IMG/VR virus record: IMGVR_UViG_3300020192_000008 | Location: 1-64,000 of that record | DNA length: 64,000 nt | Reading direction: 5' to 3' (one strand) | Origin: a virus | The notes under the pieces: generated by a model | Seen by the model: only the letters and a program-made list of their open reading frames with translations | Told to the model about the DNA's origin: nothing | The model's database searches: none | Translations under genes and position numbers: made by a program | Part shown: in pieces, positions 1 to 64,000 of the stretch | Position numbering within the stretch: the stretch's first letter is position 1 | How the letters are laid out: the number at the start of each line of letters is the position of its first letter

Positions 1-1
1 G

Positions 2-244
2 GGTGAGGTGTACCAGCGGGGGGTCCAAATGGGCTCACGACGATTCGCGGACGACATCGTCCGGTTGGTGGAGGCCTGTGTTGGGCCGTGCGCGACAGAT
101 GACGAGGTCGAGCTTGGGCTCGTGATCGTGCGCTCGGCTGGGTCGGAGAAGGCAGCGCGAGCACGCGCTGACCAGGTAGCGGTACGCCGCGTAACCATCA
201 GGGGTAATGGGGCGGGTTTCCTCGGGTTAGGTTCCTCGGGTTAG
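2..244 (+). CDS. hypothetical protein, probably 5'-truncated by the window edge; may end at in-frame TTA 227-229
   Basis: Open frame from the window start; TTA lies five codons before TAG; 13-bp direct repeat TTCCTCGGGTTAG at the 3' end. Confidence 0.45.
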   Translation, partial: GEVYQRGVQMGSRRFADDIVRLVEACVGPCATDDEVELGLVIVRSAGSEKAARARADQVAVRRVTIRGNGAGFLGLGSSG

Positions 245-375
245 CGACCCGTGACGTCGCTCGTGCGCTCCTACGAAGAAGTGGAGAAGCCTTCAATCGA
301 TGAAGGTTCTAGCGATAGGCTTGCGATGCACGAACTCGTGCCCAGCGCCGCTAGAACAACTTCGAGCGAAGTGAA

Positions 376-410
376 AGAAAGAGGGTGGGTTCGCCCCTCT
401 TTTCTTAGCA
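376..410 (+). terminator. hairpin + T-tract + TAGC terminator
   Basis: AAAGAGGG...CCCTCTTT stem followed by TCTTAGC; the same architecture recurs 8 times. Confidence 0.75.
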
Positions 411-416
411 CCAACT

Positions 417-752
417 CTACGTGGGAATGAAGGCTGAACCAGCTGTCATAGCCATGTTCGCCTTGTTCCCCGTCCTGGCCATGTTCTGGAAGTGCCCCAG
501 GGCCCCCTTGGCCACCAGGCTGATGGGCCCTTCCTGATGCAGGCTGCTACCCCCCATCCCTGCCAGGGCATGCGAAGCGATCGAGTTGGCGTGGTAGTTC
601 AAGCTTCGCGCTGCAGGGGCCACTTTCGCCCCGACGGTCTTCATGGTGTCCATGAAGCCCGCATCTTTCTCTTGGGCGGCGATCTTCTCGAGCTCGTCGC
701 TGAAAGCGGCGTACATGGCGGGGGACATGGTCATGGTGAGCTCAAGATACAT
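417..752 (-). CDS. putative virion-associated protein (K-x-A motif family)
   Basis: AAFSDELEKIAA and EKDAG motifs like those of head-region proteins; the start may be a downstream ATG. Confidence 0.6.
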   Translation of the reverse strand: MYLELTMTMSPAMYAAFSDELEKIAAQEKDAGFMDTMKTVGAKVAPAARSLNYHANSIASHALAGMGGSSLHQEGPISLVAKGALGHFQNMARTGNKANMAMTAGSAFIPT

Positions 753-790
753 CTTCCACCCCTAAACAGGCAAAAACAGGGCCTTTTAGG

Positions 791-804
791 GCATAAGAAC
801 AATG
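791..804 (+). promoter_or_regulatory. ATAAG-N5-TG phage promoter-like motif
   Basis: GCATAAGAACAATG upstream of the plus-strand gene at 866. Confidence 0.7.
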
Positions 805-865
805 GAAGGAAACTCAACTCCTACATTGTGTAGGCGGTTGGCGAGGTACTTCCCCACGGGTCACC

Positions 866-1102
866 ATGGATTACCGCGAAGTCGCGGTTCGGGTTCTGTT
901 TGCGGTCGTGCGCGTGGCCACGTGGATCAACACGCGTCTGGTCAACGTGTACGGGATGTTCGGGTACTTCCACCTGGCCGTCAAGCTTGCCGGGAAGATG
1001 GAGCAGCTGAAGGAGAGGATCTCGGCGAGGCTGACGCCCGCCTTCCACGCGGCGTGCCAGAGAGAGATGGTGCGGGGGGTGGACATCGACTGGGAGAACT
1101 AG
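866..1102 (+). CDS. hypothetical protein (early cassette)
   Basis: 78 aa, GC3-rich, lies between promoter motif and terminator. Confidence 0.7.
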   Translation: MDYREVAVRVLFAVVRVATWINTRLVNVYGMFGYFHLAVKLAGKMEQLKERISARLTPAFHAACQREMVRGVDIDWEN

Positions 1103-1138
1103 AAGAAGGGGGACTAGTCTCCCTCCTTTTTCTTAGCT
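1102..1138 (+). terminator. hairpin + T-tract + TAGC terminator
   Basis: GGGGAC-TA-GTCTCC stem followed by TTTTTCTTAGC. Confidence 0.7.
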
Positions 1139-1167
1139 CTAGAACAGCAAAGAGATGGCGCTTCAAG

Positions 1168-1182
1168 GTATAAGAGTAGTGA
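1168..1182 (+). promoter_or_regulatory. ATAAG-N5-TG phage promoter-like motif
   Basis: GTATAAGAGTAGTGA, near-identical to 1470-1484 including the downstream AAGGGAA. Confidence 0.7.
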
Positions 1183-1191
1183 AGGGAACTC

Positions 1192-1225
1192 TAGAAGTGT
1201 CTTTAGAAGTGTCTTTAGTTGTGTC
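1192..1225 (+). repeat. 12-bp tandem repeat TAGAAGTGTCTT x2 plus a degenerate third copy
   Basis: Directly visible. Confidence 0.8.
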
Positions 1226-1397
1226 GGAGCGTGCTGTGTGTCGTTTTGCCTGATAGATCGAAGTAGGTTGCCACTACTTAGATTGGCGGATGCAGAGCAG
1301 GAGTAAAGCCTACTCCTGGGTAGGAGATGTTTGGGTATCCACGTCCCTGCATTGCCGTGGAAAAGGGTCCTGAGAGCTACCTCAGGGAATGACGGGC

Positions 1398-1430
1398 AGA
1401 GGGAATCCTCGCTCCCCTTTTTCTTAGCTC
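1398..1430 (+). terminator. hairpin + T-tract + TAGC terminator
   Basis: GAGGGAATCCTC followed by GCTCCCCTTTTTTCTTAGCTC. Confidence 0.6.
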
Positions 1431-1469
1431 CCGAATACATCTTCCACCTCAAAGAGTGGGGTAAAGGGG

Positions 1470-1484
1470 GGATAAGAGTAGTGA
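1470..1484 (+). promoter_or_regulatory. ATAAG-N5-TG phage promoter-like motif
   Basis: GGATAAGAGTAGTGA upstream of the gene at 1547. Confidence 0.7.
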
Positions 1485-1546
1485 AGGGAAACTCAACTTC
1501 TGCAATCTCGCAGATGGTGAGGAGGTACCTTTCACGGTGATTACCA

Positions 1547-2170
1547 TTGAAGACGCTCCAGGAACGCCTGGTTGCGATTCGTACGGCGTCCTCGATGGAG
1601 GAGCTCGCCGGCATCTGGGCCTACCTCAAGGCCATGCCGTCGAGCCGTGCGCACGGGTTTACGCCGGAGGGGCAAGCGATGCTTGAGCATATTGAGTGCC
1701 CTCCCGAGGCGCTCCTTGTGCTCACGCGCGCTGCTCCTCAGTGGGTGGCTCTCCACCCGCGATGGGAGCTGTACTGCTTCACGATGCCTGAGCTTGTAGA
1801 GGCTTGGGACTTCGCGACAGGGTGGCCCATCAAAGACCATCTCGTTCGGCTGCAAGCCGATCGAAAAGTGGCGTATCGCTGCAAGGCGAAGATCCTAGAG
1901 GCTGCTGCCCGATACGTCGGGAAGAGGTGCCCAGATCTGACCCCGGAGCTGACATGGAGGTTCACGCAGAACCTCAACAGCTTTCGCGCCCATCTCGACG
2001 AGTTCGAGAAGGCGGCCCAGGCGGGGCAGCGACACAAGTTCTGGGAGCACCTCTACAAGGTGTACGCCCAGTACAAGGACATCCCCTGCACCTCCAGCAA
2101 GGAGGTGTGGGAGAGAGTCACTTACGACGACGGCATCGACCTGGGTGACGACCCGGATGATGACGACTAG
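1547..2170 (+). CDS. hypothetical protein (early cassette), acidic C-terminus
   Basis: 207 aa, GC3-rich, followed by terminator; start codon uncertain. Confidence 0.75.
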   Translation: MKTLQERLVAIRTASSMEELAGIWAYLKAMPSSRAHGFTPEGQAMLEHIECPPEALLVLTRAAPQWVALHPRWELYCFTMPELVEAWDFATGWPIKDHLVRLQADRKVAYRCKAKILEAAARYVGKRCPDLTPELTWRFTQNLNSFRAHLDEFEKAAQAGQRHKFWEHLYKVYAQYKDIPCTSSKEVWERVTYDDGIDLGDDPDDDD

Positions 2171-2185
2171 CGGATCGAGGCCCCT

Positions 2186-2213
2186 CGGGAGGGGGCCTCT
2201 CCTCTTTTTAGCT
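2186..2213 (+). terminator. hairpin + T-tract + TAGC terminator between convergent genes
   Basis: GGGAGGGGGCCTCTCC followed by TCTTTTTAGC. Confidence 0.65.
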
Positions 2214-2218
2214 CCTGG

Positions 2219-2485
2219 TTAGATGACCAAGGATTGCGACTTGATCAAAAAGTCCTTTACGTCCCTGGGCACCTGCCTGCCCATGTAGGGCTCGCCCTGC
2301 TGGATGGCGAAGGCCGCTGCCTTGACCTGCACCAGGTAGGGGTCTTCGACCACGATCTTGTCTCGCATCGTGAGCGTGTAAAGCCGCCCGTCCTTAGCGA
2401 AGGTGACCTTCGTCTCCGTCCTGCACGGACCACAAGAGGGGGGCTCTGCGAGGATCTGACCTGGTTGAAACAAGAGTGACTTCAT
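2219..2485 (-). CDS. hypothetical protein
   Basis: 88 aa, SD-like GGAGGAAAG, downstream of the tape-measure-like gene. Confidence 0.7.
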   Translation of the reverse strand: MKSLLFQPGQILAEPPSCGPCRTETKVTFAKDGRLYTLTMRDKIVVEDPYLVQVKAAAFAIQQGEPYMGRQVPRDVKDFLIKSQSLVI

Positions 2486-2517
2486 TACTTCTTTCCTCCA
2501 GCCGCGTCTGGCTAATA

Positions 2518-5500
2518 CTACGGGGTAGTCACCTTTTTCTTGGCCTCACCCTTGGTACCCGCCACAGCATCACCGATCTCCGCAGCAGAGGCCGTTTTTC
2601 CTGCGATTAGAGCCAAAAGCTTCATAGAACCTTCCGCTGCCTTGGCCGTAGCAGCTGTGTTCTGTTTGATGGCGGCCGACTGGGGATCGTCCTTCTCCTG
2701 CTTCTTGAGCTTGGCTTCCTTGAGTGCATCGGAACCGCCGAGGTTTGCAGCAAGACGAGCAGCTCCTGCCTTATCACCACCCTTGAACTTCTCGGTGATG
2801 TTCTGCAAGTCTTCCATGTACGCCTGACCAGACTTGCTCTTGGTGTCGATACCCTGAGCCTGGGCAAGCTGTTTGGCAGCATCACCAGAGCCACCAGCGA
2901 ACAGCTTGTTAGCGCTCTGCTGGTCCATGCTGATACCGAGGGCATCTGCCAGGCCCTTGTTGCCTCCGGAGCTCATCTTCTTCTGAAGACCAGCCACGTA
3001 GTTGAGCTCGTCAGCCTGGTCTCCCAGGCCTTTCTTACGCATGATGGTAGCCGTAGCGAGCTTCTGCTGGACGGTCATGTTGTCCCCCTGCTCACCGGCC
3101 ATCTTGCGAGAGGCACGGCCCTTGTCGCTGTACTCCTCATCGCCGGCGCCGCCGTGCATCTTGCTCTCAGCCTGGGTGGCCTCGAGGATAGATGCGACGT
3201 AGCCCTGACCAGCCGCACCACCCTTGGCAGTCAGCTCATCGGCCGTCTTGGAGTCGAGCTCCATCTCCCCTTGATCGTTCCAGGTAGCCAGGCCCGAAGT
3301 CCTGACGTTATCCATCGTGTCAGCAGCGATCTTCCCGTACTTCTTGGTAGCGCCGTAGAACTCTTCCTTGTTCTTGCTATCGACGAGGCCAAACACGCCC
3401 TTGGCCCGCTGCTCGAAGGCTTCAGGGGACAAGCCGTGCTTCTTTGCCAGTCCAGCAATCTTGTCCGGGTCCTTGGCAGCGTCGCCGTACTCCTGGGCCA
3501 TGGTGGTCATTTCAAGGAAGTCTCGCTCACCCTTTTCATCGTCGGTGAGAGAGTCCTTGCGGTTGAGGTCCGCCATCCTCTTGGAGGTCTTCTTCAGGGC
3601 ATCTTCGCGGCTCTCGGCGTTGCGGCCGATCATGTCTCGAGCGGCGTTGATGCCCTCGTCACTGTCCGCGAACTTACCCAGGCCCCTACGAGCTCCAGTA
3701 CCAGATCCACCCTCCTTGCTGGTGAAGTAGTCATCCATGGAGCCCCTCAGAGAGTCCTGCTGGGCACCAAAACCAAACAGGTCGTCGCTAAGGCCAAGGG
3801 CTTTGGCTCCTGCACCGATGCCTTCAAGAGGAGCCGTACCGGCCAGGACCAAAGCTCGAGCCCCACCGCTAATCATGCGACCCTTACTGGCCTTGCCCGT
3901 GGCGTAGTCGGTAATAGACTCACCATCCCTCTTCTTCTGTAGATCCTGGGCCTCATTGGACCCATAGAGGTAGTCGCTGATCTTGTCTGCGCGATCACCT
4001 TCACTGGCCCCCATAGAGGCGCTGAAGAGGTTGGTGACATCAGGTGCAAGGTACTTCTGTCTCTCTTCCTTGCCCTGTCCAATGACGTCAGCGGCGGCAG
4101 TGATCAAGCCCACCTTGTTTCCAAGAGAGTCCGCATTGTTTCCAATCTCGCCCTGATGCCGCAGCTCCTTGAGAATGCTGTTGGATTCATCACCACCCTT
4201 CTTCTTCAAGTACTTGGTGATGCTATCGATACGCTTTTCACCGCTGCCCTGGATGGACTTGTCGGCGAACATCTCTGTGAAGAAGTTCTCGTGCTTCTTG
4301 GCGAACTGAAGGTTCTCGATCTTCGCGTCTTGGGTAGCTGCCTTGTGAGCTCCCATGTTCCGCTTCATCTCGTAATCGAAGGTCTTCTCGTCCGTGTGTG
4401 CTTTTGCACTGAACGAATATCCAGCCTTCTGGAAGCGGTCTGAGTCGCTCGAGAGAAGACCCAGCTTCGTAGCTGCGTCTCCCGTCATTCCGCCTTTGTC
4501 TCCGAAGAAACGCTGCTGAGCACTGGGGCCGCTGAGCAAACCACCGCCCCCAGTCTTGCCGCCACCAAGCACGCGGTTGTAGGCATCGTTACTCACAGCT
4601 CCTGAACCCCTCGAGGTACGCCACGCCCGGTCAGCCTGCTCGCTGAAGTGCTGGACGTACTGACCTGAGACCTTGTTCGACCAGGCCTCCAGGGTGTCCG
4701 AGCCAGCCGAGAACATGTCTGCGCCGATCTGCTGCAGCTTGCCCTGCAGACCTTCGCGGGCCTTCTCGAAGTTCTTCGAGAGACCAGAAAGGCCTTGGCC
4801 CTTCTTGTAGTCCTGCACCCTCTGGTTGTGCTTGTCGTCCTGACCCGAGCGGGACATCGTCCGCATCATCTCGGGCAGGTTGTCCACCATCTTGATGGCT
4901 GCGTCTGCCTCATCACGGCCCAGGCCAGAGAAGCGCTGGAAGGCGAGCATGGACCTGTCGTCCATGTTGCCGGGCTTGTGGCCACGGGATTCGAGCCACT
5001 GGCTGTACGCCATCGTGGGGGCCATCATCCCAAACTTCTCAAGAGCCCCTCCTCTCAACCTTCCTTCATTACGTATGAAGTTTGCACGGCCTACGCCGTT
5101 GAGGTTCTGACCGGCGAGCTCCATCGTTCGCCCCGTAGACATACCCCCACCCATCCACTCGGCGACCGCATCCTCATTGAGGTTGCCGTCTTTACCCGCA
5201 ACAGAGGCAAGGAACCTGCGCCCACGTCCGGACTTCAAGAAGTCAGCAGACTTGCCCATCATGTTAGAGGTGAACGCTTGGCGACCTTCAGCCCCCGTCT
5301 GACCCGTGGCGTTGTAAATGTCCTCCTCGGACAGCGCCCCGTTCTTCATCGCGGTCCCAACCTGACCGATGGCCAGCATGCCGCCAAAGGCGCCGCTTCT
5401 GCCCAGTCCGCCTACGGACCGGGAGATCTGCGAACCGATGGATGCCATGCCGGTGACTTCGCTCATCGCAAGCCCGCCCGCAGCAGCCATCCCTCGTACC

Positions 5501-6207
5501 CCGGCGCTCATCCGGAGCTGGTCTGCCTTCTGGAAGACACCTGCCCCCTTTACCGAGTGGATGAACTTCTGGGCCTCCTCGAGCGAGGAACCCATGTCGG
5601 TCGCGACCTTCTTCAAGGTGTCGACCATCTGTTTGAACTTGTCCTTGAACTCCGTGACTGAGGTGACGCCCTGCGCCATCCCCATCTTGCCCATGTTGCC
5701 GGCAAGCTTGGTGAGCTCAGCGAACCCGGTGATCTCCCCACCGGGTCCGGAGTCATGCGTCATCCCGCGCATGTGCTGACCGATCGAGGCTGACTGCTGG
5801 TTGGTGAAGCCACGGCCGCCTAGCTGGTTGGTGAAGTTGAAGTTCGACCGCATGGTCTGGTTCAACATCCCCTGCTGCTGACCGCCTTGGTACATCTGGC
5901 TGCCGATGTACTGACCCCCGGCCATCAAGGCCCCGGCCCCACCAGCGACACCCATGCCGACGGCGCCGGCGCCCATGACGCCCATCCCCATCTTGCCGTA
6001 CACGCTTGAAGCGGCACGCAAGCCAAGGCTCATCGGGTCCATGCCGAAGGCGCCCATAGCGCCTTGAAGCATGGGTGCACCTGCGGCCATCCCGCGGGCC
6101 ATCATCCCGCCCATGGCCGTATCCATGCCGGCCTGCTGGCCGCCAGCACCCATGATTTGGCCCATGAAGCCACCCCACGGGATGCCCCCAGGCGAGAGGT
6201 TCATCAT
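2518..6207 (-). CDS. putative tail tape measure protein
   Basis: 1229 aa, Gly/Ala/Met/Lys-rich and helical-looking with a hydrophobic N-terminal stretch; phage context with sheath and tube genes. Confidence 0.6.
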   Translation of the reverse strand: MMNLSPGGIPWGGFMGQIMGAGGQQAGMDTAMGGMMARGMAAGAPMLQGAMGAFGMDPMSLGLRAASSVYGKMGMGVMGAGAVGMGVAGGAGALMAGGQYIGSQMYQGGQQQGMLNQTMRSNFNFTNQLGGRGFTNQQSASIGQHMRGMTHDSGPGGEITGFAELTKLAGNMGKMGMAQGVTSVTEFKDKFKQMVDTLKKVATDMGSSLEEAQKFIHSVKGAGVFQKADQLRMSAGVRGMAAAGGLAMSEVTGMASIGSQISRSVGGLGRSGAFGGMLAIGQVGTAMKNGALSEEDIYNATGQTGAEGRQAFTSNMMGKSADFLKSGRGRRFLASVAGKDGNLNEDAVAEWMGGGMSTGRTMELAGQNLNGVGRANFIRNEGRLRGGALEKFGMMAPTMAYSQWLESRGHKPGNMDDRSMLAFQRFSGLGRDEADAAIKMVDNLPEMMRTMSRSGQDDKHNQRVQDYKKGQGLSGLSKNFEKAREGLQGKLQQIGADMFSAGSDTLEAWSNKVSGQYVQHFSEQADRAWRTSRGSGAVSNDAYNRVLGGGKTGGGGLLSGPSAQQRFFGDKGGMTGDAATKLGLLSSDSDRFQKAGYSFSAKAHTDEKTFDYEMKRNMGAHKAATQDAKIENLQFAKKHENFFTEMFADKSIQGSGEKRIDSITKYLKKKGGDESNSILKELRHQGEIGNNADSLGNKVGLITAAADVIGQGKEERQKYLAPDVTNLFSASMGASEGDRADKISDYLYGSNEAQDLQKKRDGESITDYATGKASKGRMISGGARALVLAGTAPLEGIGAGAKALGLSDDLFGFGAQQDSLRGSMDDYFTSKEGGSGTGARRGLGKFADSDEGINAARDMIGRNAESREDALKKTSKRMADLNRKDSLTDDEKGERDFLEMTTMAQEYGDAAKDPDKIAGLAKKHGLSPEAFEQRAKGVFGLVDSKNKEEFYGATKKYGKIAADTMDNVRTSGLATWNDQGEMELDSKTADELTAKGGAAGQGYVASILEATQAESKMHGGAGDEEYSDKGRASRKMAGEQGDNMTVQQKLATATIMRKKGLGDQADELNYVAGLQKKMSSGGNKGLADALGISMDQQSANKLFAGGSGDAAKQLAQAQGIDTKSKSGQAYMEDLQNITEKFKGGDKAGAARLAANLGGSDALKEAKLKKQEKDDPQSAAIKQNTAATAKAAEGSMKLLALIAGKTASAAEIGDAVAGTKGEAKKKVTTP

Positions 6208-6214
6208 GCCCGAA

Positions 6215-6223
6215 AGGGTAGCA
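6215..6223 (-). promoter_or_regulatory. sigma70-type extended -10 (TGnTAnnnT), leaderless spacing
   Basis: TGCTACCCT 7 nt before ATG 6207. Confidence 0.5.
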
Positions 6224-6267
6224 CGCCCCTTGACCTAGTTGACGGCTCAACTTCTGACCCCTTTCGG

Positions 6268-6282
6268 GGATAAGAACAATGA
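6268..6282 (+). promoter_or_regulatory. ATAAG-N5-TG phage promoter-like motif
   Basis: GGATAAGAACAATGA. Confidence 0.7.
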
Positions 6283-6312
6283 CAGCCCCTCAGCTGCTGC
6301 AAGGAGGTAGAG

Positions 6313-6645
6313 GTGTTCGTAGTTCTTCTGGGGCTAGTCGCCCTGCGCGGCGCCGTTCGCGGTGTGGCTAACAGGGTGTTCGAGCACAACCTCACCCAGA
6401 TGCTGGGTGATGTTAGTCATCAAAAGGTCTGTGGTCGTCATGACGTTCTCCTGACTATCGAAGAGCAGGTGGAGTTCCTGGTGGCCGGGGAGAACAAGAA
6501 GAAGGAAATCTTCGGGCTGGGCGTTGACCGCTGGGAGGCCTTCTCCCGCATGTACAAGGACCAGCCGGAGGAGCTGGCCAAAGTCGACTGCTTCAACTGC
6601 AGTACCTGTGGCAGGGTTCATCCCAAGAGGGACCATGCCGCGTAA
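6313..6645 (+). CDS. hypothetical protein with C-terminal CxxC
   Basis: SD AAGGAGG before GTG; CSTCGRVH motif. Confidence 0.7.
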   Translation: MFVVLLGLVALRGAVRGVANRVFEHNLTQMLGDVSHQKVCGRHDVLLTIEEQVEFLVAGENKKKEIFGLGVDRWEAFSRMYKDQPEELAKVDCFNCSTCGRVHPKRDHAA

Positions 6646-6730
6646 CGACATCACAAGAGGGACCATTGCTCATGAACTGTTCAGTCACCCTTGGTGAGGT
6701 TCGCGGGGGGCAAAAGCTCCGCGAAATGCG

Positions 6731-6745
6731 GGATAAGAAGAATGA
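6731..6745 (+). promoter_or_regulatory. ATAAG-N5-TG phage promoter-like motif
   Basis: GGATAAGAAGAATGA. Confidence 0.7.
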
Positions 6746-6794
6746 GGGAAGCTCTACTACATCTTCCCAATCAACGCCCGAGAAGGAATCCACC

Positions 6795-7181
6795 ATGGCC
6801 CAGCCCACCGTCGACCTCAACACCGTTCCTGCCACCAACGGCAGCAAGAAGGAAAAGACCATGACTCAGCAGGATGTCACCGACCACCTCTACCAGAAGC
6901 TCGTCGAGCTCGAGAGGAAGGTGAGCGCGTTCGACACGCTCTCCAAGGCCAAGGAGAAGGAAGTGGAGGCGCTCGAGAGCAAGCTCAAGGCCGAGACCGA
7001 GGCCAAGGAGAAGGCCGCAACAGAGGCCAAGGAGAAGGCCGAGGCCAAGGAGAAGGCCGAGACCGCGTGGGGGTCGCTCAAGAAGCGACCCGGTCTGACG
7101 ACAGCTGTGCTTGGTATAGGGGCGGTGATTGGGGTCGGTGGCACCCTCCTGGTGCAGCACTACACCATCGATCCGATCTGA
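6795..7181 (+). CDS. coiled-coil protein with C-terminal membrane anchor
   Basis: SD AAGGA before ATG 6795; EAKEKA repeats; hydrophobic segment AVLGIGAVIGVGGTLLV. Confidence 0.75.
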   Translation: MAQPTVDLNTVPATNGSKKEKTMTQQDVTDHLYQKLVELERKVSAFDTLSKAKEKEVEALESKLKAETEAKEKAATEAKEKAEAKEKAETAWGSLKKRPGLTTAVLGIGAVIGVGGTLLVQHYTIDPI

Positions 7182-7198
7182 GCAGCCGGGGGGCAAGG

Positions 7199-7231
7199 AG
7201 AAAGGGCGCCTGTGGCCCTTTCTTTTTAGCA
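7199..7231 (+). terminator. hairpin + T-tract + TAGC terminator
   Basis: AGAAAGGGC...GCCCTTTCT followed by TTTTAGC. Confidence 0.75.
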
Positions 7232-7275
7232 CCTAAATACATCTTCCACTCTGTAGCAAAGGGCTCTTCTTCTAG

Positions 7276-7290
7276 GGATAAGAACAATGG
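7276..7290 (+). promoter_or_regulatory. ATAAG-N5-TG phage promoter-like motif
   Basis: GGATAAGAACAATGG. Confidence 0.7.
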
Positions 7291-7320
7291 AGGGCTACCA
7301 ACCTCCAGGAGAAGAGAGCC

Positions 7321-7992
7321 ATGAAAGCTTTCACTGTTACAGAGCAAGCGACGAAGGGGATTCAGATTCCAGTTCTGTTGGGCAACGACAACGCCTTCTT
7401 CGGCATGCGTGTCGGGGGAGGGCTGTTGGGCGACCTGAAGAAGGCACTCGAGGTTGAACTCGAGATGGCCAACAAGGAGGATGAGCTCAAAGAGCTGACT
7501 CAGTACATCGATACTCTAGAGAGCATGCTCGGCGGCAGGGCTGTTGCTCCGATGCTGCTGCAGTCCTTGGACATGAACAAGGACAGGACGCACATCATGC
7601 GAGAGAACTCGGTGGGCAACAGGGACGCGCTCATCCACCTGGTCACAAAGACAGGGGATGGGGGCAAGATCAACCTGTATGCGAACACCGTTGATGAAGT
7701 TGAGGACGCAGATGGAGTGCTGCGCATCCCCCGACCGTTCCCTCCTCCAGGTGTGCAGCTCGTGGGGGAAACGGATACGGATACGGGTAAAGAGTGGCTC
7801 ATCAAGATGAGGCCACGCAGCAGCTTCAAGATCATCAGGTCAGGGGACCTGCAGGGTGCCCCACCCGAGCTTGTGGTGCTGTGGACGGGGAGGTGGCAGA
7901 GCCGTGTCTTCGAGAACTCTCGAAGCTTCCACGACCCGAGTGAATGGGGCCTGCGGGTCTTCCACCGCGACAGGGGGCCTCACCGCAGGTAA
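7321..7992 (+). CDS. hypothetical protein (early cassette)
   Basis: 223 aa, SD AGGAG; its TAA is the exact complement of the TTA ending the convergent gene. Confidence 0.8.
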   Translation: MKAFTVTEQATKGIQIPVLLGNDNAFFGMRVGGGLLGDLKKALEVELEMANKEDELKELTQYIDTLESMLGGRAVAPMLLQSLDMNKDRTHIMRENSVGNRDALIHLVTKTGDGGKINLYANTVDEVEDADGVLRIPRPFPPPGVQLVGETDTDTGKEWLIKMRPRSSFKIIRSGDLQGAPPELVVLWTGRWQSRVFENSRSFHDPSEWGLRVFHRDRGPHRR

Positions 7993-8202
7993 GGGGAGAG
8001 GGGCGTCAAGCCCCTCTTTCTTAGCCGCTATCTTGAGCTTGTAGTAGAGGTACGTCTTGATGATGGCGAACTCGCTGGGGGTGAGCGGCACCTTGTCTAC
8101 GGTGGTGAGGAACCACACCTCGAAGTCTCGGATGTCTTCGTCCACAAAGGCTTCGAGCTTATCTTCCGTAGGTTCACTGAGCTTGACTTCAACACGCTTC
8201 AT
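7990..8202 (-). CDS. hypothetical protein, 70 aa, TTA-terminated
   Basis: In-frame TTA at 7992-7990; extended -10 TGGTAACTT (8209-8217) lies 6 nt upstream. Confidence 0.65.
7996..8026 (+). terminator. hairpin + T-tract + TAGC terminator
   Basis: AGAGGGGC-GTCAA-GCCCCTCT followed by TTCTTAGC. Confidence 0.75.
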
Positions 8203-8232
8203 GCCGCGAAGTTACCACGAAGAAAGAGATCT

Positions 8233-8640
8233 ATGTTTCTGATAACTGACCTTCAGGAAAGCAACCTTGAGGACCTGGCAACCCTCGACGAAGAGGTCTT
8301 CGAGGACTTCTGCCTCCCCATCGGTACGCTGCGCAAGGAGTGGCGGGCAGGGGCTGTGCCCATGGTCGTCGACCTCGATGTAGACAAGCTAGCGGCCTAC
8401 GCTGTGTGCCGGTATGAAGACGGCATCGTCGACATCCTGCGTCTGGGTGTAGGCAAGAGGTACAGGGGGCATGGCCTTGCAAGGGGTCTGCTCGACGACA
8501 TTACCTGGAGGTACCCAGGCAAGCCTCAGATGCTCTGCGTCCGTAAGGAGAACGCCAGAGCACGGGGCATCTACCTCAAGGCAGGCTTTAGAATCGTGAG
8601 CCAGATAGACCTCTCCTGGGTGATGCGTCGCGACTGTTAG
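8233..8640 (+). CDS. GNAT family (RimI-like) N-acetyltransferase
   Basis: Motif A LGVGKRYRGHGLAR and motif B LCVRKENARARGIYLKAGF. Confidence 0.85.
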   Translation: MFLITDLQESNLEDLATLDEEVFEDFCLPIGTLRKEWRAGAVPMVVDLDVDKLAAYAVCRYEDGIVDILRLGVGKRYRGHGLARGLLDDITWRYPGKPQMLCVRKENARARGIYLKAGFRIVSQIDLSWVMRRDC

Positions 8641-8650
8641 ACTCAGCCCC

Positions 8651-9115
8651 ATGGTCCCAGAGAAGGCTTACCAGGCGTTCTTCAAGTTCGCGAAAGAACA
8701 GAAGGAGATCTATCGGCAGGTGGGCAACGTCCTACTTGATCGAGACATCCCCATCATCCCCCGCCTGCCCAGCGACAAGGGCAAGGCCCGAGCTCTGCTC
8801 GAGAACCACATCAGGGCAGCTGAGAGTGAGAACTGGACACACCCCCAGGTAGCCGTTCGCAAGCTCGACCTCAAGGGCATGGGCTTTGAGCCGACGCGAG
8901 CAGCCATCCCCCTGCCTGGGGAGAAATGGTTCACGCCTTCGTACCGTTCAGGGAAGATGCACGCCCACAAGATGGGGCCGTTCTACCTGGTGCATGAGGA
9001 TGAGTCAGCCCCCAAGGGCTTCGCTGACACCGTCTCGCACCTGATCAAAGACACGCCCAAACCCCTGCTGAAACGCATCTTCGAGAAGATCCCCCCGCCC
9101 GTGGTCAACCGGTGA
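8651..9115 (+). CDS. hypothetical protein (K-x-A motif, late-type promoter)
   Basis: AFFKFAKE motif; extended -10 TGTTAGACT 7 nt before ATG. Confidence 0.7.
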   Translation: MVPEKAYQAFFKFAKEQKEIYRQVGNVLLDRDIPIIPRLPSDKGKARALLENHIRAAESENWTHPQVAVRKLDLKGMGFEPTRAAIPLPGEKWFTPSYRSGKMHAHKMGPFYLVHEDESAPKGFADTVSHLIKDTPKPLLKRIFEKIPPPVVNR

Positions 9116-9134
9116 TAAGGAGCCATCATTTCGG

Positions 9135-9149
9135 GGATAAGAAGAGTGA
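9135..9149 (+). promoter_or_regulatory. ATAAG-N5-TG phage promoter-like motif
   Basis: GGATAAGAAGAGTGA. Confidence 0.65.
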
Positions 9150-9808
9150 TGGCAATCATTACCAAGCAGACCGGACTCGAGAAGTTGGCCCATGACATCC
9201 GTGAGGGTGCAGAGCTGAGGGTGTACCGTTCACCCGAGGAGAAGAAGAGGCTCGAGGAGAAGTTGCTGGAGATCTCTCAGGGTAAGCTCTTCGACATCAA
9301 CGAGGGGCTCTGGGTCATGCTGCACGATCTCGTCGCCAAGCACTCGCCCTCGGCAGCGAAGTACCTGAGGAGAGTCAGGCACGTGGATGACCGGCACACG
9401 TACGTCATCGTGATGCGTGGAGATTTCGGTGCGTTGGCTAGAGATGGAGGAGATCAAGACGCCCGCATGTTCATCAGCATGCATCCGGGGCTGCTTGAGG
9501 TGGCTGACGTCGTGGCTGGGAGCGGGCACTACACCGCGATGGTGAACCTCTCGATGGAGGAGGAGCTCGAAGAGCAGGTGGAGTTCCTAGTGTCTGACTT
9601 CGAGGAGCTCTGGCTTCTGCGAGGGCCTGTGTGCCCCAACCAAGATGAGGTCCTCGACACGGACCTGTTCTGGGTAGCGCAGACCTTGGAGCTCGAGCAC
9701 TCCTACTGCGACGTGTGCCGCGAGTGCACGAGAGGCGTGCAGAAGAGGCCGCTGCCATCCAAGGCAGACATGCTCCGCCTGCAGAAGGAAGACAAGAAGC
9801 GGAACTGA
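9149..9808 (+). CDS. hypothetical protein, C-terminal Cys cluster
   Basis: 219 aa, CDVCREC motif, followed by terminator. Confidence 0.75.
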   Translation: MAIITKQTGLEKLAHDIREGAELRVYRSPEEKKRLEEKLLEISQGKLFDINEGLWVMLHDLVAKHSPSAAKYLRRVRHVDDRHTYVIVMRGDFGALARDGGDQDARMFISMHPGLLEVADVVAGSGHYTAMVNLSMEEELEEQVEFLVSDFEELWLLRGPVCPNQDEVLDTDLFWVAQTLELEHSYCDVCRECTRGVQKRPLPSKADMLRLQKEDKKRN

Positions 9809-9812
9809 AGCT

Positions 9813-9847
9813 GAGCCCCCTTGCCGGGGGCTCTCTTCTTTTCTAGC
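9813..9847 (+). terminator. hairpin + T-tract + TAGC terminator
   Basis: GAGCCCCC-TTGCC-GGGGGCTC followed by TCTTCTTTTCTAGC. Confidence 0.8.
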
Positions 9848-9850
9848 TCC

Positions 9851-10279
9851 TCAGTCGCCGAAGTAGATGGGCTCGGGACGAAGGTCCTCGTCACTGACCT
9901 CGCCGGCGGCCAGCTTGAGAGCACGCTCATTGGCATCGAGCTCCTTGAAGGGGGTGTTCTCAAGGCGCCATGCCTTGTACGCCTGCATGAACTCGATGAG
10001 CCCGTGCATGACCCAGAGCTCCCCCTCGAGGGTCTGAAGGTAGCCGTCCACCTGGCCTGAGGGATCTCTCTCGAAGGAGTGAACGTTGTTCACGAAGTCC
10101 CTGGCGAGTAGCCCACGAGTAGCCCTGTTCTGGATGTTCGAGCGCACCTCCAGGAAGAAGATGCTCTCGTGGAAGGCCTGGGTGTTCTGGTCGTGCGTGC
10201 GTGCGAGGAGCTCGTAGTTACGCTCCAGGGTCGCCAGACGCATCTCCGTCGTCGTCGGGGTGTGCGATTCGCTTGACAT
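9851..10279 (-). CDS. hypothetical protein
   Basis: ATG 10279 with SD GAGGAAAG (alternative start 10243); the longer track ORF has an in-frame TTA at 10409 in its spurious 5' extension. Confidence 0.7.
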   Translation of the reverse strand: MSSESHTPTTTEMRLATLERNYELLARTHDQNTQAFHESIFFLEVRSNIQNRATRGLLARDFVNNVHSFERDPSGQVDGYLQTLEGELWVMHGLIEFMQAYKAWRLENTPFKELDANERALKLAAGEVSDEDLRPEPIYFGD

Positions 10280-10520
10280 CTTTCCTCGTGTGGTCGAACT
10301 GAGCGAGCTCAAGGCCGAGTCTTCGGTCTTCTTCTTCAAGGCGGAGGAGCGTTTCTGCGAGGGCATCTTGAGGGATCTCGCTGAGCGCACGCGGGGCTTC
10401 GTCACAGATAAGCTTCTCTTTCGGGTTGCCATCATGCTCGATGTACTTCTCCAACAGGTGCCGCTTGAGAGCGGCAAAGATGGAGCGTTGGTAGGCAAGG
10501 GCGAGGTACTCGGAGTTCAT
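10218..10520 (-). CDS. hypothetical protein
   Basis: ATGA overlap with the upstream gene. Confidence 0.7.
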   Translation of the reverse strand: MNSEYLALAYQRSIFAALKRHLLEKYIEHDGNPKEKLICDEAPRALSEIPQDALAETLLRLEEEDRRLGLELAQFDHTRKDVKRIAHPDDDGDASGDPGA

Positions 10521-11182
10521 GCTGTAAGAAAAGCATAGAACCGTTTGAGAAGGTCCGCCCCCGCTGCAGTGTCTTTGATGATGTTCCGAAGAGGGTAGAC
10601 ATTGGGGATTCGGGCAGCCCGGCTCTTCGCCAGCTTCTCCCCACCCCGGTCGCGCTCCTGCTCGAGGTGAGCGGCATAGCGGATGTCATCGGGAGCGTAC
10701 TTCAGAGAGATGTCCGAGTTCAGCCCCAGCCGGGTGTAGTACATGAACACTAGGCGTGCCCAGTCGTTCATCGAATGCCGGCCAAGAACCTCACCGATGA
10801 CGTCGCCGCCCTGCCACGTGGTCTGGCAAGAAGGGCACACCAGAAAGCCGTAGGCATTCATAGCGAAGGGGATGATCGCCTCGCAGGTGCCCCGCTTGAG
10901 CTGCTTGCTTGGGCAGAAGTACACCTTCGCATCTCCACCACCGTGGAGCATGGAGCCCGACTCCCAGAACGACAGGCACCCAGGGATGGGGTACTTGTTG
11001 GAGCGGGCCTTACCGAAGAAGAGCTCGATGCGGTACTTGGCCCGTTGCTCCTGGGTCAAGATCTTGTCGAGAGCAGCGATGCGCTGCTGCATCCCATGCT
11101 TGTCTTCTTCAGTCAGCTCGGGGGCCGACTCGATGGGGTTGTCTTCCCCGTACTTGATTTCCTGCGCCGATGCTTTTGGCAT
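10517..11182 (-). CDS. putative zinc-ribbon protein
   Basis: FCP..C and CPSC motifs; operonic position. Confidence 0.7.
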   Translation of the reverse strand: MPKASAQEIKYGEDNPIESAPELTEEDKHGMQQRIAALDKILTQEQRAKYRIELFFGKARSNKYPIPGCLSFWESGSMLHGGGDAKVYFCPSKQLKRGTCEAIIPFAMNAYGFLVCPSCQTTWQGGDVIGEVLGRHSMNDWARLVFMYYTRLGLNSDISLKYAPDDIRYAAHLEQERDRGGEKLAKSRAARIPNVYPLRNIIKDTAAGADLLKRFYAFLTA

Positions 11183-11185
11183 GAC

Positions 11186-11629
11186 TTACCTTCCCAGCTT
11201 TCGGGACAAGATCTCCGGCACCCCACCATCACCCATGATGTTGGTTGCCCCCTTGCCGTTCGCGTTGTGTGTTCGTGCGCCGGCGAGAGGGAACTCGCTG
11301 ATCTCCACGCGGTTGGGCTTGGGAGAGTTCATCAGGGACTCGATGATGGAGGCGATCTGGTTGTTCATGGCAGGGGCCTGAAAGATGAGCCTCCAGGCGT
11401 AGATCATCTTGTGGTCTTGGTCACGCAAGAAGTACTTCTTGGAAGCATCAAGCTTCCACTGCATGCGCTCGCTGTCATGCAGAAGCCTCTGCAGAACCAG
11501 GACCCACTGGTTGCTGGCGTTCGGCGGCACCCGGCCCAGGATGCGGATCTGCCCCTCGCTCGCGTTCGTATCGAGCGTCTGGAAGCCCGTCTTCTGCATC
11601 AGCGCGGTCTTGAGTTCAGCAACGCTCAT
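11186..11629 (-). CDS. hypothetical protein
   Basis: TGATG coupling, GC3 bias. Confidence 0.75.
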   Translation of the reverse strand: MSVAELKTALMQKTGFQTLDTNASEGQIRILGRVPPNASNQWVLVLQRLLHDSERMQWKLDASKKYFLRDQDHKMIYAWRLIFQAPAMNNQIASIIESLMNSPKPNRVEISEFPLAGARTHNANGKGATNIMGDGGVPEILSRKLGR

Positions 11630-12114
11630 CAGGCCCTCGACCGCGTGCAGACGATGAAGGCCTTGTTCTTCCCGTAGTAGTGCTCACGTAGCGAGGAGAA
11701 GTAGATCTTGTCCCCTTCCGACTCGAGGAAGCTCTCGCCGTTGGTCAGCACGTCCGTGATGTCCTCAGGCTTGCTCCACGCGATGATGTACTCACCGCTT
11801 GGCGTCATGCCGTAGAACGTCGGGTAGCTGCCCTCCTGGTCTTCGTACTTCAGGTGAATGTCACCATTACGAATCGAGGCGATGTACTGAGGGATGAGGT
11901 CGAGGTCTGTCTCCCTGGTGAGAAGGTAACCCTCCTCCTGGATGGCCTTCTCGATGGCCTGACAGAAGAGCTCCGGCTTGTAGACCTGAAGACCCGCTTC
12001 AGTCTCTTCAGACTCTTCTCGCGGGGGTAGAGGCGCACCCCAGCGAAGCATCTCCTGAAGCACCGACTCTTCGAGAATCCCCGAGCCGATCATGATCTCC
12101 GTGAGCGTCTTCAT
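11629..12114 (-). CDS. hypothetical protein
   Basis: ATGA coupling, GC3 bias. Confidence 0.75.
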   Translation of the reverse strand: MKTLTEIMIGSGILEESVLQEMLRWGAPLPPREESEETEAGLQVYKPELFCQAIEKAIQEEGYLLTRETDLDLIPQYIASIRNGDIHLKYEDQEGSYPTFYGMTPSGEYIIAWSKPEDITDVLTNGESFLESEGDKIYFSSLREHYYGKNKAFIVCTRSRA

Positions 12115-12728
12115 GGCATTACCTTTGCGAAGTCCTTACCAGCGCCAACATCAACCTCAAAGCCACCAACAGGAGGGGCGCTGACCTTCCCCTTCTCCGG
12201 CATCACCGCCTTGTAGGACTTCTGCACATCCACCATCCCAGACCCAGGACCAAACGCCGCGCACAGGAAGAGGGCTGAGTCCTCGAGGATGGCGTCCCTG
12301 TAGAACGGCAGCCCGTAGACCAGGTCCTTGTGGAACTTCACCCCGCACGTATCGCTGTGCCACTCATGGAAGACCGACTTCGTCCCCGACACGAACGCTA
12401 CCGGGTAAAGCCCGTCATCCTGCATGGCCTGGAACATACGGGCCACCACGATAGAGGCGGAGCTCGCATCACCCTCAGGCACCTCGTCGATCTGCCCGTT
12501 ACGCAAGATCGCTGAGGGGGTGAGCGTCTTCATCTCGACGTCCACGTGCCGGCCGTCTTCCCCCGGCCGGACGTACCTCTTGTAAGAGAGCTGACCGCGG
12601 GAGTCGATGTTCAGGTTCATCAGCCGAGGAAGAACAAGAAGCTTCCGCAGCAGGACCATGAAGCCATCTACCCCAAGGTGCTTGGGCACCTGGATAGTCT
12701 CCTCGAACAGCTCTAGCTCTTGGTTCAT
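12111..12728 (-). CDS. hypothetical protein
   Basis: ATGA coupling, GC3 bias. Confidence 0.75.
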   Translation of the reverse strand: MNQELELFEETIQVPKHLGVDGFMVLLRKLLVLPRLMNLNIDSRGQLSYKRYVRPGEDGRHVDVEMKTLTPSAILRNGQIDEVPEGDASSASIVVARMFQAMQDDGLYPVAFVSGTKSVFHEWHSDTCGVKFHKDLVYGLPFYRDAILEDSALFLCAAFGPGSGMVDVQKSYKAVMPEKGKVSAPPVGGFEVDVGAGKDFAKVMP

Positions 12729-12910
12729 GCCTGCTCCACTCCTAGCTCTTCATCTGTCTTGGGCCGGGTCTCATCCTCTTTCCGTACGAGCTCGATGAAG
12801 AACATCTCAGCAAGCTTCGTGACGGTAAGGTTTCTGCTCTGAGCAATCTCAGTCACCCTCTTCTTGAGGTTTCGATCTACGCGCAGATGGATGCGTTCGT
12901 CCTTGGACAT
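12725..12910 (-). CDS. ribbon-helix-helix (CopG/Arc-like) DNA-binding protein
   Basis: RIHLRVD beta-strand followed by two helices (LKKRVTEIAQSRNLTVTKLAEMFF); 61 aa. Confidence 0.7.
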   Translation of the reverse strand: MSKDERIHLRVDRNLKKRVTEIAQSRNLTVTKLAEMFFIELVRKEDETRPKTDEELGVEQA

Positions 12911-13164
12911 AACAGCTCGAGATACTTGAGAGCGTCGATCTGCTCCCTCAGACCTTTGATCTTCGGGAACCTCTCCTCGAGGTAGTCGACGACGATGTCG
13001 TGGGCCTGCTGAAGACCCTCCTCGTTGATTGGCAGACCCTCGATCTTGGCTGCGAGCTGACCCTCCATCTCCTTCTTCAAGATCGTATTGATACCGATCC
13101 AGGTGGGGAGATGAAGCCAGTTGAGCTCGAGCGTACCGATGTCAGTCGGGACTACGGCGTGCAC
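12910..13164 (-). CDS. hypothetical protein, TTA-terminated
   Basis: In-frame TTA overlaps the next ATG (TTATG). Confidence 0.65.
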
Positions 13165-13819
13165 GGATCTTCTCTTTCGCCTGGTTCACCAGGTCCTTGA
13201 GGATGGCCTTCCCCTCTTCATGCAGAGACTGAAGGAAGAGAGAGGCGCGGTGCTTCACGAAGCTGACCCTCTGCTCGATGGTCGGTTCAGGCTCTGGAGC
13301 AGGAGGGGGCGGAGGTGGCATGACCTTGCCCATGAGCGCATCAAGCAGTTCTTGCTCGAGGCTAGAGAGGCTGTCTACGTGGTTGTCTCGCATGTACCTA
13401 TCGAACTCCCTCTGCAGCTCTCGCCTCACTTCAGGGGCACGCCGGTTGGAGCGGATGCCCGAGAGAGGGAACTCGACAACCTCATGCATGGGGTCATCCA
13501 TGTGGTCATCGAGGGGGATCTTCCATCCCTCAGGAGCCGTCAGGCAGTAGAGCGGGACCTTGCGCTCGGGCTTGGTGAACCTCTTGGGGCCGAACTTGCG
13601 CTCCTTGAGGATGCGCAGAGACTCGAGCACCACGTTCTCGACCTCGTGCTGGTCATCGAAGTTCAGAAGCAGTTGCCTGGCAGCGGCATCGAACTTCGTG
13701 AACTTCTCTTCGGTGGTGAGCTCAGGGGGGAGGGTAGTACCAGCAGCGGCGTCTTCATGCTCGAGGCGTTCTTTGAACGGCCTTGGCTTGGCTGTCTTAG
13801 AAGTAGGGAGCCTACCCAT
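13142..13819 (-). CDS. hypothetical protein with Pro-rich linker
   Basis: Its ATG overlaps the TTA ending GroES. Confidence 0.75.
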   Translation of the reverse strand: MGRLPTSKTAKPRPFKERLEHEDAAAGTTLPPELTTEEKFTKFDAAARQLLLNFDDQHEVENVVLESLRILKERKFGPKRFTKPERKVPLYCLTAPEGWKIPLDDHMDDPMHEVVEFPLSGIRSNRRAPEVRRELQREFDRYMRDNHVDSLSSLEQELLDALMGKVMPPPPPPAPEPEPTIEQRVSFVKHRASLFLQSLHEEGKAILKDLVNQAKEKIRARRSPD

Positions 13820-14130
13820 AAGACGTCCACCCGCACATCACCATCGTAGGCAAAGAGAATGTCGGCCACGCGGATGGTGGCGACGTCCTTGCCGTGCTCA
13901 TCGCTGAGCTCACGGATGGCCTTGATGGTCTGCTTGCCGGGGCGGTGCTCCTCGTGCCAGCGGATGTAGGCCACCTTCTCGCCGACCTTGAGGTCCTTGA
14001 CCTTGGGGCCGACGGCGATGACAACGCCCTTGCGAACGTTCGTCTCGTTGATGACGAACTCGATGATGGAGCTCTTCTGATCGAACTGCTCCACCTCTAC
14101 GAGAATCCAGTCGTGCAGGGGGCGGATCAT
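13819..14130 (-). CDS. groES: co-chaperonin GroES (103 aa when TTA is read as stop)
   Basis: MIRPLHDWILVE, GVVIAVGP, LKVGEKV and DILF motifs; the domain ends right at TTATG. Confidence 0.85.
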
Positions 14131-14131
14131 C

Positions 14132-14458
14132 TCAGACCTCCACGTCGTCCTTCGAGGGGACGGCAGGGCCAGCAGCGCCGGCGCCCTTGCGAGCCTTGAG
14201 CTCGTTGACGATGGAGTCGCTCATCTCCTGGCGGAAGGGCTTGAGGGCGCTCGTCCACTGCTCAGCGTTGGGGGCGAGCCATGCCTTGCCGCCGCAGACC
14301 ACGATGACAGCGGTGTGCTTGCGACCCGACTCATCCCCCCACTCGACGAGCGCGTGCTCGACGGAGGTGATGTTCGTGATGGTGTTGACCGGCGCCTGCT
14401 CGGTCGACTGGTTCTCGGGGATGCGGACGCCTTGGTGACGGATGCCGTTGTTATCCAT
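14132..14458 (-). CDS. hypothetical protein
   Basis: GC3 bias, operonic position. Confidence 0.75.
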   Translation of the reverse strand: MDNNGIRHQGVRIPENQSTEQAPVNTITNITSVEHALVEWGDESGRKHTAVIVVCGGKAWLAPNAEQWTSALKPFRQEMSDSIVNELKARKGAGAAGPAVPSKDDVEV

Positions 14459-14834
14459 GGATGCTCTCTTTCTCTTTCAGGTACTTGTCGAACAGATGCC
14501 CGAGCTCATTGTGGGGAATCCAGATCCCAAAAGGGTTCCAAGGGCGGGGCAGGAAGTAGGACTGGGTGCCCTCAGCAAGCACGTCGTACGTGCTCACGCC
14601 TGCCCAAGAAGACTTCTCGTTGTGGTCAGCGATACGCATCGATGACCCGCACTTCGGGTTGGAGCAGAAGTAGCTGTCCTGCCGAACGGGACACCAACGA
14701 CCGCAACACACGCACTCAACCTCTTCGCCGTTCTTACGCACCCTGCGCTTGATGTAGACGTTGTCACCGAAGGACTCGGAGAGCGTGGCGTAGCCAGCGC
14801 GGAGGGTCGGGGGGTTAGGGGCTTCGTTCGTCAT
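14451..14834 (-). CDS. zinc-ribbon protein
   Basis: CVCC...CSNPKC motifs. Confidence 0.7.
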   Translation of the reverse strand: MTNEAPNPPTLRAGYATLSESFGDNVYIKRRVRKNGEEVECVCCGRWCPVRQDSYFCSNPKCGSSMRIADHNEKSSWAGVSTYDVLAEGTQSYFLPRPWNPFGIWIPHNELGHLFDKYLKEKESIHG

Positions 14835-15285
14835 GACTCTTCACGTAGGAGTGAGGCTTGGTGATGCGGTAAACGACAGCACCTTCGGGGGCCGAGGCCA
14901 CGTAAAGGCGGCTGCCATCTACGAACTCGAAGTACTCGATACACGATCGGGTGGTGCCGCCAAGGTTCTTGACGGCGATGTTCTTGAGCTTCTTCTTGAA
15001 CTGCTCTTGAACAGCGGCTGATGTGCAGTCGGTTTCTTCGGGGGTGCCGAAGCCGTGCTGCGCTGCAAGCATCTCGGTTGGAGACAGGTCTCGTACCCTG
15101 AACTTCGCCAGGTCCAGGACACTGAGGCTCTCCTCCACCAGACCGGCGCAGTTCTTCTCACACTCGATGCAGGTGTACTTGTCTGGCCAGAAGTCAGAGC
15201 CTTGGCCAATCAGGGAGGAGACCTCCATCTCCTCTCCCATCACTCGCACAGCCAGAAGGCAAGAGAAGCAGGGGACGAGGATCAT
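14815..15285 (-). CDS. zinc-binding protein
   Basis: CFSC...CIEC motifs. Confidence 0.7.
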   Translation of the reverse strand: MILVPCFSCLLAVRVMGEEMEVSSLIGQGSDFWPDKYTCIECEKNCAGLVEESLSVLDLAKFRVRDLSPTEMLAAQHGFGTPEETDCTSAAVQEQFKKKLKNIAVKNLGGTTRSCIEYFEFVDGSRLYVASAPEGAVVYRITKPHSYVKSHDERSP

Positions 15286-15860
15286 GCCTGACCTACGCCG
15301 TCTTCATCTGCGTCGCCACTGGTGCCGCCCACAACGCTGGCCGGGTCTACCCCGCCGTTGTTTGGCACGATGGGGTAGCCGTGCGAGTCCATGGGCACGT
15401 TGACCATGCGGGTGGGCTGCTTGCTGCGCTTCTTCTTCTTCTGCTTCTCAGCCTCACGGTAGGCGCGGGCCTGGGCATCAGCGCCCATGGCCTCGTGGTG
15501 AGGAACGGGCTCTTCAGCTTCATCCTCTTCCACACGTGGAGGGGCAGAGCCTGGGGGGCCTATCCAGCCGCTGGCCTCTTCGCCCACATCGCCACCGAAC
15601 TCGATGGCCATCGAGCCATCGTTCTGGGCCCGTGGCTCTTCACGCCGGCGCTGAGGCTGTTGCTGACGGGGCTCTTCCCTCTCCATGGGAGGAGGGGGAG
15701 GGGACCCGTTCAGGGCTGCAGCCACCGAGCGTGCAGAGTCTTCGGAGATGAGCGCCTTGACGATGCCCCCGTTGGGCAGCCTGAAGATCAAGAAGTTGGT
15801 GATGGACCCATCCTCGAGGGACAGGTCCTGGCTGATGGTCAGCAGGTCCGCTTTCATCAT
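15282..15860 (-). CDS. hypothetical protein, low-complexity
   Basis: ATGA coupling at both ends. Confidence 0.7.
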   Translation of the reverse strand: MMKADLLTISQDLSLEDGSITNFLIFRLPNGGIVKALISEDSARSVAAALNGSPPPPPMEREEPRQQQPQRRREEPRAQNDGSMAIEFGGDVGEEASGWIGPPGSAPPRVEEDEAEEPVPHHEAMGADAQARAYREAEKQKKKKRSKQPTRMVNVPMDSHGYPIVPNNGGVDPASVVGGTSGDADEDGVGQA

Positions 15861-16144
15861 CGCCTCAGGGAGGGGTCGAGAGGCGGGCGGGCACCACGTG
15901 CAGCGTCAGCTGTCGCGTTCTGCTTGGACGTAGCCAGAACAACCAGGTGCTTGGCCATCTTGTGGGCGCTGGTCAGCACCATGCAGTGAGCCCACTGCTG
16001 GCTCTCATAGTCCCGCCCATCAGGTACAGGGGTCTGAAACGCCATGCACTCAGCCGTACAAGGCCTCGAGCCATCGATGAAGCAGAACTTCTCCGACCCA
16101 ACGAGGCGTACATCCTCCGGTGTGAAAGGCTCTTCAGGAGGCAT
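15857..16144 (-). CDS. small Cys-containing protein
   Basis: C-x7-CxxxC...C pattern. Confidence 0.65.
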   Translation of the reverse strand: MPPEEPFTPEDVRLVGSEKFCFIDGSRPCTAECMAFQTPVPDGRDYESQQWAHCMVLTSAHKMAKHLVVLATSKQNATADAARGARPPLDPSLRR

Positions 16145-16508
16145 TCTTCCTCTTCTCTTCTTCGATCTTCACGCGCTCTACAAAGAGAGCCTGAAGCGTG
16201 GCTGCAGCTGAGACCCGCAGGTAGCGCTCGAGCTCCTTGGTATGATCCAAGAACCCGAAGTCCTTGAGCATCTTGCCCAGAGGCAGGGCCATATGTTGCG
16301 CCATGCAGAGCAGCAGCTGCCGTCCGAACACCCGCACGATCTCCTCCGGAGACCCCGCGTTGTTCTCGAACTGATGAGCTGTCATCTGCTCCTTCTGGCC
16401 CTTCCAATCGCACGACTGACAGCTAGCTGCCCCACCAGCAAGACTCGAGTAGGTAACCCGAGGGCTCATGCAGTCTGGACAAAAGTATGCAACGTCGACT
16501 GCCATCAC
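16134..16508 (-). CDS. zinc-ribbon protein
   Basis: CPDC...CQSC motifs. Confidence 0.7.
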   Translation of the reverse strand: MMAVDVAYFCPDCMSPRVTYSSLAGGAASCQSCDWKGQKEQMTAHQFENNAGSPEEIVRVFGRQLLLCMAQHMALPLGKMLKDFGFLDHTKELERYLRVSAAATLQALFVERVKIEEEKRKNAS

Positions 16509-16945
16509 TTCTTCCTGTTGTTGAAAGCTAGCCGACTGAAGAGCTCTTCTTGGCTCTTCCTGTCAGCCGGAGTCATAGGCTTACTCGGCTGTACCTTCTT
16601 GAGACGACTACGCACAGTCTGTGGCCCCATGCTGCGAACAGACATGGGACCCCTCTGGGTTTCCCTCTCGAGCATGTCCTTGATGTCCTTGTCCTGCCTC
16701 TTCTTGGAGGTCTCGATCCAAGGAAACATAAGCTTGCGGTAGTCCTCGAACTTCTTCACACCCGTGTCCTTGTCAATCGCTATCTGTGCCATCGCCAAGT
16801 CACGCATGTATTCCCGTTCCTCGATCTTGAGCACGTACAACATCATCAGAGACTCCCGAAGCGACCCCTTACGAGGCGGCTCCTTTAGGGTCGAGAACAG
16901 GATCGTTGTTCTCGCCCATCCCTCGGGAGTCTCTAGCCATTTCCC
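16505..16945 (-). CDS. -1 frameshift extension of the upstream tail-assembly-chaperone-like protein (gpGT-like)
   Basis: Frame is open from the slippery site G GGA AAT (16945-16939) through KWLETPEGWAR... into the 16505-16846 ORF. Confidence 0.65.
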   Translation of the reverse strand, partial: GKWLETPEGWARTTILFSTLKEPPRKGSLRESLMMLYVLKIEEREYMRDLAMAQIAIDKDTGVKKFEDYRKLMFPWIETSKKRQDKDIKDMLERETQRGPMSVRSMGPQTVRSRLKKVQPSKPMTPADRKSQEELFSRLAFNNRKK

Positions 16946-18138
16946 AGGCGTTTGGCCTGGACAAGCTTCCGCACCCTGATGTCGAACCAGTAGAAGTGCA
17001 CAGCCAGCGAGGCAACGAGGTGGAAGCCGAGCTTCACCGTGAGGTTGAACTTCTTCCAGAACATACCGTCGTCGAAGTTGCCCTCCTTGTCCAGGTGGTC
17101 TGGCAGGATGTTCCGGTTGAGACGCGACAGCCCGAGGGCCACACCCATGACCGAGTACTTGTCGAGGAAGTACCGGTTGGGAGCATCCGTGAAGTTCTTC
17201 CTCTCTAGTACCAAAAGGCGCTTGAGAGCAAGATCTTCTTCCTGGTTGTACGACTGGAACACCGGCTCGTACTTGCCCGGGATGATTGGCACAGTCTGAC
17301 GGACGCGCCCCGTCATGATGTACTCGTCCAGGTCGAGCGGATCGAGACGTTCCTCCACCAACTGACGCTGCTCGTCGTTGTTGAGGATGTCCTTCATCGT
17401 CATCTCGGCGAAGGTGTTCATGTCGAAGTCGTCGAGATTGCGCATGGCTTTCTCGAACTCCTTCCGCTCTTCGCTGGTGACAGGCTTCTCGGTACCGCCG
17501 GCGATCTTCGCAGCAGCTCCACCGATAGACTCACCCGCCTCCTCAACCGCCTTCTTGTCATCCTGCGACTGGGCAACCTGCTCAGCCTGGTCCTGCAGGT
17601 CCTTGAGAACCTTCAGTCCCTCCTGCGTCTTCTGGCTCAGACCAGGCTTACCGCTTTGCAGCTGCTGTGGAGCCATGAACTTCCCGTTGCGGACGACCCC
17701 GTACTTCATCGCCAGGTGCGGCTGGCTCGACGCGTTCATAGAACCCATGCCGCCCTGATACGAGGGGTCATCTTTGGCCATCTCCGGCAGCAGGTCACCT
17801 GCCATCAGTGCGCTCAGCGGCGACTGAGACGGCGCTGCCTGGTAGCCAGGCGCCAGCGGCTGAGGCTGCGTCGGAGGGGGCGGACCAAAGATACCTCGCT
17901 GCGACATCGGTGAACTCCTCTCGGCCTCTTGTCTCATCGCACGGGCCTGATCGGCCATCGTCATCCCATCACGGTGTGTCCCATCCAGAGGCGGCGTCGG
18001 GGGCGGAGGCCCGCCTGCCACCGGCTGGCTGTACCTGCGCTGCTGGAACCGCTCGGCATACCGAGCAGCTTGCGGGTTGAGGGCAGCTACTTGAGGGTCC
18101 ACATGGGGCCCCTTGTCGTCTGGTCCGCGTCGAGTCAC
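16933..18138 (-). CDS. putative tail assembly chaperone (gpG-like) with long disordered N-terminus
   Basis: GTG 18138 with SD GGAGG and -10 TACACT; ends GGA AAT GGC TAG at a slippery heptamer. Confidence 0.55.
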   Translation of the reverse strand: MTRRGPDDKGPHVDPQVAALNPQAARYAERFQQRRYSQPVAGGPPPPTPPLDGTHRDGMTMADQARAMRQEAERSSPMSQRGIFGPPPPTQPQPLAPGYQAAPSQSPLSALMAGDLLPEMAKDDPSYQGGMGSMNASSQPHLAMKYGVVRNGKFMAPQQLQSGKPGLSQKTQEGLKVLKDLQDQAEQVAQSQDDKKAVEEAGESIGGAAAKIAGGTEKPVTSEERKEFEKAMRNLDDFDMNTFAEMTMKDILNNDEQRQLVEERLDPLDLDEYIMTGRVRQTVPIIPGKYEPVFQSYNQEEDLALKRLLVLERKNFTDAPNRYFLDKYSVMGVALGLSRLNRNILPDHLDKEGNFDDGMFWKKFNLTVKLGFHLVASLAVHFYWFDIRVRKLVQAKRLGNG

Positions 18139-18204
18139 TGATCCTCCGAGAGTGTACGCACGTTGGGCGTACAAGTAGTGGGTATCACGAGAAGAACGAG
18201 GGGG

Positions 18205-18579
18205 TCAACTTACCCCAGCTTCGATCAGAACAATACTGCTGAGTAGGTTCTGGAAGTCTGAGGCGAGCTGGCCGGGCTGCTGGCGCACGAAGACAACCTT
18301 CGCCAACCGCAGCGGCGACCGGTAAGGAACAAGGGGGGTCGAGTAAACCAGGTGGTAAAAAGAAGGGTCTCTGGTGCCCTTCTCCTCCACGAAGACCTGT
18401 CCCAAGATCTCTCGCAGGGATGCCCCCGCAAGAAGCCTTAGGCCAGACTTGTGGCTGAGATGAAGCTGGTGAAACTCGATGCGGTCGATGACCACATCGG
18501 ATGCCTCCCTCTCTTCCGTCTCGAACCTGGATGCTGAAGCCACAACCTCCGAAGAGGAGAACGAAGGGTACAGGTTCAT
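18205..18579 (-). CDS. hypothetical protein
   Basis: ATGA overlap at 18576-18579. Confidence 0.55.
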   Translation of the reverse strand: MNLYPSFSSSEVVASASRFETEEREASDVVIDRIEFHQLHLSHKSGLRLLAGASLREILGQVFVEEKGTRDPSFYHLVYSTPLVPYRSPLRLAKVVFVRQQPGQLASDFQNLLSSIVLIEAGVS

Positions 18580-18824
18580 GTCGAGGGGATCTTGTCGAAG
18601 CCGACGGGCTTCTTCACCACGTCGGCAGCAGGGGCCTTGGTGATCTCCAGCGAGTGGCACTTGCACAGGTGACACTTGCCGAACTCAGGCACGGAGGGGT
18701 CGTAAGGGACGCGCGTCCCAGCCTTCCACCCCGTCGATGTCGAGACGCGAAGCTTGGCCGTACCAGGGCAGCCATCCGTCGTGCACTTCGCTTCGTAGTA
18801 CCCAAGCAAGGGGTCGCGCATCAT
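18576..18824 (-). CDS. zinc-ribbon protein
   Basis: CTTDGC...CHLC motifs. Confidence 0.7.
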   Translation of the reverse strand: MMRDPLLGYYEAKCTTDGCPGTAKLRVSTSTGWKAGTRVPYDPSVPEFGKCHLCKCHSLEITKAPAADVVKKPVGFDKIPST

Positions 18825-19105
18825 GACTTGTTGTCCTGCATCTGCATGATGGCCTGGAGCACCTGGCTCTTGGTCGGCTCGATGTCTTGACCCTCGGCAA
18901 AGCTCAGCTTGCCCTGCACAAGGGCAATGCGGACCGTCTCCTTGAGCATGAAGAGCATGCGCTTGAGCTCTGCCTCCCCACGGTTATACGTTCTCTCAGC
19001 TAGAGAAAAACAGAGGGGGCAAACGAACACGCCGGCGAATGCCTTCGCTTCCGAAGACTTCACCGGCGTCCTGCAGTTCATACAGTCGAGTAGGTTTTCT
19101 TCCAT
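18821..19105 (-). CDS. zinc-finger protein
   Basis: CMNC...CPLC motifs. Confidence 0.7.
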   Translation of the reverse strand: MEENLLDCMNCRTPVKSSEAKAFAGVFVCPLCFSLAERTYNRGEAELKRMLFMLKETVRIALVQGKLSFAEGQDIEPTKSQVLQAIMQMQDNKS

Positions 19106-19305
19106 CGTTCGAGACCGTCAATGTAGACGGTCTTGATTCGACGGGTAGGAATAATCAGGCAGGCTTCTGCCTCATTCACCAGGGTCACGTTCTCCTGGGT
19201 GGGGTCCCAGGAGCAGACCAGGCGCTCGGCAATGGCAGCATCTACGTCCGGGAACGTGTACGTCTTGCCGAGCTCGGTGAGGAGGCGTACTTCTACGAGT
19301 TTCAC
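19078..19305 (-). CDS. hypothetical protein
   Basis: GTG 19305 lies 7 nt after extended -10 TGTTACCTT (19313-19321). Confidence 0.6.
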   Translation of the reverse strand: MKLVEVRLLTELGKTYTFPDVDAAIAERLVCSWDPTQENVTLVNEAEACLIIPTRRIKTVYIDGLERWKKTYSTV

Positions 19306-19330
19306 CCGCAGGAAGGTAACACTACCTCTC

Positions 19331-19705
19331 TCACCCTGTGAAGAAAGAGTCGATGAGCACGAAGCCAAGCACCCCGCCAGGGTCTCTCGACACCATCAAG
19401 TTGGCCGGCTTACGCCCCTTCTTGTTCGCGAAGTCGACCACGTCCTGCTTGGTGATCGGCCTGTCGTACCGGGTCATCAACATCTTCTGGCTGGGCGGCC
19501 AGGTCTCAGGGAAACGCGCTGCAATGGGGGGCACCGTGCCCGTCTCCACCCACGCTACGTAAAGCGTGTAGCGCTTGATGTCGTTCTCATCTTCGATGGC
19601 CCGAAGATAGACGTCGAGTTCACGCTGACTGTCTGGTGTGGTCGACCCCTTGCGGGCAAGGCTTGCGAGGGCGGCGTACTGCTCGTCAGTCAGCGTGAGG
19701 GGCAT
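19331..19705 (-). CDS. hypothetical protein
   Basis: GC3 bias, operonic position. Confidence 0.75.
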   Translation of the reverse strand: MPLTLTDEQYAALASLARKGSTTPDSQRELDVYLRAIEDENDIKRYTLYVAWVETGTVPPIAARFPETWPPSQKMLMTRYDRPITKQDVVDFANKKGRKPANLMVSRDPGGVLGFVLIDSFFTG

Positions 19706-19707
19706 GT

Positions 19708-20715
19708 CTACTTCTTCCTGAGATGCGGAGGGATGTCCTCCTGGGCAGCGTCGTAAGGCAAGATCTTACCAGCCTCGACGTCCTTCTGCCTCTGGCCCAG
19801 CAGGTCCGACAAGAGCTCCTGATCTTTCGTCACACCAGCGGGGATGATCTGACTGCCATCATCGAGCGTGGTCGTGGCCTCAGGAAGAACCACCTCTTCC
19901 TCCTCGTAGGGGCGCGTCTTCTCGAGCTTACGAAGACCCTTGAGGTTGGCCACGGCCAGAGCCACATCAGGGAACTTGCGGCTGAGGAAGTCGTCGGTGA
20001 GCAGCGTCTTGCTACCCACAGGCGACAGGCTGGATGATTTGATGGTGGGGTCATTGAACCCCTCCATCATCTCCTTCACCATCGCCTCGAGCTGCTCAAG
20101 CGAGCCCACGTTCTCGATGACGCAGTCGAAGTAGCTGTCTGGCACCTCATCCTGCTCCGCCTCCGAAGCGTGCTGGCCAGCTGCACCACCAAGCCCTGCC
20201 TCGGGGCGCCTGATACGAACGACCTTGCCCCCTGCTTCGCGGATGGCGTCCATCTCGTTCTTGAACCGAACGTCAGGGACGCACACACCCACGGGGTCAT
20301 CTCCTATCCAGCCCATGCGGTTGAGGCCACGGTCCATGCTGTAGCCGTACTTCTTCTCGAGAATGGTCTTGGCCGTACGCAGCATGTAGTTGACCCACAC
20401 CATGTCGTAGCAGTCACGGCCCCACTCAGTGCCGAGCTGCTGAAGGGCGTAGCGGGGGGTGAGGAAGGAAGAGTGGTCGGGACTATCGGGGTGAAGCCTG
20501 TCAGCACACCTCAACGTTCTCGGGTAGCGCTCGTCGGGCTTGTTCCTCTCCTCGCTAGGCCCCCAGAGCTGTTCGTCAGAGAAGTCGAAGACCTCTTTAC
20601 AGATGCGTTTGAGGGGGTCAGCCAACGCCACGCGAACGAACAGGTGGTACTTGACCAGCAGGTCAGAGACGGTGTCCTTGCCTGCGCCTGCCTTGCCTGA
20701 GATGCCGATGATCAT
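19708..20715 (-). CDS. deoxynucleoside monophosphate kinase (T4 gp1-like) with C-terminal extension
   Basis: P-loop GKAGAGKDT, LADPLK, TPRYALQQLGTEWGR, DVRFKNE and HASE motifs. Confidence 0.9.
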   Translation of the reverse strand: MIIGISGKAGAGKDTVSDLLVKYHLFVRVALADPLKRICKEVFDFSDEQLWGPSEERNKPDERYPRTLRCADRLHPDSPDHSSFLTPRYALQQLGTEWGRDCYDMVWVNYMLRTAKTILEKKYGYSMDRGLNRMGWIGDDPVGVCVPDVRFKNEMDAIREAGGKVVRIRRPEAGLGGAAGQHASEAEQDEVPDSYFDCVIENVGSLEQLEAMVKEMMEGFNDPTIKSSSLSPVGSKTLLTDDFLSRKFPDVALAVANLKGLRKLEKTRPYEEEEVVLPEATTTLDDGSQIIPAGVTKDQELLSDLLGQRQKDVEAGKILPYDAAQEDIPPHLRKK

Positions 20716-20724
20716 GATGTTCTC

Positions 20725-21147
20725 CTACCTCACTCCGAACACAGCCAAGACTTCTTTGTAGACGGCCATAGAGAAGAAGGCTTTGTCTTCATCAGACATG
20801 GCCATGAACTCCGTGATCATCCGCTCCACGTTCGGTGTGGGAGCAGCAGGCTGCTCTTTCACCGCTGTCTTCATGGCCCTGTAGATCTCCACTGCCTTTT
20901 TACGGGCGGCTACATGGCCGTGAAGCTTGTCTTCTTCAACAACGCTCAGAGCCACCTCCTTAGGGACGACAAGGTTTCTCTCCAGAAGAACCTTCTCATT
21001 CTTGATCGAAGGGGGTCCCTGGCTCAGGAGGTTCTTCAGCACGATCTGACCCCCCGTACGAACGCTTTCTACGCACCCGACGATCAAGTCCCCGTTGTCA
21101 CCCTCGTACTTGCAGATAACGAACTGGCCCTTCCTGTACGTCCTCAT
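20725..21147 (-). CDS. hypothetical protein
   Basis: ATG 21147 after SD GAGGAG. Confidence 0.65.
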   Translation of the reverse strand: MRTYRKGQFVICKYEGDNGDLIVGCVESVRTGGQIVLKNLLSQGPPSIKNEKVLLERNLVVPKEVALSVVEEDKLHGHVAARKKAVEIYRAMKTAVKEQPAAPTPNVERMITEFMAMSDEDKAFFSMAVYKEVLAVFGVR

Positions 21148-21148
21148 G

Positions 21149-21454
21149 TCAGACTCCTCGCTGCTCCAGGACTTCTCGTACAACATCACGCGCGTATTCA
21201 CAGGCCTTCTTCTGAACCGACCATGCAGCGGGGCTCAGGGAGAACGATGAACCAAACACAACGGCTCTGGAGAAGTACTTCTCGTACGTCTTCTCCCTGC
21301 CATCGCTGTAGATCCACTTCATCTTCACGGTGAACTCACCACCCTCACCGGGCGTAATCAAGATCTCCGTGGGGTGCAACGACCTTTTCCAGTAGGTGAC
21401 CCACTGTAGTAGTTGCGCTTTCAGCCCTTGCAGAAGAACAGCTCCTCGGTCCAT
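21149..21454 (-). CDS. hypothetical protein
   Basis: 101-aa ORF, operonic position. Confidence 0.65.
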   Translation of the reverse strand: MDRGAVLLQGLKAQLLQWVTYWKRSLHPTEILITPGEGGEFTVKMKWIYSDGREKTYEKYFSRAVVFGSSFSLSPAAWSVQKKACEYARDVVREVLEQRGV

Positions 21455-21463
21455 CCTCTGATC

Positions 21464-21916
21464 GTGTCAGAGAAATCGATAATAGACCCTGAGAAGGCGA
21501 TCTGGGCGGAGCTCATCATCAAGGGGCAGATGGCTGCCGAAAGGGTACGGGAGATCTGGGCCAAGGAGCGGACCGTGGGGAACATGGTCATGTCCTGGGT
21601 GAGGGAGGTCATCTACGACCGCCAAGGCAAGCCCATCAACGACACGGTGGTTCTCGAGCTGCCGACAGGGGCCGTCTCGAAGAACATCCTTGCCCGCTTC
21701 GTGGCCAAGACCAAGGCGTTCGCCTTCCTCGTGGTGGAGCGGCGAGACAAGGAGGTCAGGCTCACCCTCGAGTCAGAGCACGGTTGCGTCATCTGGGTCA
21801 TGCCCATCGAACGCCACGGTGACATCTGGGTTCTCGGCAACGAGAAGGCAAAAAGAAACCCCACTGCCGGGGGGGAGGCAGTGGGGCTTCTCTGGAGACC
21901 GTCGCAGGCAAACTAA
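21464..21916 (+). CDS. hypothetical protein
   Basis: GC3 bias; start uncertain; its TAA is complementary to the TTA of the convergent gene. Confidence 0.65.
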   Translation: MSEKSIIDPEKAIWAELIIKGQMAAERVREIWAKERTVGNMVMSWVREVIYDRQGKPINDTVVLELPTGAVSKNILARFVAKTKAFAFLVVERRDKEVRLTLESEHGCVIWVMPIERHGDIWVLGNEKAKRNPTAGGEAVGLLWRPSQAN

Positions 21917-22537
21917 CGCCTGGGGCTGGCTCTCGTTGAAGAGCTGCTCGGCGCTCTTGAGACCGTTGGCCAGGGGCTTGTCCGTGGCGATGTGGGTCTT
22001 GGCGTCCTGGTTGACGATGCGCTTGAAGATGCCGATGGCGCCGGCGATCGTGGTCGCGGCATCCTGCAGGTCTTCAGAGACATCGACGCCGTTGTTGAGC
22101 GCCTGGATGGTGTTGAGCGCCTGGACGCCCTGCGAGACCGAGTTGATCGTGCGCTCGGCCATCTCAATGTCCGTGTACTCGCTCGAGGCGCTGAGCAGGG
22201 CAGCCTTGCGGCCCCCCTTGCCCTTCGGCTTGGCGGCAGGCGCCTTGGCCTTGGGAGCGGGCGTGGCCTTGACGGGCTTCTCCGCCTTCTCCTTCTTGGC
22301 CGTGGTCGTCTTGACCGTGGCCTTGGTGGCCTTGGCAGGCTTCGATGCGGCCATCTTCATCGGCGTGGCGGCCTTGGACGAACCGAAGTGTTTGTCGATC
22401 ACCCCGCGAGCATCGTTCTTGTCCTGGTCGGTAAGCGTCGACGCCTTGCCGACAGCACGGCGGGCGCCCGTGGCGTCCTTGTACTTGCCAGCCTTGAGTG
22501 CGGTCTTGAACGAGTCGAGTGAGAGCTTGTCGTACAT
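21914..22537 (-). CDS. histone H1-like Lys/Ala-rich DNA-binding protein, TTA-terminated (207 aa)
   Basis: KPAKATKA/KAKAPAAKPK tract; in-frame TTA at 21916-21914. Confidence 0.7.
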
Positions 22538-22621
22538 AGCTTTATCCCTTGGCCATCAGCTGTTAGCGAGGCCTGGCAACGCCTTCTTCAGGCGCGTCTT
22601 GTTGATGAACTAGAAGGAGTA

Positions 22622-23038
22622 CTAATCCTCGTTCTTCGGAAGCACAAGACGATTCTTCTCAGCGGGGAAAGAAATCTTCATCAGACTCTCGGAGACTGAC
22701 GTAGGAAGCTCACGGCCGATGCCTGCTTGCGGACGGTAATACGCACCAGGAGGTATCTGCTGCATCTTCTCGGCGTTGTACCGAAGCTCTTGCCGACGAA
22801 CAACGCCGCCCACAGTCTGGTCTTCGACCTCTTCGATCTTCACATAGCCGAAGATCTCATCGTCCATCGAGAACCAGAGGAAGTCCCCGGCAGAGATCGA
22901 CTTGAAGGGGTAGCGGGTGACGATGAAGGAGTCGCCCTGGACGCACCACTTGTAGAAGCGAAACCAAGAAGAGGTGTCGCCGTCACCGGCCGGGGCCGGG
23001 TCTTTAGCGATCATGGCGTAAACGTAGTGCCTGGGCAT
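22622..23038 (-). CDS. hypothetical protein, possibly EVE/PUA-like
   Basis: W...ISAGDFLWF...IFGYVKI pattern; weak similarity only. Confidence 0.55.
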   Translation of the reverse strand: MPRHYVYAMIAKDPAPAGDGDTSSWFRFYKWCVQGDSFIVTRYPFKSISAGDFLWFSMDDEIFGYVKIEEVEDQTVGGVVRRQELRYNAEKMQQIPPGAYYRPQAGIGRELPTSVSESLMKISFPAEKNRLVLPKNED

Positions 23039-23096
23039 CGATGCTCTTGTACCTGCCTTCCTCCGCTCTTTTCAAGAGGGACTGTACCATCGCGGT

Positions 23097-23756
23097 ATGA
23101 GCACCTCTCGAGAACGCATCTGTGAAATCGCCACCCTCTATGACAAGACGGGGGTGGATTACCCAACGACCACCGAGTTCTACCTCGACCTGGTTGCCCC
23201 CACGAGCGTCGATACGGACCAGACCCGCAGCGAGATGAAGCGGCAGTACGGCTGTTCGCTGTTCGTCCGGGGCATGTGGCGAGAGATGGGCTGCGATCAT
23301 CGCCTTCTGCTCGAGCCCTACCGCAATGGTAAGGGGCCGGCGGATGTTCTGGAGATCGCTACTGAGCGTGGGGCCAAGGTGAAGCTGACGGGCAAGCGTG
23401 GCCCCAAGCCCCGGGCAGGCGATGCCTACTACTGCCTCATCCCGAGCAACGGGGCCCGAGAGCACTTCGGTCTCATCATCGACGTGTTGCCCAACAAGGC
23501 GGACGGCAGCTGGGTCTTCCGTACCGTGGAGGGGGGCCAGGGTACCCATGGGTCAAACGTGCTCATGAAGATCCGTGAGATGCGGGTCGACGCCAGCCGG
23601 GTGTGGGTGGGTGACAGGCAGGTCCTGTTCTTCTTCGACCTGAACAAGGTGCTCAAGGAAGATGTTTCCCCGACGGACGTGGGTGAGGTGGTTGCCGAGG
23701 AAGCAGTTGAAGAGCTCGCTGAAGAAGCGGTAGTCGAAGACAAGATCGAAGAGTAA
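23097..23756 (+). CDS. CHAP-like peptidoglycan hydrolase (putative endolysin)
   Basis: GCSLFV...PRAGD...HFGLI...TVEGG gives a Cys/His/Glu pattern; -10 TACCAT 6 nt upstream. Confidence 0.65.
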   Translation: MSTSRERICEIATLYDKTGVDYPTTTEFYLDLVAPTSVDTDQTRSEMKRQYGCSLFVRGMWREMGCDHRLLLEPYRNGKGPADVLEIATERGAKVKLTGKRGPKPRAGDAYYCLIPSNGAREHFGLIIDVLPNKADGSWVFRTVEGGQGTHGSNVLMKIREMRVDASRVWVGDRQVLFFFDLNKVLKEDVSPTDVGEVVAEEAVEELAEEAVVEDKIEE

Positions 23757-23765
23757 GCTCGAAAG

Positions 23766-24368
23766 GTGTCGGTTCAGACCAAGCGCCCCCGGCTAACGCT
23801 ACCCGATCAGATCTGGTCACTGCTTGAGCAGTTCCAGGCGGTGTTGATTCACCAGTCGGGTAAGCGGGCTGAGGAGATACCCCTCTCTCTGGTCATCGAA
23901 GGCGTCCTTCAGAAGTTCGCGATCGAACATGCAGAAGAAGTCCTCTCCAAGCACGGTGACGCCAGATCTGCTGAGCTATCAGCTCGGGCTAGTGCCCTTC
24001 TCGGCCATGACGTCCGTCCTGCCCTTGGCCTCGCCCCGCTTCCCGACGATGGCCGACCTACTGAAAGAGCAGGCGCCGCCGGCACCGTCCGAAGACGGAA
24101 GCGACCTGTTCAGGTCACTGCTCAGGGACGACCCGCACGAGCTGTACCAGGACAGCCTCAACAACCCGTCCAAGTACGACCCGGTGCAAGCGTCCCTGCT
24201 GGCAGACCTGGTGAGCTCGACCCGGTCACCAACATCCTCGGAGAGGCAGGTGCTCAATACCTGCGTGAACGCCTGGCTCGAGGAGACTCGTTTGCCGACT
24301 TCCACGCCGAAGTCGAAGCCTGGTTCAACGGCAGTGGGACCCTCCCGTCAGTACCGCCAGGGAAGTAG
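23766..24368 (+). CDS. hypothetical protein, N-terminus RHH-like
   Basis: RPRLTLPDQIW...LSLVIEGVL; overlaps a second ORF. Confidence 0.55.
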   Translation: MSVQTKRPRLTLPDQIWSLLEQFQAVLIHQSGKRAEEIPLSLVIEGVLQKFAIEHAEEVLSKHGDARSAELSARASALLGHDVRPALGLAPLPDDGRPTERAGAAGTVRRRKRPVQVTAQGRPARAVPGQPQQPVQVRPGASVPAGRPGELDPVTNILGEAGAQYLRERLARGDSFADFHAEVEAWFNGSGTLPSVPPGK

Positions 24369-24420
24369 TAGCGAAGGGGAAGAAGCGCCGTCTGTTCCCA
24401 AAGCGTTCTCCTGGTTGTAA
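24049..24420 (+). CDS. overlapping hypothetical protein (+1 frame)
   Basis: Strong GC3 bias; ends 9 nt before the next gene. Confidence 0.5.
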   Translation: MADLLKEQAPPAPSEDGSDLFRSLLRDDPHELYQDSLNNPSKYDPVQASLLADLVSSTRSPTSSERQVLNTCVNAWLEETRLPTSTPKSKPGSTAVGPSRQYRQGSSSEGEEAPSVPKAFSWL

Positions 24421-24429
24421 AACTAGGGG

Positions 24430-24708
24430 ATGCACGCCTTCCTCATCATCCTGTTTCTGCTGGTAGTGAGCTGTCAGCCAGCAGAACGACGTCCTGTCGG
24501 ACCTGTCTACGAGCCCGTTGATACGGCTGCTTGCCATGATGCTGAAGCAAACCTGAAGAAGCTCAACTGCCGGGAGGCAACGCTCCCCAGTGGCAAACCC
24601 TTCAACCAGTTCTGCTTCGAGAAGATGGTGGCAGGCATCCCGCTCGCCCCTCGTTGTCTCTCGAAGATCACCTCGTGCGATCAGGTGGAGTCAGTATGCA
24701 ACCCGTGA
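24430..24708 (+). CDS. Cys-rich lipoprotein
   Basis: Hydrophobic signal ending LLVVS-C, plus six further Cys. Confidence 0.75.
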   Translation: MHAFLIILFLLVVSCQPAERRPVGPVYEPVDTAACHDAEANLKKLNCREATLPSGKPFNQFCFEKMVAGIPLAPRCLSKITSCDQVESVCNP

Positions 24709-25535
24709 AGCTTGCTTGGCATCCAGACCCTCGGATTGATGATGATGGCAAGATCATCATCGACCCTGACTTCTCGTCCCTCAGTGCAGACCTGATGACC
24801 AACGAGGTTCGCTTCAAGCTGGCGACATCTCCGAGGGTGATGCTCGAAGAGGAGACGCCCGTCAGTGATCAGGGAGGCATCGGGTCGTGCGTGGCCAACG
24901 CTACGTGTGATGCCCTGGAGATCTTGCTTGGGCTTGAGAAGGCCAAAGTTGTGCAGCTCTCTCGCCTGTTCCTCTACTGGAACGCGAGGAACTACAACAG
25001 CGACACGCTCAACGACAACGGGACATACATTCGCTTCGCCTTCCAGGCCATCAAGGAGCACGGGGTCTGCTCTGAGAGTGAGTGGCCGTACTCGGATGGC
25101 AACGATCGCAAGGGCGTCGCCTGGTACAAGAAGCGTCCGTCCCTGCGTTGCTACGAGAACTCCGACAGCAACAAGATCACCGAGGCCTACCGCATTGATG
25201 AGTCGGGGCACAAGCGGCTCAACGCCATCGACATCGCTCTGCATGCCGGTCACCCCGTGGTCTTCGGCACTCCCGTGGGCAAGCAGCTGCAGGCCTACCG
25301 CGGCGAAGAGATGGACCTGACACCCCCTTCGAGCTCCATCGGTGGCCACTGCATGGTCATCGTCGGGATGGAGAACCTGCCTGATGGGCGCCGGCGTTAC
25401 CGCATCCGCAACAGCTGGGGTACCAGCTGGGGTCAGAGCGGTCGGTGCTGGTTCGACGAGAGCTACATCGCCTGGGACCAGACAAACGATCTCTGGGTAC
25501 CGACCCGAGTGCAGTCTGTCATCGTCCACGACTGA
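24696..25535 (+). CDS. papain-family (C1A) cysteine peptidase
   Basis: DQGGIGSCVANA, GGHCMVIVG and IRNSWG motifs. Confidence 0.92.
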   Translation: MQPVKLAWHPDPRIDDDGKIIIDPDFSSLSADLMTNEVRFKLATSPRVMLEEETPVSDQGGIGSCVANATCDALEILLGLEKAKVVQLSRLFLYWNARNYNSDTLNDNGTYIRFAFQAIKEHGVCSESEWPYSDGNDRKGVAWYKKRPSLRCYENSDSNKITEAYRIDESGHKRLNAIDIALHAGHPVVFGTPVGKQLQAYRGEEMDLTPPSSSIGGHCMVIVGMENLPDGRRRYRIRNSWGTSWGQSGRCWFDESYIAWDQTNDLWVPTRVQSVIVHD

Positions 25536-25536
25536 G

Positions 25537-25565
25537 AAGAGGGGGGCCATAGGCCCCCCTCTAGC
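25537..25565. terminator. hairpin between convergent genes
   Basis: AGAGGGGGGCC-ATA-GGCCCCCCTCT followed by AGC. Confidence 0.75.
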
Positions 25566-25572
25566 ACAGAGC

Positions 25573-26280
25573 TAAGCCGTCGGTCTCGGTCGAGGCGTCG
25601 TACTCGTAGTAGAGCGCATAGTCCTTGGCACCATCGAGGGCTGACGCCGGCGAGTAGCTGCCGTTGGGCGGGCTGGTCGCCGCACTGACGAAGGTACCCG
25701 TGGTGACGACCGCGCCGACGGCGATCTCCTTGATGGGCGCGGAAAGACCGGCGCGGGGCTTGAGCTTCTTCCCCAGACCGAGGACTGAACCATAGCCGAT
25801 GGCCACGGTAGCAGCAGTACCCTCAGCTGCCGCGAAGACAACCGAAGTCACGGTCTTGAAGGCCTTCACGCCCTCCGAGATGGTAGCCGTCTGCGCGACC
25901 GTGATGGTCTCGGTCTGGGCATTGCCATTGACATCCGTGCCCGTAACGAGCGCACTCGCCGGGGCGTCAGCCGGGGTCACACCAGCTGTGGTGAGCGTGA
26001 CATTGCGAGGGAAGGCAGCGAGAGCCGTCACGCCGCCGGCGAGGAACGAGCTCACCGTCAGAGGGGCAACTGTGGTCGCAGCAGCAACCTCGAGGCCAGC
26101 AGCTGCAGCGGCACCCGGGCCCGTGAACTCCTCGACCACGACGGCCGCAAGAGGCGTGAGCGACTTGAGGATGTCGGCGCGCAGGTTGTGAATGGCACCG
26201 GACAGACCCGGGCCGGGTTTGATGAGGTGGACGAACTTCTCGACCATCGTGCTGAACAGACCTGAACCAATAGATGACAT
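25573..26280 (-). CDS. putative virion structural/decoration protein (235 aa), TTA-terminated
   Basis: Thr/Ala/Val-rich (PRNVTLT, VTGTDVNGNAQTETI); own ATG at 26280; in-frame TTA four codons before TAG. Confidence 0.7.
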
Positions 26281-26316
26281 GTGAGAACCCTCAGATAGTT
26301 GAAGTGACGCGCCCCC

Positions 26317-27507
26317 TAACTGGGGCTGTCCGAACTCGTTGATGCCCCTGGCTGGGCCTACTGCCCCGTTGCCATAGATCGGGCTCTCGTCGGCCTCTTG
26401 CCCCATGACCCCGAGGCCCTTCTTCAGAGCCCGGTACCCGCCGTAAACACCCAGCCCACCAGCAACCATAGCAGGCAGCTTCCCCTTCCACTTGCCGTCT
26501 GCGAGACCTGTTCCTTGCCAAGCCTTCTCAGCTTTGGCAAGCATATCTTCTTCAGGAACTGCCGCTGCTTCTTGGGCCCCTGCCTGATGTTGAGCTGCTG
26601 GCTGAGCGGCAGGCTGGGGGGCCGGTGGTTGAACCTGCCCTGCCTGTTGAGGGGCAACAGACGGCTGTGCCTGAGGAGGATGTACCGTGCCTGCCGGAGC
26701 TTGAGCTGGTGCTGCCTGCTGCTGAGCAGGGGGCTGAACAGTCGCTGCAGGAGAAGCCGCCGGAGCAGGTGCTCCTTGAGCCGGAGCTGCTTGAGGAGCT
26801 GCCTGCTGGGGGGCATGGGCAGGTTCTGCCTGAGGGGGGTGAACCGTACCTGCTGCTTGGGGTGCTGGCTGAGACTGCGGAGCAGCTGGCTCCCTGTAAG
26901 GGGACGCGTTCTTAGGGGGATGAACAACCGCAGGTGCGGGCTTGGGAATGGGGGCCTGACCCATGCCCGCACGCTCGATGTTCGTACCAGCGCGATCGAC
27001 AGACTGGTTGACTCCAGAGGCTGCGTTGTTCAGATGACCTGTTACCGCATCGGTCTTCTGCTCAACGTAGTTCTTGGCAGCATCAACCTTCTGACCAGCG
27101 TAGTTCTTGGCAGCATCAACTTTGCCCGACATGAAGGCCTTGGCTTCATCGGTCTTGCGACTGAGAAGACCTGCGCCACTCTGACCTGCGGCAGTCGCCT
27201 TGATCTTGATGGTGGTGGGAAGAGCTGCCGCGCCACGACCCACACTACCGAGAAGCCTTCCAGGAGCAGAAAGAACAGCGCCGCCCAACCCCTTCGCTGC
27301 CGCACCCATCTGCTTGAACGTCGCGGCATCCTTCTCCATGTAGAAGATGTCTGCGCCGATCTGCTCAGCAAGCTTCACAGCCAGGTCTTCCTGAGGAGCA
27401 AGGATGAGATCGGCCACCTGTACAGAGATAGGTCTAGCATCAGCCAGCTTCTCTCGGAGAAGGTTGCCGGTGCCGTAGGCATCACTGAGCGAGAGAGTCG
27501 GGTTCAT
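26317..27507 (-). CDS. putative virion internal protein (396 aa, Pro/Gln/Ala-rich), TTA-terminated
   Basis: K-x-A motifs, KVDAAKNY repeats; in-frame TTA at 26319-26317 followed by a 36-nt intergenic-like spacer. Confidence 0.7.
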
Positions 27508-27633
27508 CTCTTCCTTGTAACAGCTTGGGGGGAAACAACATCAGAATCATGTCGGCCCTGGCTTGAGCTCGACGCTGTTGAGTACGGAGTCTCTTCTGCT
27601 CCTCCTCGAGTTCAAAGAGAGCAAGACCAAGGT

Positions 27634-28113
27634 TTACTTCTTCATAGGCGGGAAGTGCCCACTCTCCGAGGTGTTCTTCTTGGAGATCATCCCCTTGAGG
27701 AAGCCCTCGATCTGTCCCAGGGTCCGATGTACGGTGTTCCATTGTTCTTGCTGTTCCTGGATGTGGTGCTTCAAAGAGGTGGTGATTCCAACGATACCCT
27801 CTTCAGCCTGCGCGAGACGAGCCTCAAGACCGATGAGCCGCTCGGACAGCCCGGCGGTCTCTTTCTTCGAGGCACGTGAACGAATGGAGCCATCGAACTG
27901 ATCGAGCTCATCGCGCAGTTCCTTCACTTCCTTTCGCAAGGAAGCTACTTCTGCATCAAGCCTGGTAGGAAGGGGGGCCACGGCCGCCTCGAGCTTTTCC
28001 AGCCGGGACATGACCCCCGACCCGAATCGCCAGAGAGACAGCGCGGCAGTTCCCAGGCCCGTGATAGCGGCGGGAACAACCTTCTCTGCGATAGTTGAAA
28101 GCTCGAAAGACAT
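27634..28113 (-). CDS. membrane-anchored coiled-coil protein (holin/i-spanin-like)
   Basis: N-terminal hydrophobic segment followed by heptad-rich region; SD AAGGAG. Confidence 0.6.
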   Translation of the reverse strand: MSFELSTIAEKVVPAAITGLGTAALSLWRFGSGVMSRLEKLEAAVAPLPTRLDAEVASLRKEVKELRDELDQFDGSIRSRASKKETAGLSERLIGLEARLAQAEEGIVGITTSLKHHIQEQQEQWNTVHRTLGQIEGFLKGMISKKNTSESGHFPPMKK

Positions 28114-28145
28114 TGTGGTTCTCCTTCTAAGACCGAGTACATGAC

Positions 28146-28192
28146 AAAGAAAAAGGCTGGTGATGGGGACCTAGTTGACCCACCACCAGCCC
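28146..28192 (-). terminator. intrinsic terminator after the tail tube gene
   Basis: GGCTGGTG...CACCAGCC stem with TTTTTCTTT on the minus strand. Confidence 0.7.
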
Positions 28193-28206
28193 TCTCCCGC
28201 ATTGTA

Positions 28207-28953
28207 TCAGGCGTTCTGGTCGAAGGTCAGATCTGAACCAGTGGCATTGTTGGCCGAGCTGTCGATGAGCGAGACGTTGGTGATGGCCACCGGGACGACG
28301 CGCTCGAACTGCAGCGAGACCTGCTCCTGGTGGAGGACGCCTTGGCTGTCTGTCGACCACGAGTGGTTCGGCAGGTAGCAGCTCTCGGCGTACACCGCGC
28401 CCAGCGTGTTCTGGTTGGTGTCACGGATGTACACCAGCAGACCGATGGGCTGAGCGAAGAGATCGCTCGCCAGGTTCATGTAGATGTTCTCATACCCCGG
28501 GGGGATGATCACATTGTGCTTGTTCGGCATGCTGTCCGAGCCATCGTTGGAGAACATGCTCGGCACGAGCGTCGGGGAGAGCAGGTCCGAGTAGTAGGCG
28601 TACAGGATGCGGAGCAGCGAAGCCCCGTGGTAGTACACCCGACCCAAACCGATCTGCCCCATCGTCCGACCGGCGATGAAGTAGCTGCGCTCCGAACCGA
28701 TCTCGTAGATGCGCGAGAAGTTGCGGTTGTGCGAGAGGCTGAAGTTCTGCACGACACCGATCGGGAAGACGATGCTGTCAGCCTTGCCGTCCGAGAGGGA
28801 GCCCTTGAACGCTGCCGCACCACCGATGTTGTTGAGGCGCGGGGGGCCAGCCGCAATGAGCGTGCACCCCGCGTTGGCGTAGTTGCCATCCACCAGCCCC
28901 GCCTGAACGAAGGCGGAGTGGGGAGACCATTCACTGAAGCTGCCGTTACCCAT
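28207..28953 (-). CDS. tail tube protein
   Basis: Directly after the sheath gene; IGVVQNFSLS, RIYEIGS and EQVSLQFERV motifs. Confidence 0.8.
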   Translation of the reverse strand: MGNGSFSEWSPHSAFVQAGLVDGNYANAGCTLIAAGPPRLNNIGGAAAFKGSLSDGKADSIVFPIGVVQNFSLSHNRNFSRIYEIGSERSYFIAGRTMGQIGLGRVYYHGASLLRILYAYYSDLLSPTLVPSMFSNDGSDSMPNKHNVIIPPGYENIYMNLASDLFAQPIGLLVYIRDTNQNTLGAVYAESCYLPNHSWSTDSQGVLHQEQVSLQFERVVPVAITNVSLIDSSANNATGSDLTFDQNA

Positions 28954-28980
28954 CTGGTTTCTCCTTCTTCTCGCTCACGA

Positions 28981-31900
28981 TCAAACTTCGAGCGTGACCC
29001 TGATGTAGTTGCAGGGGAACGTCGGCTGTACTTGGATGACCACCAGGACAGAGTCCGGGGCCGCCGGGTCCTGAATGAGCTCCGACAGGCTCGCGCCGTT
29101 GAGGAAGCCGTTGTCGACGAGGAAGGAGAGCAGGCCCTGGATGACCTGACCCAGGCTGTCGATGAAGCCGGTCGTGATGTTGAACCGACCGATGAAGCTC
29201 CGCAGACCCCGTCGCACGAACTTCGCGGCGTAGTCGATCTGCTTGTTGATCGAGTCAGTGCGCGTCTCGACCGAGGTCATGTCCGTGGTGAGTGCCATCC
29301 GAGAGATGACCGGGGCGCCCTGGGCTTCCTGAACCTGGATGTCCACACCACCAGCGGCCATCTGGTTGAGATGCTTGGTCGAGTAGGTGTCGTTCGAGCC
29401 GATGACCCGGGTGAACCCGGCCACCGGGAAGTTCGTGAACGACGTGCTCGGCGACTGCTTGCCGATCATGCCCACGCGAGCCGCTGCCATGTAGAACCCA
29501 TCGAGGACCTGCTCGAGACCGTTGACGGTCGCGGCGCAGGAGTCGGGGAAGAGCCTGGTCAGGCGGCGGTTGAGGTAGCTCTCGGCCACCGCAGCGACAG
29601 TCTCAACCACGCCGTCCTTGTCGACCGCCCCGTTGGTGAGCGTCAGTGCCGCGCCGCGGATGCGGACAGCAAAGGTCTCATTGATGAGGGCGCTCGGCAG
29701 GGGCGAGTCGTTGAGGTCCGTCTCAGCGTAGAAGTCATCGTCATTCGCACCAGCCGAGAAGGCCGTACGGATGGTGACGACCGAACCCGAGATGCTCTCG
29801 ATCGAGTAGTGCTTGGTGTTGCTGGCGATGTCGAGGAACAGGCCCGTGGATTCAGCGAAGGTCCCGACAGGGTTGACGCCGGCCGACAGCAGAAGCTGTG
29901 CGAGACCGACAACACCCGTGTCGAAGAGCATCCCTGTAGAACCCTGGCTGTTACCCGAACCGGAGCACACCAGCTCGTCGAGCTTCTTGGTGGGGACCGC
30001 CGGGCAGGTCACCGCGCAGCGCTCGCCCTTCTGGTCAGCCGCGCTCATCGCCTTCACGTGCTCCGACAAGATACCGATGACAGTCTCGTCATTGGTGAGC
30101 GGCGCGATGGCGTAGACCTCGTTGTTCTCGAGGAGCTCGAAGGCCCGCGTGAACGCTTCGACCGTACCGAAGGGTGCGTCCGCAGCGATCTCGTCGATGC
30201 CAAGAGCAGTGATCTGCCCCCCGGGTGCGTTGATCAGCGCGAGCTGTGACGCCAGGCCCAAGGGGTTGAGGCTCGTCCGAGGAGAGATGAGCGAGTCAAC
30301 CTCATCGAGGCTCGAGAAGCGCAGCAGCGCAGGCGTTGTAGCACTCGCCGAGACGTCCTTACGGACGGCATGGTACGAGAGGTACACCGAGGTCTTCGCA
30401 CCCGACAGCACATTGCCGTTCGTGTCGCGAAGCACGTTGTGCTTGATCGTGACCTGGCCATCACCCTCGACGATGAGCTCAGGGGTCGGGCGTGTGGAGC
30501 TCGACACCGAGAGGTTCTTCGCCTGGATGAGGTAGAAGTCACCGAGGTGCGTGTTCAGGGGCAGCTGCTTGGAGAGCTTCAGCACTGAAGCGTTGCCCGC
30601 CACAGCCACCTGCGTGATGCGACCGACCAGCACGCCATCGACGTACAGGTCGTCTCCCGACACCGGCTTGTAAGGCGTGCCAGTGAACCTCTCGAAAGAA
30701 GCCTCCTGGCCAACCGTCAGACCGAGGTAGGTCGCCGCTTCCGTACCAGACGCTGCAACGATGAGCAGCTTCACGCCCTTGCCACCCGTGAGCGCACGGA
30801 TGGAGAGCTTGTCGCCAGTCGCAACTTCAGCCACCGCGATGGCAGCGAAGGCCACGTTCAGGTTGAGCTTGCCGACGATCGTCGCAGCAGAAGAACCGCT
30901 GAGCAGACCCGTGAAGGTCGTCTCCACCTGCACGCCGCCGACATCGATCTTCAGGCTCTTGTTGTTCAGGACCGTGGGGTCCGGAGCCAGACCGGCCGTC
31001 AGGCTCACCGTACCGGTCAGCGAAGGGACCAGGCCAAGGGCGCCAAGAGCCGTACCGCCGACGATCTCGATGACCGCCTCTTCCCCGAGAGGAAGAAGAG
31101 AGTCCGTCTCGAGCAAGAGCTTGCCGCCCGAGGTCGAAGCGTTGAGACCCATGCCCGTGGTGAAGGCATCAAGCAAGGTGTGAACCGTGCCGGGTACCGT
31201 CGAGTTAGGGAACGTGAAGGTCTGCTCCTCGTAGCCGTTCGCCTTGAGGGTGACCGTCTTGTCGATGAAGTCAGCGGGGAAGAACGACCCAAGAGTCGTC
31301 AGACCCAGGCAGCTTGCAACCGTCGCGGCAGCCGTGAAGTTCGCCCCCGTCACCTTGACGAGGGGGGACAGTGCGTCCCCGTTGCCATCATCGATGATCT
31401 GAACGCTGGCTTCACCAGTGCCCAGGGAGTTGCCCGCGCCAAAGCCCAGGGCCGTTCGCGCATCGTTTGAAGGCGCAACATCAGCCACCACTTCGATGCT
31501 CGAGGCAAAGCCAGTGGTTCGCGAGGTGAGACGAAGACCACCATCGTTGGTGGCGACCATCTCGCCAAGCCCCTGGTTGATCATCTGCAGCAGGTCTACT
31601 GCGTCCACCGGCGTACCGAGGATGACCTGGATGGGGTCATCCCCATCGATCGAGACGTTCAGGTTCTTGCCGGAAAGAGTACCGCCGCCGCCGTAGAGAC
31701 CTACGTCCGACAGAAGAGTCGTACCCTCGACACTTCCAGCCGAGCCCGTGCCACCAGTATGCAGAACCGACTCCGTGCGAGACAGCTCCTTCAGGTTCGT
31801 GGCCGCGCCGAGTGCCAGGAAGGCCCTGACGCTGTCGGCCTCGATGGCCACCTGAGAGAGGTTGCCGCGGGGATCAGGGAAGCTTGCCGTCGGCACCACG

Positions 31901-32442
31901 CACTTGAGCTGCGAGTACGCCGAGCTACCCGTGTAGAGGAAGCCTGCCGTCAGACCAAGGGCCGACAGCACGCTCAAACCCGTGCCAGTCATCACTTCGA
32001 TGGTCTGGAAGTCTCCCGTGCCCACCGTCTTGACGACGAAGGCAGTCGTACCGAAGACAACCGCCAGAGCTTCAGTCACGCCAGCCAGAGCGAACGCCCT
32101 GTTGATCTGCGCGACCATGGAAGCGGGGGTGATGCTCGAGCCCGACAGGGTCACCGTGACATCTGGCCCGTGGTTGATCGACAGCACCAGCGTCAGGCCG
32201 TCCAGACCGCCGTAGACGGGGGGCGAACCACCCGCTGCGTCAGCGCTGAACATAGCCGGAAGGCTGATGAGTGAGCTGCTGTTGAGTTGACTGCCGCCCG
32301 CCGAAGACGGGACAACAACATCAACGATCTGCCTGCACAGGCCAACGATGCAGGGCACCAGGGTGGGTACCACAATAGTCGGACTCGTGGTCCTGAACTT
32401 CTGAGTAACCTCTACCCCAGGGCGTGCGAGTTCTGCCGCCAT
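28981..32442 (-). CDS. contractile tail sheath protein with large insertions
   Basis: N-terminal RPGVEV; C-terminal sheath motifs (LNQMAAGGV, DYAAKFVR, PTFPCNYIRVTL). Confidence 0.85.
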   Translation of the reverse strand: MAAELARPGVEVTQKFRTTSPTIVVPTLVPCIVGLCRQIVDVVVPSSAGGSQLNSSSLISLPAMFSADAAGGSPPVYGGLDGLTLVLSINHGPDVTVTLSGSSITPASMVAQINRAFALAGVTEALAVVFGTTAFVVKTVGTGDFQTIEVMTGTGLSVLSALGLTAGFLYTGSSAYSQLKCVVPTASFPDPRGNLSQVAIEADSVRAFLALGAATNLKELSRTESVLHTGGTGSAGSVEGTTLLSDVGLYGGGGTLSGKNLNVSIDGDDPIQVILGTPVDAVDLLQMINQGLGEMVATNDGGLRLTSRTTGFASSIEVVADVAPSNDARTALGFGAGNSLGTGEASVQIIDDGNGDALSPLVKVTGANFTAAATVASCLGLTTLGSFFPADFIDKTVTLKANGYEEQTFTFPNSTVPGTVHTLLDAFTTGMGLNASTSGGKLLLETDSLLPLGEEAVIEIVGGTALGALGLVPSLTGTVSLTAGLAPDPTVLNNKSLKIDVGGVQVETTFTGLLSGSSAATIVGKLNLNVAFAAIAVAEVATGDKLSIRALTGGKGVKLLIVAASGTEAATYLGLTVGQEASFERFTGTPYKPVSGDDLYVDGVLVGRITQVAVAGNASVLKLSKQLPLNTHLGDFYLIQAKNLSVSSSTRPTPELIVEGDGQVTIKHNVLRDTNGNVLSGAKTSVYLSYHAVRKDVSASATTPALLRFSSLDEVDSLISPRTSLNPLGLASQLALINAPGGQITALGIDEIAADAPFGTVEAFTRAFELLENNEVYAIAPLTNDETVIGILSEHVKAMSAADQKGERCAVTCPAVPTKKLDELVCSGSGNSQGSTGMLFDTGVVGLAQLLLSAGVNPVGTFAESTGLFLDIASNTKHYSIESISGSVVTIRTAFSAGANDDDFYAETDLNDSPLPSALINETFAVRIRGAALTLTNGAVDKDGVVETVAAVAESYLNRRLTRLFPDSCAATVNGLEQVLDGFYMAAARVGMIGKQSPSTSFTNFPVAGFTRVIGSNDTYSTKHLNQMAAGGVDIQVQEAQGAPVISRMALTTDMTSVETRTDSINKQIDYAAKFVRRGLRSFIGRFNITTGFIDSLGQVIQGLLSFLVDNGFLNGASLSELIQDPAAPDSVLVVIQVQPTFPCNYIRVTLEV

Positions 32443-32458
32443 TGTGGTCTCCTTTTAG

Positions 32459-33382
32459 TCACACCTTGAACGTACCCGAGACAGAGTCCGACGAAGTCGA
32501 TTCTTCCACGGTCTCTTGCTCTATGGGAAGAACACCACCAGTCTTACGAGGCAGAACTAGACGAGAGTTCGGCCTCGCAGGACGTACGGTGAGTGTCTTT
32601 GCGGGGTTGCGTGGATCTGGAATCCTGCGCAAACCATCATCGTTAGAAGTACCCCTAAGGGTGGGATAGGTCTCGTTCTGTTGAAACGAGGGGTTGTGTA
32701 TCCCAGCCGGGTTGTATTCCTGTTGAACACTTTGTAGAGCAGCCCTTGCCGCTTGATCGAACTGGATGCCGATGTTCTGAAGGATCTGAGCGGCCAGCGG
32801 AGCGACCCTTGTCGTGCGCTGAAACTGGAAGGGGCTCTGGACAGAGGTAACGTACCACTCATCCGCTGAATCCCCAGCGACGACAGAGCCAGCAGGAGAA
32901 GGAGAAGACACTACAAAGTTTCTTCCTATCTCGAAGAAGCCGCTTTGCATGAGTAGATCTCGGTGCGCCCAGATCATCTCAGCAATGACCCATGCGAGTT
33001 GTTCACTCACCAGGTCAACGCGAGAACAACAGTTGATGCTCATCGTGCCAGGCACGAGGATCGTCTTCGTCTTCGCACCAGTGTTGAACTGGTACGAGAG
33101 CATGTCGTCGATCCCGAAGTTGTACGACTGCACGGGACCACGAGTGAAGTTGATGGCGGGGCGTGAGCCGATGCGCCTGAGATGGATCGGGTTCTCGTCT
33201 GTGATGACGACCTCGGTCCTCTCTTCATCCTCGTCCCAGTGATAGCCGCTGCCAACCGGAGCAGCCTTGAACAGCCCCTGAACGAACGCTGCGTACAACG
33301 TGCGTACATGCTGAAGGGGCGTGTACTTGAAGGTGCTAACCGGAAGTTCATCAACCTCGTTTCCTGGAATCTTCGAGGACAC
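32459..33382 (-). CDS. putative tail completion/terminator protein
   Basis: Position between neck and sheath genes; RPAINFTRG motif. Confidence 0.5.
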   Translation of the reverse strand: MSSKIPGNEVDELPVSTFKYTPLQHVRTLYAAFVQGLFKAAPVGSGYHWDEDEERTEVVITDENPIHLRRIGSRPAINFTRGPVQSYNFGIDDMLSYQFNTGAKTKTILVPGTMSINCCSRVDLVSEQLAWVIAEMIWAHRDLLMQSGFFEIGRNFVVSSPSPAGSVVAGDSADEWYVTSVQSPFQFQRTTRVAPLAAQILQNIGIQFDQAARAALQSVQQEYNPAGIHNPSFQQNETYPTLRGTSNDDGLRRIPDPRNPAKTLTVRPARPNSRLVLPRKTGGVLPIEQETVEESTSSDSVSGTFKV

Positions 33383-33689
33383 GTCTCATCTCCTCCGACT
33401 GCCGAGCCTGGTGCAGAGCGTACGCTAGTCCGCTCGCACCACCCAGCAGGGGGGCTGCGACCGACAAGTACTTCTTCGGGATGCCAGGGGTTTTGGTGAT
33501 GTGCCCGTACAGCTTATCAGCCAGATGTGCGCCTCCTGCACCGGCCAACGTACCGACAGCCATGCCCCCAAGACCCGCCCCAGCGACCTCCAGGTTCTTA
33601 CGCATGGGGGACTTCTCCTCCACGCCGGCGATCTTGAGCAAGGACTCTCCGTGTACTGGGAGGTAGTCGAGAAGAAAGGGCAGGCTCAT
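33351..33689 (-). CDS. small virion/membrane protein (K-x-A motif)
   Basis: LLKIAG motif; glycine-zipper hydrophobic segments. Confidence 0.65.
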   Translation of the reverse strand: MSLPFLLDYLPVHGESLLKIAGVEEKSPMRKNLEVAGAGLGGMAVGTLAGAGGAHLADKLYGHITKTPGIPKKYLSVAAPLLGGASGLAYALHQARQSEEMRRVLEDSRKRG

Positions 33690-34585
33690 TTGTCTGGGTC
33701 CGTGTACGTGGTGGGGTACAGGGAGAAGATACCGGGGATCTCTTCTCGCTCGAACGTCTCGAGGTTCATCGGGTTGGTGAAGTTCCTAGAGGGGCTAAGC
33801 GCCAGGTCCTTCAGCTCTTCCTGCAGGTTGATCGGGAAGGCGTACTCCACGTCTGAGGTGGGGATCTCATGGAGCTGTATCTCGTAGTGAACTGGGCTGC
33901 GGCCATGCTCAGTCTGGTTCACCGAGACCACACGCCACCGCTTGTTCTCCGCCTCGATGACCACATCCCTCGGCTTGAGCGGGCCGAAGTAAGCAACGCG
34001 GGCGTTGTTGTTCTGCTGCTGGGTGGGACCCGTGGCCGAGTTCTGTTCTCCCAGCATATCGTTGGTGTCGATCTGCATCCAGAGCTCGATGGGGCTCAGG
34101 TACCCACGGATGAAGCCCGTGTCGAAGCAGGTACGACAGCCTTGGCAGGTGCGCTTGGCCAGCGTCTTGTTCCACCGGGGGCAGCGCTGACCGAACGTAC
34201 GAACAGGTAGCAGCCACACCCTGCGCCCTGCAAACTCTCGCATCAGCAGCTGGAAGTGACGGCGGAGTTCGAGGGCCATGAGGTCAGCGTCTGGCTGAAC
34301 ATCAACGGGACCGAACTCCTCCGTCTCCTCCGTACTCTTCTTCGTGACGACGATCTTGTACTGGAGCTGGCGAGACGTGTGGAACGAGGGCTTCTGCCGG
34401 TCGAGGAAGAGGTACCTGTCCTCGAACGGAATGCTGATCGCCTCCCAAGGCCCGGCCATCGACTCCGACCTGAGGACTTGCAGGGTGTAGTCGAGGACAT
34501 CTTCAGAAGTGTCTTCGATCTCCCACGAGACCTCGTTGTAGTCGACGTCGAGTGACCGGACCTTGAGTTGGGCGATCTTGAGCAT
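33686..34585 (-). CDS. putative neck/head-closure protein with N-terminal FN3-like domain
   Basis: EVSW...YTLQVLRS...YKIVV; CxxC..GFIRGY; LKPRDVVIE motifs. Confidence 0.55.
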   Translation of the reverse strand: MLKIAQLKVRSLDVDYNEVSWEIEDTSEDVLDYTLQVLRSESMAGPWEAISIPFEDRYLFLDRQKPSFHTSRQLQYKIVVTKKSTEETEEFGPVDVQPDADLMALELRRHFQLLMREFAGRRVWLLPVRTFGQRCPRWNKTLAKRTCQGCRTCFDTGFIRGYLSPIELWMQIDTNDMLGEQNSATGPTQQQNNNARVAYFGPLKPRDVVIEAENKRWRVVSVNQTEHGRSPVHYEIQLHEIPTSDVEYAFPINLQEELKDLALSPSRNFTNPMNLETFEREEIPGIFSLYPTTYTDPDK

Positions 34586-36177
34586 CAGGCGCTCGCAGCC
34601 TCAGGCTGAGCGTGAATGCCCGTGCGCTTCACGTCCATGAGATGAGACGACAGGTCCTTGTTACTGAAGCCGGCTGCACGACCCGTGTCCTTGATGCGCT
34701 TGTTCACGCCTGCCTTGAGAGCCTCAGCCACGCTCAAGCCAGGGGCCTTCTTCGCAATCCGGCGGGCGTCATGCGCGATGTGCCCGCCCAGGCCGATGGC
34801 ACCACCAGCTGCACCACCAAGCAGGCCGTGACCGATCGCCTTGCCCACGCTGCCATCAGGACCCGACATGCCTTCAGCTGCCCCGCCTGCAGCACCAACA
34901 GCCGCCCCGATGAGGGCCGGCTTGTTCTTCAGCAGACCCTTACCCAAACCACCAGCGACTCCTCGCACAGTGGCCATGTCGAGGGCCATCTTCGCCATGT
35001 CGCTGCGGGCCATCATCCGGCCCATCTGGTCAGCCGATGCGAACTTCTCACGGCTCACCATGTTCAGCGCCATGCTGGCCTTGGCCATCTGCGGAACGCC
35101 GCCCATCATTCCGCCCATCGCCCCGGTCATCGCCTGACGAGCTCGGCCCCACAGGCCCTTTGCTGCGCCGGCGACTGCCTGACCCGCACCCTGCAGCATG
35201 CCTTGCTGAGGAGCTGGGCGTGCAGGTGCTGCGGCCGGTGCAGGAGCACCGCCACCACCGAAGAAGCTTGCTGCTGCGGGGTGAGGTGCCGGTGCCGGAC
35301 CCCCGCCGCCACCGAAGAAGCTCGCAGCCGCAGGGTGGCTAGCCGCCGGAGAAGACGGGGCGTTATGAAGAGCATCAGGACTGCGAGGCTGAGGAGCAGC
35401 CCCCAACCGACCCATGGTGCTGTCCATCTGCTTGGTGTAGTGGCTGTCTATCTTCGCTTGAAACTGCTGAGGGGAGACGTTGAAGACCGACTTGGCGTGG
35501 TCGAGCGCACTGTTGGCGGGTTGGAAGGGAGCTGTCCGTGATGCCGGAGCTGCCGCGGCTGCAGCAGGAGCTGCTGCCGGAGCTGCCTTTGCAACGCCCC
35601 TACCCGTAAAGCCTCCGCGACCCCCCATGCCGCCTACGCGGCTACCGAAGCTGGCTCCACCGAAACCGAAGGAGACCTTGTCCATCCCTGCAAGGATGTG
35701 GGCGATCTTCGGGTTGGCAGACATGCCTGGGTCACCGGCCGGAGGGGGCGGGGGCGGAGCACCCTGGTCTGGCGGCGGAGGCCCGCCGGGATCTTCACCG
35801 CCTTCACCACCACCCGACTCCATCTCCATGAGCTTGAGATCGAGCATCTTCTTCTGGAGACGAAGGCTGTCCATCGTCTTCCAGTGAGACTGAGTGTCTT
35901 CCATCTGCCTCTTCTGCAGGTCAGCCACGTCCGCCTCGAGCTCCTGACGCTCGAGCGCAATGGCCTCCTCGAAGAGAGGCGTGTCCTTGAACTTCTCGAT
36001 CCACTCGTGGCTGCCACTACCAGAGTCGCAGTTGAGCATCGACGAGAGCTTCAGCTGCCCTGAAGCGATCTTCTCGAGGGTGCCCACTGGGAGCCGCTTG
36101 ATGAGCGAGACGATCTGCTCGTCCTGCCCGGCCTGCATGCTTTGGTCGTATGCGACCTTCAGGAACTCGTTCAGCAT
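34585..36177 (-). CDS. putative virion internal protein (low complexity)
   Basis: Multiple K-x-A motifs, glycine zippers, HPAAASFFGGGG duplication. Confidence 0.65.
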   Translation of the reverse strand: MLNEFLKVAYDQSMQAGQDEQIVSLIKRLPVGTLEKIASGQLKLSSMLNCDSGSGSHEWIEKFKDTPLFEEAIALERQELEADVADLQKRQMEDTQSHWKTMDSLRLQKKMLDLKLMEMESGGGEGGEDPGGPPPPDQGAPPPPPPAGDPGMSANPKIAHILAGMDKVSFGFGGASFGSRVGGMGGRGGFTGRGVAKAAPAAAPAAAAAAPASRTAPFQPANSALDHAKSVFNVSPQQFQAKIDSHYTKQMDSTMGRLGAAPQPRSPDALHNAPSSPAASHPAAASFFGGGGGPAPAPHPAAASFFGGGGAPAPAAAPARPAPQQGMLQGAGQAVAGAAKGLWGRARQAMTGAMGGMMGGVPQMAKASMALNMVSREKFASADQMGRMMARSDMAKMALDMATVRGVAGGLGKGLLKNKPALIGAAVGAAGGAAEGMSGPDGSVGKAIGHGLLGGAAGGAIGLGGHIAHDARRIAKKAPGLSVAEALKAGVNKRIKDTGRAAGFSNKDLSSHLMDVKRTGIHAQPEAASA

Positions 36178-36184
36178 CTCGCCC

Positions 36185-37696
36185 TCACTTCTTTCCGCGA
36201 CCCAGGATGTTCATGACGTCTTTGCCGAAGTGACCTCCGGCAGCCCCACTAACCGCGCCCATTCCAGCACCAATGGCCGTCGAAGCACCAGGGTGCTGCT
36301 TCGAGAAGTCCGCCATCCCAAGCCTCGCCTTTGACTGGGCAAGACTCAGAGACTCGGCAAACGACCGACTATCACCCTTGCTTTCGAGACCTTTGACCTT
36401 GTTCTTCAGGTCATCACCACCGCTGAACTGCTGGGCGTAACCAAGCCCACCACCGGCAAGAGCACCCAAGGCACCCCCAAGCAACTGCTCCTTCGAGACG
36501 CTGCCCATCTTCTGCTCACCACCTGGGGGAGCTGCTGGAGGAGGCGCTGCGGGGGGCTGACCTTGAGAAGCATCCTGTGGCGGTGCTTCTGCAGGAGGTG
36601 CCGCCGCCGGCGGAGCCCCACCAGGTGGCGCACCTTCAGGGGGTGGCCCACCTTGCGATGGGTTCTGAGGAGGCTGCGCTGCTGCATCCGCCGGGGCTTG
36701 CTGGTCCTGAGCCCCTGACTCCACGCCAGCTTCCTGGGTCGTGGCTGGAGGGGGAGGCTGCTGAGCCAGCTGCATGAGCGACTGCCGCATGGCCTGCATC
36801 GAGTCACGCATCTGGGCGGTGAGGCCCTGCTGCTGAATGAGCTCGTTGGAAGAAGCGAGTGTGCGCTGCATGGCCGACGTAGCAGCGGCCTGCGCTGCTT
36901 GAGCCGACTGCATGGCCTGCTGCTGAACCTGCTGAGCCTGCTGCATGCTGCTGTCGACGGTCTGCTGCAGCTGCTGGCTCTGCTGCGTCACCTGGTCGAG
37001 CTGCTGCTGCATGCCTTGGATCTGCTGGTCCTTGGACTGAGCTTCCTGCGAGGCCTGCTGGAACTTCTCCTTGTAGAACTCGCTTTGAGCCTGCTCAGCC
37101 CCGTCCGAACCAGCCTGCTCAGCAGCGAGGTACTGGCTGATGTCGCCCTGGGCACCGCCGGTGAGCTCGTCGAAGGCGCGCTTGAGCATCGCCGACGCCT
37201 TCTCGTGGTTCTTCTTGTAGGCGTAGGCATCTGCTTCACCGCCCACGTCCTTGCCGGCCTTACCACCAAGGTGCTGACCAAGAGCCGCTGCGGCTACCGT
37301 CGACAGGGCTCCGCCCTTGCCATGCTTGTGAGCTGCGTAGCCAGCACCGGCGCCCCCACCCAGACGACCCACCATCTCGAGCGCACGTTCGGCCCGAGTG
37401 TGGTCGTGGTGCTCGAACTTGGCCGCAAGAGAAGCCGTAGCCCGGCGCTTGCCAGTCTCGTACTCCTCATCTGAGGCGAGCTTGGTTCCGAGCTGCGTGG
37501 TGTAGTCGACACCCTCAGGGGTGTACGTCTTGGCCGGCAGACCGTTGAGCATCTGCAGCATGCGCTCGGAGTGGTAGCCCTCTGTGCCAGGCAGAACCTT
37601 CTCTGCGTAGGCAGGGGCTGCCTGCTTGACCATCAAGAAGTAAGCGGCTGCTTCTTCGAGAGGCAGTCCTTTGGAGAACATGTCGTCGAAGGTCAT
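36185..37696 (-). CDS. putative virion internal protein (Gln-rich coiled coil)
   Basis: VKQAA/TKLAS motifs, glycine zippers. Confidence 0.65.
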   Translation of the reverse strand: MTFDDMFSKGLPLEEAAAYFLMVKQAAPAYAEKVLPGTEGYHSERMLQMLNGLPAKTYTPEGVDYTTQLGTKLASDEEYETGKRRATASLAAKFEHHDHTRAERALEMVGRLGGGAGAGYAAHKHGKGGALSTVAAAALGQHLGGKAGKDVGGEADAYAYKKNHEKASAMLKRAFDELTGGAQGDISQYLAAEQAGSDGAEQAQSEFYKEKFQQASQEAQSKDQQIQGMQQQLDQVTQQSQQLQQTVDSSMQQAQQVQQQAMQSAQAAQAAATSAMQRTLASSNELIQQQGLTAQMRDSMQAMRQSLMQLAQQPPPPATTQEAGVESGAQDQQAPADAAAQPPQNPSQGGPPPEGAPPGGAPPAAAPPAEAPPQDASQGQPPAAPPPAAPPGGEQKMGSVSKEQLLGGALGALAGGGLGYAQQFSGGDDLKNKVKGLESKGDSRSFAESLSLAQSKARLGMADFSKQHPGASTAIGAGMGAVSGAAGGHFGKDVMNILGRGKK

Positions 37697-37699
37697 CGA

Positions 37700-38164
37700 T
37701 CACTCCTGGCAGATGGCCACGTGGGCGTTGTCGGGGGTCGTGTAAGCCTGCACCAGGAAGGGGGCAGCAGGAGCCACATAGGCGTTGCCGTAGACCAGCC
37801 CCACCACATGCCCATCTGCTGCACCATCGAAGCCGAGGTAGGCGCGAGCTGGTTCAGCTACAGCTGACCCGATGTCGACCCCGTTGGTAGGAACCGCCTC
37901 CCTGATGACCAGACGTCCATGGATGAGAGAGACATTCAGGCCAGCAACAGCCGCTTCGATCTGCGCTTTGATCTCCCCAAAGGGAAGAATGCTGTCGCCG
38001 CTGGTGCTTGGAAGGAAGGTCACCGAGCCGGCGGGGGTCGTGAAGGTGGCCGTCAGGCCAACGAGCCCGGCCAGGCCAGCGCTGCCGACCTGGGCTCCAA
38101 CGATGGCGCCGTTCAGGTGCAGCTCCATCTCGGCGATCGACTGGAACTTGTAGATCTTCAGCAT
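37700..38164 (-). CDS. putative structural protein
   Basis: Position in the head-neck operon. Confidence 0.65.
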   Translation of the reverse strand: MLKIYKFQSIAEMELHLNGAIVGAQVGSAGLAGLVGLTATFTTPAGSVTFLPSTSGDSILPFGEIKAQIEAAVAGLNVSLIHGRLVIREAVPTNGVDIGSAVAEPARAYLGFDGAADGHVVGLVYGNAYVAPAAPFLVQAYTTPDNAHVAICQE

Positions 38165-38173
38165 GGCTTGTCC

Positions 38174-38686
38174 TCAGTAACCAAAGCTCGCGTAGCTCTG
38201 GTTCGTTGACCAGTACTCAGAGTGAACGCCAGAATAGGCCGAGTTGAACATGGCACCAATGTTCATGGCCACCTTGACCTTCAGCTTCATCTGCTCTGTC
38301 GTAGACTGGAACTTCTGCAACCATCCCATCAGTTGAGGCGTCTTGTCGTTGACCCCGACGGTGATGTTGCCGTTCGTGTAGTTGATCTGGTTGCGAGTCT
38401 GCAGAAGACCCACGCTCTCGATGAGAGAGCAGCAGGTCATGCGCAGAAGAAGGGCCTGCTGGTTCATCCCCAGCATCCCTTCCAAGGAAGTGGTTCCCAG
38501 GAAGGGGGGCGTGCCATTGAAGTCACTGAGGGCATCGAGAATGGCCCAGGCAATCTGCCTGTCTGTGTTCTCGACACCCGCTGTGAGCCGATTGAGCTCA
38601 GGGAAGTCTCGAAGGTAGTTGCGGGTCATCTGAATGAAGGCCCGCGACATCGCACTCATCCCCGGGATGCCCTGAAGCGTCTCCAT
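38174..38686 (-). CDS. putative head-tail adaptor
   Basis: Helical 170-aa protein downstream of the capsid gene (RNYLRD, ALSDFNGTPP). Confidence 0.55.
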   Translation of the reverse strand: METLQGIPGMSAMSRAFIQMTRNYLRDFPELNRLTAGVENTDRQIAWAILDALSDFNGTPPFLGTTSLEGMLGMNQQALLLRMTCCSLIESVGLLQTRNQINYTNGNITVGVNDKTPQLMGWLQKFQSTTEQMKLKVKVAMNIGAMFNSAYSGVHSEYWSTNQSYASFGY

Positions 38687-38687
38687 G

Positions 38688-38921
38688 TCAGCCCCTCTTC
38701 TTCTGTTCCTTCTTCACCACGTAGCTCGGTGGAAGGACGTTGACCGAGGCCATGCCGTCCTTCACGTACCCACGAAGAGCTCTTCGGACCTGGTCGGAGT
38801 CCTGCACCTCACAGCCCTCCCCTGGGTTGATGACCCAGCGGTGAACGATGATGGGCTGGTTCGACAGGCCTCGCTCCTTGAGCGCGGGCGTCTCGACGTC
38901 CGTCAGGTTGAAGATCTTCAC
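38688..38921 (-). CDS. hypothetical protein
   Basis: GTGA overlap with the upstream gene. Confidence 0.65.
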   Translation of the reverse strand: MKIFNLTDVETPALKERGLSNQPIIVHRWVINPGEGCEVQDSDQVRRALRGYVKDGMASVNVLPPSYVVKKEQKKRG

Positions 38922-39397
38922 CGGTTCTTCTTACCCTGGTGATGCTTGGGCAGGTCGTTCGTCGTCCTCTCGGACGGGAAGTCGATGGGAACGTCGATCG
39001 CAGCATCCGGAGGAGCCACGGGCATCGAGAAGTCGAAGGGTACCGGCTCGTCTTGGAGCAGAGGGCCCTTGAGCGTGGGCAGAACAGGATCGTTCTGGAC
39101 GCAGTCGACCTTCATGTCGGGAGCCTTGGGCTCGACAGAAGGGCTGGCTTCGAGTGTCTCGACATCGAAGGGGCGAAGGTCGAGGGTCGTGACCTCGAGT
39201 GTCCCACTCTTCACGCCGGCGCGGATCTCCTCGAGGTGAGTGAGAAGCATCTCCTCGTTGAGCTTCAGCGGCCTGCCACGGATGAGCCGGTGGTTGGCGT
39301 TGAGGACGTAGATACAGAGACCCTGGTGGGAGGCACGCGCTGCCCGGAGGTTGCGGTTAGCAATCGACCTGGAAGCATTATGCAGAAGTAGATCCAT
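38918..39397 (-). CDS. hypothetical protein
   Basis: ATG 39397 with SD AGGAG, downstream of the capsid terminator. Confidence 0.65.
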   Translation of the reverse strand: MDLLLHNASRSIANRNLRAARASHQGLCIYVLNANHRLIRGRPLKLNEEMLLTHLEEIRAGVKSGTLEVTTLDLRPFDVETLEASPSVEPKAPDMKVDCVQNDPVLPTLKGPLLQDEPVPFDFSMPVAPPDAAIDVPIDFPSERTTNDLPKHHQGKKNR

Positions 39398-39412
39398 GAG
39401 TTTTGTCTCCTG

Positions 39413-39453
39413 AAAGCCAAAGGGCGCCGGCACCACCCGGCACCGGCGCCCTT
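39413..39453 (-). terminator. hairpin after the major capsid gene
   Basis: AAGGGCGCCGG...CCGGCGCCCTT stem. Confidence 0.7.
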
Positions 39454-39481
39454 CGTCCTGGCTAGGACCAGCCTACCAGAC

Positions 39482-40603
39482 TCAGTAGGTCGTGATCTGC
39501 GGGAACCGCAGGCCCTGCTCGACCTTGTTGTTCACGGCGCCGATCGCATCCTCGGAGACCGGGATGAAGTTCTGCAGCAGCGAGTTGCTGTCCGTCACGG
39601 GGTTCGCATCGCCCGAGTACAGCTCGAGCTTGCGGACGGCCGCGATGTTGATCACGCCCATGCCGATGTCTTCCCAGGCCTGGAACGTGATGACGTTCGC
39701 GATCTTGTCGATGTAGAACTTCGTGTTGTTCAACACGTAGAACTTCCCGAAGAACTCAGGCTTGGTGAAGCAGTAGATGTTGCCCGGACGGAGGATGTCC
39801 GTCTTGATCGTGCGGATGTACGCACGGCCGAGCAGCGTGTTGTACTTGTAGCCATCGACCGTGGTCTCCGACTGCAGACGATCGCCGAAGTCCTCGACCG
39901 TCCACTGCAGGAGATCGTCCCAGTCGGTCTCCGTCATCAGCAGACGCTCAGCCCGCAGGCGGTTGCCGTCGAGCATCTTGAACAGGTTCACGATGTCGGG
40001 GCGCTGCACGGGGCGAACCACCGCGTTGTTGGCACCAGCCGTACGCGCGAGCTCACCCTTGCGGATCGAGAACTCGGCAACGGTGCCAGCGTTCGTGCTG
40101 GTGTAGTTGAGGGCAGTGGGGGTACCACCGTTGGCCTCGGTCTGAAGCGCTTGGCAAGCCGCCTCGATGTGGATCGTGAACTCGCGGTCCTCGATCTCCT
40201 GGATGTCCTTCACCGAGTTCTCCTCGATGATCTTCGTGATCGGCATCTCGTAGGCGAGCAGCTCCTGCTCGGTCTTCTGGAAGACCTCCGAGGCGATCGT
40301 GAAGAAGGCAATCTCTGCCTTCGGACCACGGATGAACCGTGCCGTGGGCTGGCCACGGAAGCTGATGCTCATGGCACGCGAGCGGGGCTCGACGTCCACG
40401 ATCTTCACCAGGGTGTCATGGTTGACGGACCGCTGACAGTCCGTGCGGGTGACCTGCTCCGGCGGCAGAACCTTGCGGGCGTAGCTGACTTCGCGCAGAC
40501 GGTCACGGATGTACGAACCGCCGTACTCCGCCACCTTCTCGCGACCTTCAGCCGACCCGAGCTTCGCCGTGAAGAGCTCATTCAGAACTCGTGCGGGGAC
40601 CAT
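39482..40603 (-). CDS. major capsid protein
   Basis: 373 aa, strong codon bias, follows protease/scaffold/decoration genes and precedes a terminator; REVSYARKVL and IQEIEDREF motifs. Confidence 0.8.
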   Translation of the reverse strand: MVPARVLNELFTAKLGSAEGREKVAEYGGSYIRDRLREVSYARKVLPPEQVTRTDCQRSVNHDTLVKIVDVEPRSRAMSISFRGQPTARFIRGPKAEIAFFTIASEVFQKTEQELLAYEMPITKIIEENSVKDIQEIEDREFTIHIEAACQALQTEANGGTPTALNYTSTNAGTVAEFSIRKGELARTAGANNAVVRPVQRPDIVNLFKMLDGNRLRAERLLMTETDWDDLLQWTVEDFGDRLQSETTVDGYKYNTLLGRAYIRTIKTDILRPGNIYCFTKPEFFGKFYVLNNTKFYIDKIANVITFQAWEDIGMGVINIAAVRKLELYSGDANPVTDSNSLLQNFIPVSEDAIGAVNNKVEQGLRFPQITTY

Positions 40604-40636
40604 ATTAGTTCTCCTTGTCCTTCTTCTTCTGGCAGC

Positions 40637-41194
40637 TCAGGTCGTGCCGTTACGGACGGCCCAACCCTGCATGAAACGCAGCTGACCGCTCGAGGGCAGC
40701 TTGGTGACGTATCCGACGACCGGGCCGTTGCTCGCGTAGCTCGAGCCGACGAGGCCCGAGAACTTGCGCGTGCCGCCCTCGGCCAGAGCGAGCGTGATGG
40801 TGCACACGCGCAGCGGCTGGAACAGCGTGGTGATGGCAGCGCCACCAGCCGCGCTCGACGCATCGTAGATGCGGGTGTTCCACTCGTACTGACCGAGCAT
40901 CAGCACGGGAACCTTCTTCTCGGCCGACGCCTGGATGTCGTACCGACCACGCTCAGCCCACAGGGGCATCGCGATGACAGTGGCCAGGGCGTCAGCAACG
41001 GTGACGTCGGTGGCGCGCTTGGCCTTGCCCTGCGAAGTACCCGGAGTCGAGTCGAGTGTGAGCCATTCGCCGTCGACAAGGCAAAGGGCGTTCATGGGGT
41101 TGACCAGCGTCGCATCAGCGAGCATCCAGTCACGACGGTGAGCCAGGTTGACGTCAGTCACAGGCTCGAAGTTGACCCTCTGGACAGTGGACAT
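40637..41194 (-). CDS. putative head decoration/cement protein
   Basis: Immediately upstream of the capsid gene; PVVGYVTK; SD AGGAG. Confidence 0.6.
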   Translation of the reverse strand: MSTVQRVNFEPVTDVNLAHRRDWMLADATLVNPMNALCLVDGEWLTLDSTPGTSQGKAKRATDVTVADALATVIAMPLWAERGRYDIQASAEKKVPVLMLGQYEWNTRIYDASSAAGGAAITTLFQPLRVCTITLALAEGGTRKFSGLVGSSYASNGPVVGYVTKLPSSGQLRFMQGWAVRNGTT

Positions 41195-41232
41195 AGTATC
41201 TCTCCTGTTGAACTAGGCTTGGCTTCGAGCCG

Positions 41233-41604
41233 TAAGCCGATGGTTCCGTGAAGGAACCGAATGAAGTCGGACGCCCCTTCGGGCGCCTGCGTGTCGTTGT
41301 TACCGCCGACCAGATGGCCGATCTTCTCGCCCATGTTCGGGCCCACGAGATCAACCGCCGCAGCGATCTTCTCGAGCTTGCCCTCCTCGGCCGCCTTCTC
41401 CATCTGGGCGACTAGGCTCTCGTAGGGGACATCCGACTGGATGCCCTTCTCGTGCATCGCCGAAGCGACCTTCTCGGCCTCTTCGTGACGCATGCGGGCC
41501 TGGGCTTCCTTCTTCCAGAAGTCCCTTTCCCCGGCGAGTTGGGTGATCGCGGAAGCGCTCTTGGTGAGGAGGTCCTGGACCTGCGCGCTGCTCAGCTTGT
41601 TCAT
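41233..41604 (-). CDS. putative scaffold-related protein (123 aa), TTA-terminated
   Basis: ATG 41604 after GGGGAG; in-frame TTA at 41235-41233, upstream of the next gene's SD. Confidence 0.65.
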
Positions 41605-41606
41605 GT

Positions 41607-43064
41607 TCAGCACTCCCCGCCGTCGAAGGCGTTCTTCTCGCGCCTGGGCGAATCTTTGCGCGTCTCTTTGTCCGCCTCGGAGGCGATCTTCTGGAGAAGC
41701 ATCTGGGCTGCCGCTTGCGCCGTCTGGTCAGAGGCGAGCTTGTGGCCAGCCTCTCCCGAGTGGGCGAACGCCTGCTGCAGCGTGGTGTCGGTGGCCTGCG
41801 TGAGAGCAGGCTCGTTGAAGTACTTGCCCAGCTCCGCTTTGCGGAGGCTGTAAGCCGAGTTGCGCTTGAGGTTGATGGCCGCCTCGTTCGAGGAGATCAT
41901 CGAGGTCTGGCTGCCGTAGCCGCCGGCGACAGGCTGACCGCCAGGCTCACCCGAGGCAGACGACTGGGGAGGCGTTGCCGCACCGCCGCCAGAGATCTGA
42001 GCCGGGTTGATGGCGTCTTCTGCCTGCTTGCGGAGACCGATGAGAGCATTGGCGAGAGACGCGCTCGCTGCCTTCTCCTCGGGCATCTCTTCATGGCGAG
42101 CGTTGAACGCCGTGTGGCCACCGAGAGCGCCAAGTGCGGTGTTGAGACCAACGCCGCCCTTGAGTGCGCCCATCGCAGCTTCACGAAGGTTGCCAGCACC
42201 CTGCATGCCCCGAAGAGCACCGATTGCCGAACCACCGAGAGCACCACGAGCAGCTGCGCCATCAGCCGAGTCAGCTCCGTAGCCGGCAAGAGCACCAGCC
42301 CCGCCGTATGCGAGACCCTTGCCGAGACCAGCAGCGGCACCACCGAGACCACCGAGTGCAGCTCCACCAGCTCCGCCCATGGCACCACGGCCAAGCATCG
42401 AAGCCTCGCTGCCCATCAGTCTCTCACCAAGAGCGCTGCCTGCTCCGCCCATGGCACCGAGGGCGCCACCTGCGAGAGCTCCACCACCAGCCCCGAGAGC
42501 GGCAGTCGTACCAGCTGAACGCATCACCGCGTTACGGAGACGCTCCGAGTCTTCCATCGCCTCTGGGTCTTCTTCCGCAACCTTCGACAGGGCGCGAGCA
42601 ACCTTCAGCTTCGCCGATGCGGTCTTGCCGCCACCGGAGAGAGCTGTCTGCTGCTGACCAGAACCGCCGGGGGGCGAGTCCATGGTGTTCTGCATCTGGT
42701 TGGCAGGGCCCGTGTTGGACGCCTGCATCCCCGGGTTCATCGGGGGCTGAGCGTGACCCTTGCCCTGGCCACCGGGGCCGGGGGGAGACTCACCACTCGT
42801 CGACTGGGAGACAGCGAGCGCGTTCGGGCCGGTACCAGGACCGATGTCCGAAGCCTGCTTGATCTGACCAGCCGCCCAGGCACATGCCTCCGCCAGCTTC
42901 TCAGCGTAGTCGGTGGGGATGCTCTGGTTGTCCTGCGTGTTGATGGGGGCAGCGGAAGCAGTCTTCTCGTGCCGAGCTGCCTCTGAGCGAACCATCCGCT
43001 CAGTAGCCCCTGCCATCGCTTCCTTGACGAGGTCTTGGAGCAGACCGCGATTGTGGGTTGGCAT
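41607..43064 (-). CDS. putative virion internal/scaffold protein
   Basis: Many K-x-A motifs, glycine zippers. Confidence 0.65.
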   Translation of the reverse strand: MPTHNRGLLQDLVKEAMAGATERMVRSEAARHEKTASAAPINTQDNQSIPTDYAEKLAEACAWAAGQIKQASDIGPGTGPNALAVSQSTSGESPPGPGGQGKGHAQPPMNPGMQASNTGPANQMQNTMDSPPGGSGQQQTALSGGGKTASAKLKVARALSKVAEEDPEAMEDSERLRNAVMRSAGTTAALGAGGGALAGGALGAMGGAGSALGERLMGSEASMLGRGAMGGAGGAALGGLGGAAAGLGKGLAYGGAGALAGYGADSADGAAARGALGGSAIGALRGMQGAGNLREAAMGALKGGVGLNTALGALGGHTAFNARHEEMPEEKAASASLANALIGLRKQAEDAINPAQISGGGAATPPQSSASGEPGGQPVAGGYGSQTSMISSNEAAINLKRNSAYSLRKAELGKYFNEPALTQATDTTLQQAFAHSGEAGHKLASDQTAQAAAQMLLQKIASEADKETRKDSPRREKNAFDGGEC

Positions 43065-43148
43065 TATTGATTCCTCTGAAGAAGTAGAGCGACGGTGGGG
43101 GGAGGTGGAGGAAGGGGCCGGGCTTTCACCCGGCCCCCTCCTGGTCGA

Positions 43149-44003
43149 TCACTCGTTCCAGGTGACCGGGTAGCCGGCAGCCTCGAGCAGCTCGATCGAG
43201 CGGACATCAACCGCCGACTCGAGGTCGGGAGCCGAAGCCACCTTCACGCTGTCGCTCTCCGAGACGCCGAGGGTCAGCACCGAGAAGACACGCTGAGCGG
43301 CCTCGTCGGCATCCCAACCAGCCGACGCGGCCTTCTCGACCGCCAGCTCACTGGCCAGATCGTCGAGAGCCGAGCCCTCTTTGACCTTGTCGTGAACCTT
43401 CTTCGCGCCGTAGGCCGCACCGCCAGCAGCTGCTGCACCAGCGGCGTGAATAGCTGCACCAACCGCCTTGGACTTGCCCTCACTCGCTTTCCAGCCGGCC
43501 TTGTGGGACGTGCGGTCGGCTGCGTTCATCGCACGGCGACCAGTGGCCTCCATGTGCGTGGAGACCCCCTCGCTGACCCTCTTGCCGATGTGGCTGAGAG
43601 GCGCCTTGAGGCGATCGATGAACTTCGATCCGTCTGCTGGGGCCTTGCCGGCGATCTTGGTGAGCTCCTGGACGTAGGCATGAGCCATCACGCGACCGAG
43701 GTAGTCGGCTTCGGCAACCTTCGCCATGGCCTCCTTCTTCTCCTCGTGCTCTTCCTTCGCCTTCTCGACCTTCTCCTCTTTCTCCTCTTTCTCGCCCTCG
43801 TCCTCGGCGAGCTTGTTCATGTTCTCGACCCACTGGCCGTAGATGCCACGAACCTGGGCATCGGGCATCGAGTTGAGGTCGAGGCCATTGGCCTCTGCCG
43901 TCTTGACGAAGAGGTCGACGGAAGCGTCCTTCTCGAAGGCTTCCTGCTGGGCGCTGGAGTTGCCGGTTCCGTAGTGGGCGGCGAGGAGTTCGTTCATGCT
44001 CAT
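43149..44003 (-). CDS. putative scaffolding protein
   Basis: Glu/Lys-rich helical protein with many K-x-A motifs, downstream of the protease. Confidence 0.6.
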   Translation of the reverse strand: MSMNELLAAHYGTGNSSAQQEAFEKDASVDLFVKTAEANGLDLNSMPDAQVRGIYGQWVENMNKLAEDEGEKEEKEEKVEKAKEEHEEKKEAMAKVAEADYLGRVMAHAYVQELTKIAGKAPADGSKFIDRLKAPLSHIGKRVSEGVSTHMEATGRRAMNAADRTSHKAGWKASEGKSKAVGAAIHAAGAAAAGGAAYGAKKVHDKVKEGSALDDLASELAVEKAASAGWDADEAAQRVFSVLTLGVSESDSVKVASAPDLESAVDVRSIELLEAAGYPVTWNE

Positions 44004-44093
44004 GGTGGTGTCCCTTGGTTCTTGATCAGTTGAGGATTACGCGCTGCGTGTTCCTCGAGGGGGAACCCCTCTCCACGCCGGCTTTCGCCCGAG

Positions 44094-45743
44094 TTACAGA
44101 AGGCCCCCGTAGATGTCAGCGCCCAACTCGTCCCAGAAAGCGTCCCGCAGATAGTGGACCGTGAGGGGAGTGAAGAGCTGATCAACTGGTGCCGACGCCA
44201 GCTTACTGAACTCACTACCCCTTGGGGCAGATGCGTTCAGAAGTCCTTGTGCGCCGCTCACCAGATCCATGAGAGTTGTTCGGTACCCGTTGTAGGCAGC
44301 TCCTATCTTACGCAGCACTTCTGAGGGATGGGAAGAAGAGGCCCTCTTCTCACCCCCGTCGCTCTTCTTCATCACAAGTACACGATGCTCAATCGCAGGC
44401 GCGAGAGCAGAGCGTGATTCCATGAGAGGGAGAAGAAGTCTTGCAAGTGAAGGAAGGAAGGAAGCGTGGCCGAGAGACATACTCTCAGTATCTTTCGATC
44501 TGGGGAAGACGATGTTCCGACGATCAAAGTCGTCAGCCATGTCTCTCCGTCCGATCTGAATCAAGACGATACGCTGAAACTCCCTGGGACGAAGAACGAT
44601 GCCCAAACCACCAGAAGTAGACAGGGAGCTGGGCAGGTCATGTTTCCCGAGTGCATCAAGCACATCATCAGGCAAATCTTCTTCTTCTCTCGACAGAGTG
44701 GCCACCGCCTTGCCAGCGAACTGGCTCGGCACAATGTCCTTGATGATCTCACTCTTCTTGAGCTTCGCGTCCTTGTATTGGAACGCTTCCTTGAAGATTG
44801 ACTCGTTGAGAGAAGCCGTCTTTTCCCCAACGGTCATCTCGTCGTAGCCGAGCTTCTCCGCCTCATAGGCAGAAGAGCCGAACGAATAGACGCGCCCCTC
44901 AGACGCGATCTTCATCATCGTCTTGGCTGTCTTGTCAGCCCCGATGAAGACGAAAGAGATGTCGAAGAACTTCGGGAAGTCGTTGTAGACGTACACCTTC
45001 CGGCCATCGGCCAGAATCTTGTTCATCTGATTGCGAGCGTGCTCGCAATAGTCCTTCCGAGTGATCGACACGCCCCGGATAGGGGTCTTCTTATGGATGG
45101 CGAGGATGGCCTGGCCCGGAGACGCGTGCTTCTTCGGGTCGAAGGTGGCAGCCGCCTCGTGGTACCGCTTCCAATCGAGGCAGATGGAGCACGTATCGAA
45201 GGGCACCTTGCAGCCCATCGAGACATCCGGAAACATGCCCTGGCTGAGCTTGTCCCAGACCTGCGTGCCCCCGTACTCCTGGCACTTGAGCTTATCGACC
45301 CGAGTAACGAGCTCGACGCGCTTGAGCCTCGGGTGCCAGACAGCCAGCTCCACCTCACCGAAGGCGCGGCCTGCGTCCTTGTTGCGATGGTGGGCGTAGG
45401 GGTGGGCTGAATAGAAGGTCGGGTAGCCGTACGCCCAATCCTTCGCCTTGATCTTGTCGAGCAAAGGGTTGCCCGTCCAATCATCAGGGCGATGGATCAG
45501 GGCAGCTTCTGGGAAGTGATCGCCGTTGACATTGGAGCCGAAGAACTCTCCGGCCCCCATGGCATTGACGAGGTTGTACGCTGCATCATTCCGGGGCCTG
45601 AGCGACTCGATATACTTGACGACGTCAGGAAGAAGTGTGGCTGATGCGGTCTTCTCGAAGTACGCATCAGACGCTTTGTTGAAGAGCGGGATGACCGTTG
45701 GGCCAGTCTCGCTCTCACCCCAGTATGTGCAGAGCTTGTACAT
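44094..45743 (-). CDS. prohead (capsid maturation) protease
   Basis: NVNGDHF, YAHH, DVSMGC and FFDISFV motifs typical of assemblin/HK97-type head proteases; position upstream of the capsid gene. Confidence 0.75.
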   Translation of the reverse strand: MYKLCTYWGESETGPTVIPLFNKASDAYFEKTASATLLPDVVKYIESLRPRNDAAYNLVNAMGAGEFFGSNVNGDHFPEAALIHRPDDWTGNPLLDKIKAKDWAYGYPTFYSAHPYAHHRNKDAGRAFGEVELAVWHPRLKRVELVTRVDKLKCQEYGGTQVWDKLSQGMFPDVSMGCKVPFDTCSICLDWKRYHEAAATFDPKKHASPGQAILAIHKKTPIRGVSITRKDYCEHARNQMNKILADGRKVYVYNDFPKFFDISFVFIGADKTAKTMMKIASEGRVYSFGSSAYEAEKLGYDEMTVGEKTASLNESIFKEAFQYKDAKLKKSEIIKDIVPSQFAGKAVATLSREEEDLPDDVLDALGKHDLPSSLSTSGGLGIVLRPREFQRIVLIQIGRRDMADDFDRRNIVFPRSKDTESMSLGHASFLPSLARLLLPLMESRSALAPAIEHRVLVMKKSDGGEKRASSSHPSEVLRKIGAAYNGYRTTLMDLVSGAQGLLNASAPRGSEFSKLASAPVDQLFTPLTVHYLRDAFWDELGADIYGGLL

Positions 45744-46282
45744 AAGGGGCCCTGACCGCCCTTGTTGTTGCGGCGCTGGTAGGGCTTGGCGACGACCTTG
45801 GGCTTGAGCGACTCGGCGAACGAGTTACCTGCGTGCTCACCACCCCTACGCCACGAATCAGCCATGGGGGACTTGAACTTGTCGGAGGCCGACAGGCTCT
45901 CGGTGAGGATGCCACCGGCTGACATGGGGTTGTCGGCCATGCGGCGCAGATAGGTCCCGGCGACGATCGGGTCCTTGGCGAAGTTCGGATTCATGTTCCG
46001 AAGCGACGAGTACATCTGGTTGAACATCTTCGGGTCGCGCTCGTGATGCTCATGCAGGTCCGGGTTCAGTTCCAAGATCTGCTTGAAGTCGTGCGACTTG
46101 GTGGCCGCATCGTAGATCTTGCCAGCGGCCATGCCGGCGCCGGCGAAGGCAACTCCGGCAGCAGCCATCCCAAGACCCTGCGTCATCGCATGGCCGAAGC
46201 CCTTGGCAGCTTCACCACCGAAGGCGACCTTCTCCTGGGGCTCGCCGTACTGGGCGTAGAAGTCATCGAGGGGGTTAGACAT
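45743..46282 (-). CDS. hypothetical virion protein (179 aa), TTA-terminated
   Basis: EKVAF motif; in-frame TTA overlaps the protease ATG (TTATG). Confidence 0.7.
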
Positions 46283-47478
46283 CAGCCGCCTCCGCTCTGG
46301 AGCATCTGCTCGAGGTAGTTGTGCTCTTGCGTCCCAGGGATGGCGGCCAGCGTTTGGTACTTCGCCTTCTGGAACGTGGGGTCGTACTTGAGGTTCCGGC
46401 GGTAGGCCTCGTGGGCCAAGACAGCGGGGGCAGCGACAGCGCCGACTTGGGCTGCAGTGCCGAAGCCCTGGCCTTTGCCCTTACCCATGAGCACTTCACC
46501 GACAGCCCTGCCCCCCTTGCCCGCGTACTCGACGCCCTTCTTGGCAGCGTTGACGCCCTTCATGAGCAGGCCTTCACTGGCTGCTCGCTTCACGAAGGAG
46601 GTGAGCACGTCGAGGTTGTCCTTGACGTAGTCGCGCTCTGTTCGGAGGGAGGCCACCTTGGTCAGCACTTCGCAGTAGTCCTGGAAGTCTTTGATCAGAG
46701 GGTGCTCGGGGTTGGGGTTACCAACCGAGGCCGTCTTCTCGATCGACTCGACCATGTCTACCTGCGAGCGGAAGACACCGTTCTCCATCAGCTCCGGGAG
46801 GACCTGACGGAAGGCGACCTTCACGTACTCACCCGTAGGCGCGAAGTTCTCCCAGATCTGAGCGACCTCGCCGAGGCTGTGACCAGAGAGGGCAGCCTGC
46901 TTGACGTTGTAGAAGTTCCTCGTTCGGAGGTCGTCGTACATCGTCTCGAGGCCGGAGATATGAGCGGTCAGGCTCTCGTAGGAGGAGGCGAGCTTGTCGC
47001 GCAGGGCAATAGCATCACCGAGGGGGTTCTCGTCTGGCAGGGCACTGGCCTCCTTGCCGAACATGTCCTCGAGCTCTCGCTCATGAAAACGCGATGCCTT
47101 CTTCTCCTTGGCAGGAGGGGGCTGGCTGTAGTCGCTCGAGCCACGGCTGAAGTGGGCAACGCCGGCGCTCTTGTTGAGCTCCTGCAGAACGTACCCAGGG
47201 CTCGCCGGCTCCTGGCCGCCGAAGTCCACGACCTTGTGGCCAGCCTCGCCGGCTTTGGAGAACTCGGTGAGGTAGGCGTCCGTGTTGGCGAACTCAACAA
47301 CACGCTTGATCTGTTCGGCCGACAGACTCGCTGTCTTCACGGTCTGTACGACCGCCTCGTTGAGAGTGGAGTATCGCCCCTCGGACCAGCGCGCAGCCGC
47401 GTGCTTGCCCAGAACCTGGAGCTGCTCGCCGTCCATTCGGCGAGCCTTCATCTGCTGCAGCAAACCGTGGTCTGACAT
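46282..47478 (-). CDS. putative head-associated protein
   Basis: K-x-A motifs; QIKRVVEFAN; TGATG coupling. Confidence 0.7.
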   Translation of the reverse strand: MSDHGLLQQMKARRMDGEQLQVLGKHAAARWSEGRYSTLNEAVVQTVKTASLSAEQIKRVVEFANTDAYLTEFSKAGEAGHKVVDFGGQEPASPGYVLQELNKSAGVAHFSRGSSDYSQPPPAKEKKASRFHERELEDMFGKEASALPDENPLGDAIALRDKLASSYESLTAHISGLETMYDDLRTRNFYNVKQAALSGHSLGEVAQIWENFAPTGEYVKVAFRQVLPELMENGVFRSQVDMVESIEKTASVGNPNPEHPLIKDFQDYCEVLTKVASLRTERDYVKDNLDVLTSFVKRAASEGLLMKGVNAAKKGVEYAGKGGRAVGEVLMGKGKGQGFGTAAQVGAVAAPAVLAHEAYRRNLKYDPTFQKAKYQTLAAIPGTQEHNYLEQMLQSGGG

Positions 47479-47514
47479 TCACTGCTCCTTCAAGAATCCG
47501 TTACAAGAAGTACC

Positions 47515-48210
47515 ATGGATAAAAAACTCATGGGAAGCTGGCCCCGGCTGGTCTCCGTGCTGGAAGCAGCCGAGATGCTTTCGGTTTCTGTCGATCAAGT
47601 CCATCGCTGGAACCGGGATGGTCTACTAGAGGCTGAGTACCCAGAGGGAAGAAGAGGGGGGAAGTACTTCCAGACGGAAGACATCCAGACCCTCATAGAA
47701 GCTCGGGCCAGCAAGACGCTCTCTGACCATGATGTGAAGATTCTAGCCCTTCAGTCTCTGGTCTCCTCCAAGAGGGCAGAACGAAAACTCGATGAGCTGC
47801 TTGGGATGCTCGGTGTTTCGGACGTGAAGCTCGGTACCTCGAGGGAGGAGGTCTTGGCTTTCTTCGTCGAGGTAGAGGACGAGATCAAGGAGGGTGAGCC
47901 GCTCCTACCCGAGGAGGCGATCGGCTGGGCCAAGCGGATGCTGGGCATCACCGAGGAGTACCTGGAGCTAGTGAAGGAGCACACGTTCATGCTCGAGCCC
48001 TGGGTCCCGTACATGCAGCTCTCCAAGAAGCTGCACGACAAGTTCCCAGCAGGGCAGGCAGGGGCCTACCTCTCTCACGCCATCCGTAATCTTCGGCACA
48101 CGGCGTACTTCTACGTGCGTCGGGCGGATGGGGTGAGAGAGGCGACGAAGCGCTTTCCCGAGGGTGGCGTGACGAGCCAGCTCCTCGGGATCATGTTTCC
48201 GAAGAGCTAA
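47515..48210 (+). CDS. MerR/Xis-type helix-turn-helix DNA-binding protein
   Basis: VSVLEAAEMLSVSVDQVHRWNRDGLL...KYFQTEDI. Confidence 0.75.
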   Translation: MDKKLMGSWPRLVSVLEAAEMLSVSVDQVHRWNRDGLLEAEYPEGRRGGKYFQTEDIQTLIEARASKTLSDHDVKILALQSLVSSKRAERKLDELLGMLGVSDVKLGTSREEVLAFFVEVEDEIKEGEPLLPEEAIGWAKRMLGITEEYLELVKEHTFMLEPWVPYMQLSKKLHDKFPAGQAGAYLSHAIRNLRHTAYFYVRRADGVREATKRFPEGGVTSQLLGIMFPKS

Positions 48211-51108
48211 CCCTTGGTTCGTTGGCCCCGAGTAACCGCCGAGGTTGGGGCCACCGCTCCGAGCGTTCTCTTTCTTCGGGGTGATGATGTCCGGCCTGGG
48301 GTGGATGATCATCGAGCCAACGAAGCAGTAGATGATAGAGTGCAACGCATCATCAGGCCGATCGGGCCTGTGCTGGTACTGGATCATGTGAAGAGACTGG
48401 TTGTACTCTGTGAAGATGTTCAGGATGTCTTGCCCGAACGGCTCACGGAACTCTTCCCACCTGGGGAACATGATCTGCTTGCGCTTGATGGCCGTGAAGA
48501 CATCGCTCACGACTTCCGTCTTGTGCACCTTCCAACGCTGCAGCTTACCGTCCCACTCGACCTTCTTCTTGTTACGGGCCATGTACTGGAAGCGGTGCAC
48601 GCGCTGGGTGCCGAAGCGACGGATCAAGTAGGCGTTGTTGTTGAAGCCACCGCCGTAGTCGCACCCGATGATGCGGACGTTGTACGCATGCAGGATGCGC
48701 TTGATCTTCTCGAGCTGGATCTCAGGGTCCGTGTCTTCACCCGTGAAGCGGTGGATGAAGAAGATCTTGAACTTCATCCCGTCGTAGTAGCCGAGACTCA
48801 TGACCGTGTAGCTGTTCTCGCCCGTGTTACCTTGGTACGCGATGCTTCCGTTACGCTCTGTGACGATGTACCCCGAAGGCACGGCGCAGCAGTACACCTT
48901 GCCCGCATAGGGGACGTGCTTCACCGCCGTGGAGGGGGTGTTGAACTGGTAGTCTCGGCCCTCCGACCACAAGGCTCTCCAGCGCGTCTTCCGGTTCCCC
49001 TCCGCAGGCTTGTGCAGCTTCACGGAGCACCGAAGACCGAGCTTTATGCAGATCTCCTGGAAGTCCTCGCACAGCCCTTTTGACGTCGAATAGAAGGCCC
49101 CTCCTGTGCAGCCCTCCCGAGGGTCCGTGTAACCGTCTCCGTCTACCAGGGCCTGAAACAAGATCCGAAGCTGCCTTTGGCCGAGGCCGAGGAACTCCCG
49201 TGGGATACGCTTCTCGTCCCCTTCGACCCCTACGTTCTGGGCGTACCACGCCCAGTACTGCTTGCCGTAAATGGTCCAGTTGACGTCCCCAGTCTTTGGG
49301 TTCGGGAACGCCTTGAACGAGACCCCCACCCGGTCGAGAGACGCCTGCATCTTGAGGTAGGTCTCGTGGTTGACCGTCTCCCTCTGCGACATCTTGAGGC
49401 AGGACGGGCGGCCCCCATCAAAGCAGACCCCGCCCTCTGTCACGAGATAGCCGAGTAGCTCCAACCAGTCGTCCATGGGGACGGTCTTGTCCTCAGAGCC
49501 CTTGTACCCAGGGCTCGTCGGCAGCCCCGGCAGCGTGAAGGCCTGCTTCTCCTCTCCTTGCCAGTCGACGTAGCCCACGAACTTGACGTTGCCGCCCCGT
49601 TCTACGAGTTCGCCCGCCGACTCGGTGAGCCACCGCTCTCCCTGGGAAGTCCCGACACGCATGCGGTGCGTATGGGTGATCATCAGATCGAGCCCCCCCT
49701 TGGTCTCGAAGTGTAGAAGTGGCTGGTCCCAGTCGCGTACCGTACGAACCTTCGGAGCCACGAAGGTCATCGCACGCGTTTCTGGATCCCACTGGGCTAC
49801 CTTGTCTTCGTCGGTGAGATCACAGAAGTACTTGAAGCCAGACTGCGTAAGAATGCGTGTCTTGTCATCGTGACAGCCCCAGTCGATGCCAGCGAAGATG
49901 TTGCCGGCGGTAGCCGTCTTGCGGATCTTCTCGAGGGCCGTGGGGTGCATCGTCAGCTTGGGGTCGCATGACTCCTTCAGCTGGCCCATGGTGATGGGCC
50001 GGAGGCCTGAGTCGTAAGACATCCCCAAGACTTCGTTGTAGAACTTGTCGCGGGGGTACCGCTCGTAGTCGAGCAGGATTTCCTCCCACGACCGCCAAGG
50101 CACCATCAGCTGGGGGATGCGGTAGCTCTCGAAGACCCCGTCACGGACCTGGTTGATCCACTTCGAGTCCTTGTGCATGGGGTCGATCTTCCCCCCGCAC
50201 TTCTCGCAGATGAGGCTCTTCTTACCGATGTTCTTCTCGCAGAGGATGTTCCAGTGCCGGCCAGCACCGCCACCAACGGAGGACCCGCAGTGGTCGCACG
50301 GCACCATCCACTCACCCTGCGTCGACATCGGGCGGCCCTTGGCCACGCCTGACCGGTAGAACTCGATGGGGTTGTCGAGCCCTTTGGGTGTGCCGGCGTA
50401 GATGAAGCGCTTGAACTTCTCCGGAGCGTGGCTTGTGCACTGCTCGATGACGGGGATGTTGTCGGCGAGAATGTCTTGGAGCTCGTCGAGGGTGAGCAGC
50501 CAGGCTGGGATGCCTCGGGTACGGTCGGCGTTGAGGAACGCATACCTCAAGGTGATCTTCGCCCGGTTGACGAACTGCTTCTCGAAGATGTTCTGCGACA
50601 GCATGGTCGTCGTGAACGTCTTCAAGACCTGGCTCGTCTCGATGGGCTCCTTGATACGGTCGACCGAGAAGACCTTCGTCTGCGTGGCTGACGGGCTCAC
50701 GTACAGCGTCTTGTACGCCGGCACGACGCACGAGTACGAGAGCATGATGTTGCCGATCATGGTCGACTTCTCGACCTGCCGGCCACAGAACAGGAGCACG
50801 CGCCTGGCTGGGGTGTTGTAGGGGCGGCGCATGTGCCGACGCCCCTCAAACGTGAAGTTCTCGTACCCCATACCGTCCTGCCGAGGCATCCGGAAGGCGA
50901 ACTCGGTGAACTGGCTGGGCAGGACAGCGGGGATCTTGACCGCTGCCCTGCGCTTCTCCTCTATCTCCCAGAAGTCCTCGAAGGGCTCTGGCTCAGGGAG
51001 CCAGGGCTTGCCGTTGTGCATCCTTCGGAGTTCTTCGTCTGTGAACTCTTCAGGCTCGAGGTCCTCTTCAGAAGGGACCGTGACGGGGTCAGGCTGGAAG
51101 CTGCTCAC
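48208..51108 (-). CDS. terminase large subunit (lambda GpA-like), intein-containing, TTA-terminated (966-aa precursor)
   Basis: Walker A GRQVEKST, Walker B LTLDE, coupling motif AGTP, CxxC pair, FYNEVLG, nuclease motifs GIDWG and DDALHS. Confidence 0.88.
48826..49875 (-). mobile_element. intein (350 aa) with LAGLIDADG homing endonuclease
   Basis: Starts CHDDKTRILT after GIDWG; block B THTH; LLGYLVTEGG and FQALVDGDG; ends VYCCAVP..YIVTERNG...QGN followed by Thr. Confidence 0.9.
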
Positions 51109-51527
51109 AGGCTCTTGATCTTCGCTTCGATGGCTTCGTCGAGCTTCTCGAGGAACTTGTCAGCGTAAGCATCGAGGTCGAGGATGTGCCCGAAGCCATC
51201 AGCCTGAAACCACCAAGAGTCGACTTCTTGCGTGTAGGCCGCACGCAGCCGTGGGTAGGCTGCGTTGAAGAACTCCATGGACGCATCCGAGAGCACCTCG
51301 GGGAAGAGGTACCTCCAGTAGTACCCCACCCTCGCGCCCAGATGCTGGATGTCTTTCACCTGGTAGAAGTGGAAGATAAGGCTTCCCTCGTGGATGCAGA
51401 CTTCTCCGATGAAGGTCGTGTAGTCCTCGACCTTACGGAAGGTCTTCGCCCTCACCCCCTGCTCCTCCTCCATCGAGAGGCGACCCTTCGCTTCCGTCTC
51501 CGTCATCTGCTCCGGCTGGTAGTTCAT
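51105..51527 (-). CDS. hypothetical protein
   Basis: SD GAGGA; GTGA overlap with the terminase gene. Confidence 0.7.
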   Translation of the reverse strand: MNYQPEQMTETEAKGRLSMEEEQGVRAKTFRKVEDYTTFIGEVCIHEGSLIFHFYQVKDIQHLGARVGYYWRYLFPEVLSDASMEFFNAAYPRLRAAYTQEVDSWWFQADGFGHILDLDAYADKFLEKLDEAIEAKIKSL

Positions 51528-52443
51528 GGTGTTCCTCGAGGAGGTTCATATCCATCGTGTGGTTGCCCTGCGTCACGTCATCGACGAAGGGCAGCTCAGC
51601 CGTGTCGTTACGAAGGGCGATGGAAGCAAGCTGCTCCCTGAGATCCTCGTCTGGCTTGACGATGGCTTCCAACGTGTCGGTGATCTTGGCGACACCGTTG
51701 GTGTAGTTGATGTACTTTTCCGAATCCTTCGGACCGTTGTTGTACGCCGACTCGAACGCTCTGAGGGCACCGATGTACCTGCCTGCTTCAAGAATCTTGG
51801 CCAAGTCGAGCTTGGAAGGCATCGTCCCAAGACGCATCTGGGACAGCAGGGCTGATAGAGGCGAGAAGGGCAGGTCAGCTGCAGTCCTTCTGGCATCTGT
51901 GTAGAACGCGCGCTTGAGCGAGTCGTGCTGGCTGCGAATGCCCTCTTCAGTGTGGCTGGCTACCTGGTCTACCTCGAACTGCAGAAGAGCTCGCATCTCG
52001 GTAGAGTCGAGCAGGTCCACATCCCAGAAGAAGAACTTGTAGCGGGCTACCTCCTGCTCGGTGCAGGCGAAGCCCTTCTGCCTGGTGAGGGCGTGGGCGA
52101 TAGCAGCAGGCGGGGCCGATGAGAGAATCATCGCCTCGGTGAACTCTTTGATCCTCGGCGACTTGAGGATGCCCATGGCACCCATCACCGACTGGTCTGG
52201 ATGGAAGAGCGTGTAGAGCCCGTTCTTCAGTAGCCACCGCACAGACAAGGGATGGTTCTTGTCGTGCGGGAAGAACTGAGGAGGAGGCTTGAGCTCTCCA
52301 CGCAGACGATCGAGGTACCAGAAGCCCAGACTGGAGATCTGAGCGAACTGGCACATCACGATGATCTGATCGTTCGTGTACTTCTTGCCATGGCAGAGCA
52401 GGTACTTGAGGTACCTCTCTGCCGGCGAGCGCCTGATGATCAC
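51433..52443 (-). CDS. hypothetical protein (small-terminase candidate by position)
   Basis: 336 aa, two genes upstream of TerL. Confidence 0.65.
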   Translation of the reverse strand: MIIRRSPAERYLKYLLCHGKKYTNDQIIVMCQFAQISSLGFWYLDRLRGELKPPPQFFPHDKNHPLSVRWLLKNGLYTLFHPDQSVMGAMGILKSPRIKEFTEAMILSSAPPAAIAHALTRQKGFACTEQEVARYKFFFWDVDLLDSTEMRALLQFEVDQVASHTEEGIRSQHDSLKRAFYTDARRTAADLPFSPLSALLSQMRLGTMPSKLDLAKILEAGRYIGALRAFESAYNNGPKDSEKYINYTNGVAKITDTLEAIVKPDEDLREQLASIALRNDTAELPFVDDVTQGNHTMDMNLLEEHHELPAGADDGDGSEGSPLDGGGAGGEGEDLP

Positions 52444-52450
52444 CTAAGGC

Positions 52451-54628
52451 TAACGCCTGCTGGAACGCCAGCGTCTTGAGACCCTCGATGACATCCTCGA
52501 GGTACTTCACGCACTTCTCGAGAGGGCCCTGGGGGATTTTCGAGAGCCCGAGCCTCGACGACATCAGCAGCTCACAGAGCTTCGCCTGCGTGCTGTTGAT
52601 CTCCGGCAGGTAGGAGACGAACGTGTGGATGTTCTCGGGGTTCACGAAGCCGATGGAGAGGATCGTGTCGACCGAGGTGGGGTCGGGGATGAAGGCCGCC
52701 TCCTTGAAGAGGTTGCGCTTGAGGTCGAAGGCGGGGCTCGAAGCGAGCTTCTCCTGGGACTTCCTGCGCGAGGCCATCTTCACCGACTCGGCAGGCTGGA
52801 TGTGCCGGCCCACCCGGACGTCGACCGGCATGCCATGGGCAATCGCCTGGGCAAGCTTCGTCTGGGCGTAGCCGAGGTCTGTACCCAGGCCACCCAACAG
52901 GAAGAGCGAGTCGTCGAACGACAGGAAGTGCTTCTCGTCAGACGCCAGCTTGTCGATGGGGAAGCCCTCGAACGAGAAGCTGTTGACGCCCCCCGCCCTC
53001 ACGGTCACCGAAGCAAGCTTCCGCTGGGCGTGCGCCACCTTGTTCCCGCCCTCAGGGGCGCTCACCAGGACAACGCTTTCGGCCTTGCCCATGCCCATCC
53101 ACTTGTAGTCCTTGGGCAGGAGGAACGTACCCTCATCAGCCTGGGTGGGCTTCTGGATGTTGGGCTGCAGAGAGACTGTGCACTCGCGACCATCGTAGGT
53201 CTCGACGTGCAGCTTCTGCTCCCCGTCCGTGACCTTCCCCTTGATGGTCATGGGGATGGTCGCCTCTGTCTCGTCACCACTCTGACGAACGAACACGCCG
53301 GTGCCCGTGGGGGAACCGAACATGAGCTCGCCGTTGGTGCTCTGCAGGCTACCGGCGATCTCCGGCTGCACAGCCGCCGCCGACCCGTTCGTGAACAGGG
53401 CGATGGGCAGAACTGTGCCGTCGAGGTCAGTCAGGTTGGGGAATACGAGCCCCATCATCTCGGTGCCCTCCTCGTTCTGCACCTTGTACGTGCCGAACTC
53501 GGTGATGGGCTTGAGGTCTGCCAGCGGGGCGCCTTCACCCACGGCATCGTCAGTGACGGTGACCGAGCCATGCTCATCGGCATCCTGGGCGAGCTTCACC
53601 CCGAAGTGCTTGATGATGTCGCCTCGGCTGACGGAGTGAGCCTCCTTGACCTGCCAGTACTTGTGGTTCGCCTCCTTGACCCGGTAGCCCACGTTCTCCT
53701 TCGAGACCTGGATGACCGAGGGGCGGATGGCGCTCTCCATCGAGGAAGCCACCTTCTCGCTGGTCACCTGGTTGGTGTTCCAGATCTTGTTGATGGAGGG
53801 GAGGGTGGCGTGGGCGTTCTTCACGTACGCCTGTTGAACCCCAACGTCCTTCATCTCGTGGGCGAAGGAAGTAAGGTCGGAGCTCAGTGCTGTCGGAAGG
53901 ATGGCCTCGAGCAGAGAGGCTGACTTCTCCACACCAGTCAGGTCATGACCCGAGGTCTTGAGGTCAGACTCGTTCGGGTCCTTCTTGAAGCCCTTGAGCT
54001 TCTTGGCATCGACACCAAGCACCTTCGACAGGCGCTCTGCGAACTGCGCCTTGTTCTTGTCTTCGGCCGTCTTGGTCTCAACGTGCAGCTGCTCACGCAG
54101 GTAGTACTCGAGATCTGAGCTGGTCTTGCCCATCATCCCGCCGGCGCCACCCATGCCGCTGCCATCCCGGTGGGGCGGGTAGATCTGACTGGCCATCGAC
54201 GTGTCACCTGGCGTCTTGCTGGTGACATCGAAGGTCTGTGGGCGGAAGAGGGCTTCCTTCAGACGCCGCTCGGTGAGGGGAAGAACCTTCGAGTCACCAG
54301 TAACGATGAGGTCGAGGGGCTGAAGCTTCTTGTCCTTGACCACCACCGGGATGCGAACCGACTTCACGCCCACGGCGTCCTTGGCCTGGTCGCTTGCGCC
54401 TTGCTGCAGCTCGGTCTTGTTGGAGATCTCAATGTGGCCGAATGCAAAGCCACGCTCACCATCGATTCGATCCATCACCGTGTGAGGCTCGAAGTCCGAG
54501 ATGAAGGGGATCTGCTTGTACGCTTCCTGCAAGATCTCCTGCGACCACTGGTTCGGGTCTTCAGGAAGAACAGTCTCAGCGGCCGTCTTCTGGATCGGCA
54601 GGATGGAGTCGAGGTAGAGGTTCGTCAT
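52451..54628 (-). CDS. putative virion protein (725 aa), TTA-terminated
   Basis: K-x-A motifs; tandem in-frame TTA GCC TTA immediately before the next GTG. Confidence 0.7.
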
Positions 54629-54638
54629 CGTTCTTCTC

Positions 54639-55292
54639 TCAGGTTCCTGTCGCCAGGGTGGCCTTCATGGCTGCCCATGCGGTTGGGCTCTTAGTAACGA
54701 GAATAATACCGGAGCATACCTCGGTAGGGGCAATGCTGTACGGGCCGTAAGAAAGGCCTCCGGTGAAGCTACCGCTGATCGACGAGCCAGCTGAAGACAG
54801 CATTACGTCCTCGAACGAGAGCAAGAACACCGGTCCTGCGCTCAGGCTTGCGGCCAGTTGAGCTGCAAAAGACACGGCCGGAAGCTTCACTGCAAGAGAG
54901 CCCTGGATGAGTGCTTCAAGTCCGCCGATCTGAATGGCAAGAGCTGCAGCCAGGGAAGCCATGGCGGAGATCTGCCCAGTGGCTTCAACAGAGATGGTCG
55001 GGATAGCGCCCGATAGAGCCAGGGCAATCTGAGCTTGTAGAGCTGCGATGCCAGCGAGAGCAATCTGAAACCCGAGGAACGGGTTGGAGATGTTCAAGCC
55101 GATGTCAAAGCTTGCCTGCAGGGCTGCTGAGAGCTGCGCCTGGAAGTTGGCCTGCAGGGCCCCAAGACCCAGTGAGCCAAACAGGGCGAAGTCGATCTGA
55201 GCAAGCAACGGGTTCAGGGCCAGGAGAGATGCCTGGGCTGACACGTTGATGGAGCCCAAGGGGGCAGCGAATATGACGCCGTTGTAAGCCAT
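54639..55292 (-). CDS. putative baseplate-associated Ala/Leu-rich protein
   Basis: Follows the spike-like gene. Confidence 0.55.
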   Translation of the reverse strand: MAYNGVIFAAPLGSINVSAQASLLALNPLLAQIDFALFGSLGLGALQANFQAQLSAALQASFDIGLNISNPFLGFQIALAGIAALQAQIALALSGAIPTISVEATGQISAMASLAAALAIQIGGLEALIQGSLAVKLPAVSFAAQLAASLSAGPVFLLSFEDVMLSSAGSSISGSFTGGLSYGPYSIAPTEVCSGIILVTKSPTAWAAMKATLATGT

Positions 55293-55295
55293 GGT

Positions 55296-56492
55296 TCAAA
55301 CGAGGCACGATGCTTCGCCCGTGAGGATCATCCCGAAGAGAACAAGGGGAGGACTTCCAGGAACGGGTACTGGCGTAAAGGGGAAAGTGAGTTGCACCAA
55401 TGCCCCCTGAGCAGCCACGGGCTTGGAGCCCTTGCCCAGGCGAACAATGCTTCCCTTGACGTGGGCCAGAGCTCCGCCATCGAGAACCATACCGTTCTTG
55501 GCCTTCATCAAGATCTGATTCTCGCTCTCGAGAGTCAGGTCTTCTTTGCTCTTGATGTAGATCTTCTTCTTCGAGGTGAGAGCCACGTTGCCCTGCGCCC
55601 TGAGGAAGACGCCACCAGCCTTGTCGAAGAAGAACCTCATGACAACCTTGTCACGGGTCTTGTTGTCGATGGGGTCCCCTGTGTCTGCGTTGAATCCCTT
55701 GGGGGCTATCACGCACTCAACCACGATCTGCTCCTTACCGATGCTGAGCAAGTCGAGCAGGCCCTGCTCACCACCATCACCCGATGGCTCGATGATGGGG
55801 TCATGAATCTTGCCCACCTTCACCCGAACATCTGCCTCTTCATCATTGGCCAGGATGCGAAAGGTGTGGGTGTACTCGCTGGGTAGGTCCTGGTAAGCCG
55901 GGCCTTCTTGGATGCCCCAAAGAACAGACCCACCGTGGTTGTGGTGGGCATAGTTCTTCGTCATCTGCATCAACGTATCGGTGAGCGGGATGTAGATGCT
56001 CTGGCAGATCTCCGAGCAGCCGATCTGCAATACACCGCCCCGATGAAGGATAACGAAGTTGCCATCCCTCGTACGGAACCAGATGTCACCCGGCTTGGCC
56101 TTGGGCCTACCCCCTGAGAAAGTCGCGCTAGTCGAGCTCTTGTTCGGCTGGTTGTTCGACTGCGTTCCCTTGGGCGCGTCCGGAGCTGCCTGGTCGTTGT
56201 ACTCAACCGGCATGATGAACGAGCTCACGTAAGGGGGTGAGCTGTCGGAGGGGACGGTGACCATGCACTTGGCACCAACCTCGGGGAAGACGTAAGCGCC
56301 CTCCCCGTTGTTGTAGTGCAAGTACATGCTGCCTACTTGGATGCCAGCAAACCTATGCCGGTCGAACTGGCTGATGACATCCACCGTCCAGTTCGCCAGG
56401 TTGACGCCGACGATCTTCCCTTGAAGAACGTACGACTCAACGTTCCCCTCCATGAAGGTGAACGAGGTGCGGAAGCGTTGGATGCCTTGCAT
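55296..56492 (-). CDS. baseplate central spike-like protein (gp5/gpV OB-fold N-terminus)
   Basis: GKIVGV...YVFPEVGAKCMV motif and beta-repeat C-terminus. Confidence 0.6.
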   Translation of the reverse strand: MQGIQRFRTSFTFMEGNVESYVLQGKIVGVNLANWTVDVISQFDRHRFAGIQVGSMYLHYNNGEGAYVFPEVGAKCMVTVPSDSSPPYVSSFIMPVEYNDQAAPDAPKGTQSNNQPNKSSTSATFSGGRPKAKPGDIWFRTRDGNFVILHRGGVLQIGCSEICQSIYIPLTDTLMQMTKNYAHHNHGGSVLWGIQEGPAYQDLPSEYTHTFRILANDEEADVRVKVGKIHDPIIEPSGDGGEQGLLDLLSIGKEQIVVECVIAPKGFNADTGDPIDNKTRDKVVMRFFFDKAGGVFLRAQGNVALTSKKKIYIKSKEDLTLESENQILMKAKNGMVLDGGALAHVKGSIVRLGKGSKPVAAQGALVQLTFPFTPVPVPGSPPLVLFGMILTGEASCLV

Positions 56493-59400
56493 CAGTAGCT
56501 GTGCTCCGACACGTTCTCGAGGTGCTTGTAGCCAGGCAGCTTCGACTGGTTCTTGTTCAGACCAAACTCAGCGCCGTAGGCAATCGCGGGGATCGGGTGG
56601 CTGCCGTGCAAGTTGCTCTTCGACCGCATGGCTGCGCCCTCGGCGATGGTGTCGCGGAGGTTGCGGTGCTGCAGCTTCGCCATCCAGTCTTCCTGCAGTT
56701 CGAGGGGCATCATGTTGACGCCCTTCAGAACAGGGGTGTGCTCGATGGGCTTCTTGCCCGCTTTGGCCAGGTCGTTGTTCATCTTCTGCACCATGCTCAG
56801 GGGCTGGAACTCGCCGCGCAGAATGCCCTCTGAGTCCCCAGGATGCACGACCTTCGTGAGGTTTGACATGGCTTTGACGACTACTTCGACATGGCGGCGC
56901 TTGATGCCCTCGTCCTTGTAGAGGGAGTACATCTCGCTTACGAGGTGGTTCTGCACCTTGTCGATGGAGCCAGTGGCCTTGTAGAGGTCGTGCGGGTTGA
57001 GCACGGTTCGGTGGGGGTCGGACAGAGACTGCCCAGCCTCGATGTGGTCACCGATCTTGGGGGGCGCCCAGCTGAGCAGGTTCTCCTGGCCTGGCAGCAG
57101 GTGGTGCAGAGGCATGCCTGTCTGGTCCTTGCCGACATGGTGAGGGCGCTTGCCGACCCACACGTTCACGCCCGTCGCTGTGTTCTCCACCTTCTCCACC
57201 TTGCCCGAGACCATGGCCAGGGAGGCCGCGTTGGGGATCTTCTGGGGGAGCATGGCGAGCTGCTCGAAGCGGCCGAAGCCCGACACAGCGGCTGAGGCAC
57301 CACCGGCGACACCGCCAGTGTGGAACTCCTTCATGGTGAGCTGCACGGCTCGCTCACCGAGCGTGTGGCTTGAGAGCACCCCGATGTTGTCGCCGATGTT
57401 GTGCATGTGGCCAGTTGAAGACAGGCCTACGCACTTCTGGCAGATGCCCTTCTCATGCTCACACCGCAGCGGGCTACGCACCACGATCTTGGCATTCTTA
57501 TCGGCGGCCTTGATCTGCGCGACCTTGTCGGGGGTGAGCAGCTCCCCGGCCTTGATGTGTACGTGCCCAGCCTTGAAGTCGGAAGCCAGCAGGCGATCGT
57601 GTACATCCTTCTCGTTGATGTGCAGAGAGATGCCCCTGGTCGTCCCGCAGTCGGGCTGGGTCACGAGGATGTCCATCGTGTTGTTCTGCAGCAGCTTGGA
57701 CATGTAGCCAGGTTCCTGGGTCTCCTGAACCTTCATGACCGAGCCCCTGCGAGCTCCGTGCATCTGCGTCCAGTACCCGGCCATATCGAGGCCTTCGGAG
57801 TAGCTCTTCGTAACAGGCAGCGGGATGACCCTGTTGTTCGCGTCCGTGAGCAGCATGGGCGCAATCTTCATCTGCTTGTACTGAGCCCACGACGGCTTAG
57901 CCCCAGCCTTGTACATGATGTACAAGTTGTCCATCTTCTTGTCGGCTTCGATCTTGTGGGCGTCGCCGATCTCCTTGTCGGCCTTCATGTAGATGTCAAC
58001 GATACGACGCTCCTTGTCGTTCTTGTTGACCCTACTAGCCCGAACAGCATCCGCCTCCTTGTGAGCGCCGACGAGCACCTTGTCTCGACCGATCTTGTCC
58101 GTCTGGAAGTCGGCAAGAGAGAGCGTGTGCATGCCCGTGGGTACGAAGATGTTCTTCTTCGGATCGTTGATGTTGTGAACACCAACGTTAGGCATGGGCA
58201 CGGTCACCGTGCCGAAAGCCGAGTGGTTGCCCACGTCCTTCAACATGTTGACTGACTTGTCGAACTGATCCTTGTGGTCTTTGCCGAGCTTGGTGAGCAG
58301 TGACTCAAGGCCCTTCTTATCGATACGCATCTCCAGGTTGTGGAGAAGGTCTGCTTGCATGCCGAGCGGCATGGTAGTAGCGAGAAGAACCCGGCCAGCG
58401 GTCGTCTTCTTACCGTTGAGAGAGACCACGTCGTTGTAGTGGAACTTGCCCCCTCGCACGGCGTCAAGGATGTCGCCAGGAGTCTTGAACGTATGGCTCG
58501 TTTCTTTACCAACCATCGAAAGCTTGTAGAGCCCGATGGCCGAGTCGAGGGTGGGGATGAACGCCACCCGCCCCGTGTTCTCCATGAAGATATTGTTCGA
58601 CGGCTTCATGCGGTGCGCTTCGGCAACCGCGTCCCTGTGGATGGGGACGAAGACGCTCATGGTGTCTCCGTCGAAGTCGGCGTTGAACCCACCGCAGACA
58701 AGCGGATGGATCTTGATGGCGTTGCCCTCTACACGCTTAGCCTGAAATCCCTGCACGTTGTACTTGTGAAGGGCGGGGTCACGCTTGAGCAGGATAGGTC
58801 GCTCTTCCATCACGGAGTCGAGGGCCTTGATGACGCTGGGATGATCTTTCTTCGTAAGGAGCTTCTGCGCGTCGAGAGGGTTCGATGCCGCACCCATCTC
58901 CTGAAGCTTCTTGACGATGAAGGGGCGAAACAGATCAAGCGCGTGGTCCTTCGGGAGACCGACCTCATCAAGCCCCAGCGAGGGCTCTGGGACGATGGTC
59001 GAGCGCATGGTCAGGTCCTGCCGCTTCTGGACGACGGACTTCTGGAAGTACCCGTTCTTCGGGGAGGCACCGGAAATCTGATGAAGGAGCCCCTTGTGCT
59101 TTGCCTGAGCGTAGGGGACGTGTATCCCGATGACAGCCTTGACGCCGTCGTAGTAGTTCTGACGAAGCTCCTTCTTCATCTCGTCGGTCAAGTGCCGCGC
59201 CAGCGTCGGGTCCTTGAGCTTATCGTTGACAAGGGCGAACTCCGAGTACAGCTGGTTGATGTCGGCGTACTTGATGTTGCCATCAGCCATCGGGGACGCC
59301 GGCCGAAGGACTGGTGGGATGATGGGCATCTTCGTCATTACGTAGGCTTCTGATGCGCCTACGCCCAACTGATCGAGAGCCCTGAGGTACTTCACCTTCT

Positions 59401-62400
59401 TCAAGACCGGGTCAACCTTGGCCATGGGAACGGAGTTGAGCTCCTTCATCCCGGCGGCCAGGTCCTTCTTCACGTCGACCTTCGAGAGCAGGTGCTGGAT
59501 GGCCCGACCACCGGTGTGGGCTGCGTCCTTGAGCTCGACGATCTTCCCCTGGTGGTTGATGCCCGACTCGCCGTGAACGATGGCGTCGAAGTCCTTCTGG
59601 GTCAGGCCCGTGAGACTGCGGATGGGGGCCTCGAACACTGGGTTCGGCACCGGCTCTGCGAGATCGATGTGGCTCCACTTGATGCCGCCGTGCCCACCGG
59701 TGAGCTTCTCATCAAAGAGACCACCAGGCCTGGGCTTGAGCTCACCGGACTTGTCGACCTTGGCTTCGAGGCGTTCAGCTGGCTTGGGCAGGGCCCTGCC
59801 AGCCGAGAGCTCCATCACATGCTTGTCCGTCAGGGGCGAGAGGATGAGCTCGTGGCCCTTCTTCTCGATGTTCACCCCTGAGCCCTTGAGCATGTCCTCG
59901 AACTTCTTGAAGGCGAAGGTGCTCTTGGGCGTGGGCAGAGGAGCGCCTGTCTGGATGGCGTTCCACACCTGCAGGTGCTGGCTTGGCCACTTCTTGCTCT
60001 CGTTGGTCTGGGGGTCTTCACCCTCCCCCTTCCACGTCTGCATCTCCCGGATGTTCGCCTTCGCCCCGTGGGCAAGCAGGGCGTACATACCGAGTGAACC
60101 GATGCGCTGACCTGAGCCGGGCTGCAGGTTCTGGTCATAGCGGTCACGGTTGGGTTGACCTGGAAGGCCCATGCCCGAAGCCACGGTGACCTTCTTGTCG
60201 ACCTGGTGAACCAGCTTGAGGATGTGCTGGTGACCCGTCATGGCATGCCCCAGTGATTGCCCCGTGACCGGGTCGATGAGCTCCTCGGTGTCGTGCAGGC
60301 CGTGGCTCTTCAGCTCCGCCTGCACCTTCGCCACCATGTCGACGTCCTTCTGAAAGGCCTGAACGACGTAGGGCTTACCCGTCTTGATGGCGATCTTCGA
60401 CGCTGCCGTCTCGAGCAGTTGGCTCACATTCATACGACCAGGCACGCCCGTGGGGTTGAGCGCTACCTCGATGGGCTTGCCATCCTTGCTGTGGGGCATC
60501 TCATGGTCGGGCAGAACCATGGTGACAATGCCCTTGTTGCCGTACCGACCGGCGAGCTTGTCGCCTGACTGCATGGGCTCGTGCGTCTTGACGTGTACCT
60601 GCAGGCCACCCTTGCCATTGGTGACAGAGACAACTTCCCCCTCAACCTCTCCCTCCCAGCGCAGGGACTTGTCGGCATGGCTGCCGGCCAGAGACTTGCG
60701 GATGGCCGAGACACCCGTCCTGTCCTTGAGCTCGAAGGGCTTCATGGCCAGGGCCAGGGGATCTCCAGGGGTGACCTTGGAGCCAACCTTGATGACGCCG
60801 TCGTCACCGAAGTTGACCAGCTGCTCCTTCTTGTAGACCCCGGGGTGTTGGATCTGAAACTTGCGGGTGCTCAGGATGGTGTCGGTGTCGACGGGCACCG
60901 TGTGCTTGTGCAAGTGCATCGAGGCGAGCTTCTTGGAAGCCGTCTCGCTGATGACAACGCCGTCCTCGAAGTTGTACCCCTTGAAGGGGATGAAGGCGAC
61001 GCGCAGGTTTGAGCCAAGCGCGAGAACGCCATCCTTCGAGTAGTTGGTGTCAGCGACTGTCTCGCCCTTCTTCACCTTGTCACCCACCTTCACAAGAGCG
61101 CTCGAGTGGAGCACGCTCTTCGTGTCATTGGTCGGGTAGTGGTTGTAGAGAGGGACGTCGTGCTTGTCGCCGTTCTTGTCCTTGATGACGATGTTGTCAG
61201 CGTGGATTGAATGCACGACACCATCAGCCGTTGCTTGGTGCGAAGCCTGGCTGCCAAGCACGGCCTCGAAGCTCTGAAGGCCTGGCGTGTAGACGCCGGT
61301 GCCCACCTGAACGAGAGGCGCTTCTCGGTTGACGAGGGAGATAGACTGCTCGATGTGGCGGGTGGCCATCGACACGCGGTTGCCCGAGCAGTTGTTCATG
61401 AACGGCACGAGGTTCGATGTCATGTTGAACACCTGGCTCGAGTGCTTCATGACGTAGTGGGCATCCTTGAAGGGGATGGGGCCCATGTCGTTGTCGTCTT
61501 GGGCGGCCTGCACCGTCTTGCTCAGTGGGACCGGCTTGCCGTTCTCCCACTTCACCTGGTCTGCCAGCACCACGCTTGACTTCATGAACAGAGCAGGGGG
61601 GACCAAGTCCATCTTGCCCGTCTTGAGGTTGTACAGGGGGACAACAGGATCGTTACCCAGCTTCCGTACACCGAGAGGCAAGCGCAACGTCACGCCAGTC
61701 TTCGAGCCTTCGGGCGTGTTCACGGGATCGAGAAAGCCGAAGTGGCTCTTGTTGAGCATCTTCGCTTCGTTGGTGACAGCCTGCTCACTCTGGATGCCGC
61801 CCGAACCCATGATGGTAGTCTGCATTGCAGAGCTCATCATCTCGACCGGGTTGATCTGAGAAGCCACACGAGCTGCAGAGTTCTTGTGGAACGACTGCTT
61901 GATCGGCTCGTTGAACATCTCGAGCTTTACGATCTCCCTGATGTCGCTCTTCGAGTTGATGTTCCTCGATGCCTTCATGGCGATGGTTCGACCAGCCGCC
62001 TTGATCTTGTCGTGGGCGAAGTCTCCAGCTGAACGCAGGTCCTTGAAGATGAGGCTGTCCCGGTCATCCTCTGGGTGACCCGCCTGCACCTTGAGCATCT
62101 TCTGCGTCGCCAGGTGCAAGGCCTCACCACTCACGTGATCGATGGGCTTGCCCAGCGTGACGGACGTAGCGTCAGTACGCATCTTCGAGTTCTGCATCGC
62201 CTCGAAGAAGTGCGTCTCAGCAACCTCCTTCGAGATAGGTGCCTCTTTGCGGTCTGACTTGTAGAAGCGCTCGAGCGTACCGGCGGCACCACGGGCATTC
62301 TTGTTGGCCGCGAAGATCTCTTTGCCCCAGCTCTTCTCGAGATCGTCGTCAGAGATGCCCATCGTCTTGATGAGCGGATAGAGCGGCAGTTTGCTCTTGT

Positions 62401-62872
62401 TGTACTCCATGTAGAACTGCTTCGACTTCTCATCGAAGAGCACATCGAATGGAGCCTTGCCCTGAACGTTGAAGCGTGTCTCGAGCTCACCGTTCTGACG
62501 ACGACGCGTGTAGGCACCGGGCTTGAGTTGCCACTGATTGTCGACCTGGTACTCCTGCCCATCCATGATGTAGGAGTAGCGCTGAGTCTGACGGGGGATC
62601 TCCGCGATGCGTACGCGGCGTTGATCCACCACTTTGCCAGTGGCGTTATCAACGAGACGCATGTGCCCGTAGACTGGAGCAGAGAAGCTGCCGCCGTTGA
62701 TCTTCGCCTTGTGTTGGACCCTCAAGTCATCGGGGTGTAGCTCATCCTTTACTTCAAGCTTGTCAAGGTGAAGGGTCTGCACCTTCCCCTTCATAGGGAA
62801 GTTCGTCTGGATGCCTTCCAGCGTTCTATCGCGGAAGTGCTCGAACGCTTCTTGAGGGTCTAGATGAGCCAT
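56492..62872 (-). CDS. rpoBC: fused beta-beta' multisubunit-type DNA-directed RNA polymerase
   Basis: Beta motifs TPEG, GYNFEDG, GDKLAGRYGNKG and GQRIG; beta' motifs LLKRDPALHK, NADFDGD (58664-58684), ICQKC and GERAVQLTMKEFHTGG. Confidence 0.95.
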   Translation of the reverse strand: MAHLDPQEAFEHFRDRTLEGIQTNFPMKGKVQTLHLDKLEVKDELHPDDLRVQHKAKINGGSFSAPVYGHMRLVDNATGKVVDQRRVRIAEIPRQTQRYSYIMDGQEYQVDNQWQLKPGAYTRRRQNGELETRFNVQGKAPFDVLFDEKSKQFYMEYNKSKLPLYPLIKTMGISDDDLEKSWGKEIFAANKNARGAAGTLERFYKSDRKEAPISKEVAETHFFEAMQNSKMRTDATSVTLGKPIDHVSGEALHLATQKMLKVQAGHPEDDRDSLIFKDLRSAGDFAHDKIKAAGRTIAMKASRNINSKSDIREIVKLEMFNEPIKQSFHKNSAARVASQINPVEMMSSAMQTTIMGSGGIQSEQAVTNEAKMLNKSHFGFLDPVNTPEGSKTGVTLRLPLGVRKLGNDPVVPLYNLKTGKMDLVPPALFMKSSVVLADQVKWENGKPVPLSKTVQAAQDDNDMGPIPFKDAHYVMKHSSQVFNMTSNLVPFMNNCSGNRVSMATRHIEQSISLVNREAPLVQVGTGVYTPGLQSFEAVLGSQASHQATADGVVHSIHADNIVIKDKNGDKHDVPLYNHYPTNDTKSVLHSSALVKVGDKVKKGETVADTNYSKDGVLALGSNLRVAFIPFKGYNFEDGVVISETASKKLASMHLHKHTVPVDTDTILSTRKFQIQHPGVYKKEQLVNFGDDGVIKVGSKVTPGDPLALAMKPFELKDRTGVSAIRKSLAGSHADKSLRWEGEVEGEVVSVTNGKGGLQVHVKTHEPMQSGDKLAGRYGNKGIVTMVLPDHEMPHSKDGKPIEVALNPTGVPGRMNVSQLLETAASKIAIKTGKPYVVQAFQKDVDMVAKVQAELKSHGLHDTEELIDPVTGQSLGHAMTGHQHILKLVHQVDKKVTVASGMGLPGQPNRDRYDQNLQPGSGQRIGSLGMYALLAHGAKANIREMQTWKGEGEDPQTNESKKWPSQHLQVWNAIQTGAPLPTPKSTFAFKKFEDMLKGSGVNIEKKGHELILSPLTDKHVMELSAGRALPKPAERLEAKVDKSGELKPRPGGLFDEKLTGGHGGIKWSHIDLAEPVPNPVFEAPIRSLTGLTQKDFDAIVHGESGINHQGKIVELKDAAHTGGRAIQHLLSKVDVKKDLAAGMKELNSVPMAKVDPVLKKVKYLRALDQLGVGASEAYVMTKMPIIPPVLRPASPMADGNIKYADINQLYSEFALVNDKLKDPTLARHLTDEMKKELRQNYYDGVKAVIGIHVPYAQAKHKGLLHQISGASPKNGYFQKSVVQKRQDLTMRSTIVPEPSLGLDEVGLPKDHALDLFRPFIVKKLQEMGAASNPLDAQKLLTKKDHPSVIKALDSVMEERPILLKRDPALHKYNVQGFQAKRVEGNAIKIHPLVCGGFNADFDGDTMSVFVPIHRDAVAEAHRMKPSNNIFMENTGRVAFIPTLDSAIGLYKLSMVGKETSHTFKTPGDILDAVRGGKFHYNDVVSLNGKKTTAGRVLLATTMPLGMQADLLHNLEMRIDKKGLESLLTKLGKDHKDQFDKSVNMLKDVGNHSAFGTVTVPMPNVGVHNINDPKKNIFVPTGMHTLSLADFQTDKIGRDKVLVGAHKEADAVRASRVNKNDKERRIVDIYMKADKEIGDAHKIEADKKMDNLYIMYKAGAKPSWAQYKQMKIAPMLLTDANNRVIPLPVTKSYSEGLDMAGYWTQMHGARRGSVMKVQETQEPGYMSKLLQNNTMDILVTQPDCGTTRGISLHINEKDVHDRLLASDFKAGHVHIKAGELLTPDKVAQIKAADKNAKIVVRSPLRCEHEKGICQKCVGLSSTGHMHNIGDNIGVLSSHTLGERAVQLTMKEFHTGGVAGGASAAVSGFGRFEQLAMLPQKIPNAASLAMVSGKVEKVENTATGVNVWVGKRPHHVGKDQTGMPLHHLLPGQENLLSWAPPKIGDHIEAGQSLSDPHRTVLNPHDLYKATGSIDKVQNHLVSEMYSLYKDEGIKRRHVEVVVKAMSNLTKVVHPGDSEGILRGEFQPLSMVQKMNNDLAKAGKKPIEHTPVLKGVNMMPLELQEDWMAKLQHRNLRDTIAEGAAMRSKSNLHGSHPIPAIAYGAEFGLNKNQSKLPGYKHLENVSEHSY

Positions 62873-62935
62873 CTTTGTGTCTCTGGTGAGGGTACTCCAC
62901 GCGCAAGAGTCGGTGCAAGGTACGCTTTTTCAGCG

Positions 62936-62950
62936 GCATAAGGACTTTGA
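62936..62950 (+). promoter_or_regulatory. ATAAG-N5-TG phage promoter-like motif
   Basis: GCATAAGGACTTTGA, divergent from the RNAP gene. Confidence 0.55.
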
Positions 62951-62987
62951 TTGGGCACTAGCGCTCAGTCTCAAGGAGATGCGAAGC

Positions 62988-63080
62988 ATGAGCGACAAGA
63001 AAGAGCCAACCAAGGGAAAGTCCTTCGAGAAGAAGGTCGAAGAACTCTACGGAAGCGCAGGAGCAAAGAAGAAGACCTGA
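62988..63080 (+). CDS. small basic protein (30 aa)
   Basis: SD AAGGAG; TGATG coupling to the next gene. Confidence 0.5.
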   Translation: MSDKKEPTKGKSFEKKVEELYGSAGAKKKT

Positions 63081-63259
63081 TGTTCGCGGTCTTCCTAACC
63101 GGGGCCATCGCCGGCTTCTTCAACGGCGTGTACCTGTGGGCGACCACGAAACTTCGTTATGCTGATTCACCCATTCCTGCAGAAAGAGAAGCTGAGGGTA
63201 CACCAGGGAACGAGGCTCCTCCAGGAGACTCTGGGCCTGGTCGGCAGGGCCCTGTTTGA
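63080..63259 (+). CDS. small membrane protein
   Basis: MFAVFLTGAIAGFFNGVYLWA hydrophobic segment. Confidence 0.5.
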   Translation: MFAVFLTGAIAGFFNGVYLWATTKLRYADSPIPAEREAEGTPGNEAPPGDSGPGRQGPV

Positions 63260-63752
63260 TCCGCTAGAGAAGTCGAGACTCTGGCAGATAGAAGCCCTGT
63301 TCGCCCCTATCGCCGGCCGTACTTTGGGGGGAGTACGTGCCAAACTAGTTGATGAAAAGAACTTCGTCACCTTCATCAACCAAATGGATCTAGAGGTACT
63401 CCTTGGGCTAGTGAAGCCTGGGATGAAGTGCCACTGGTCTGGCAGATCGTACTCAGGCCCAGGTGACCGGGACTGGTACGGCTTGTGTGTCGACGATGAC
63501 GACCTGATCGACGATCTCTACGGCCGTGAACTCATGCTCAGATCTGAATACAACTATCAGAGGCTGCCTGAGGGTCTAGAGATATACCGCCGAGTACACC
63601 ACGAAGAGAAGGTCGACAAAGAAGAACTCCATCTTCTCATCGGCGATTACGACAGAGAGACAGGCGTCTGCCCCGATCCTCGGATGGAGACCATCGAGAA
63701 CCGGTGGGTTCGGGCAGACAGCACGAGGGTCATATGGGAGGCCATTTTCTAA
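63159..63752 (+). CDS. hypothetical protein
   Basis: 197-aa ORF. Confidence 0.7.
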   Translation: MLIHPFLQKEKLRVHQGTRLLQETLGLVGRALFDPLEKSRLWQIEALFAPIAGRTLGGVRAKLVDEKNFVTFINQMDLEVLLGLVKPGMKCHWSGRSYSGPGDRDWYGLCVDDDDLIDDLYGRELMLRSEYNYQRLPEGLEIYRRVHHEEKVDKEELHLLIGDYDRETGVCPDPRMETIENRWVRADSTRVIWEAIF

Positions 63753-64000
63753 GGCTTCTCCCGGGTGCACAGGACGACGAGGAAGAGACCGTCAGTGACG
63801 CTGAGCCTGAGTTCGACTCAGGCCAGCGTTGCTCTATCTGCGGCGAAGCCCTCCTCCTCACCGAGGAGGTCTTCTGTCTTGAGCTCAGGCAAGCCTGGGT
63901 TGAAGGCGGCGAGCTGCAGACCTTCCCCCTTCTTGACGCCGACGGAGAACCGGAGTTCACCTCGTACATCTTTCACTTCGAGTGCTGGGAGAGCGCTACG
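63734..64000 (+). CDS. zinc-finger protein, 3'-truncated by the window edge
   Basis: Open frame from ATG 63734 with CSIC...HFEC; absent from the ORF track because no stop falls in the window. Confidence 0.65.
   Translation, partial: MGGHFLRLLPGAQDDEEETVSDAEPEFDSGQRCSICGEALLLTEEVFCLELRQAWVEGGELQTFPLLDADGEPEFTSYIFHFECWESAT

What the first reader, a model, noticed from the sequence alone, without database searches (positions are those of the whole stretch)
791..62950. Conserved ATAAG-N5-TG motif: candidate promoter for the phage RNAP
Eight copies (791, 1168, 1470, 6268, 6731, 7276, 9135, 62936), all on the plus strand, lie upstream of short non-structural units. The consensus is G(G/C/T)ATAAG-N5-TG, often followed by AGGGAA(A)CTC. 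It does not match the sigma70 consensus.
Basis: partly seen in the sequence, partly recalled or inferred. Interest (0 to 1): 0.7.

Follow-up and report, generated by a model that had tools for sequence, protein, structure and literature searches.

The report
Phage-specific two-box ATAAG promoter
The repeated ATAAG word is the core of a real two-part transcription start signal that a group of large phages carrying their own bacterial-type RNA polymerase and sigma factor place before their non-virion genes, so it probably marks a largely self-contained viral transcription system.

Summary
ATAAG-N5-TG occurs 8 times in the window, all on the + strand and all in gene-upstream gaps (2.0 expected, 0 of 100 shuffles).

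Aligned on ATAAG, the sites show a sigma-type two-box promoter: (G)CAAA(G), a 17-nt spacer, GGnATAAG, then TG. The G of TG falls where +1 is expected.

A weight matrix built only from a complete 178-kb relative (RNAP 51% identical) recovers all eight sites. ATAAGA is the most enriched upstream hexamer in that relative, and TATAAG/GGTATA are in Salmonella phage Arash and Vibrio phage D181. The site beside the RNAP gene is kept in five phages.

The last base of the -10-like box is G, where host primary sigmas require T. These phages also encode a divergent sigma: Arash gp10, found with the RNAP in virions by published proteomics, and a homologue in the complete relative. That gene lies in the segment missing from this 58%-complete contig.

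No start site has been mapped. Earlier agents of this scan reported the same motif and reading on at least 8 other genomes. I found no published description.

The parts
769..804 (+). Promoter 1: box GGCAAAA 769-775, GGCATAAG 790-797, inferred +1 G at 804. It drives the 78-aa ORF 866-1102.
   Evidence: (29.3 bits with the matrix built from the complete relative)
1146..1181 (+). Promoter 2: box AGCAAAG, GGTATAAG, inferred +1 at 1181. It drives a ~245-nt unit with no credible ORF that ends at the terminator near 1419.
   Evidence: (23.9 bits)
1448..1483 (+). Promoter 3: box CTCAAAG, GGGATAAG, inferred +1 at 1483. It drives a gene ending at 2170, whose start lies behind the GAGGAGG ribosome site.
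   Evidence: (23.0 bits)
6246..6281 (+). Promoter 4: weak box CTCAACT, GGGATAAG, inferred +1 at 6281. It drives 6313-6645. It is divergent from the 1229-aa gene 2518-6207(-).
   Evidence: (21.7 bits)
6709..6744 (+). Promoter 5: box GGCAAAA, GGGATAAG, inferred +1 at 6744. It drives a gene that starts at ATG 6795 and ends at 7181.
   Evidence: (24.2 bits)
7254..7289 (+). Promoter 6: box GCAAAG with a spacer 1 nt shorter, GGGATAAG, inferred +1 at 7289. It drives 7321-7992.
   Evidence: (10.4 bits because of the shifted box)
9113..9148 (+). Promoter 7: GGGATAAG, inferred +1 at 9148. The start codon ATG 9149 follows at once, so the message is leaderless or has a 1-nt leader.
   Evidence: (21.6 bits)
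62914..62949 (+). Promoter 8: box TGCAAGG, GGCATAAG, inferred +1 at 62949. It drives a small conserved Lys-rich ORF (ATG 62988) and the block with the AAA ATPase and the DUF2201 metallopeptidase/VWA protein. The site is kept in five phages.
   Evidence: (18.1 bits)
62889..62918 (-). Conserved TTGCAC-N18-TACCCT upstream of the RNAP gene, back-to-back with promoter 8 so that the two -35-like boxes overlap. It is compatible with a host primary-sigma promoter, but the match is weak and unproven.
   Evidence: An ungapped alignment of five phages keeps TTGC and TA...T.
56492..62872 (-). Fused beta-beta' RNA polymerase, 2126 aa, with an intact NADFDGD motif. The beta' clamp-helix region aligns with bacterial beta'. 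The gene overlaps the next gene of the virion module.
23028..23074 (-). Weak candidate site (ACAAG variant, 14.5 bits) 12 nt before the start of 22622-23038(-).
383..409 (+). Intrinsic terminator with the lineage-typical tail TTTTCTTAGC. Others of the same kind lie at about 1107-1137, 1393-1428, 2177-2212, 7200-7232, 7990-8025 and 9813-9848.

Best explanation
The motif is the -10-like half of a sigma-type, two-box promoter. The consensus is (G)CAAA(G) at about -33..-29, a 17-nt spacer, GG-n-ATAAG at -14..-7, a 6-nt discriminator, and T(-1)G(+1).

It heads the non-virion transcription units of this phage: small orphan genes, a possible non-coding unit, and, in weaker form, the replication gene blocks. 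Each unit is closed by a uniform hairpin + TTTT(C)TTAGC terminator.

The promoter is most likely recognised by a divergent sigma70-family factor of the phage lineage (the family of Arash gp10), working with the phage's own fused beta-beta' polymerase. G at -7 in place of the universal T would keep the host's primary sigma off these sites.

Shown: the motif, its architecture, its placement, its conservation across the lineage, and the co-occurrence of RNAP, sigma and motif.

Inferred: the start site, the identity of the recognising factor, its partner core enzyme, and delivery of the enzyme inside the virion.
For: Statistics and placement.

Two-box architecture with a fixed spacer in this genome (G0) and in the complete relative (G4).

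A matrix built only from the G4 sites finds 8 hits of at least 16 bits in G0 (0.05 expected), all on the + strand.

ATAAGA is the top upstream hexamer in G4: 19 of 87 gaps against 1.8 expected, p = 2e-14. GGTATA, GTATAA and TATAAG are top in Arash: 24, 23 and 21 against about 2. TATAAG is among the top in D181: 26 against 3.5.

The orthologous site next to the RNAP gene is kept in five phages.

Start codons lie exactly 12 nt after the A of ATAAG, with no ribosome site, in five G4 units and at G0 9149.

G dominates the last position of the box: 9 of 12, 20 of 28 and 37 of 58.

Sigma: G4 97982-98878 matches Arash gp10 (phmmer 6.9e-12) and passes the Pfam Sigma70_r3 cut-off. A family profile hits solved sigma factors from region 2 to region 4 (2e-15, with full-length matches to FliA). 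The family has 452 cluster representatives. D181 has a homologue too (4.7e-57).

G0 is colinear with G4, and the G4 segment 90-117 kb that holds the sigma gene is exactly the part missing from the G0 contig.

RNAP and sigma are abundant in purified Arash virions (PMC10585845) and are particle-associated in YerA41 (PMC7354516).

The beta' clamp-helix region, which is the sigma docking site in bacteria, aligns with bacterial beta'.
Against: No sigma gene is present in the 107 kb of this genome. Its existence here is inferred from synteny with G4.

No transcription start site has been mapped in any of these phages.

Nothing shows which core enzyme the sigma binds. Phage sigmas such as T4 gp55 and SPO1 gp28 are known to use the host core (my own knowledge).

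Arash also has sigma70-like promoters enriched in its gaps (24 of 118 matches). Host RNAP therefore takes part in that phage's programme, and the timing class of the ATAAG units is open.

More distant RNAP-encoding phages (YerA41, Rhizobium phage TM30) show no GGTATAAG enrichment.

Proteins found in a virion by mass spectrometry may be carried along rather than delivered.
Confidence: 0.6

Rival explanations
1. The promoter is read by the host core RNA polymerase redirected by the phage sigma (sigma appropriation). The phage polymerase transcribes something else, for example late genes.
For: The architecture is sigma-type. The sigma family aligns with bacterial sigmas over regions 2-4. Known phage sigmas use the host core (my own knowledge). 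No alpha or omega subunit was noted in the genome (earlier first-stage note; not tested here).
Against: RNAP and sigma are found together in the virions of Arash and YerA41. The phage beta' keeps an alignable clamp-helix region. Motif, sigma and RNAP co-occur in every genome checked here that has the motif.
Confidence: 0.15
2. The phage polymerase recognises the motif by itself or with a non-sigma factor, as the phiKZ and AR9 non-virion enzymes do with their fifth subunit. The sigma homologue serves another promoter class.
For: No sigma is present on this contig. In Arash the upstream box is weak, so the conserved part is one contiguous block, GGTATAAG-N5-TGTAA.
Against: A fixed 17-nt spacer joins the two boxes in G0 and G4. 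The geometry is the same as in sigma28 promoters, with A at -11. ATAAG-type sites sit upstream of the operon that holds the sigma gene in G4 and in contig L054.
Confidence: 0.1
3. The motif is a promoter for host RNA polymerase with a host sigma, either a FliA-like alternative sigma or an unusual primary sigma of an unknown host.
For: It resembles the sigma28 consensus TAAAG ... GCCGATAA. The host of this phage is unknown.
Against: The same motif dominates in phages of Salmonella and Vibrio, whose primary sigma reads TTGACA/TATAAT, and in high-GC uncultured phages. The CG of GCCGATAA is not kept. G at -7 is incompatible with primary-sigma -10 recognition.
Confidence: 0.07
4. The motif is not a promoter. 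It would be an operator for a DNA-binding regulator or an RNA-level signal such as a processing or translation element.
For: No start sites have been mapped. A conserved purine-rich word and a hairpin follow the motif in four units.
Against: The motif is not palindromic. It has strict orientation, two boxes at promoter spacing, and a position just after terminators. Start codons lie 12 nt downstream with no ribosome site, which makes sense only if transcription starts there.
Confidence: 0.03

Closest known systems
Sigma28 (FliA/WhiG, group 3 sigma) promoters: (-36)TCTAAAG(-30) ... (-15)GCCGATAA(-8) (PMC12784957)
   Same: Both have a -35 box ending in AAAG and a G-rich extension followed by ATAA with A at -11. 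The overall geometry is the same. The phage sigma is of group-3 size (about 230-300 aa), and the best named families for Arash gp10 are FliA/WhiG.
   Different: The CG of GCCGATAA is not conserved (GGn instead). An invariant G follows ATAA. The -35 box sits 1 nt closer. The sigma scores far below the FliA family cut-offs (45 against 326 bits).
Extended -10 promoters of primary sigma70-type holoenzymes (TGnTATAAT)
   Same: G at -14 and ATAA at -11..-8 are shared, and the start lies about 7 nt after the hexamer. In Arash the site reads TGGTATAAG.
   Different: T at -7 is replaced by G in nearly all sites. T at -15 is not kept in this genome. The -35 box is GCAAA rather than TTGACA.
Virion-packaged phage RNA polymerases that transcribe early genes (N4 vRNAP, phiKZ vRNAP, crAss-like phi14:2 gp66)
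   Same: The RNAP gene lies inside the virion-gene module. Homologous RNAP is abundant in the virions of Arash and YerA41. The motif heads small orphan genes of the kind usually transcribed early.
   Different: Those enzymes work without a sigma70-family factor and use other signals (DNA hairpins for N4, AT-rich words for phiKZ; my own knowledge). Here the enzyme is close to cellular beta/beta' and is accompanied by a true sigma homologue.
Non-virion RNAP promoters of jumbo phages (phiKZ gp68-dependent; AR9 gp226-dependent; PMC5449584, PMC9209446)
   Same: A phage multisubunit RNAP acts with a phage-encoded specificity subunit and has a short phage-specific -10-like word.
   Different: The AR9 enzyme reads the template strand of uracil-containing DNA, and neither system has a -35 box. 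Their specificity subunits have no sequence similarity to sigma. This one does.
mReC phages (Weinheimer and Aylward 2020, PMC7481178)
   Same: These are tailed phages that encode beta and beta' detectable with cellular profiles.
   Different: That paper does not treat promoters or sigma factors. Here the two subunits are fused in one chain.

Membership tests
Sigma70-family-type two-box promoter | Two conserved boxes separated by a fixed spacer of 17 +/- 1 bp | tested here: met
   The box (G)CAAA(G) starts 23 nt before the A of ATAAG in 6 of the 8 G0 sites (22 nt in one, weak in two). In G4 the invariant AA lies at -21/-20 relative to ATAAG in 17 sites.
Sigma70-family-type two-box promoter | A -10 element with A at -11 and T at -7 | tested here: not met
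   A at -11 fits, but position -7 is G: 9 of 12 in G0, 20 of 28 in G4 and 37 of 58 in Arash.
Sigma70-family-type two-box promoter | Transcription starts at a purine 6-8 nt after the -10 hexamer | tested here: inconclusive
   T-G is conserved 6-7 nt after the hexamer. Start codons follow directly in five G4 units and one G0 unit. No experimental start sites are available.
Sigma70-family-type two-box promoter | Recognition depends on a sigma factor | not testable with these tools
   A lineage sigma exists, but binding was not tested and the gene is absent from this incomplete contig.
Sigma28/FliA promoter class | -10 element GCCGATAA with the CGA core | tested here: not met
   Only ATAA and the upstream G are shared. 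Positions -13/-12 read G and n.
Sigma28/FliA promoter class | -35 element TAAAG about 15 nt upstream of GCCGATAA | tested here: inconclusive
   The boxes are CAAAG (G0) and (T/G)(G/A)AAA (G4), with a spacing 1 nt shorter.
Sigma28/FliA promoter class | The cognate sigma is a FliA/WhiG family member | tested here: not met
   Arash gp10 scores 45 bits against a cut-off of 326. The G4 sigma reaches only E = 0.055.
Sigma70 protein family (for the lineage sigma) | Regions 2, 3 and 4 are alignable to known sigma factors | tested here: met
   Pfam Sigma70_r3 is above its cut-off in G4, P0002, P0004, P0008 and gp10. The family profile matches solved SigA, RpoD, FliA and SigF chains over profile positions 76-240, and FliA over 37-245 of 249.
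T7-type single-subunit RNAP promoters | A contiguous block of about 23 bp (-17..+6) read by a single-subunit polymerase | tested here: not met
   The polymerase is a multisubunit-type beta-beta' fusion, and the motif has two boxes with a free spacer.
N4 virion RNAP promoters | A conserved DNA hairpin at the promoter | tested here: not met
   There is no conserved inverted repeat in -40..+1. Hairpins occur only downstream in the leaders and differ in sequence.
mReC-type phage RNAP | beta and beta' are detectable with cellular profiles, in a tailed-phage genome | tested here: met
   Rpb2_6 at 1.7e-58, plus Rpb1_2 and Rpb1_5; terminase and baseplate-like genes lie nearby. Phylogenetic placement was not tested.

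The most novel reading that the evidence does not exclude
A widespread lineage of 100-190-kb phages carries a complete, host-independent, bacterial-type transcription unit: a single-chain beta-beta' core plus its own sigma. The enzyme is delivered in the virion and reads a private promoter class (GCAAA-N17-GGnATAAG) that is insulated from the host sigma by G at -7. At the RNAP gene this promoter sits back-to-back with a host-type promoter, the two -35 boxes overlapping, which would form a switch between the two enzymes.
Probability: 0.35. Interest if true: 0.75.

Novelty: new variant of a known kind. Interest (0 to 1): 0.6.

Why it matters
Phage-encoded multisubunit polymerases studied so far (phiKZ, AR9, crAss-like) are far from the cellular enzyme and use factors unrelated to sigma. 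Here a cellular-like core, a true sigma homologue and a clear cognate promoter class occur together.

This gives a testable model of how a sigma-promoter pair drifts away from the host's: G for T at -7 and a new -35 box. It also gives a way to annotate transcription units in a large group of uncultured phages. The polymerase-sigma-promoter set could serve as an orthogonal expression system.

Two cultured members, Salmonella phage Arash and Vibrio phage D181, make the predictions directly testable.

Tried and rejected
- **Close relatives of the early region.** I searched for them to footprint sites 1-7. Megablast against cultured phages found nothing. The 1229-aa neighbour gene found no viral contig. 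The two nearest relatives, G1 and G2, cover only 22-81 kb of this genome. Only site 8 could therefore be footprinted.
- **Sigma on this contig.** Pfam Sigma70_r2 and r4 gave no hit. The r4 hit in G4 at 62069 turned out to be an HNH homing endonuclease with an HTH domain.
- **CGTGGAG as a late promoter word.** Rejected, because most GTGGAG copies are ribosome sites.
- **Host-type promoters in general.** Only weak, scattered matches were found in G0 and G4.
- **The RNAP-gene promoter.** Its host-type reading rests on its conservation pattern alone.
- **The ORF-less unit 1181-1428 as a structured RNA.** There was no Rfam hit and the fold z-score was -1.37.
- **GGTATAAG in more distant RNAP phages.** It is not enriched in YerA41 or Rhizobium phage TM30.
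- **Contig context of the nearest sigma relative.** I used a metagenome scan instead.
- **Literature.** Four of six searches looked for a published description of this promoter class and found none.
Full report
**Context**

The window is the first 64 kb of a 107,272-bp IMG/VR viral contig, called G0 here. It has GC 0.60 and CheckV rates it 58% complete.

The 2126-aa ORF at 56492-62872(-) is a single-chain fusion of RNA polymerase beta and beta'. It matches Pfam Rpb2_6 at 1.7e-58, together with Rpb1_2 and Rpb1_5. Its NADFDGD catalytic motif is intact. This is the kind of phage described as mReC (PMC7481178), a paper that does not deal with promoters.

**The observation**

ATAAG-N5-TG occurs at 793, 1170, 1472, 6270, 6733, 7278, 9137 and 62938. 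All copies are on the + strand. The expected number is 2.0, and none of 100 shuffles reaches 8. A stricter core, [GCT]ATAAGA-NN-A-N-TG, occurs 7 times in the whole 107 kb, all between 792 and 9136.

Every site lies upstream of a + strand gene. For site 6733 the gene start is better placed at ATG 6795, behind an AAGGA ribosome site. ATAAG is 17 of 34 intergenic in a genome that is 7% intergenic (p = 2e-11). The downstream word (A)AGGGAA(A)CTC is present in 4 of the 8 sites.

**Anatomy**

Aligned on ATAAG, the sites show four features:

- a second box, (G)CAAA(G), starting 23 nt upstream, which gives hexamers separated by 17 nt;
- GG at the two positions before the variable base;
- a free 5-nt stretch;
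- T-G.

If nATAAG is numbered -12 to -7, as in bacterial promoters, then GG is at -14/-13 and the G of TG is +1.

The units follow one layout. An intrinsic terminator comes first (GC hairpin plus TTTT(C)TTAGC), then the promoter, then a purine-rich 5' end with a small hairpin, then a strong ribosome site and the start codon 30-50 nt later. At 9137 the start codon follows the TG directly.

**Independent genomes**

Searching with the RNAP found four related viral contigs. One of them, G4, is complete: 178,559 bp with terminal repeats. Its RNAP is 51% identical and it is colinear with G0.

- **Unbiased enrichment in G4.** In a hexamer test on gene-oriented upstream gaps, ATAAGA ranks first: 19 of 87 gaps against 1.8 expected, p = 2e-14.
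- **G4 site anatomy.** Seventeen G4 sites show the same two boxes and spacer. In five of them the ORF starts exactly 12 nt after the A of ATAAG (ATAAG-N5-TG-ATG) with no ribosome site. This makes sense only if transcription starts at the TG.
- **Cross-genome matrix.** A weight matrix built only from G4 sites finds 8 hits of at least 16 bits in G0 (0.05 expected), all on the + strand. It adds 89024, 72557 and 87084 beyond the window and a weak variant at 23050(-).
- **Orthologous site.** The site next to the RNAP gene is kept in all five phages in an otherwise diverged gap. On the RNAP strand it reads CTTAT-N18-CTTGC.

**Cultured relatives**

tblastn with the RNAP finds Salmonella phage Arash and Vibrio phages D181, D148 and D69 at 31-32% identity.

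- **Arash.** The top upstream hexamers are GGTATA, GTATAA and TATAAG, at 24, 23 and 21 gaps against about 2 expected. The sites read (T)GGTATAAG-N5-TGTAA and lie mostly on the strand opposite the RNAP gene.
- **D181.** TATAAG occurs in 26 gaps against 3.5 expected, together with a TAAAAT box.
- **More distant phages.** YerA41 and a Rhizobium phage show no enrichment.

The motif therefore travels with this RNAP lineage across hosts. Some of those hosts (Salmonella, Vibrio) have a well-known primary sigma consensus. The last base of the box is G, not the T that primary sigmas require: 9 of 12, 20 of 28 and 37 of 58.

**Who reads it**

This contig has no recognisable sigma gene. The lineage does have one.

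- **Homologues.** Arash gp10, annotated as a sigma factor, has a homologue in G4 at 97982-98878 (phmmer 6.9e-12). D181 has one as well (4.7e-57).
- **Sigma identity.** The G4 protein and its relatives pass the Pfam Sigma70_r3 cut-off. A profile of 30 family members matches solved sigma factors from region 2 to region 4, and FliA over nearly its full length. The family has 452 cluster representatives in the 1.84-billion-protein library. Its best named relatives are FliA/WhiG, far below the family cut-offs.
- **Why it is missing here.** G0 and G4 are colinear, and the G4 segment 90-117 kb that holds the sigma gene is the part the G0 contig lacks.
- **Promoter in front of the sigma operon.** ATAAG sites sit upstream of the operon that contains the sigma gene in G4 and in a 7-kb metagenome contig carrying the closest sigma relative.
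- **Virion proteomes.** In purified Arash virions the RNAP beta subunit is the most detected protein, and beta' and gp10 are also present (PMC10585845). In YerA41 the RNAP subunits and a sigma factor are particle-associated (PMC7354516).
- **Docking site.** The beta' part of the G0 enzyme aligns with bacterial beta' across the clamp-helix region, where sigma docks in bacteria.
- **Gene neighbourhood.** In G0 the RNAP gene overlaps the next gene of the virion module, a protein with a weak baseplate-spike-like hit. The + strand blocks behind ATAAG sites encode orphan proteins and replication functions: SNF2-type helicase, UDG, DnaB, PolA, a RecA-like protein and KilA-N.

**Comparison with known classes**

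The closest known consensus is sigma28: (-36)TCTAAAG(-30) and (-15)GCCGATAA(-8) (PMC12784957). Shared features are AAAG in the -35 box, ATAA with A at -11, and a G-rich extension. The differences are that the CG core is lost, G follows ATAA, and the boxes are 1 nt closer together.

In Arash the site also looks like an extended -10 element, TGnTATAA, with G in place of the final T. It is not a T7-type, N4-type or phiKZ/AR9-type signal.

**Open points**

- **Start sites.** None has been mapped.
- **Partner core enzyme.** The sigma's partner, phage or host, is not shown.
- **Timing.** Arash also carries sigma70-like promoters in its gaps, so the temporal class of the ATAAG units (early or middle) is open.
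- **RNAP-gene promoter.** Upstream of the RNAP gene, five phages keep TTGC(A/T/G)N-N18-TA(C/A)(C/T)(C/G)T, back-to-back with the ATAAG promoter. This is compatible with a host-type promoter, but it matches the consensus weakly.

**Earlier work of this scan**

Notes and reports on at least 8 other genomes describe the same motif and reach the same reading. They are not independent evidence. I reached the architecture, the link to Arash and the sigma link from my own calls before reading them. From them I took only the reference for the sigma28 consensus. I found no published description of this promoter class.

**Verdict**

It is a new variant of a known kind of signal. It is of real interest to phage transcription researchers and is directly testable in two cultured phages.

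Noticed in passing
window 400, 1128, 1419, 2205, 7223, 8017, 9839; G000 67097, 88536, 90104/90138: The terminators of the + strand units are uniform: a GC hairpin followed by TTTT(C)(T)TAGC(T/A)CC. In G0, 12 of 14 matches to the tail pattern are intergenic, and the same tail recurs in G4, Arash and D181. The conserved TAGC after the U-tract suggests a lineage-specific termination or processing signal.
   Followed up: partly
window 747, 1435, 7237; G000 91240: The exact 13-mer ATACATCTTCCAC occurs four times, always on the + strand. Three copies lie between a terminator and the -35 box of an ATAAG promoter, at variable distance (46, 37 and 41 nt to ATAAG). The fourth lies inside the ribonucleotide reductase gene on the opposite strand. 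Its function is unknown.
   Followed up: partly
window 1181-1428 (+): A promoter-to-terminator unit of about 245 nt has no credible ORF and contains a tandem TAGAAGTGTCTT repeat near its 5' end. It may be a non-coding RNA, but there is no Rfam hit and the fold z-score is only -1.37.
   Followed up: partly
window 44047-44089 (-): A non-coding hairpin element, GCCGGCGTGGAGAGGGG-nn-CCCCTCG, lies upstream of the 284-aa head-module gene 43149-44003. It is 93-94% identical in G1 and G2 and recognisable in G4, far above the surrounding DNA. It may be a regulatory or RNA-stability element of the late operon.
   Followed up: partly
window 62889-62918 (-): TTGC(A/T/G)N-N18-TA(C/A)(C/T)(C/G)T is kept in five phages upstream of the RNAP gene. 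Its -35 box overlaps the -35-like box of the divergent ATAAG promoter. It may be a host-type promoter and a switch point between the two enzymes.
   Followed up: partly
window 47968-51108 (-); G000 80631-83024 (+); G2 RNAP gene: Inteins or homing elements interrupt core genes: a LAGLIDADG domain in the terminase, intein and Hint domains in DNA polymerase A, and a 1.5-kb insertion in the RNAP gene of relative G2.
   Followed up: no
window 2518-6207 (-): A 1229-aa protein with no Pfam or PHROG hit is conserved in G4 (43% identity). It lies between ATAAG units and is preceded by TACCCT 7 nt before its ATG, so it may be a leaderless message from a host-type -10 element.
   Followed up: no
whole genome: Other first-stage notes on this genome claim that TTA acts as a stop codon. 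I did not test this. If true, it would shift some gene ends but none of the promoter sites.
   Followed up: no
Salmonella phage Arash OQ632216.1: Arash has two promoter classes in its gaps: about 35-50 (T)GGTATAAG sites and an enriched set of sigma70-like TTGACA-N17-TAnnnT sites (24 of 118 matches are intergenic and correctly oriented).
   Followed up: partly

Follow-up and report, generated by a model that had tools for sequence, protein, structure and literature searches.

In-frame TTA triplets at gene ends point to UUA as a probable fourth stop codon in a high-GC tailed phage

Gene ends at TTA in the analysed window

The window analysed here comprises 64,000 nucleotides, positions 1 to 64,000 of the 107-kb contig IMGVR_UViG_3300020192_000008 (G000) of an uncultured high-GC tailed phage. 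A DNA similarity search of G000 against 50,697 deposited phages returned no match, and searching viral and metagenome collections with the two ends of the contig gave no exact hit. Comparisons were made using a set of about 100 related contigs; five relatives (G001-G005) are referred to individually.

An earlier note on this DNA had listed ten minus-strand genes with an in-frame TTA where the protein should end, and all ten sites are genuine by coordinate and frame: each reads TAA on the plus strand and TTA on the minus strand, where it lies in the reading frame of an ORF (Table 1). At the 725-aa gene, a second TTA, absent from that list, follows two codons past the first. A possible eleventh site is doubtful, as it closes a weak ORF of low coding score.

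Table 1. Minus-strand genes of the window ending at TTA, with their surroundings and the ends of their orthologues.
TTA position	Strand	Gene ended	Layout	Orthologue ends
7990..7992	-	70-aa gene (7990..8202)	Triplet is the TAA stop of convergent plus-strand gene 7321..7992	G003, 2 aa off, TAG
12910..12912	-	84-aa gene (12910..13164)	TTATG overlap with ATG of gene 12725..12910	G003, 1 aa off, TGA
13819..13821	-	GroES-like gene (13819..14130, 103 aa)	TTATG overlap with gene 13142..13819	G005, identical position (TGA); G003, 1 aa later
21914..21916	-	207-aa gene (21914..22537)	Triplet is the TAA stop of convergent plus-strand gene ending 21916	No orthologue reaches the C-terminus
25573..25575	-	235-aa gene (25573..26280)		G001, G003, G004 and G005, within 2-4 aa, TAG or TAA
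26317..26319	-	396-aa gene (26317..27507)	Next gene starts 36 nt downstream	Fast-evolving, few orthologues to compare
41233..41235	-	Gene 58, 123-aa head-module gene (41233..41604)	Shine-Dalgarno, then conserved start MSTVQRVNFEP in a different frame	Standard stop at identical position in 47 loci; TTA also in G001
45743..45745	-	179-aa gene (45743..46282)	TTATG overlap with gene 44094..45743	Stop at most about 8 aa from the TTA in aligned subjects
48208..48210	-	Intein-containing TerL (48208..51108, 966 aa)	Triplet is the TAA stop of convergent HTH/TerS-like plus-strand gene 47515..48210	TAG, TGA or TAA at exact position in 45 loci; TTA also in G002
52451-52453 and 52445-52447	-	725-aa gene (52451..54628)	TTA GCC TTA; gene 51433..52443 begins 7 nt beyond the pair	Identical position: G001 TGA, G002 TGA, G003 TAA
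1462..1464 (possible)	-	Weak 50-aa ORF (1462..1614)		No orthologues

In the GroES-like protein, the Cpn10 domain occupies residues 2-66, and the standard code (table 11) would lengthen the product to 155 aa. At 26317, table 11 fuses two genes into a 648-aa ORF. Gene 58 ends in GGC TTA in G000 vs GGC TGA in its nearest relatives, and the plus-strand gene convergent with TerL has excisionase/TerS-like matches. A tail that seemed conserved beyond the TTA at 45743 proved to be out-of-frame similarity of the downstream gene, each subject having a nearby stop.

The surroundings of the TTA ends are those of ordinary stops. Five TTATG couplings correspond to the familiar TGATG arrangement, other ends precede short spacers to the next Shine-Dalgarno sequence, as ordinary stops also do, and three triplets are shared as TAA on one strand and TTA on the other; since TTA is the reverse complement of TAA, two convergent genes can be closed by a single triplet. 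The same complementarity could raise the concern of a strand mix-up at the three sites coinciding with plus-strand TAA stops; a frame mistake and an assembly or sequencing error were considered as well. However, the minus-strand genes that contain the triplets in frame have ends supported by homology, plus-strand genes outside the window behave alike, and TTA ends occur in IMG/VR contigs of other metagenomes, too. Moreover, independently assembled contigs from other metagenome samples span five of the TTA sites with zero differences there; one of them comes from a variant strain that differs by 15 SNPs per 20 kb, yet has the TTAs unchanged. Hence, an artefact has a negligible probability.

TTA across the contig

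Genes were called on the whole G000 contig using our own codon-usage gene caller, with table 11 and then again with TTA as a stop. Table 11 yields 115 genes (32,914 codons). They contain 16 in-frame TTAs, each at a relative ORF position of at least 0.61, and 94 % are in the last fifth of the ORF vs 20-42 % for other rare codons (permutation p about 1e-5 for the clustering at 3' ends). Plus-strand genes beyond the window behave likewise. When TTA is treated as a stop, 120 genes are called, coverage increases, overlap decreases, and long overlaps and antisense run-throughs vanish. TTA then closes 19 of the 120 genes (about 16 %), early and late genes alike, with TGA, TAG and TAA closing the other 101. 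As a control, setting any other rare codon as a stop makes coverage fall.

Within the bodies of these 120 genes (33,395 codons), TTA occurs 125 times out of frame and never in frame, and accounts for 0 of 2,905 Leu codons. G004, a relative of equal GC content, has 0.93 in-frame TTAs per 1000 codons in a crude ORF census, a rate that would predict about 31 TTAs inside the genes of G000. None of the domain and orthologue alignments in G000 passes a TTA without a stop. The 2126-aa RNAP and the 1229-aa tape measure are encoded by uninterrupted table-11 genes free of TTA, and the single TTA of the table-11 ORF of TerL is codon 967 of 1046. A stop-to-sense recoding of TAG or TGA as an amino acid was rejected for G000, as its long genes are open under table 11 and it has no tRNAs.

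Downstream of the TTAs, the sequence ceases to look like coding DNA. The table-11 tails reach 251 codons and either lie antisense to real genes or overlap the next gene in another frame, and their composition (GC3 0.58, codon score -0.30) equals that of the sequence after true stops (0.60, -0.31) as compared to 0.82 and +0.25 in gene bodies. Back-up standard stops are not enriched downstream of TTA. The nearest base, on the other hand, bears on a programmed +1 shift at a slow TTA onto TAG or TAA, by which the standard stop would be the true terminator. Such a shift is compatible with 13 of the 32 TTA ends of G000, G001 and G002, which read TTA-G and give TAG in the +1 frame, but the remaining 19 yield Tyr without a +1 stop (12 TTA-C, i.e. 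TAC, and 7 TTA-T, i.e. TAT), and none reads TTAA. G or C is expected after an AT-rich codon in 60 % GC DNA, and TAA stops show the same preference. We therefore consider the shift highly improbable.

Orthologue ends agree with the shorter proteins. Among the 19 TTA-ended genes of G000, 14 have orthologue ends within 0-10 aa, and 5 are without orthologue support. Agreement within 3 and 10 aa is 58 % and 91 % for genes cut at TTA, as compared to 59 % and 85 % for standard-stop genes and 14 % and 40 % for the table-11 read-through.

The claims of the earlier note thus stand the comparison with the whole contig. It had reported no TTA inside confidently called genes and had proposed tabulating in-frame TTAs genome-wide, where all lie at gene ends on both strands of the 107-kb contig; re-calling genes, which improved coding density and reduced overlaps; and aligning homologues, whose ends coincide with the TTA (e.g. 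TerL and gene 58). Internal TTA codons and conserved extensions, which it had named as contrary outcomes, were sought, and neither is present in G000. TAA, TAG and TGA, as it had stated, still act as stops. The sense-to-stop code with four stops that it had put forward is supported by position, orthologue ends and gene model.

Taken together, we propose that UUA is not Leu in G000 but very probably terminates translation as a fourth stop beside UGA, UAG and UAA. As inferred from the sequence, the ribosome would release the finished chain at UUA.

A second lineage and the reader of UUA

The pattern recurs in two further partial genomes, G001 and G002, which form one clade separate from G000 (SH-aLRT 96). 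In G002, all 7 in-frame TTAs are at a relative position of at least 0.69 and 9 genes are closed by TTA, while in G001 TTA closes 4 genes and its use as a stop adds 2.8 kb of coverage. G002 has standard stops at TTA positions of G000, and vice versa, as interchangeable stops predict. UUA as a stop is nevertheless no family-wide code, being seen in G000 and one other branch: in most family members TTA encodes conserved Leu residues, and closely related phages would therefore differ in code. No closer or more complete relatives with TTA ends were found, and just two small proteins (98069..98718), of no informative family, are confined to the TTA-end phages.

Under the standard code, TTA would remain Leu and the stops would have been lost (TGA or TAA to TTA), with the C-terminal tails being made and tolerated. 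TTA is one transversion from TGA and also from TAA, as at the end of gene 58; L041, a relative reading TTA as Leu, has TTA at its TerL stop with a tail of just 4 codons; and the candidate host bin described below decodes TTA. Stop loss would, however, yield varied sense codons, whereas every site here is TTA and the genome has no in-frame TTA other than at ends. The long tails of non-coding composition, and the repetition of the pattern at different genes in a second lineage, likewise argue against this explanation, which we regard as very improbable.

How UUA might have acquired its new meaning is suggested by the family itself. Codon capture is the likely route, in which GC pressure would have purged TTA in high-GC members, such as G003, where 2 remain in 56,296 codons; with TTA already removed, the codon would therefore be free for a new meaning.

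A factor that would read UUA was sought in the phage. No tRNA or tmRNA gene is present in the window or the whole G000 contig, tRNA-Leu(UAA) is absent among the tRNAs of relatives, and no RF-1 or PCRF domain was detected in G000 or G001-G005. Practically all G000 proteins were scanned with Pfam and PHROGs, and none matched a translation factor, a peptidyl-tRNA hydrolase or a tRNA nuclease. A GNAT acetyltransferase (8233..8640) was considered as a tRNA-blocking candidate and dropped, being also present in relatives with TTA as Leu.

On the host side, the labels of metagenome-assembled genomes conflict (Acidobacteriota, Myxococcota, Chloroflexota, even an archaeon). The only candidate host bin is G006, a Myxococcota bin holding a G001-type phage contig, a membership that makes for a weak link. 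G006 uses the standard code: TTA is a sense codon within the AlaRS, RNase R, Dus and FlgH domains, and the bin encodes tRNA-Leu(UAA) as well as an RF1 and an RF2 of canonical type (RISPFD and PVT loops). In a prfB survey of 401 Myxococcota genomes, Ser-Pro-Phe was found in all 150 among the matches listed, and 111 of the 401 genomes were without a match.

By analogy with organelles, UUA may be read in a host without a UUA-decoding tRNA by a release factor of widened specificity, to which we give somewhat less than an even chance. An unrecognised phage-encoded factor acting within a standard-code host is conceivable, if rather doubtful. It is unlikely, finally, that the phage imposes the switch through a putative factor that removes or blocks tRNA-Leu(UAA), permitting termination at UUA in a host such as G006 where UUA is Leu.

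Alternatively, UUA could be unassigned, the host lacking or withholding tRNA-Leu(UAA), so that ribosomes stall with the completed chain still bound, which rescue factors or drop-off, and not a release factor specific for UUA, would slowly free. The near absence of TTA from high-GC family members and the lack of a recognisable release factor in the phage are compatible with such stalling, and in Streptomyces, likewise of high GC, UUA goes undecoded under some conditions and induces pausing (PMC10732093). However, a stall on TTATG would mask the downstream start, yet TTATG serves like TGATG, and slow rescue would be needed for 16 % of genes, including TerL and polymerase-module genes. Stalls within an mRNA also commonly end in tmRNA tagging and degradation. 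We consider this alternative improbable, and return to UUA as a probable stop codon.

Significance and comparison with known systems

If true, this represents a sense-to-stop code change outside organelles, in a bacterial virus and perhaps in its host, too; in the phage-imposed version, a virus would itself encode the switch of a codon from sense to stop. The family, with members reading TTA as Leu, members without TTA and members with TTA as a stop, would offer a test series for codon capture, and poses the question of how chains would be released at UUA when no dedicated factor can be recognised. For annotation, standard callers would get roughly every sixth gene of such phages wrong, producing junk C-terminal tails, fusions, missed genes and false overlaps in TerL, GroES and replication genes of public databases. 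Code-prediction tools that infer amino-acid meanings alone are blind to a sense-to-stop change.

Ex-sense codons at gene ends have partial precedents. In Micrococcus luteus, unassigned codons stall translation and are not known to form regular gene ends, and in vertebrate mitochondria AGA and AGG end two genes, with a dedicated factor. Common to these systems are the emptying of a codon by GC pressure, probable for G000, after which the codon ceases to specify an amino acid, and the presence of rare ex-sense codons at gene ends.

In Streptomyces and its bldA-dependent UUA codons, as well as in phage phiHau3, GC is likewise high, and UUA is nearly absent and may stay undecoded; UUA also lies near the next start codon, as in the adpA uORFs 5-6 nt before main-ORF starts, and a phage terminase gene is concerned (PMC10732093). 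In the phiHau3 terminase gene, UUA triggers bypassing, the codon being inside the coding sequence and followed by 7-10 nt inserts, which have to be skipped for the same protein to continue (PMC10732093). In G000, in contrast, the protein is complete at TTA, with no need for translation to resume, and 19 genes are affected instead of one. Bypassing of this type was rejected, as orthologues are complete at TTA and a spacer with the next gene, or a convergent gene, lies beyond.

As in phages with recoded stops (TAG to Gln, TGA to Trp; bioRxiv 10.1101/2021.08.26.457843), the code of one lineage differs from that of related phages, the distribution within the family is patchy and standard gene callers are misled. 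The direction in G000 is opposite, from sense to stop, without a suppressor tRNA or release factor, and TTA closes early as well as late genes of G000, with no restriction to late ones.

Our literature search for UUA as a stop found no bacterial or phage case in the papers covered, the published ones found being mitochondrial and plastidic. The earlier note correctly named Thraustochytrium, whose mitochondria, as those of labyrinthuleans, use UUA as a stop (NCBI table 23), and the literature adds peDinoflagellate plastids, with UUA and UCA as stops, and the green-algal mitochondria of Marsupiomonadales and Pseudoscourfieldia, with UUA and UUG (PMC12574857). These organelles have their own release factors with specific changes, i.e. 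an RF2 Ser204 substitution or an altered mtRF1a (PMC12574857). G000 differs in being a tailed phage without a recognisable release factor gene, with close relatives that keep TTA as Leu, but it would share with the organelles the same codon and the same new meaning.

In-frame TTA codons and gene ends

The phage sequence (G000) is a single IMG/VR viral contig of 107,272 bp, of which the window covers the first 64 kb, with 60 % GC, a GC3 of ~0.8 and a CheckV completeness of ~58 %. Gene calls were made with a purpose-built codon-usage gene caller, yielding 115 genes and 32,914 codons under the standard bacterial code (table 11, TTA=Leu). TTA is the rarest codon in these calls, and all 16 in-frame occurrences are located at a relative ORF position of at least 0.61, 94 % of them within the last fifth, compared to 20-42 % for other rare codons such as ATA, TGT, AGA, CTA and AAT (permutation p ~1e-5 for the 3'-end placement of TTA). 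At each of the ten sites of the earlier note, the plus-strand TAA is indeed a minus-strand TTA, and because each of these triplets falls within the reading frame of a minus-strand ORF, a strand mix-up is excluded. The reported lack of TTA in gene bodies holds across the whole contig, with no in-frame case, 60 and 65 TTA trinucleotides in the wrong frames, and none of the 2,905 Leu codons being TTA. Plus-strand genes outside the window display the pattern too.

The gene models respond in agreement with TTA as an additional stop, i.e. 120 genes are called, base coverage increases from 98,719 to 100,219 and overlap falls, while turning any of eight other rare codons into a stop costs 3-10 kb of coverage and leaves many gaps. 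Gene ends in this model are distributed as 19 TTA, 70 TGA, 16 TAA and 15 TAG. Four table-11 gaps (7993-8232, 13820-14131, 45744-46281 and 47479-47967) are filled by genes that fit table 11 only through long overlaps. At five TTATG junctions (12910, 13819, 45743, 78430 and 79398) the A of TTA is the A of the next ATG, the same geometry as in the TGATG/TAATG coupling that is frequent in this phage, and three convergent gene pairs are closed by one shared TAA/TTA triplet (7990, 21914 and 48208). Reading TTA as Leu would, as previously described, produce antisense tails through convergent genes; the large terminase subunit TerL, for instance, would extend 240 nt through its plus-strand partner.

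The sequence following TTA is non-coding. Its in-frame continuation has a GC3 of 0.58 and a mean codon score of -0.30, indistinguishable from what follows genuine stops when the frame is extended (0.60 and -0.31); the final 50 codons within gene bodies have 0.82 and +0.25. Nor are the TTA ends an artefact: the phage was found in five microbial-mat metagenome runs, and independent assemblies from other samples show no change at 41233, 45743, 48208, 52445 and 52451, one of these samples containing a variant strain that differs by 15 SNPs and one indel over 20 kb. In run X2, the phage is represented by a contig of 155 kb.

Orthologue ends and distribution among relatives

Within IMG/VR, the major capsid protein (MCP) identified 292 relatives, and metagenome contigs yielded 374; complete genomes of the family span 185-195 kb. 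Homologues terminate where the TTA stands. TerL orthologues at 45 loci carry TAG, TGA or TAA exactly after the residue preceding the TTA, and orthologues of gene 58, a 123-aa head-module gene, have a standard stop at the equivalent position at 47 loci, the nearest relatives ending in GGC TGA where G000 has GGC TTA. Downstream of the gene 58 stop, a ~38-nt spacer with a Shine-Dalgarno sequence is followed by the conserved start MSTVQRVNFEP of the next gene in another frame. With TTA as the stop, the predicted C-termini are PTNQG for TerL and HGTIG for gene 58. The GroES-like protein comprises 103 aa up to the TTA and 155 aa using table 11, and its orthologue in the relative G005 ends at the TTA position. 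Overall, orthologues end within 0-10 residues for 14 of the 19 TTA-ended genes. As a control, gene ends were compared to orthologue ends for all genes at cut-offs of 3 and 10 aa. Standard-stop genes match in 59 and 85 % of comparisons, respectively, and TTA-ended genes cut at TTA in 58 and 91 %, whereas for table-11 read-through of these genes the values drop to 14 and 40 %, the median offset then being 25 aa. A conserved extension at 45743, suggested by alignments passing through the TTA, was rejected, as the subject stops within ~8 residues in every such case; the similarity beyond reflects the conserved gene downstream, which lies in a different frame.

In most relatives TTA is an ordinary codon. 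Leu is by far the commonest orthologue residue aligned with their internal TTAs (pooled counts L 2589, followed by F 370 and M 341), with single sites reaching 33/33, 51/54 and 34/35 Leu, and none of 21 further contigs examined has TTA gene ends. In high-GC family members TTA has nearly disappeared (G003 has 2 in 56,296 codons, one inside the RNA polymerase). The relative G004, equal in GC to G000, has 0.93 TTA per 1000 codons in a crude ORF census, a rate that predicts ~31 internal TTAs in G000, where there are 0. TTA ends recur in a clade of G002 (L039), L047, G001 (L043/L044) and L109 (SH-aLRT 96, MCP tree), while G000 is placed outside this clade in a poorly resolved part of the tree. In the partial genome G002 all seven in-frame TTAs lie at a relative position of at least 0.69, nine genes end in TTA, and the terminal triplet of TerL is again shared with a convergent gene. 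G001, also partial, has four TTA-ended genes and gains 2.8 kb of coverage with TTA as stop. Several TTA sites of G000 are standard stops in G002 and vice versa, as expected from free turnover among equivalent stop codons.

Probable termination at UUA, candidate host and further features

Based on these data, which establish where the proteins end and from which we infer chain release at UUA, UUA very probably ends translation of the TTA-ended genes, supporting the earlier interpretation and extending its observations beyond the window. The base following TTA in G000, G001 and G002 is G in 13 cases, C in 12, T in 7 (each of these in a TTATG) and A in none, which rules out +1 slippage onto TAG or TAA as a general explanation. 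The affected genes include structural, chaperone and replication genes (a DnaB-like helicase, a primase and their neighbour), which argues against a late-infection switch.

A search for RF-1/PCRF domains was negative in G000, the other two TTA-end contigs and three complete relatives with TTA=Leu. Comparison of essentially all proteins of G000 with Pfam and PHROGs identified no translation-related family, and a tRNA search found no tRNA genes in the contig. G000 contains 78 of the 99 family core genes, so that only accessory regions lie outside the sampled part. The GNAT-family acetyltransferase at 8233-8640 (+) is unlikely to be a code-change factor, being common to TTA=Leu relatives.

A G001-type contig had been assigned to a Myxococcota bin (G006). 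This bin carries tRNA-Leu(TAA), canonical release factor loops (RF2 RISPFD, RF1 PVT) and TTA within single conserved domains of several proteins, among them AlaRS, RNase R, Dus and FlgH. With this standard code, either G006 is not the host or the code change is imposed by the phage. A prfB survey of 401 Myxococcota genomes returned Ser-Pro-Phe in 150/150 matches listed, with 111 genomes lacking a match. On G006 contig C32 (L299-L315), TTA clearly serves as a sense codon, and yet 41 % of its in-frame occurrences fall in the last ORF fifth, compared to ~21 % for other rare codons.

Features of the phage and its relatives
Feature	Position	Strand	Remarks
TerL with intein	48208-51108	-	LAGLIDADG_3 at residues 648-719
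Plus-strand partner of TerL	47515..48210	+	real excisionase/TerS-like homology
Single-chain RNA polymerase-like protein, 2126 aa	56492-62872	-	beta + beta' RNA polymerase PHROG families
240-aa protein, GmrSD N-terminal-like domain	L003:8870-9592 (= G000:96870-97592)	-	G000-only
Three adjacent tRNA-like genes	L085:1501-1732 (= G001:20272-20502)		abnormal anticodon arms

The LAGLIDADG_3 domain of TerL is positioned between the GpA ATPase (101-315) and RNaseH-like nuclease (781-884) domains, and two more Intein_splicing matches are found beyond the window among replication genes. The RNA polymerase-like protein retains 55-58 % identity across the family. One of 24 ORFs in 16137-37696 encodes a cysteine peptidase of the papain family (Peptidase_C1, E 6e-18), an unusual gene for a phage, and a dNMP kinase is also among them. 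The GmrSD-like gene adjoins two small genes (98069-98718) common only to G000 and G002. The tRNA-like genes of G001 are also present on L109; the first, 71 nt long with an encoded CCA, has a GAAA tetraloop replacing the 7-nt anticodon loop. In G003 (L084), one tRNA carries an 'anticodon' of four bases.

Relation to known code changes

UUA as stop is known in labyrinthulean mitochondria, confirming the previously noted Thraustochytrium precedent (table 23), as well as in plastids of peDinoflagellates and in the mitochondria of two green-algal lineages, all of these cases being linked to changes in RF2 (Ser204) or mtRF1a; the plastid case was termed the first sense-to-stop change outside mitochondria in a 2025 paper (PMC12574857). 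No bacterial or phage sense-to-stop case was found in the literature searched. In bacteria, the nearest parallels are the hungry UUA codon of Streptomyces and the bypass that UUA triggers in the terminase gene of phiHau3; there, UUA is located within genes and translation resumes afterwards (PMC10732093). Phage recoding known so far converts stop to sense (10.1101/2021.08.26.457843), while the change proposed for G000 proceeds in the opposite direction, from sense to stop.

Follow-up and report, generated by a model that had tools for sequence, protein, structure and literature searches.

How can two genes that converge on opposite strands of a phage genome end on exactly the same three base pairs? 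Three such junctions had been pointed out in the preliminary description of the window, a stretch of 64,000 nucleotides from the contig of an uncultured phage with a GC content of 60%, and we verified their coordinates. At 7990..7992, 21914..21916 and 48208..48210 the plus strand reads TAA, which is the stop of the plus-strand gene in each case, and on the other strand the same triplets are in-frame TTA codons (codons 71, 208 and 967) of the minus-strand open reading frames 7840..8202, 21773..22537 and 47968..51108. Beyond the TTA, the next canonical stops of these frames are located 50, 47 and 80 codons further, antisense to the neighboring gene. The argument that a bidirectional stop of 3 bp is impossible with standard stops also holds on logical grounds, as none of them is the reverse complement of another. 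Read on the opposite strand, however, TAA becomes TTA. Quite probably, UUA ends translation in this phage and TTA is a fourth stop beside TGA, TAA and TAG, in which case convergent genes that share a codon phase could end on one TAA/TTA triplet, as three pairs appear to do; this rests on sequence alone, without support from protein or RNA data.

The sharing of a triplet exceeds chance. It occurs at three of the 10 convergent junctions in the contig as compared to none of the 16 in G004, a complete relative that uses the standard code. All three plus partners end in TAA, whereas TAA ends only 14 of 113 standard-code genes, which amounts to a probability of about 0.002 even if a shared codon phase is granted. 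Conservation of the antisense tails in homologs, which had been named, beside a frequency no higher than chance, as a result that would refute the claim, was not found except in two terminases (P0007 and P0024) that are described below. The reading of the TTA as the end of the minus genes is instead supported by the homologs of all three, which end at the TTA or within a few residues of it. Furthermore, in pairs 2 and 3 the plus-strand gene terminates where relatives carry canonical stops.

The plus partner of pair 1 (7321..7992, plus strand, 223 residues, ending in TAA) belongs to no known family. It has no Pfam or PHROG match and no homolog in G004, and no relatives were found in IMG/VR; its GC content by codon position (0.61/0.40/0.74) has the pattern of a coding sequence. 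The minus partner (7990..8202, minus strand) has 70 residues if the TTA is its end and 120 residues by the standard code. Its 35 homologs are 57–96 residues long, none of them matches the tail, and the stop of the G004 homolog maps 5 residues past the TTA. A strong hairpin (7992..8022, plus strand, -29.6 kcal/mol, z -5.6) is found directly 3' of the TAA of the plus gene, within the 10 codons that close the minus gene.

In pair 2, the plus partner (21428..21916, plus strand) has 162 residues, or 167 from the first start of its open reading frame (21413..21916), and ends in QAN followed by TAA. The G004 homolog ends in QAN followed by TAG at the aligned position. The minus partner (21914..22537, minus strand) is a Lys/Ala-rich protein of 207 residues that ends in SQPQA followed by TTA. 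Ten homologs stop between 3 residues before and 7 residues after the TTA, and the tail of 47 residues is present in none of the ten. A terminator-like hairpin with a U-tract (21852..21893, minus strand, -38.9 kcal/mol, z -5.9) is situated 24–64 nt after the TTA, and the next canonical stop of the minus partner (21773) lies beyond it.

Pair 3 consists of a helix-turn-helix protein of 231 residues (47515..48210, plus strand, ending in TAA; Pfam HTH_17 and MerR, PHROGs) and the large terminase. The former resembles MerR and excisionases, has a weak match to the small terminase, and in 11 relatives its homologs stop at a point that corresponds to about residues 230–235 of the query. The terminase (48208..51021, minus strand, 937 residues) contains an intein (Pfam GpA_ATPase, LAGLIDADG_3 and Terminase_6C) and ends in TNQG followed by TTA. 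More than 100 homologs end in QG followed by a stop, and among the matches listed none extends over the query beyond the TTA, the exceptions being P0007 and P0024. In the alignment, QG is followed by a stop at the TTA codon in 14 of 16 sequences, and the terminase relatives from IMG/VR stop at the codon aligned with the TTA, with an offset of 0 in the closest ones. The tails of P0007 and P0024 begin with Leu at the TTA position and resemble the antisense image of the same neighboring gene. Most simply, these tails would represent the same shared-triplet arrangement, but that their Leu codon is TTA is only inferred from the protein sequences. The IMG/VR scans with both proteins returned only standard-code relatives, which end in GGC TAG. 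The TAA of the plus gene is followed by a hairpin and then a U-rich run (48223..48253, plus strand) within the last codons of the terminase gene; the fold of 48200-48275 has an energy of -34.8 kcal/mol (z -3.1).

The standard-code relatives have a comparable layout at homologous places. In L001, L004, L005, L006 and L009 the terminase and helix-turn-helix genes meet head-on without a spacer on overlapping CTAG or TTAG stops, and the junction of pair 2 in G004 is of the same type. In the relatives one stop is shifted by 1 nt against the other and 2 bp are common to both, whereas in the present phage they coincide fully. Judging from the aligned junctions, the shared triplet is the form that this compact overlapping-stop layout would take in a TTA-stop code, and the layout is conserved for pairs 2 and 3.

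The use of TTA as a gene end is not limited to the three junctions. TTA ends 18 of the 115 genes (about 16%, or about one in six), and all in-frame TTAs are found at gene ends, in packaging genes, replication genes and genes of no known family alike. Within gene bodies (32,431 codons), TTA occurs 0 times in frame, 61 times in frame 1 and 61 times in frame 2, and CTA occurs 70 times in frame. From codon usage, about 2–17 TTA codons are expected per 12,000 codons; TTA would be rare anyway, so that the lack of it in gene interiors says little when taken alone. In relatives of similar GC content there are about 0.8 TTA per 1,000 codons. The coding score collapsed after the in-frame TTA in 16 of 16 cases, compared to 8 of 8 for TAG, 34 of 37 for TGA and 14–62% for every other sense codon. 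CTA and TCA, the reverse complements of the other stops, behave as sense codons and were excluded as stops. When TTA is counted as a stop, the number of gene overlaps longer than 30 nt drops from 12 to 3. G004 uses TTA as a normal sense codon (24 among 9,603 interior codons; the score collapses after 4 of 15), and in 11 of the 13 genes the canonical stop of G004 aligns no more than 5 residues away from the phage TTA. At the level of aligned proteins, conserved ends are thus shown to coincide with TTA.

Further sites in the window, all on the minus strand, agree with this. The stop of the G004 homolog maps 3 residues past the TTA at 12910..12912, 2 residues past that at 25573..25575, which is at a convergent junction with a gap of 37 nt, and 2 residues past that at 26317..26319. 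At 41233..41235 the relatives stop exactly at the aligned codon in 6 of 7 cases. The in-frame TTAs at 13819..13821 and 45743..45745 are, like that at 12910..12912, part of TTATG overlaps with the next start, of which there are six. A conserved protein of 725 residues encoded upstream of the terminase is closed by TTA-GCC-TTA (52445..52453): 90 homologs end at LAFQxx, and the stops of relatives are within 4 residues on either side of the TTA at 52451, with an offset of 0 in the closest ones. An apparent homology of the tail of this gene to relatives was discarded, since it merely reflects the downstream gene read out of frame, with stops in the subject. At 21914 and, further along the contig, at 88322, a terminator-like hairpin is placed after the TTA but ahead of the canonical stop that comes next.

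Could UUA be a hungry codon and not a stop? The host might lack or limit the tRNA-Leu that reads UUA, as with bldA in Streptomyces, so that ribosomes stall, possibly only under some conditions, and then drop off or slip into the +1 frame without any release factor reading UUA. Release at UUA through drop-off or frameshifting has been considered for adpA of Streptomyces and for phage Hau3 (PMC10732093), and no tRNA was found on the phage contig. Streptomyces and the Hau3 terminase gene have in common with the present case that UUA is a codon with a special status and very little use, and that it affects a phage terminase gene, but there it is located inside reading frames and is a proposed trigger of bypassing (PMC10732093), whereas here it is present only at gene ends. 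The pattern expected of a bldA-type system, UUA inside a few regulatory genes, is not seen. A slip into the +1 frame would give TAG at the seven of 18 sites that read TTAG and a stop within 3 codons at three more; the shared triplets, where a stop is met within 3, 0 and 0 codons, are all among these ten. However, at the other eight sites, including the helicase gene, there is no +1 stop for 9–94 codons, and a programmed +1 frameshift, which would require a stop at every site, is thus not supported. Moreover, the six TTATG overlaps have the appearance of normal termination-reinitiation coupling, and stalling would presumably be a costly way of ending one gene in six, terminase and replication genes included. 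We regard a hungry codon as unlikely, albeit the strongest competitor of a UUA stop.

Under the standard code, the minus genes would truly bear antisense tails of 50, 47 and 80 residues, and the coincidence of TAA with TTA would follow from the in-phase overlap. It is true that GC3-rich genes naturally leave their in-phase antisense frame open and that shadow open reading frames are common here, and P0007 and P0024 are also tailed. Nevertheless, such tails are missing from the homologs of all three genes (35, 10 and more than 100 for pairs 1, 2 and 3), the coding score falls after every TTA and the terminator of pair 2 precedes the canonical stop. This explanation would also need 18 genes to have lost a conserved stop, each with a TTA in its place. 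We consider it very improbable.

An assembly or sequencing artefact of 1 bp at the triplets deserves even less credence. It is brought to mind by a near-identical sister contig, on which the minus protein of pair 1 (P0135) ends in PLPYLR, which corresponds exactly to the present sequence minus 1 bp of the triplet. With this shorter form pair 1 could be closed by canonical stops too (the triplet was not checked against reads), and the loss of one T would yield TAG at pairs 2 and 3 as well. When the sister contig was looked for by exact matching of a 27-mer, there was no match in the metagenome or viral collections, from which near-identical records may have been excluded. However, a deletion at pair 2 would cost the plus gene a stop that G004 conserves, the TTATG and TTAC sites would gain no stop in this way, the run-on terminase and the pair 2 protein are each present on two contigs, and one identical codon at 18 sites is not an error pattern. 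An error in the middle base (TTA for TAA or TGA) was rejected, as it would destroy the plus stop at the shared triplets, and site-specific base modification, U-to-A RNA editing and stops completed by polyadenylation have no known basis and are incompatible with the TTATG operon junctions.

If UUA is a stop, what reads it? No release factor, tRNA or tmRNA was found on the phage contig, which is 58% complete, no release-factor domain was found in four near-complete relatives, and G004 has no tRNA. The absence of release factor and tRNA genes from the contig leads us to infer that host machinery is responsible. The likeliest candidate is a release factor of broadened specificity combined with the loss of the UUA-reading tRNA-Leu, as has been proposed for organelles. 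When 185,579 genomes were scanned with a strict pattern for RF2 with Ala-PFD or Gly-PFD, the only matches were Pseudomonas sp. 286 and one pseudogene. Pseudomonas sp. 286 (GPFD, 60% GC) was rejected as the host because TTA is a sense codon there (27 in 18,452 interior codons). We lean, with some reserve, towards the proposal that a bacterial host lineage and unrelated phages infecting it use a four-stop code (TGA, TAA, TAG and TTA). This code alone would let one triplet stop both strands, and the phage would exploit it at the three junctions, with terminator hairpins placed within the last codons of the partner gene.

The labyrinthulean (Thraustochytrium) mitochondrial code is NCBI table 23. 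UUA serves as a stop beside the standard ones in labyrinthulean mitochondria and in peDinoflagellate plastids, the latter being called the first such case outside mitochondria (PMC12574857). The present phage resembles these organelles in its apparent use of UUA alongside standard stops, but it is a dsDNA phage with 60% GC that depends on bacterial host translation, and no RF2 with a change in the codon-reading Ser of the SPF motif was identified for it. Our literature search found no phage or bacterial case of a UUA stop. In crAss-like and Lak phages, TAG or TGA is read as an amino acid, and these phages often carry suppressor tRNAs or release factors. Their genes are likewise mis-called under table 11, but the change there is from stop to sense, whereas here it would be from sense to stop, with no suppressor tRNA or release-factor genes seen. 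If UUA truly terminates, a bacterial translation system would have turned a sense codon into a stop, a kind of change for which the published cases to date come from mitochondria and plastids alone. This would point to a host from a lineage not yet recognised, in which a release factor or the set of tRNAs is altered. In-phase convergent genes meeting on TAA/TTA would be a compact and easily searched signature of such a code. Gene callers that apply table 11 would produce run-on proteins for about 16% of the genes of this phage, and the database already holds a terminase that carries the 80-residue tail (P0004), which is false if TTA is read as a stop.

At three convergent junctions of this phage, one triplet appears to close the genes on both strands, being TAA on the plus strand and an in-frame TTA on the minus strand. 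The preliminary description placed these triplets at 7990-7992, 21914-21916 and 48208-48210, and TAA is indeed present at all three positions. In pair 1, the plus ORF 7321..7992 faces the minus ORF 7840..8202, whose in-frame TTA is codon 71, and in pair 2, the plus ORF 21413..21916 faces the minus ORF 21773..22537 (TTA at codon 208). In pair 3, a helix-turn-helix (HTH) gene at 47515..48210 faces the intein-containing large terminase at 47968..51108 (TTA at codon 967). The same description was right that the minus ORFs run 50, 47 and 80 codons past TTA before reaching a canonical stop. TAA is the stop of just 14 of 113 genes, yet of all three plus partners. A fully shared triplet is possible only where TAA and TTA both stop, and a frequency no greater than chance would have refuted the proposal. 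Such triplets were more frequent than that, occurring at 3 of 10 convergent junctions, whereas none was found at the 16 of G004, a complete standard-code relative.

The genome contains only 204 TTA and 184 TAA triplets, versus about 860 expected from base composition. Since TTA would be rare here in any case, the argument for a fourth stop codon beside TGA, TAA and TAG draws on where TTA lies, not on its scarcity. When the standard code is applied, all in-frame TTAs of ORFs that carry a coding signature fall either within a 3' tail or within a 5' extension upstream of the likely start. Gene bodies contain no TTA in frame 0 and 61 in each of frames 1 and 2; other rare codons do stand in frame there (CTA 70, ATA 46, AGA 52). 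Counting TTA as a stop places it at the end of 18 of 115 genes, cuts overlaps longer than 30 nt from 12 to 3 and lowers the summed overlap from 1,917 to 428 nt. The codon-usage score across the 40 codons downstream of each in-frame site collapses at 16/16 TTA, 8/8 TAG and 34/37 TGA sites, and at 14-62% of the sites of all other sense codons. AGA loses the coding signal at 13 of 21 sites, well above other rare sense codons, despite its 52 in-frame occurrences. Six junctions read TTATG, with the same geometry as TAATG and TGATG coupling. The base following the 18 terminal TTAs is G, T or C six times each and never A.

Conserved antisense tails in homologs would likewise have spoken against the proposal. 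The 47-residue tail of the pair 2 minus gene is absent from all ten homologs, which end between 3 residues before and 7 after TTA, and the 35 homologs of the pair 1 minus gene (57-96 aa) align to residues 1 to about 70 and no further. Among terminases, tails are present in two homologs, P0007 and P0024, and in no others; the first residue of these tails is a Leu in place of the stop, and they look like an antisense reading of the C-terminal end of the HTH gene. No listed terminase homolog aligns beyond TTA, 14 of 16 in the alignment read ..QG and stop at exactly that codon, and in IMG/VR relatives the stop sits at the codon aligned with it. In one standard-code relative (L007:10685-10693) the terminase ends ..EQGL before TAG, with one extra Leu (CTT). 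The ends of the plus partners of pairs 2 and 3 coincide with canonical stops of relatives. The 725-aa protein whose gene ends at 52451 has 90 homologs, all of which stop at ..LAFQxx; its own end reads TTA GCC TTA (52445-52453, minus strand), two TTAs one codon apart, like tandem stops.

In G004 (188,971 bp, rated 100% complete), TTA is an ordinary sense codon, with 24 among 9,603 interior codons and score collapse at 4 of 15 sites. Of 13 TTA-ended genes with an informative counterpart in G004, 11 have the G004 stop no more than 5 residues away from the TTA. Other relatives of similar GC carry about 0.8 mid-gene TTA per 1,000 codons. As relatives use TTA as a sense codon, TTA ending is derived in this phage rather than characteristic of its group.

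The junctions have no spacer between genes, and transcription signals sit inside the partner gene's last codons. Downstream of the plus TAA, pairs 1 and 3 have strong hairpins (-29.6 kcal/mol with z -5.6, and -34.8 kcal/mol with z -3.1, respectively). In pair 2, it is the minus TTA that is followed by a terminator-like hairpin and U-tract (-38.9 kcal/mol, z -5.9), ending about 75 nt short of the next canonical stop. The same arrangement recurs at 88322, and at 80553 the canonical stop falls within the hairpin. The terminase/HTH junction reads GGC TAG in four relatives (L001, L004, L005 and L009), where CTAG gives TAG on each strand, and GGT TAG in L006, giving TAG and TAA; in G004, the pair 2 junction reads CTAG and another junction TTAG. 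Since relatives carry such overlapping stops, the shared triplet is, as judged from sequence, the same conserved layout with the two stops overlapping completely.

A homolog of the pair 1 minus protein, P0135 (73 aa, ending ..PLPYLR), is found on two other contigs of up to 42,305 bp. Deleting 1 bp in the triplet at 7990-7992 yields it exactly, turning the plus stop into TAG and the minus end into ..YLR followed by TGA. With no more than sequence to go by, P0135 could come from a sister variant that uses canonical stops here, or else signal that this triplet needs checking against reads.

In a full-text literature search, UUA as a stop was found only for mitochondria and plastids; in organelles, UUA termination has been linked to a serine substitution in the codon-reading motif of RF2 (PMC12574857). 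No release factor, tRNA or tmRNA was found on the phage contig (58% complete by CheckV), no release factor in four near-complete relatives, and neither a tRNA nor a release-factor gene in G004. From the lack of a release factor in the contig and the four relatives we infer that the host would supply termination at UUA, although no machinery has been identified. A strict-pattern scan of 185,579 genomes for the RF2 codon-motif serine change gave no credible host. Pseudomonas sp. 286 (contig UTBG01000116.1, L030:932-970) encodes a full-length RF2 with GPFD instead of the conserved SPFD, perhaps genuinely, perhaps through a sequencing error, but it was rejected as host because it uses TTA as a sense codon. 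Stalling at an unread UUA codon followed by release (PMC10732093) remains a rival to termination by a release factor. A +1 slip at UUA onto a nearby stop would suit the three shared triplets, where one lies within 3, 0 and 0 codons, but is not the general rule, since 8 of the 18 TTA sites lack a +1-frame stop for 9-94 codons.

The IMG/VR virus record is linear, 107,272 bp long and about 60% GC, and the window is its first 64 kb. By terminase, its kin are an uncultured phage group with genomes of roughly 177-190 kb, and the distant cultured relatives infect Salmonella and Vibrio. The phage encodes a papain-family cysteine protease (Peptidase_C1, E 7e-18) at 24654-25535 on the plus strand. In the terminase (48211-51021, minus strand), the intein spans about residues 396-734 and has a LAGLIDADG_3 match; homologs without it are about 612 aa long. 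An intein is also found in the family A DNA polymerase (L026:16631-19024, plus strand; Hint and Intein_splicing matches).

Follow-up and report, generated by a model that had tools for sequence, protein, structure and literature searches.

Stop-recoded phages such as the crAss-like and Lak phages read TAG or TGA as an amino acid, and to our knowledge all accepted code variants of bacteria and phages either give a stop codon an amino acid meaning or reassign a sense codon from one amino acid to a different one. Our literature search for published sense-to-stop changes at TTA returned organellar precedents only, in mitochondria and plastids. UUA is a stop codon, accompanied by a Ser204 substitution in RF2, in labyrinthulean mitochondria and dinoflagellate plastids (PMC12574857), and NCBI table 23 (Thraustochytrium/Labyrinthulea mitochondria) lists TTA as a stop. 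UUA and UCA are stops in pedinophyte-derived dinoflagellate plastids, and UUR codons are stops in the mitochondria of Marsupiomonadales and Pseudoscourfieldia; the release factor of UUA-stop organelles that is altered in its codon-binding region is RF2 (Ser204) or mtRF1a (PMC12574857). In the Streptomyces bldA system and phiHau3, UUA is a regulatory rare codon that is decoded as leucine when the bldA tRNA is provided, or is the site of a hop that joins the halves of one gene (PMC10732093). A sense codon that has become a stop cannot be detected by Codetta or KACI (10.64898/2026.04.02.715157).

The window analyzed here is a stretch of 64,000 nt of the IMG/VR virus record IMGVR_UViG_3300020192_000008; its contig, from an uncultured phage, is 107 kb long, with 60% GC and 58% completeness. 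The initial annotation had pointed to three minus-strand TTATG pentamers, at 12912-12908, 13821-13817 and 45745-45741, in each of which the A of an in-frame TTA is also the first base of the following gene's ATG. We confirmed all three, each TTA being in frame with a well-scoring upstream ORF (codon 85 of the ORF from 13164, codon 104 of that from 14130 and codon 180 of that from 46282). The junction ATGs open ORFs of 61, 225 and 549 codons, respectively. Under table 11, the upstream ORFs would extend 10, 51 and 81 codons further and overlap the next gene by 34, 157 and 247 nt. We consider it probable that UUA ends translation here, joining UGA, UAA and UAG as a fourth stop codon, and that the TTATG pentamers are ordinary stop/start overlaps; release and reinitiation are inferred.

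At junction 1 (12908..12912, minus strand), the TTA at 12912-12910 closes an 84-aa gene with a GTG start (12910..13164; the table-11 ORF runs to a TAG at 12877), and the ATG at 12910-12908 opens a 61-aa gene (12725..12910). The coding score of the upstream frame is +23.8 before the TTA and -41.3 after it, while the downstream frame scores +8.6. Support at this junction rests only on coding statistics and the downstream N-terminus. The tail is just 10 codons long, and a search for homologs of the 84-aa protein found none. The 61-aa protein matches phrog_2737 weakly (E 2.7e-5, residues 1-44 to profile positions 1-44) and the Arc-like repressor phrog_582 more weakly still (E 1.2e-3). The ribbon-helix-helix label first given to it thus survives only as a weak Arc-like resemblance.

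The TTA of junction 2 (13817..13821, minus strand; TTA at 13821-13819) ends a GroES/Cpn10-like co-chaperonin gene (13819..14130; 103 aa plus TTA; Cpn10, phrog_3188), and the coding score falls from +23.7 before it to -22.1 after it. The table-11 ORF would encode 155 aa and end at 13663, but none of 57 homologs aligns past residue 104 and many end there. The ATG at 13819-13817 opens the 225-codon ORF (13142..13819). A homolog search with its product found none, and the start at 13819, although plausible, is thus without homolog confirmation. By reading of the sequence alone, the next in-frame start of this ORF is a GTG near 13633.

At junction 3 (45741..45745, minus strand), the TTA at 45745-45743 ends a conserved virion-module gene of 179 aa (45743..46282), which under table 11 would encode 261 aa and end at 45497; the coding score is +17.7 before the TTA and -34.5 after it. 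The ATG at 45743-45741 starts a conserved 549-aa gene (44094..45743), whose M1 aligns to the M1 of its homologs. Downstream N-termini are thereby anchored at the junction ATG by homologs at junctions 1 and 3. The 549-aa gene had been called a prohead protease; Pfam and PHROG searches with the protein gave no match that would verify this label. In 55 of 56 related loci (by eye also in L002, L007 and L008), a standard stop closes the upstream gene at -4 to +39 nt relative to the 549-aa ortholog's start, and the relatives have TGATG (9), TAATG (2) or ATGA (5) at the orthologous position. Upstream orthologs that consistently ran past a junction would have refuted the initial reading of this geometry as UUA termination; this is not what junctions 2 and 3 show, and the reading is supported.

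Further genes on the minus strand end at TTA. A tandem in-frame TTA-GCC-TTA (52445..52453) ends the gene of a 725-aa virion protein and adjoins the GTG at 52443 of a 336-aa gene; all 119 homologs of the 725-aa protein end 0-9 aa from the TTA, and 83/83 loci have a standard stop at a distance of -1 to +14 aa. The intein-containing large terminase (TerL) ends at a TTA (48208..48210), where 59 of 60 relatives have a standard stop within 4 residues, 53 of them at exactly the same residue. The relatives read GGC-TAG where the window reads GGG-TTA-G, and in L006 and L002 the same ...QG is directly followed by TAG. A 123-aa gene ends at the TTA at 41233..41235, followed by a 38-nt spacer with AGGAGA and an ATG at 41194; its ortholog in L002 has TGA and then a 33-nt spacer. 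The TTA at 26317..26319 is the sole mid-ORF TTA, within a 648-codon table-11 ORF. It marks a gene boundary, with a Shine-Dalgarno-like GAGGG and a same-frame ATG at 26280 after it, and residue 2 of the homologs aligns to residue 412, just past M410. A 235-aa gene ends at 25573..25575, 3 codons ahead of a TAG and before a terminator-like hairpin, and a 207-aa gene ends at 21914..21916 before a GC-rich, terminator-like hairpin with a T-run. Several TTAs thus have a Shine-Dalgarno sequence plus ATG, or a terminator-like hairpin, after them.

In aligned regions of the relatives, 452 of about 910 TTA codons pair with a leucine of the window. As judged from these alignments, relatives other than G001 (see below) read TTA as leucine, and thus the change at TTA is lineage-specific. 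A tblastn search with the 725-aa protein against 50,697 phage records gave no match and hence no host from isolates. The host remains unidentified, and MAG bins of relatives merely hint at Myxococcota and Chloroflexota.

Across the contig, none of the 9,096 central codons of long ORFs is TTA. Taken alone, this is weak evidence at 60% GC, since several standard-code relatives with comparable GC lack TTA as well in about 5,000 codons. In all 16 cases in which an in-frame TTA follows a strong coding signal, the signal then collapses; the same loss occurs at 19-39% of the sense codons CTG, TTT, TTG, CTA, AAA, GTA and ATA, and at 70% of AGA (n=20). The mean in-frame score is -19.8 for TTA, compared with -19.2 for TGA, -24.8 for TAG, and +3.6 and +7.8 for the rare sense codons CTA and ATA. 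The effect is frame-specific, as 121 out-of-frame TTAs lie inside genes of the contig. With TTA counted as a stop, stop usage is TGA 66, TTA 18, TAA 15 and TAG 15, so that TTA ends about 18 of 114 genes (16%); read-through tails of up to 251 codons are cut off, and gene overlaps of 109, 121, 157 and 247 nt disappear. Long ORFs stay intact with table 11, which indicates that standard stops still terminate genes. The in-frame TAG or TGA inside conserved genes that a stop-to-sense change would bring is missing, as table 11 gives no interruption in conserved genes of 2126, 1229 and 1153 aa. A Pfam search with the plus-strand ORFs whose TAA/TTA triplet is common to a minus-strand gene gave no matches.

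The contig holds 17 TTATG pentamers on both strands, four of which are clean gene junctions; a fifth, at 79396, is a TTA-TGA with an ATG start. TG follows TTA at 6 of 19 gene ends, whereas the frequency of this dinucleotide in the genome is 0.067 (binomial P about 0.001). One of these six (94956) opens an ORF of only 33 codons; at 5/19 the excess is smaller, with P below 0.01 as an estimate that was not computed. The TGATG junctions listed in the initial annotation for comparison are real: they lie on the minus strand at 11627..11631, 34583..34587, 46280..46284 (one gene upstream of junction 3) and 56490..56494 (after the 2126-aa RNA polymerase gene), with common bases 11629, 34585, 46282 and 56492.

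The same signature, in stronger form, is found in G001, a distant, complete relative of 177 kb and 46% GC. Its 22,951 central codons include 4 TTA, compared with 423 TTG and 473 CTA, and 37 in-frame TTAs behave like stops, 11 of them as TTATG. The tRNAs of G001 include tRNA-Leu(CAA) and tRNA-Leu(UAG), but tRNA-Leu(UAA) is absent; nine of its tRNAs serve A/U-rich codons, and one reads amber. The window's contig (58% complete) has no tRNA genes at all. For most relatives, a naive TTG x NNA/NNG expectation predicts more TTA than is found, and its P-values were used for G001 only. Among 79 related loci searched for further TTA-stop relatives, only G001 is clear. The single collapsing TTAs of L011, L012, L018, L062 and L076 were rejected as TTA stops, as they lie in mixed or shadow ORFs. 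L015, with no TTA in about 4,000 codons at 56% GC, is merely suspicious. In a FastTree tree, with local supports only, the trait falls in two non-sister phage lineages.

Several other explanations have to be weighed. TTA could be a very rare leucine codon of the standard code, with real long tails and genes that overlap by 34-500 nt. The ORFs are indeed open under table 11 and recorded so in public gene calls, and TTA is also rare or absent in GC-rich relatives. However, for four tested proteins no homolog has any tail, the codon statistics of the tails are non-coding, every in-frame TTA lies at an orthologous gene end, and G001 at 46% GC has 4 TTAs where several hundred are expected. The standard code is thus contradicted by the orthology tests, and we find it very improbable. 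That real stops were turned into TTA by sequencing, assembly or editing errors is an even fainter prospect. No raw reads were inspected, but the effect is frame-specific, given the out-of-frame TTAs inside genes, and TAA remains in use as a stop; the table-11 read-through proteins are also found in JGI/IMG and Logan assemblies, including contigs of 22 kb and 15 kb, and a second, complete genome carries the same signature.

It is also possible that UUA is unassigned, a 'hungry' codon, with tRNA-Leu(UAA) unusable in the host or destroyed by the phage and the stalled ribosomes either rescued (tmRNA, ArfA/RF2, ArfB) or freed by slow near-cognate release, without genuine recognition of a stop codon. 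The absence of a release-factor gene from both phages would agree with this, as would the lack of tRNA-Leu(UAA) in the complete G001 despite its other tRNAs for A/U-rich codons and its amber-reading tRNA; the avoidance of TTA in gene bodies is explained equally well. However, tmRNA marks its product for degradation and ArfB and ArfA require truncated mRNA. Rescue is hard to reconcile with TTA as the end of essential, abundant proteins (terminase, helicase, virion proteins), and the TTATG overlaps require intact mRNA for the next gene. Moreover, 16% of genes have TTA as their sole terminator, and with tails of up to 251 codons there is no selection for a back-up stop close by. We regard a hungry codon as unlikely, without dismissing it. 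Finally, UUA might trigger bypassing or frameshifting that fuses the flanking ORFs, as proposed for the split terminase of phiHau3, where UUA-mediated bypassing has experimental support (PMC10732093). In our contig, 8 of 19 TTAs precede G and give a TAG in the +1 frame, which by estimate, without a statistical test, is not enriched over a G frequency of ~30%. The TerL site suggested a general +1 slip onto TAG at TTAG; this was considered and rejected, as there is no +1 stop near the TTATG and TTAC sites. Fusion is further opposed by the relatives, which have the flanking ORFs as separate genes with standard stops and often spacers, and by the terminator-like hairpin or the Shine-Dalgarno sequence plus ATG that follows several TTAs. 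Such recoding seems to us no more credible than the standard code.

We then propose a model in which UUA is a fourth stop codon. On reaching UUA, the ribosome would have completed the upstream protein, and the next gene would start on an AUG that has the A of UUA in common. The release factor would most likely be a host bacterial RF2 of widened specificity, combined with loss of tRNA-Leu(UAA), as inferred from the proposal for organelles. No RF-1, PCRF or Pth domain was found in the phage genomes G000 and G001, and thus nothing on the phage side explains release. The overlap of terminating and start codons, a criterion of translational coupling that all three TTATG junctions satisfy, suggests that termination and reinitiation may be coupled. 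Productive termination and reinitiation, rather than a stall, as the initial annotation had put it, is an inference from geometry, with no data on release or reinitiation. The TTATG starts are preceded by Shine-Dalgarno sequences with strengths (-2.2 to -7.5 kcal/mol) like those of other genes, and therefore independent initiation is not excluded. A weak Shine-Dalgarno sequence was discarded as a mark of coupling, as overlap genes do not differ in it from other genes. What has been shown is that the functional proteins stop at TTA and that the start of the following gene coincides with it or adjoins it. Termination at TTA thus has good support from sequence evidence, in the absence of proteome, ribosome profiling or RNA data.

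With somewhat better than even confidence, we extend this model to a release-factor-decoded fourth stop that two or more lineages within a single family of ~180-kb phages would have acquired separately, because their hosts would have lost tRNA-Leu(UAA) and possess a UUA-reading release factor, and in which ribosomes would reinitiate after UUA as after UGA or UAA; this would be the first sense-to-stop change outside organelles. If UUA terminates, roughly one in six genes of such phages is wrongly annotated by standard gene callers as fused or overlapping, as happens in public records of the contig. An undescribed bacterial lineage would then probably use a four-stop code, and its release factor and tRNA set would directly test the organelle-derived RF2 Ser204 hypothesis. 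The codon could also be a host-range barrier, since a standard-code host would yield tailed, probably defective phage proteins. The TTATG junctions are the part relevant to mechanism, as they place UUA relative to the restart codon like a normal stop.

The closest parallel is with the UUA-stop codes of organelles. In both cases, the same codon changes from leucine to stop on a bacterial-type translation system, it is found only at gene 3' ends where orthologs have standard stops, read-through gives apparent 'fused genes', and the three standard stops are kept. The cognate tRNA(UAA) that these organelles lack is also missing from G001. Unlike the small organelle genomes, however, these are double-stranded DNA phages of ~180 kb, presumably with a free-living bacterial host, and the trait occurs in two non-sister phage lineages whose relatives read TTA as leucine. 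The geometry of the TTATG junctions is identical to the ATGA, TGATG and TAATG coupling of bacterial and phage operons, in which the terminating codon ends on the base that begins the ATG, and the phage gene model has TGATG at six junctions and ATGA at ten. It differs from classic overlap coupling in that termination falls on TTA, which the standard code reads as a sense codon, and dependence of the downstream gene is only inferred. As in stop-recoded phages, genes are mis-called with the standard table, and G001 likewise has an amber-reading tRNA, but the direction is opposite, from sense to stop. As in Streptomyces, UUA is singled out in a GC-rich phage, at ORF ends that include the terminase region. 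In contrast to phiHau3, relatives carry the flanking ORFs as independent genes, and the codon is where the protein really ends.

The three TTATG pentamers that the initial annotation had placed on the minus strand at 12912-12908, 13821-13817 and 45745-45741 (junctions 1, 2 and 3) are present, as are the four TGATG junctions to which it had likened them. Each of the three TTAs lies in the reading frame of an upstream ORF that scores well, and the ATG overlapping it by the A begins an ORF of 61, 225 or 549 codons, respectively. Read with the standard bacterial code (table 11), the upstream ORFs continue past the TTA for 10, 51 and 81 codons and reach 34, 157 and 247 nt into the gene that follows. 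TG directly follows the TTA at 6/19 TTA gene ends (P about 0.001), although 5/19 is the safer count, as the sixth case (94956) opens an ORF of just 33 codons. The primase gene ends in TTA-TGA (L003:15396-15404, corresponding to positions 79396-79404 of the full contig G000, plus strand), where the TTA is overlapped by an ATG (TTATGA) and another ATG in frame lies 6 nt further on; this site is functional under either code.

The source IMG/VR record is a linear contig of 107,272 nt with a GC content of 0.60 and a CheckV completeness of 58%, on which genes are mostly on the minus strand and no tRNA genes were found; the window covers its bases 1-64000. The window encodes a major head protein, a GroES-like protein, an intein-containing large terminase (TerL; 48211-51021, minus strand) and a 2126-aa RNA polymerase (56492-62872, minus strand), while a DnaB-like helicase and a DnaG-like primase are encoded outside the window on the same contig. 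The RNA polymerase is a beta/beta' fusion of the multisubunit type, with Rpb2 (beta) and Rpb1 (beta') domains in a single chain; it sits within the virion gene block, and the fusion is kept across the phage family (2166-2674 aa in relatives). The TerL insert (~residues 390-730) is LAGLIDADG intein-like and common to the window and the related locus L006. Another relative, L002, has its TerL insert at a different site (loci concerned, L002:1869-5021 and L002:7770-10622), and its homolog of the 549-aa protein has an insert of ~390 residues.

To follow coding signal across the contig, we used a codon log-odds table trained on the middle portions of long ORFs, with TTA and stops set to zero. TTA is absent from the central codons of long ORFs (0/9,096). 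Clear coding signal extends over the 40 codons before 16 in-frame TTAs on the contig, and after every one of these the in-frame score collapses (mean -19.8), similar to real stops (TGA -19.2, TAG -24.8) and different from the rare sense codons CTA (+3.6), ATA (+7.8) and TTG (+8.8). A gene model with TTA as a stop uses TGA 66, TTA 18, TAA 15 and TAG 15 times, and is free of the overlaps between same-strand genes (109, 121, 157 and 247 nt) that the standard model has to accept. The sequence context after TTAs is that found after stops: a spacer with AGGAGA and then an ATG after TTA 41235, GAGGG and then an ATG after TTA 26319, GC-rich hairpins with T-runs after TTAs 21916, 25575 and 80555 (the last outside the window), or a start codon within 0-7 nt. 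TTA 26319, the only one midway in a long table-11 ORF, marks a boundary between two genes, and homologs of the downstream part start directly after it.

The minus-strand TTA gene ends at 7990-7992, 21914-21916 and 48208-48210 (also 6643-6645) coincide with a plus-strand TAA triplet, and plus-strand ORFs with a positive coding score end there (7321..7992, 21464..21916 and 47806..48210). Convergent genes may thus use one triplet as a stop on both strands. These plus-strand ORFs have no Pfam matches, and the terminator-like hairpin at 21916 falls inside one of them. Tandem TTAs occur in the window (TTA-GCC-TTA, 52445-52453, minus strand) and in the complete genome of a relative, G001 (TTA-TTA, L058:717-722, minus strand), and resemble the tandem stop codons known at some gene ends.

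Orthologous upstream proteins consistently extending past the TTA would have refuted the initial annotation; no such pattern was seen. The gene with the tandem TTA (52453/52447) encodes a 725-aa virion-module protein, and its read-through ORF was searched against 5.8 billion proteins. All 119 homologs, own entry excluded, end within 0-9 residues of the TTA, and the 168-residue tail is covered by none of them. At the DNA level, the gene has a standard stop in 83 related loci, offset from the TTA by -1 to +14 residues, and the GTG start of the downstream gene is orthologous. For TerL, the stop lies exactly at the residue before the window's TTA in 53/60 related loci and within 4 residues in 59/60. 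At junction 2, none of the 57 GroES-like homologs, drawn from 1.84 billion representatives, aligns past residue 104 (the table-11 ORF has 155), and this residue is also where the best of them end. Ended at the TTA, TerL, the 725-aa protein and the GroES-like protein would have the C-termini ...SGPTNQG, ...LAFQQA and ...VRVDV, respectively. At junction 3, the 549-aa protein aligns with its homologs from M1, and in 55/56 related loci a standard stop closes the upstream gene at -4 to +39 nt relative to this start, an arrangement read directly in L002, L007 and L008. Among these 55 are 9 TGATG and 2 TAATG junctions, as had been predicted, and also 5 ATGA. In the sole exception, L018 (IMGVR_UViG_3300032282_006516), an upstream ORF without in-frame TTA seems to pass the start of the 549-aa homolog by 244 nt, which may reflect a genuine overlap, a frameshift or the choice of a wrong alignment segment. 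Support for junction 1 is limited to codon statistics (+23.8 before the TTA, -41.3 after) and the downstream protein, whose alignment to a PHROG profile starts at residue 1 and which weakly matches Arc-like repressors; no homologs of the upstream protein were found.

In ~80 related loci, TTA in conserved genes mostly faces Leu of the window proteins (452/~910) and acts as a sense codon; the ancestral reading of the family is therefore standard. G001, the genome to which locus L058 belongs (177,132 nt, terminal repeats, GC 0.46), represents a second case. The 22,951 central codons of its long ORFs contain 4 TTA, compared with 423 TTG, 473 CTA and 758 ATA. GC content cannot explain the depletion: 54 TTA occur in 4,851 codons of a relative with equal GC. 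After coding signal, 37 in-frame TTAs score like the genome's own stops, and 11/37 are TTATG. Its ten tRNA genes include Leu(CAA) and Leu(UAG) but not Leu(UAA), and no release-factor or peptidyl-tRNA-hydrolase domain was found in G001. A tRNA with the amber-reading anticodon CUA (tRNA-Pyl according to ARAGORN) lies at L096:1500-1572 (G001:135414-135485, minus strand); despite it, table 11 leaves the conserved G001 genes uninterrupted, and several of them have TAG as their stop. A FastTree phylogeny of the 725-aa protein does not place G001 as sister to the window's phage, which would fit either a host-imposed trait or two gains. Myxococcota and Chloroflexota MAGs include contigs of relatives, which is no more than a hint at the hosts. 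L015 (IMGVR_UViG_3300037225_001101; GC 56%) has 0 TTA in ~4,000 body codons, where peers of similar GC have 3-17, and may be a third TTA-avoiding member; no TTA gene ends were seen in the 18 kb of it that were analysed.

Within genes, TTA occurs often in the other frames (121 cases), and TAA still serves as a stop; the effect therefore depends on the reading frame and is no base-calling error. The read-through proteins (155, 95 and 893 aa) are recorded in both JGI/IMG and Logan, and also occur on contigs of 22,378 and 15,540 nt.

Together, our results show that proteins end at TTA and that the following genes begin at this codon or next to it. The main rival to termination is that UUA is unassigned, so that ribosomes stall there and are rescued; rescue by tmRNA or ArfA/ArfB is a poor match to essential proteins and intact polycistronic mRNAs. 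Translational bypassing at UUA, of the phiHau3 type (PMC10732093), is contradicted by the orthologous genes flanking the TTA, which are separate in relatives.

We propose that UUA acts as a stop signal, read most likely by a host factor of the RF2 type whose specificity has widened, in a host presumed to lack tRNA-Leu(UAA). Productive reinitiation at TTATG, as the initial annotation had inferred, is suggested by the shared geometry, the orthologous TGATG, TAATG and ATGA junctions and the excess of TG after TTA. However, coupling remains unproven, since Shine-Dalgarno strength does not separate coupled from uncoupled genes.

Literature searches turned up no phage or bacterium described as using TTA/UUA as a stop, and present code-inference tools are blind to sense-to-stop changes according to a 2026 preprint (10.64898/2026.04.02.715157). 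Large phages, and by extension bacteria, are a new setting for TTA as a stop. In organelles with UUA as a stop, the cognate tRNA is missing and either RF2 is substituted at Ser204 or mtRF1a is altered (PMC12574857). Adding TTA as a stop to table 11 gives table 23, and the code of the window's phage is identical to this known organellar table.
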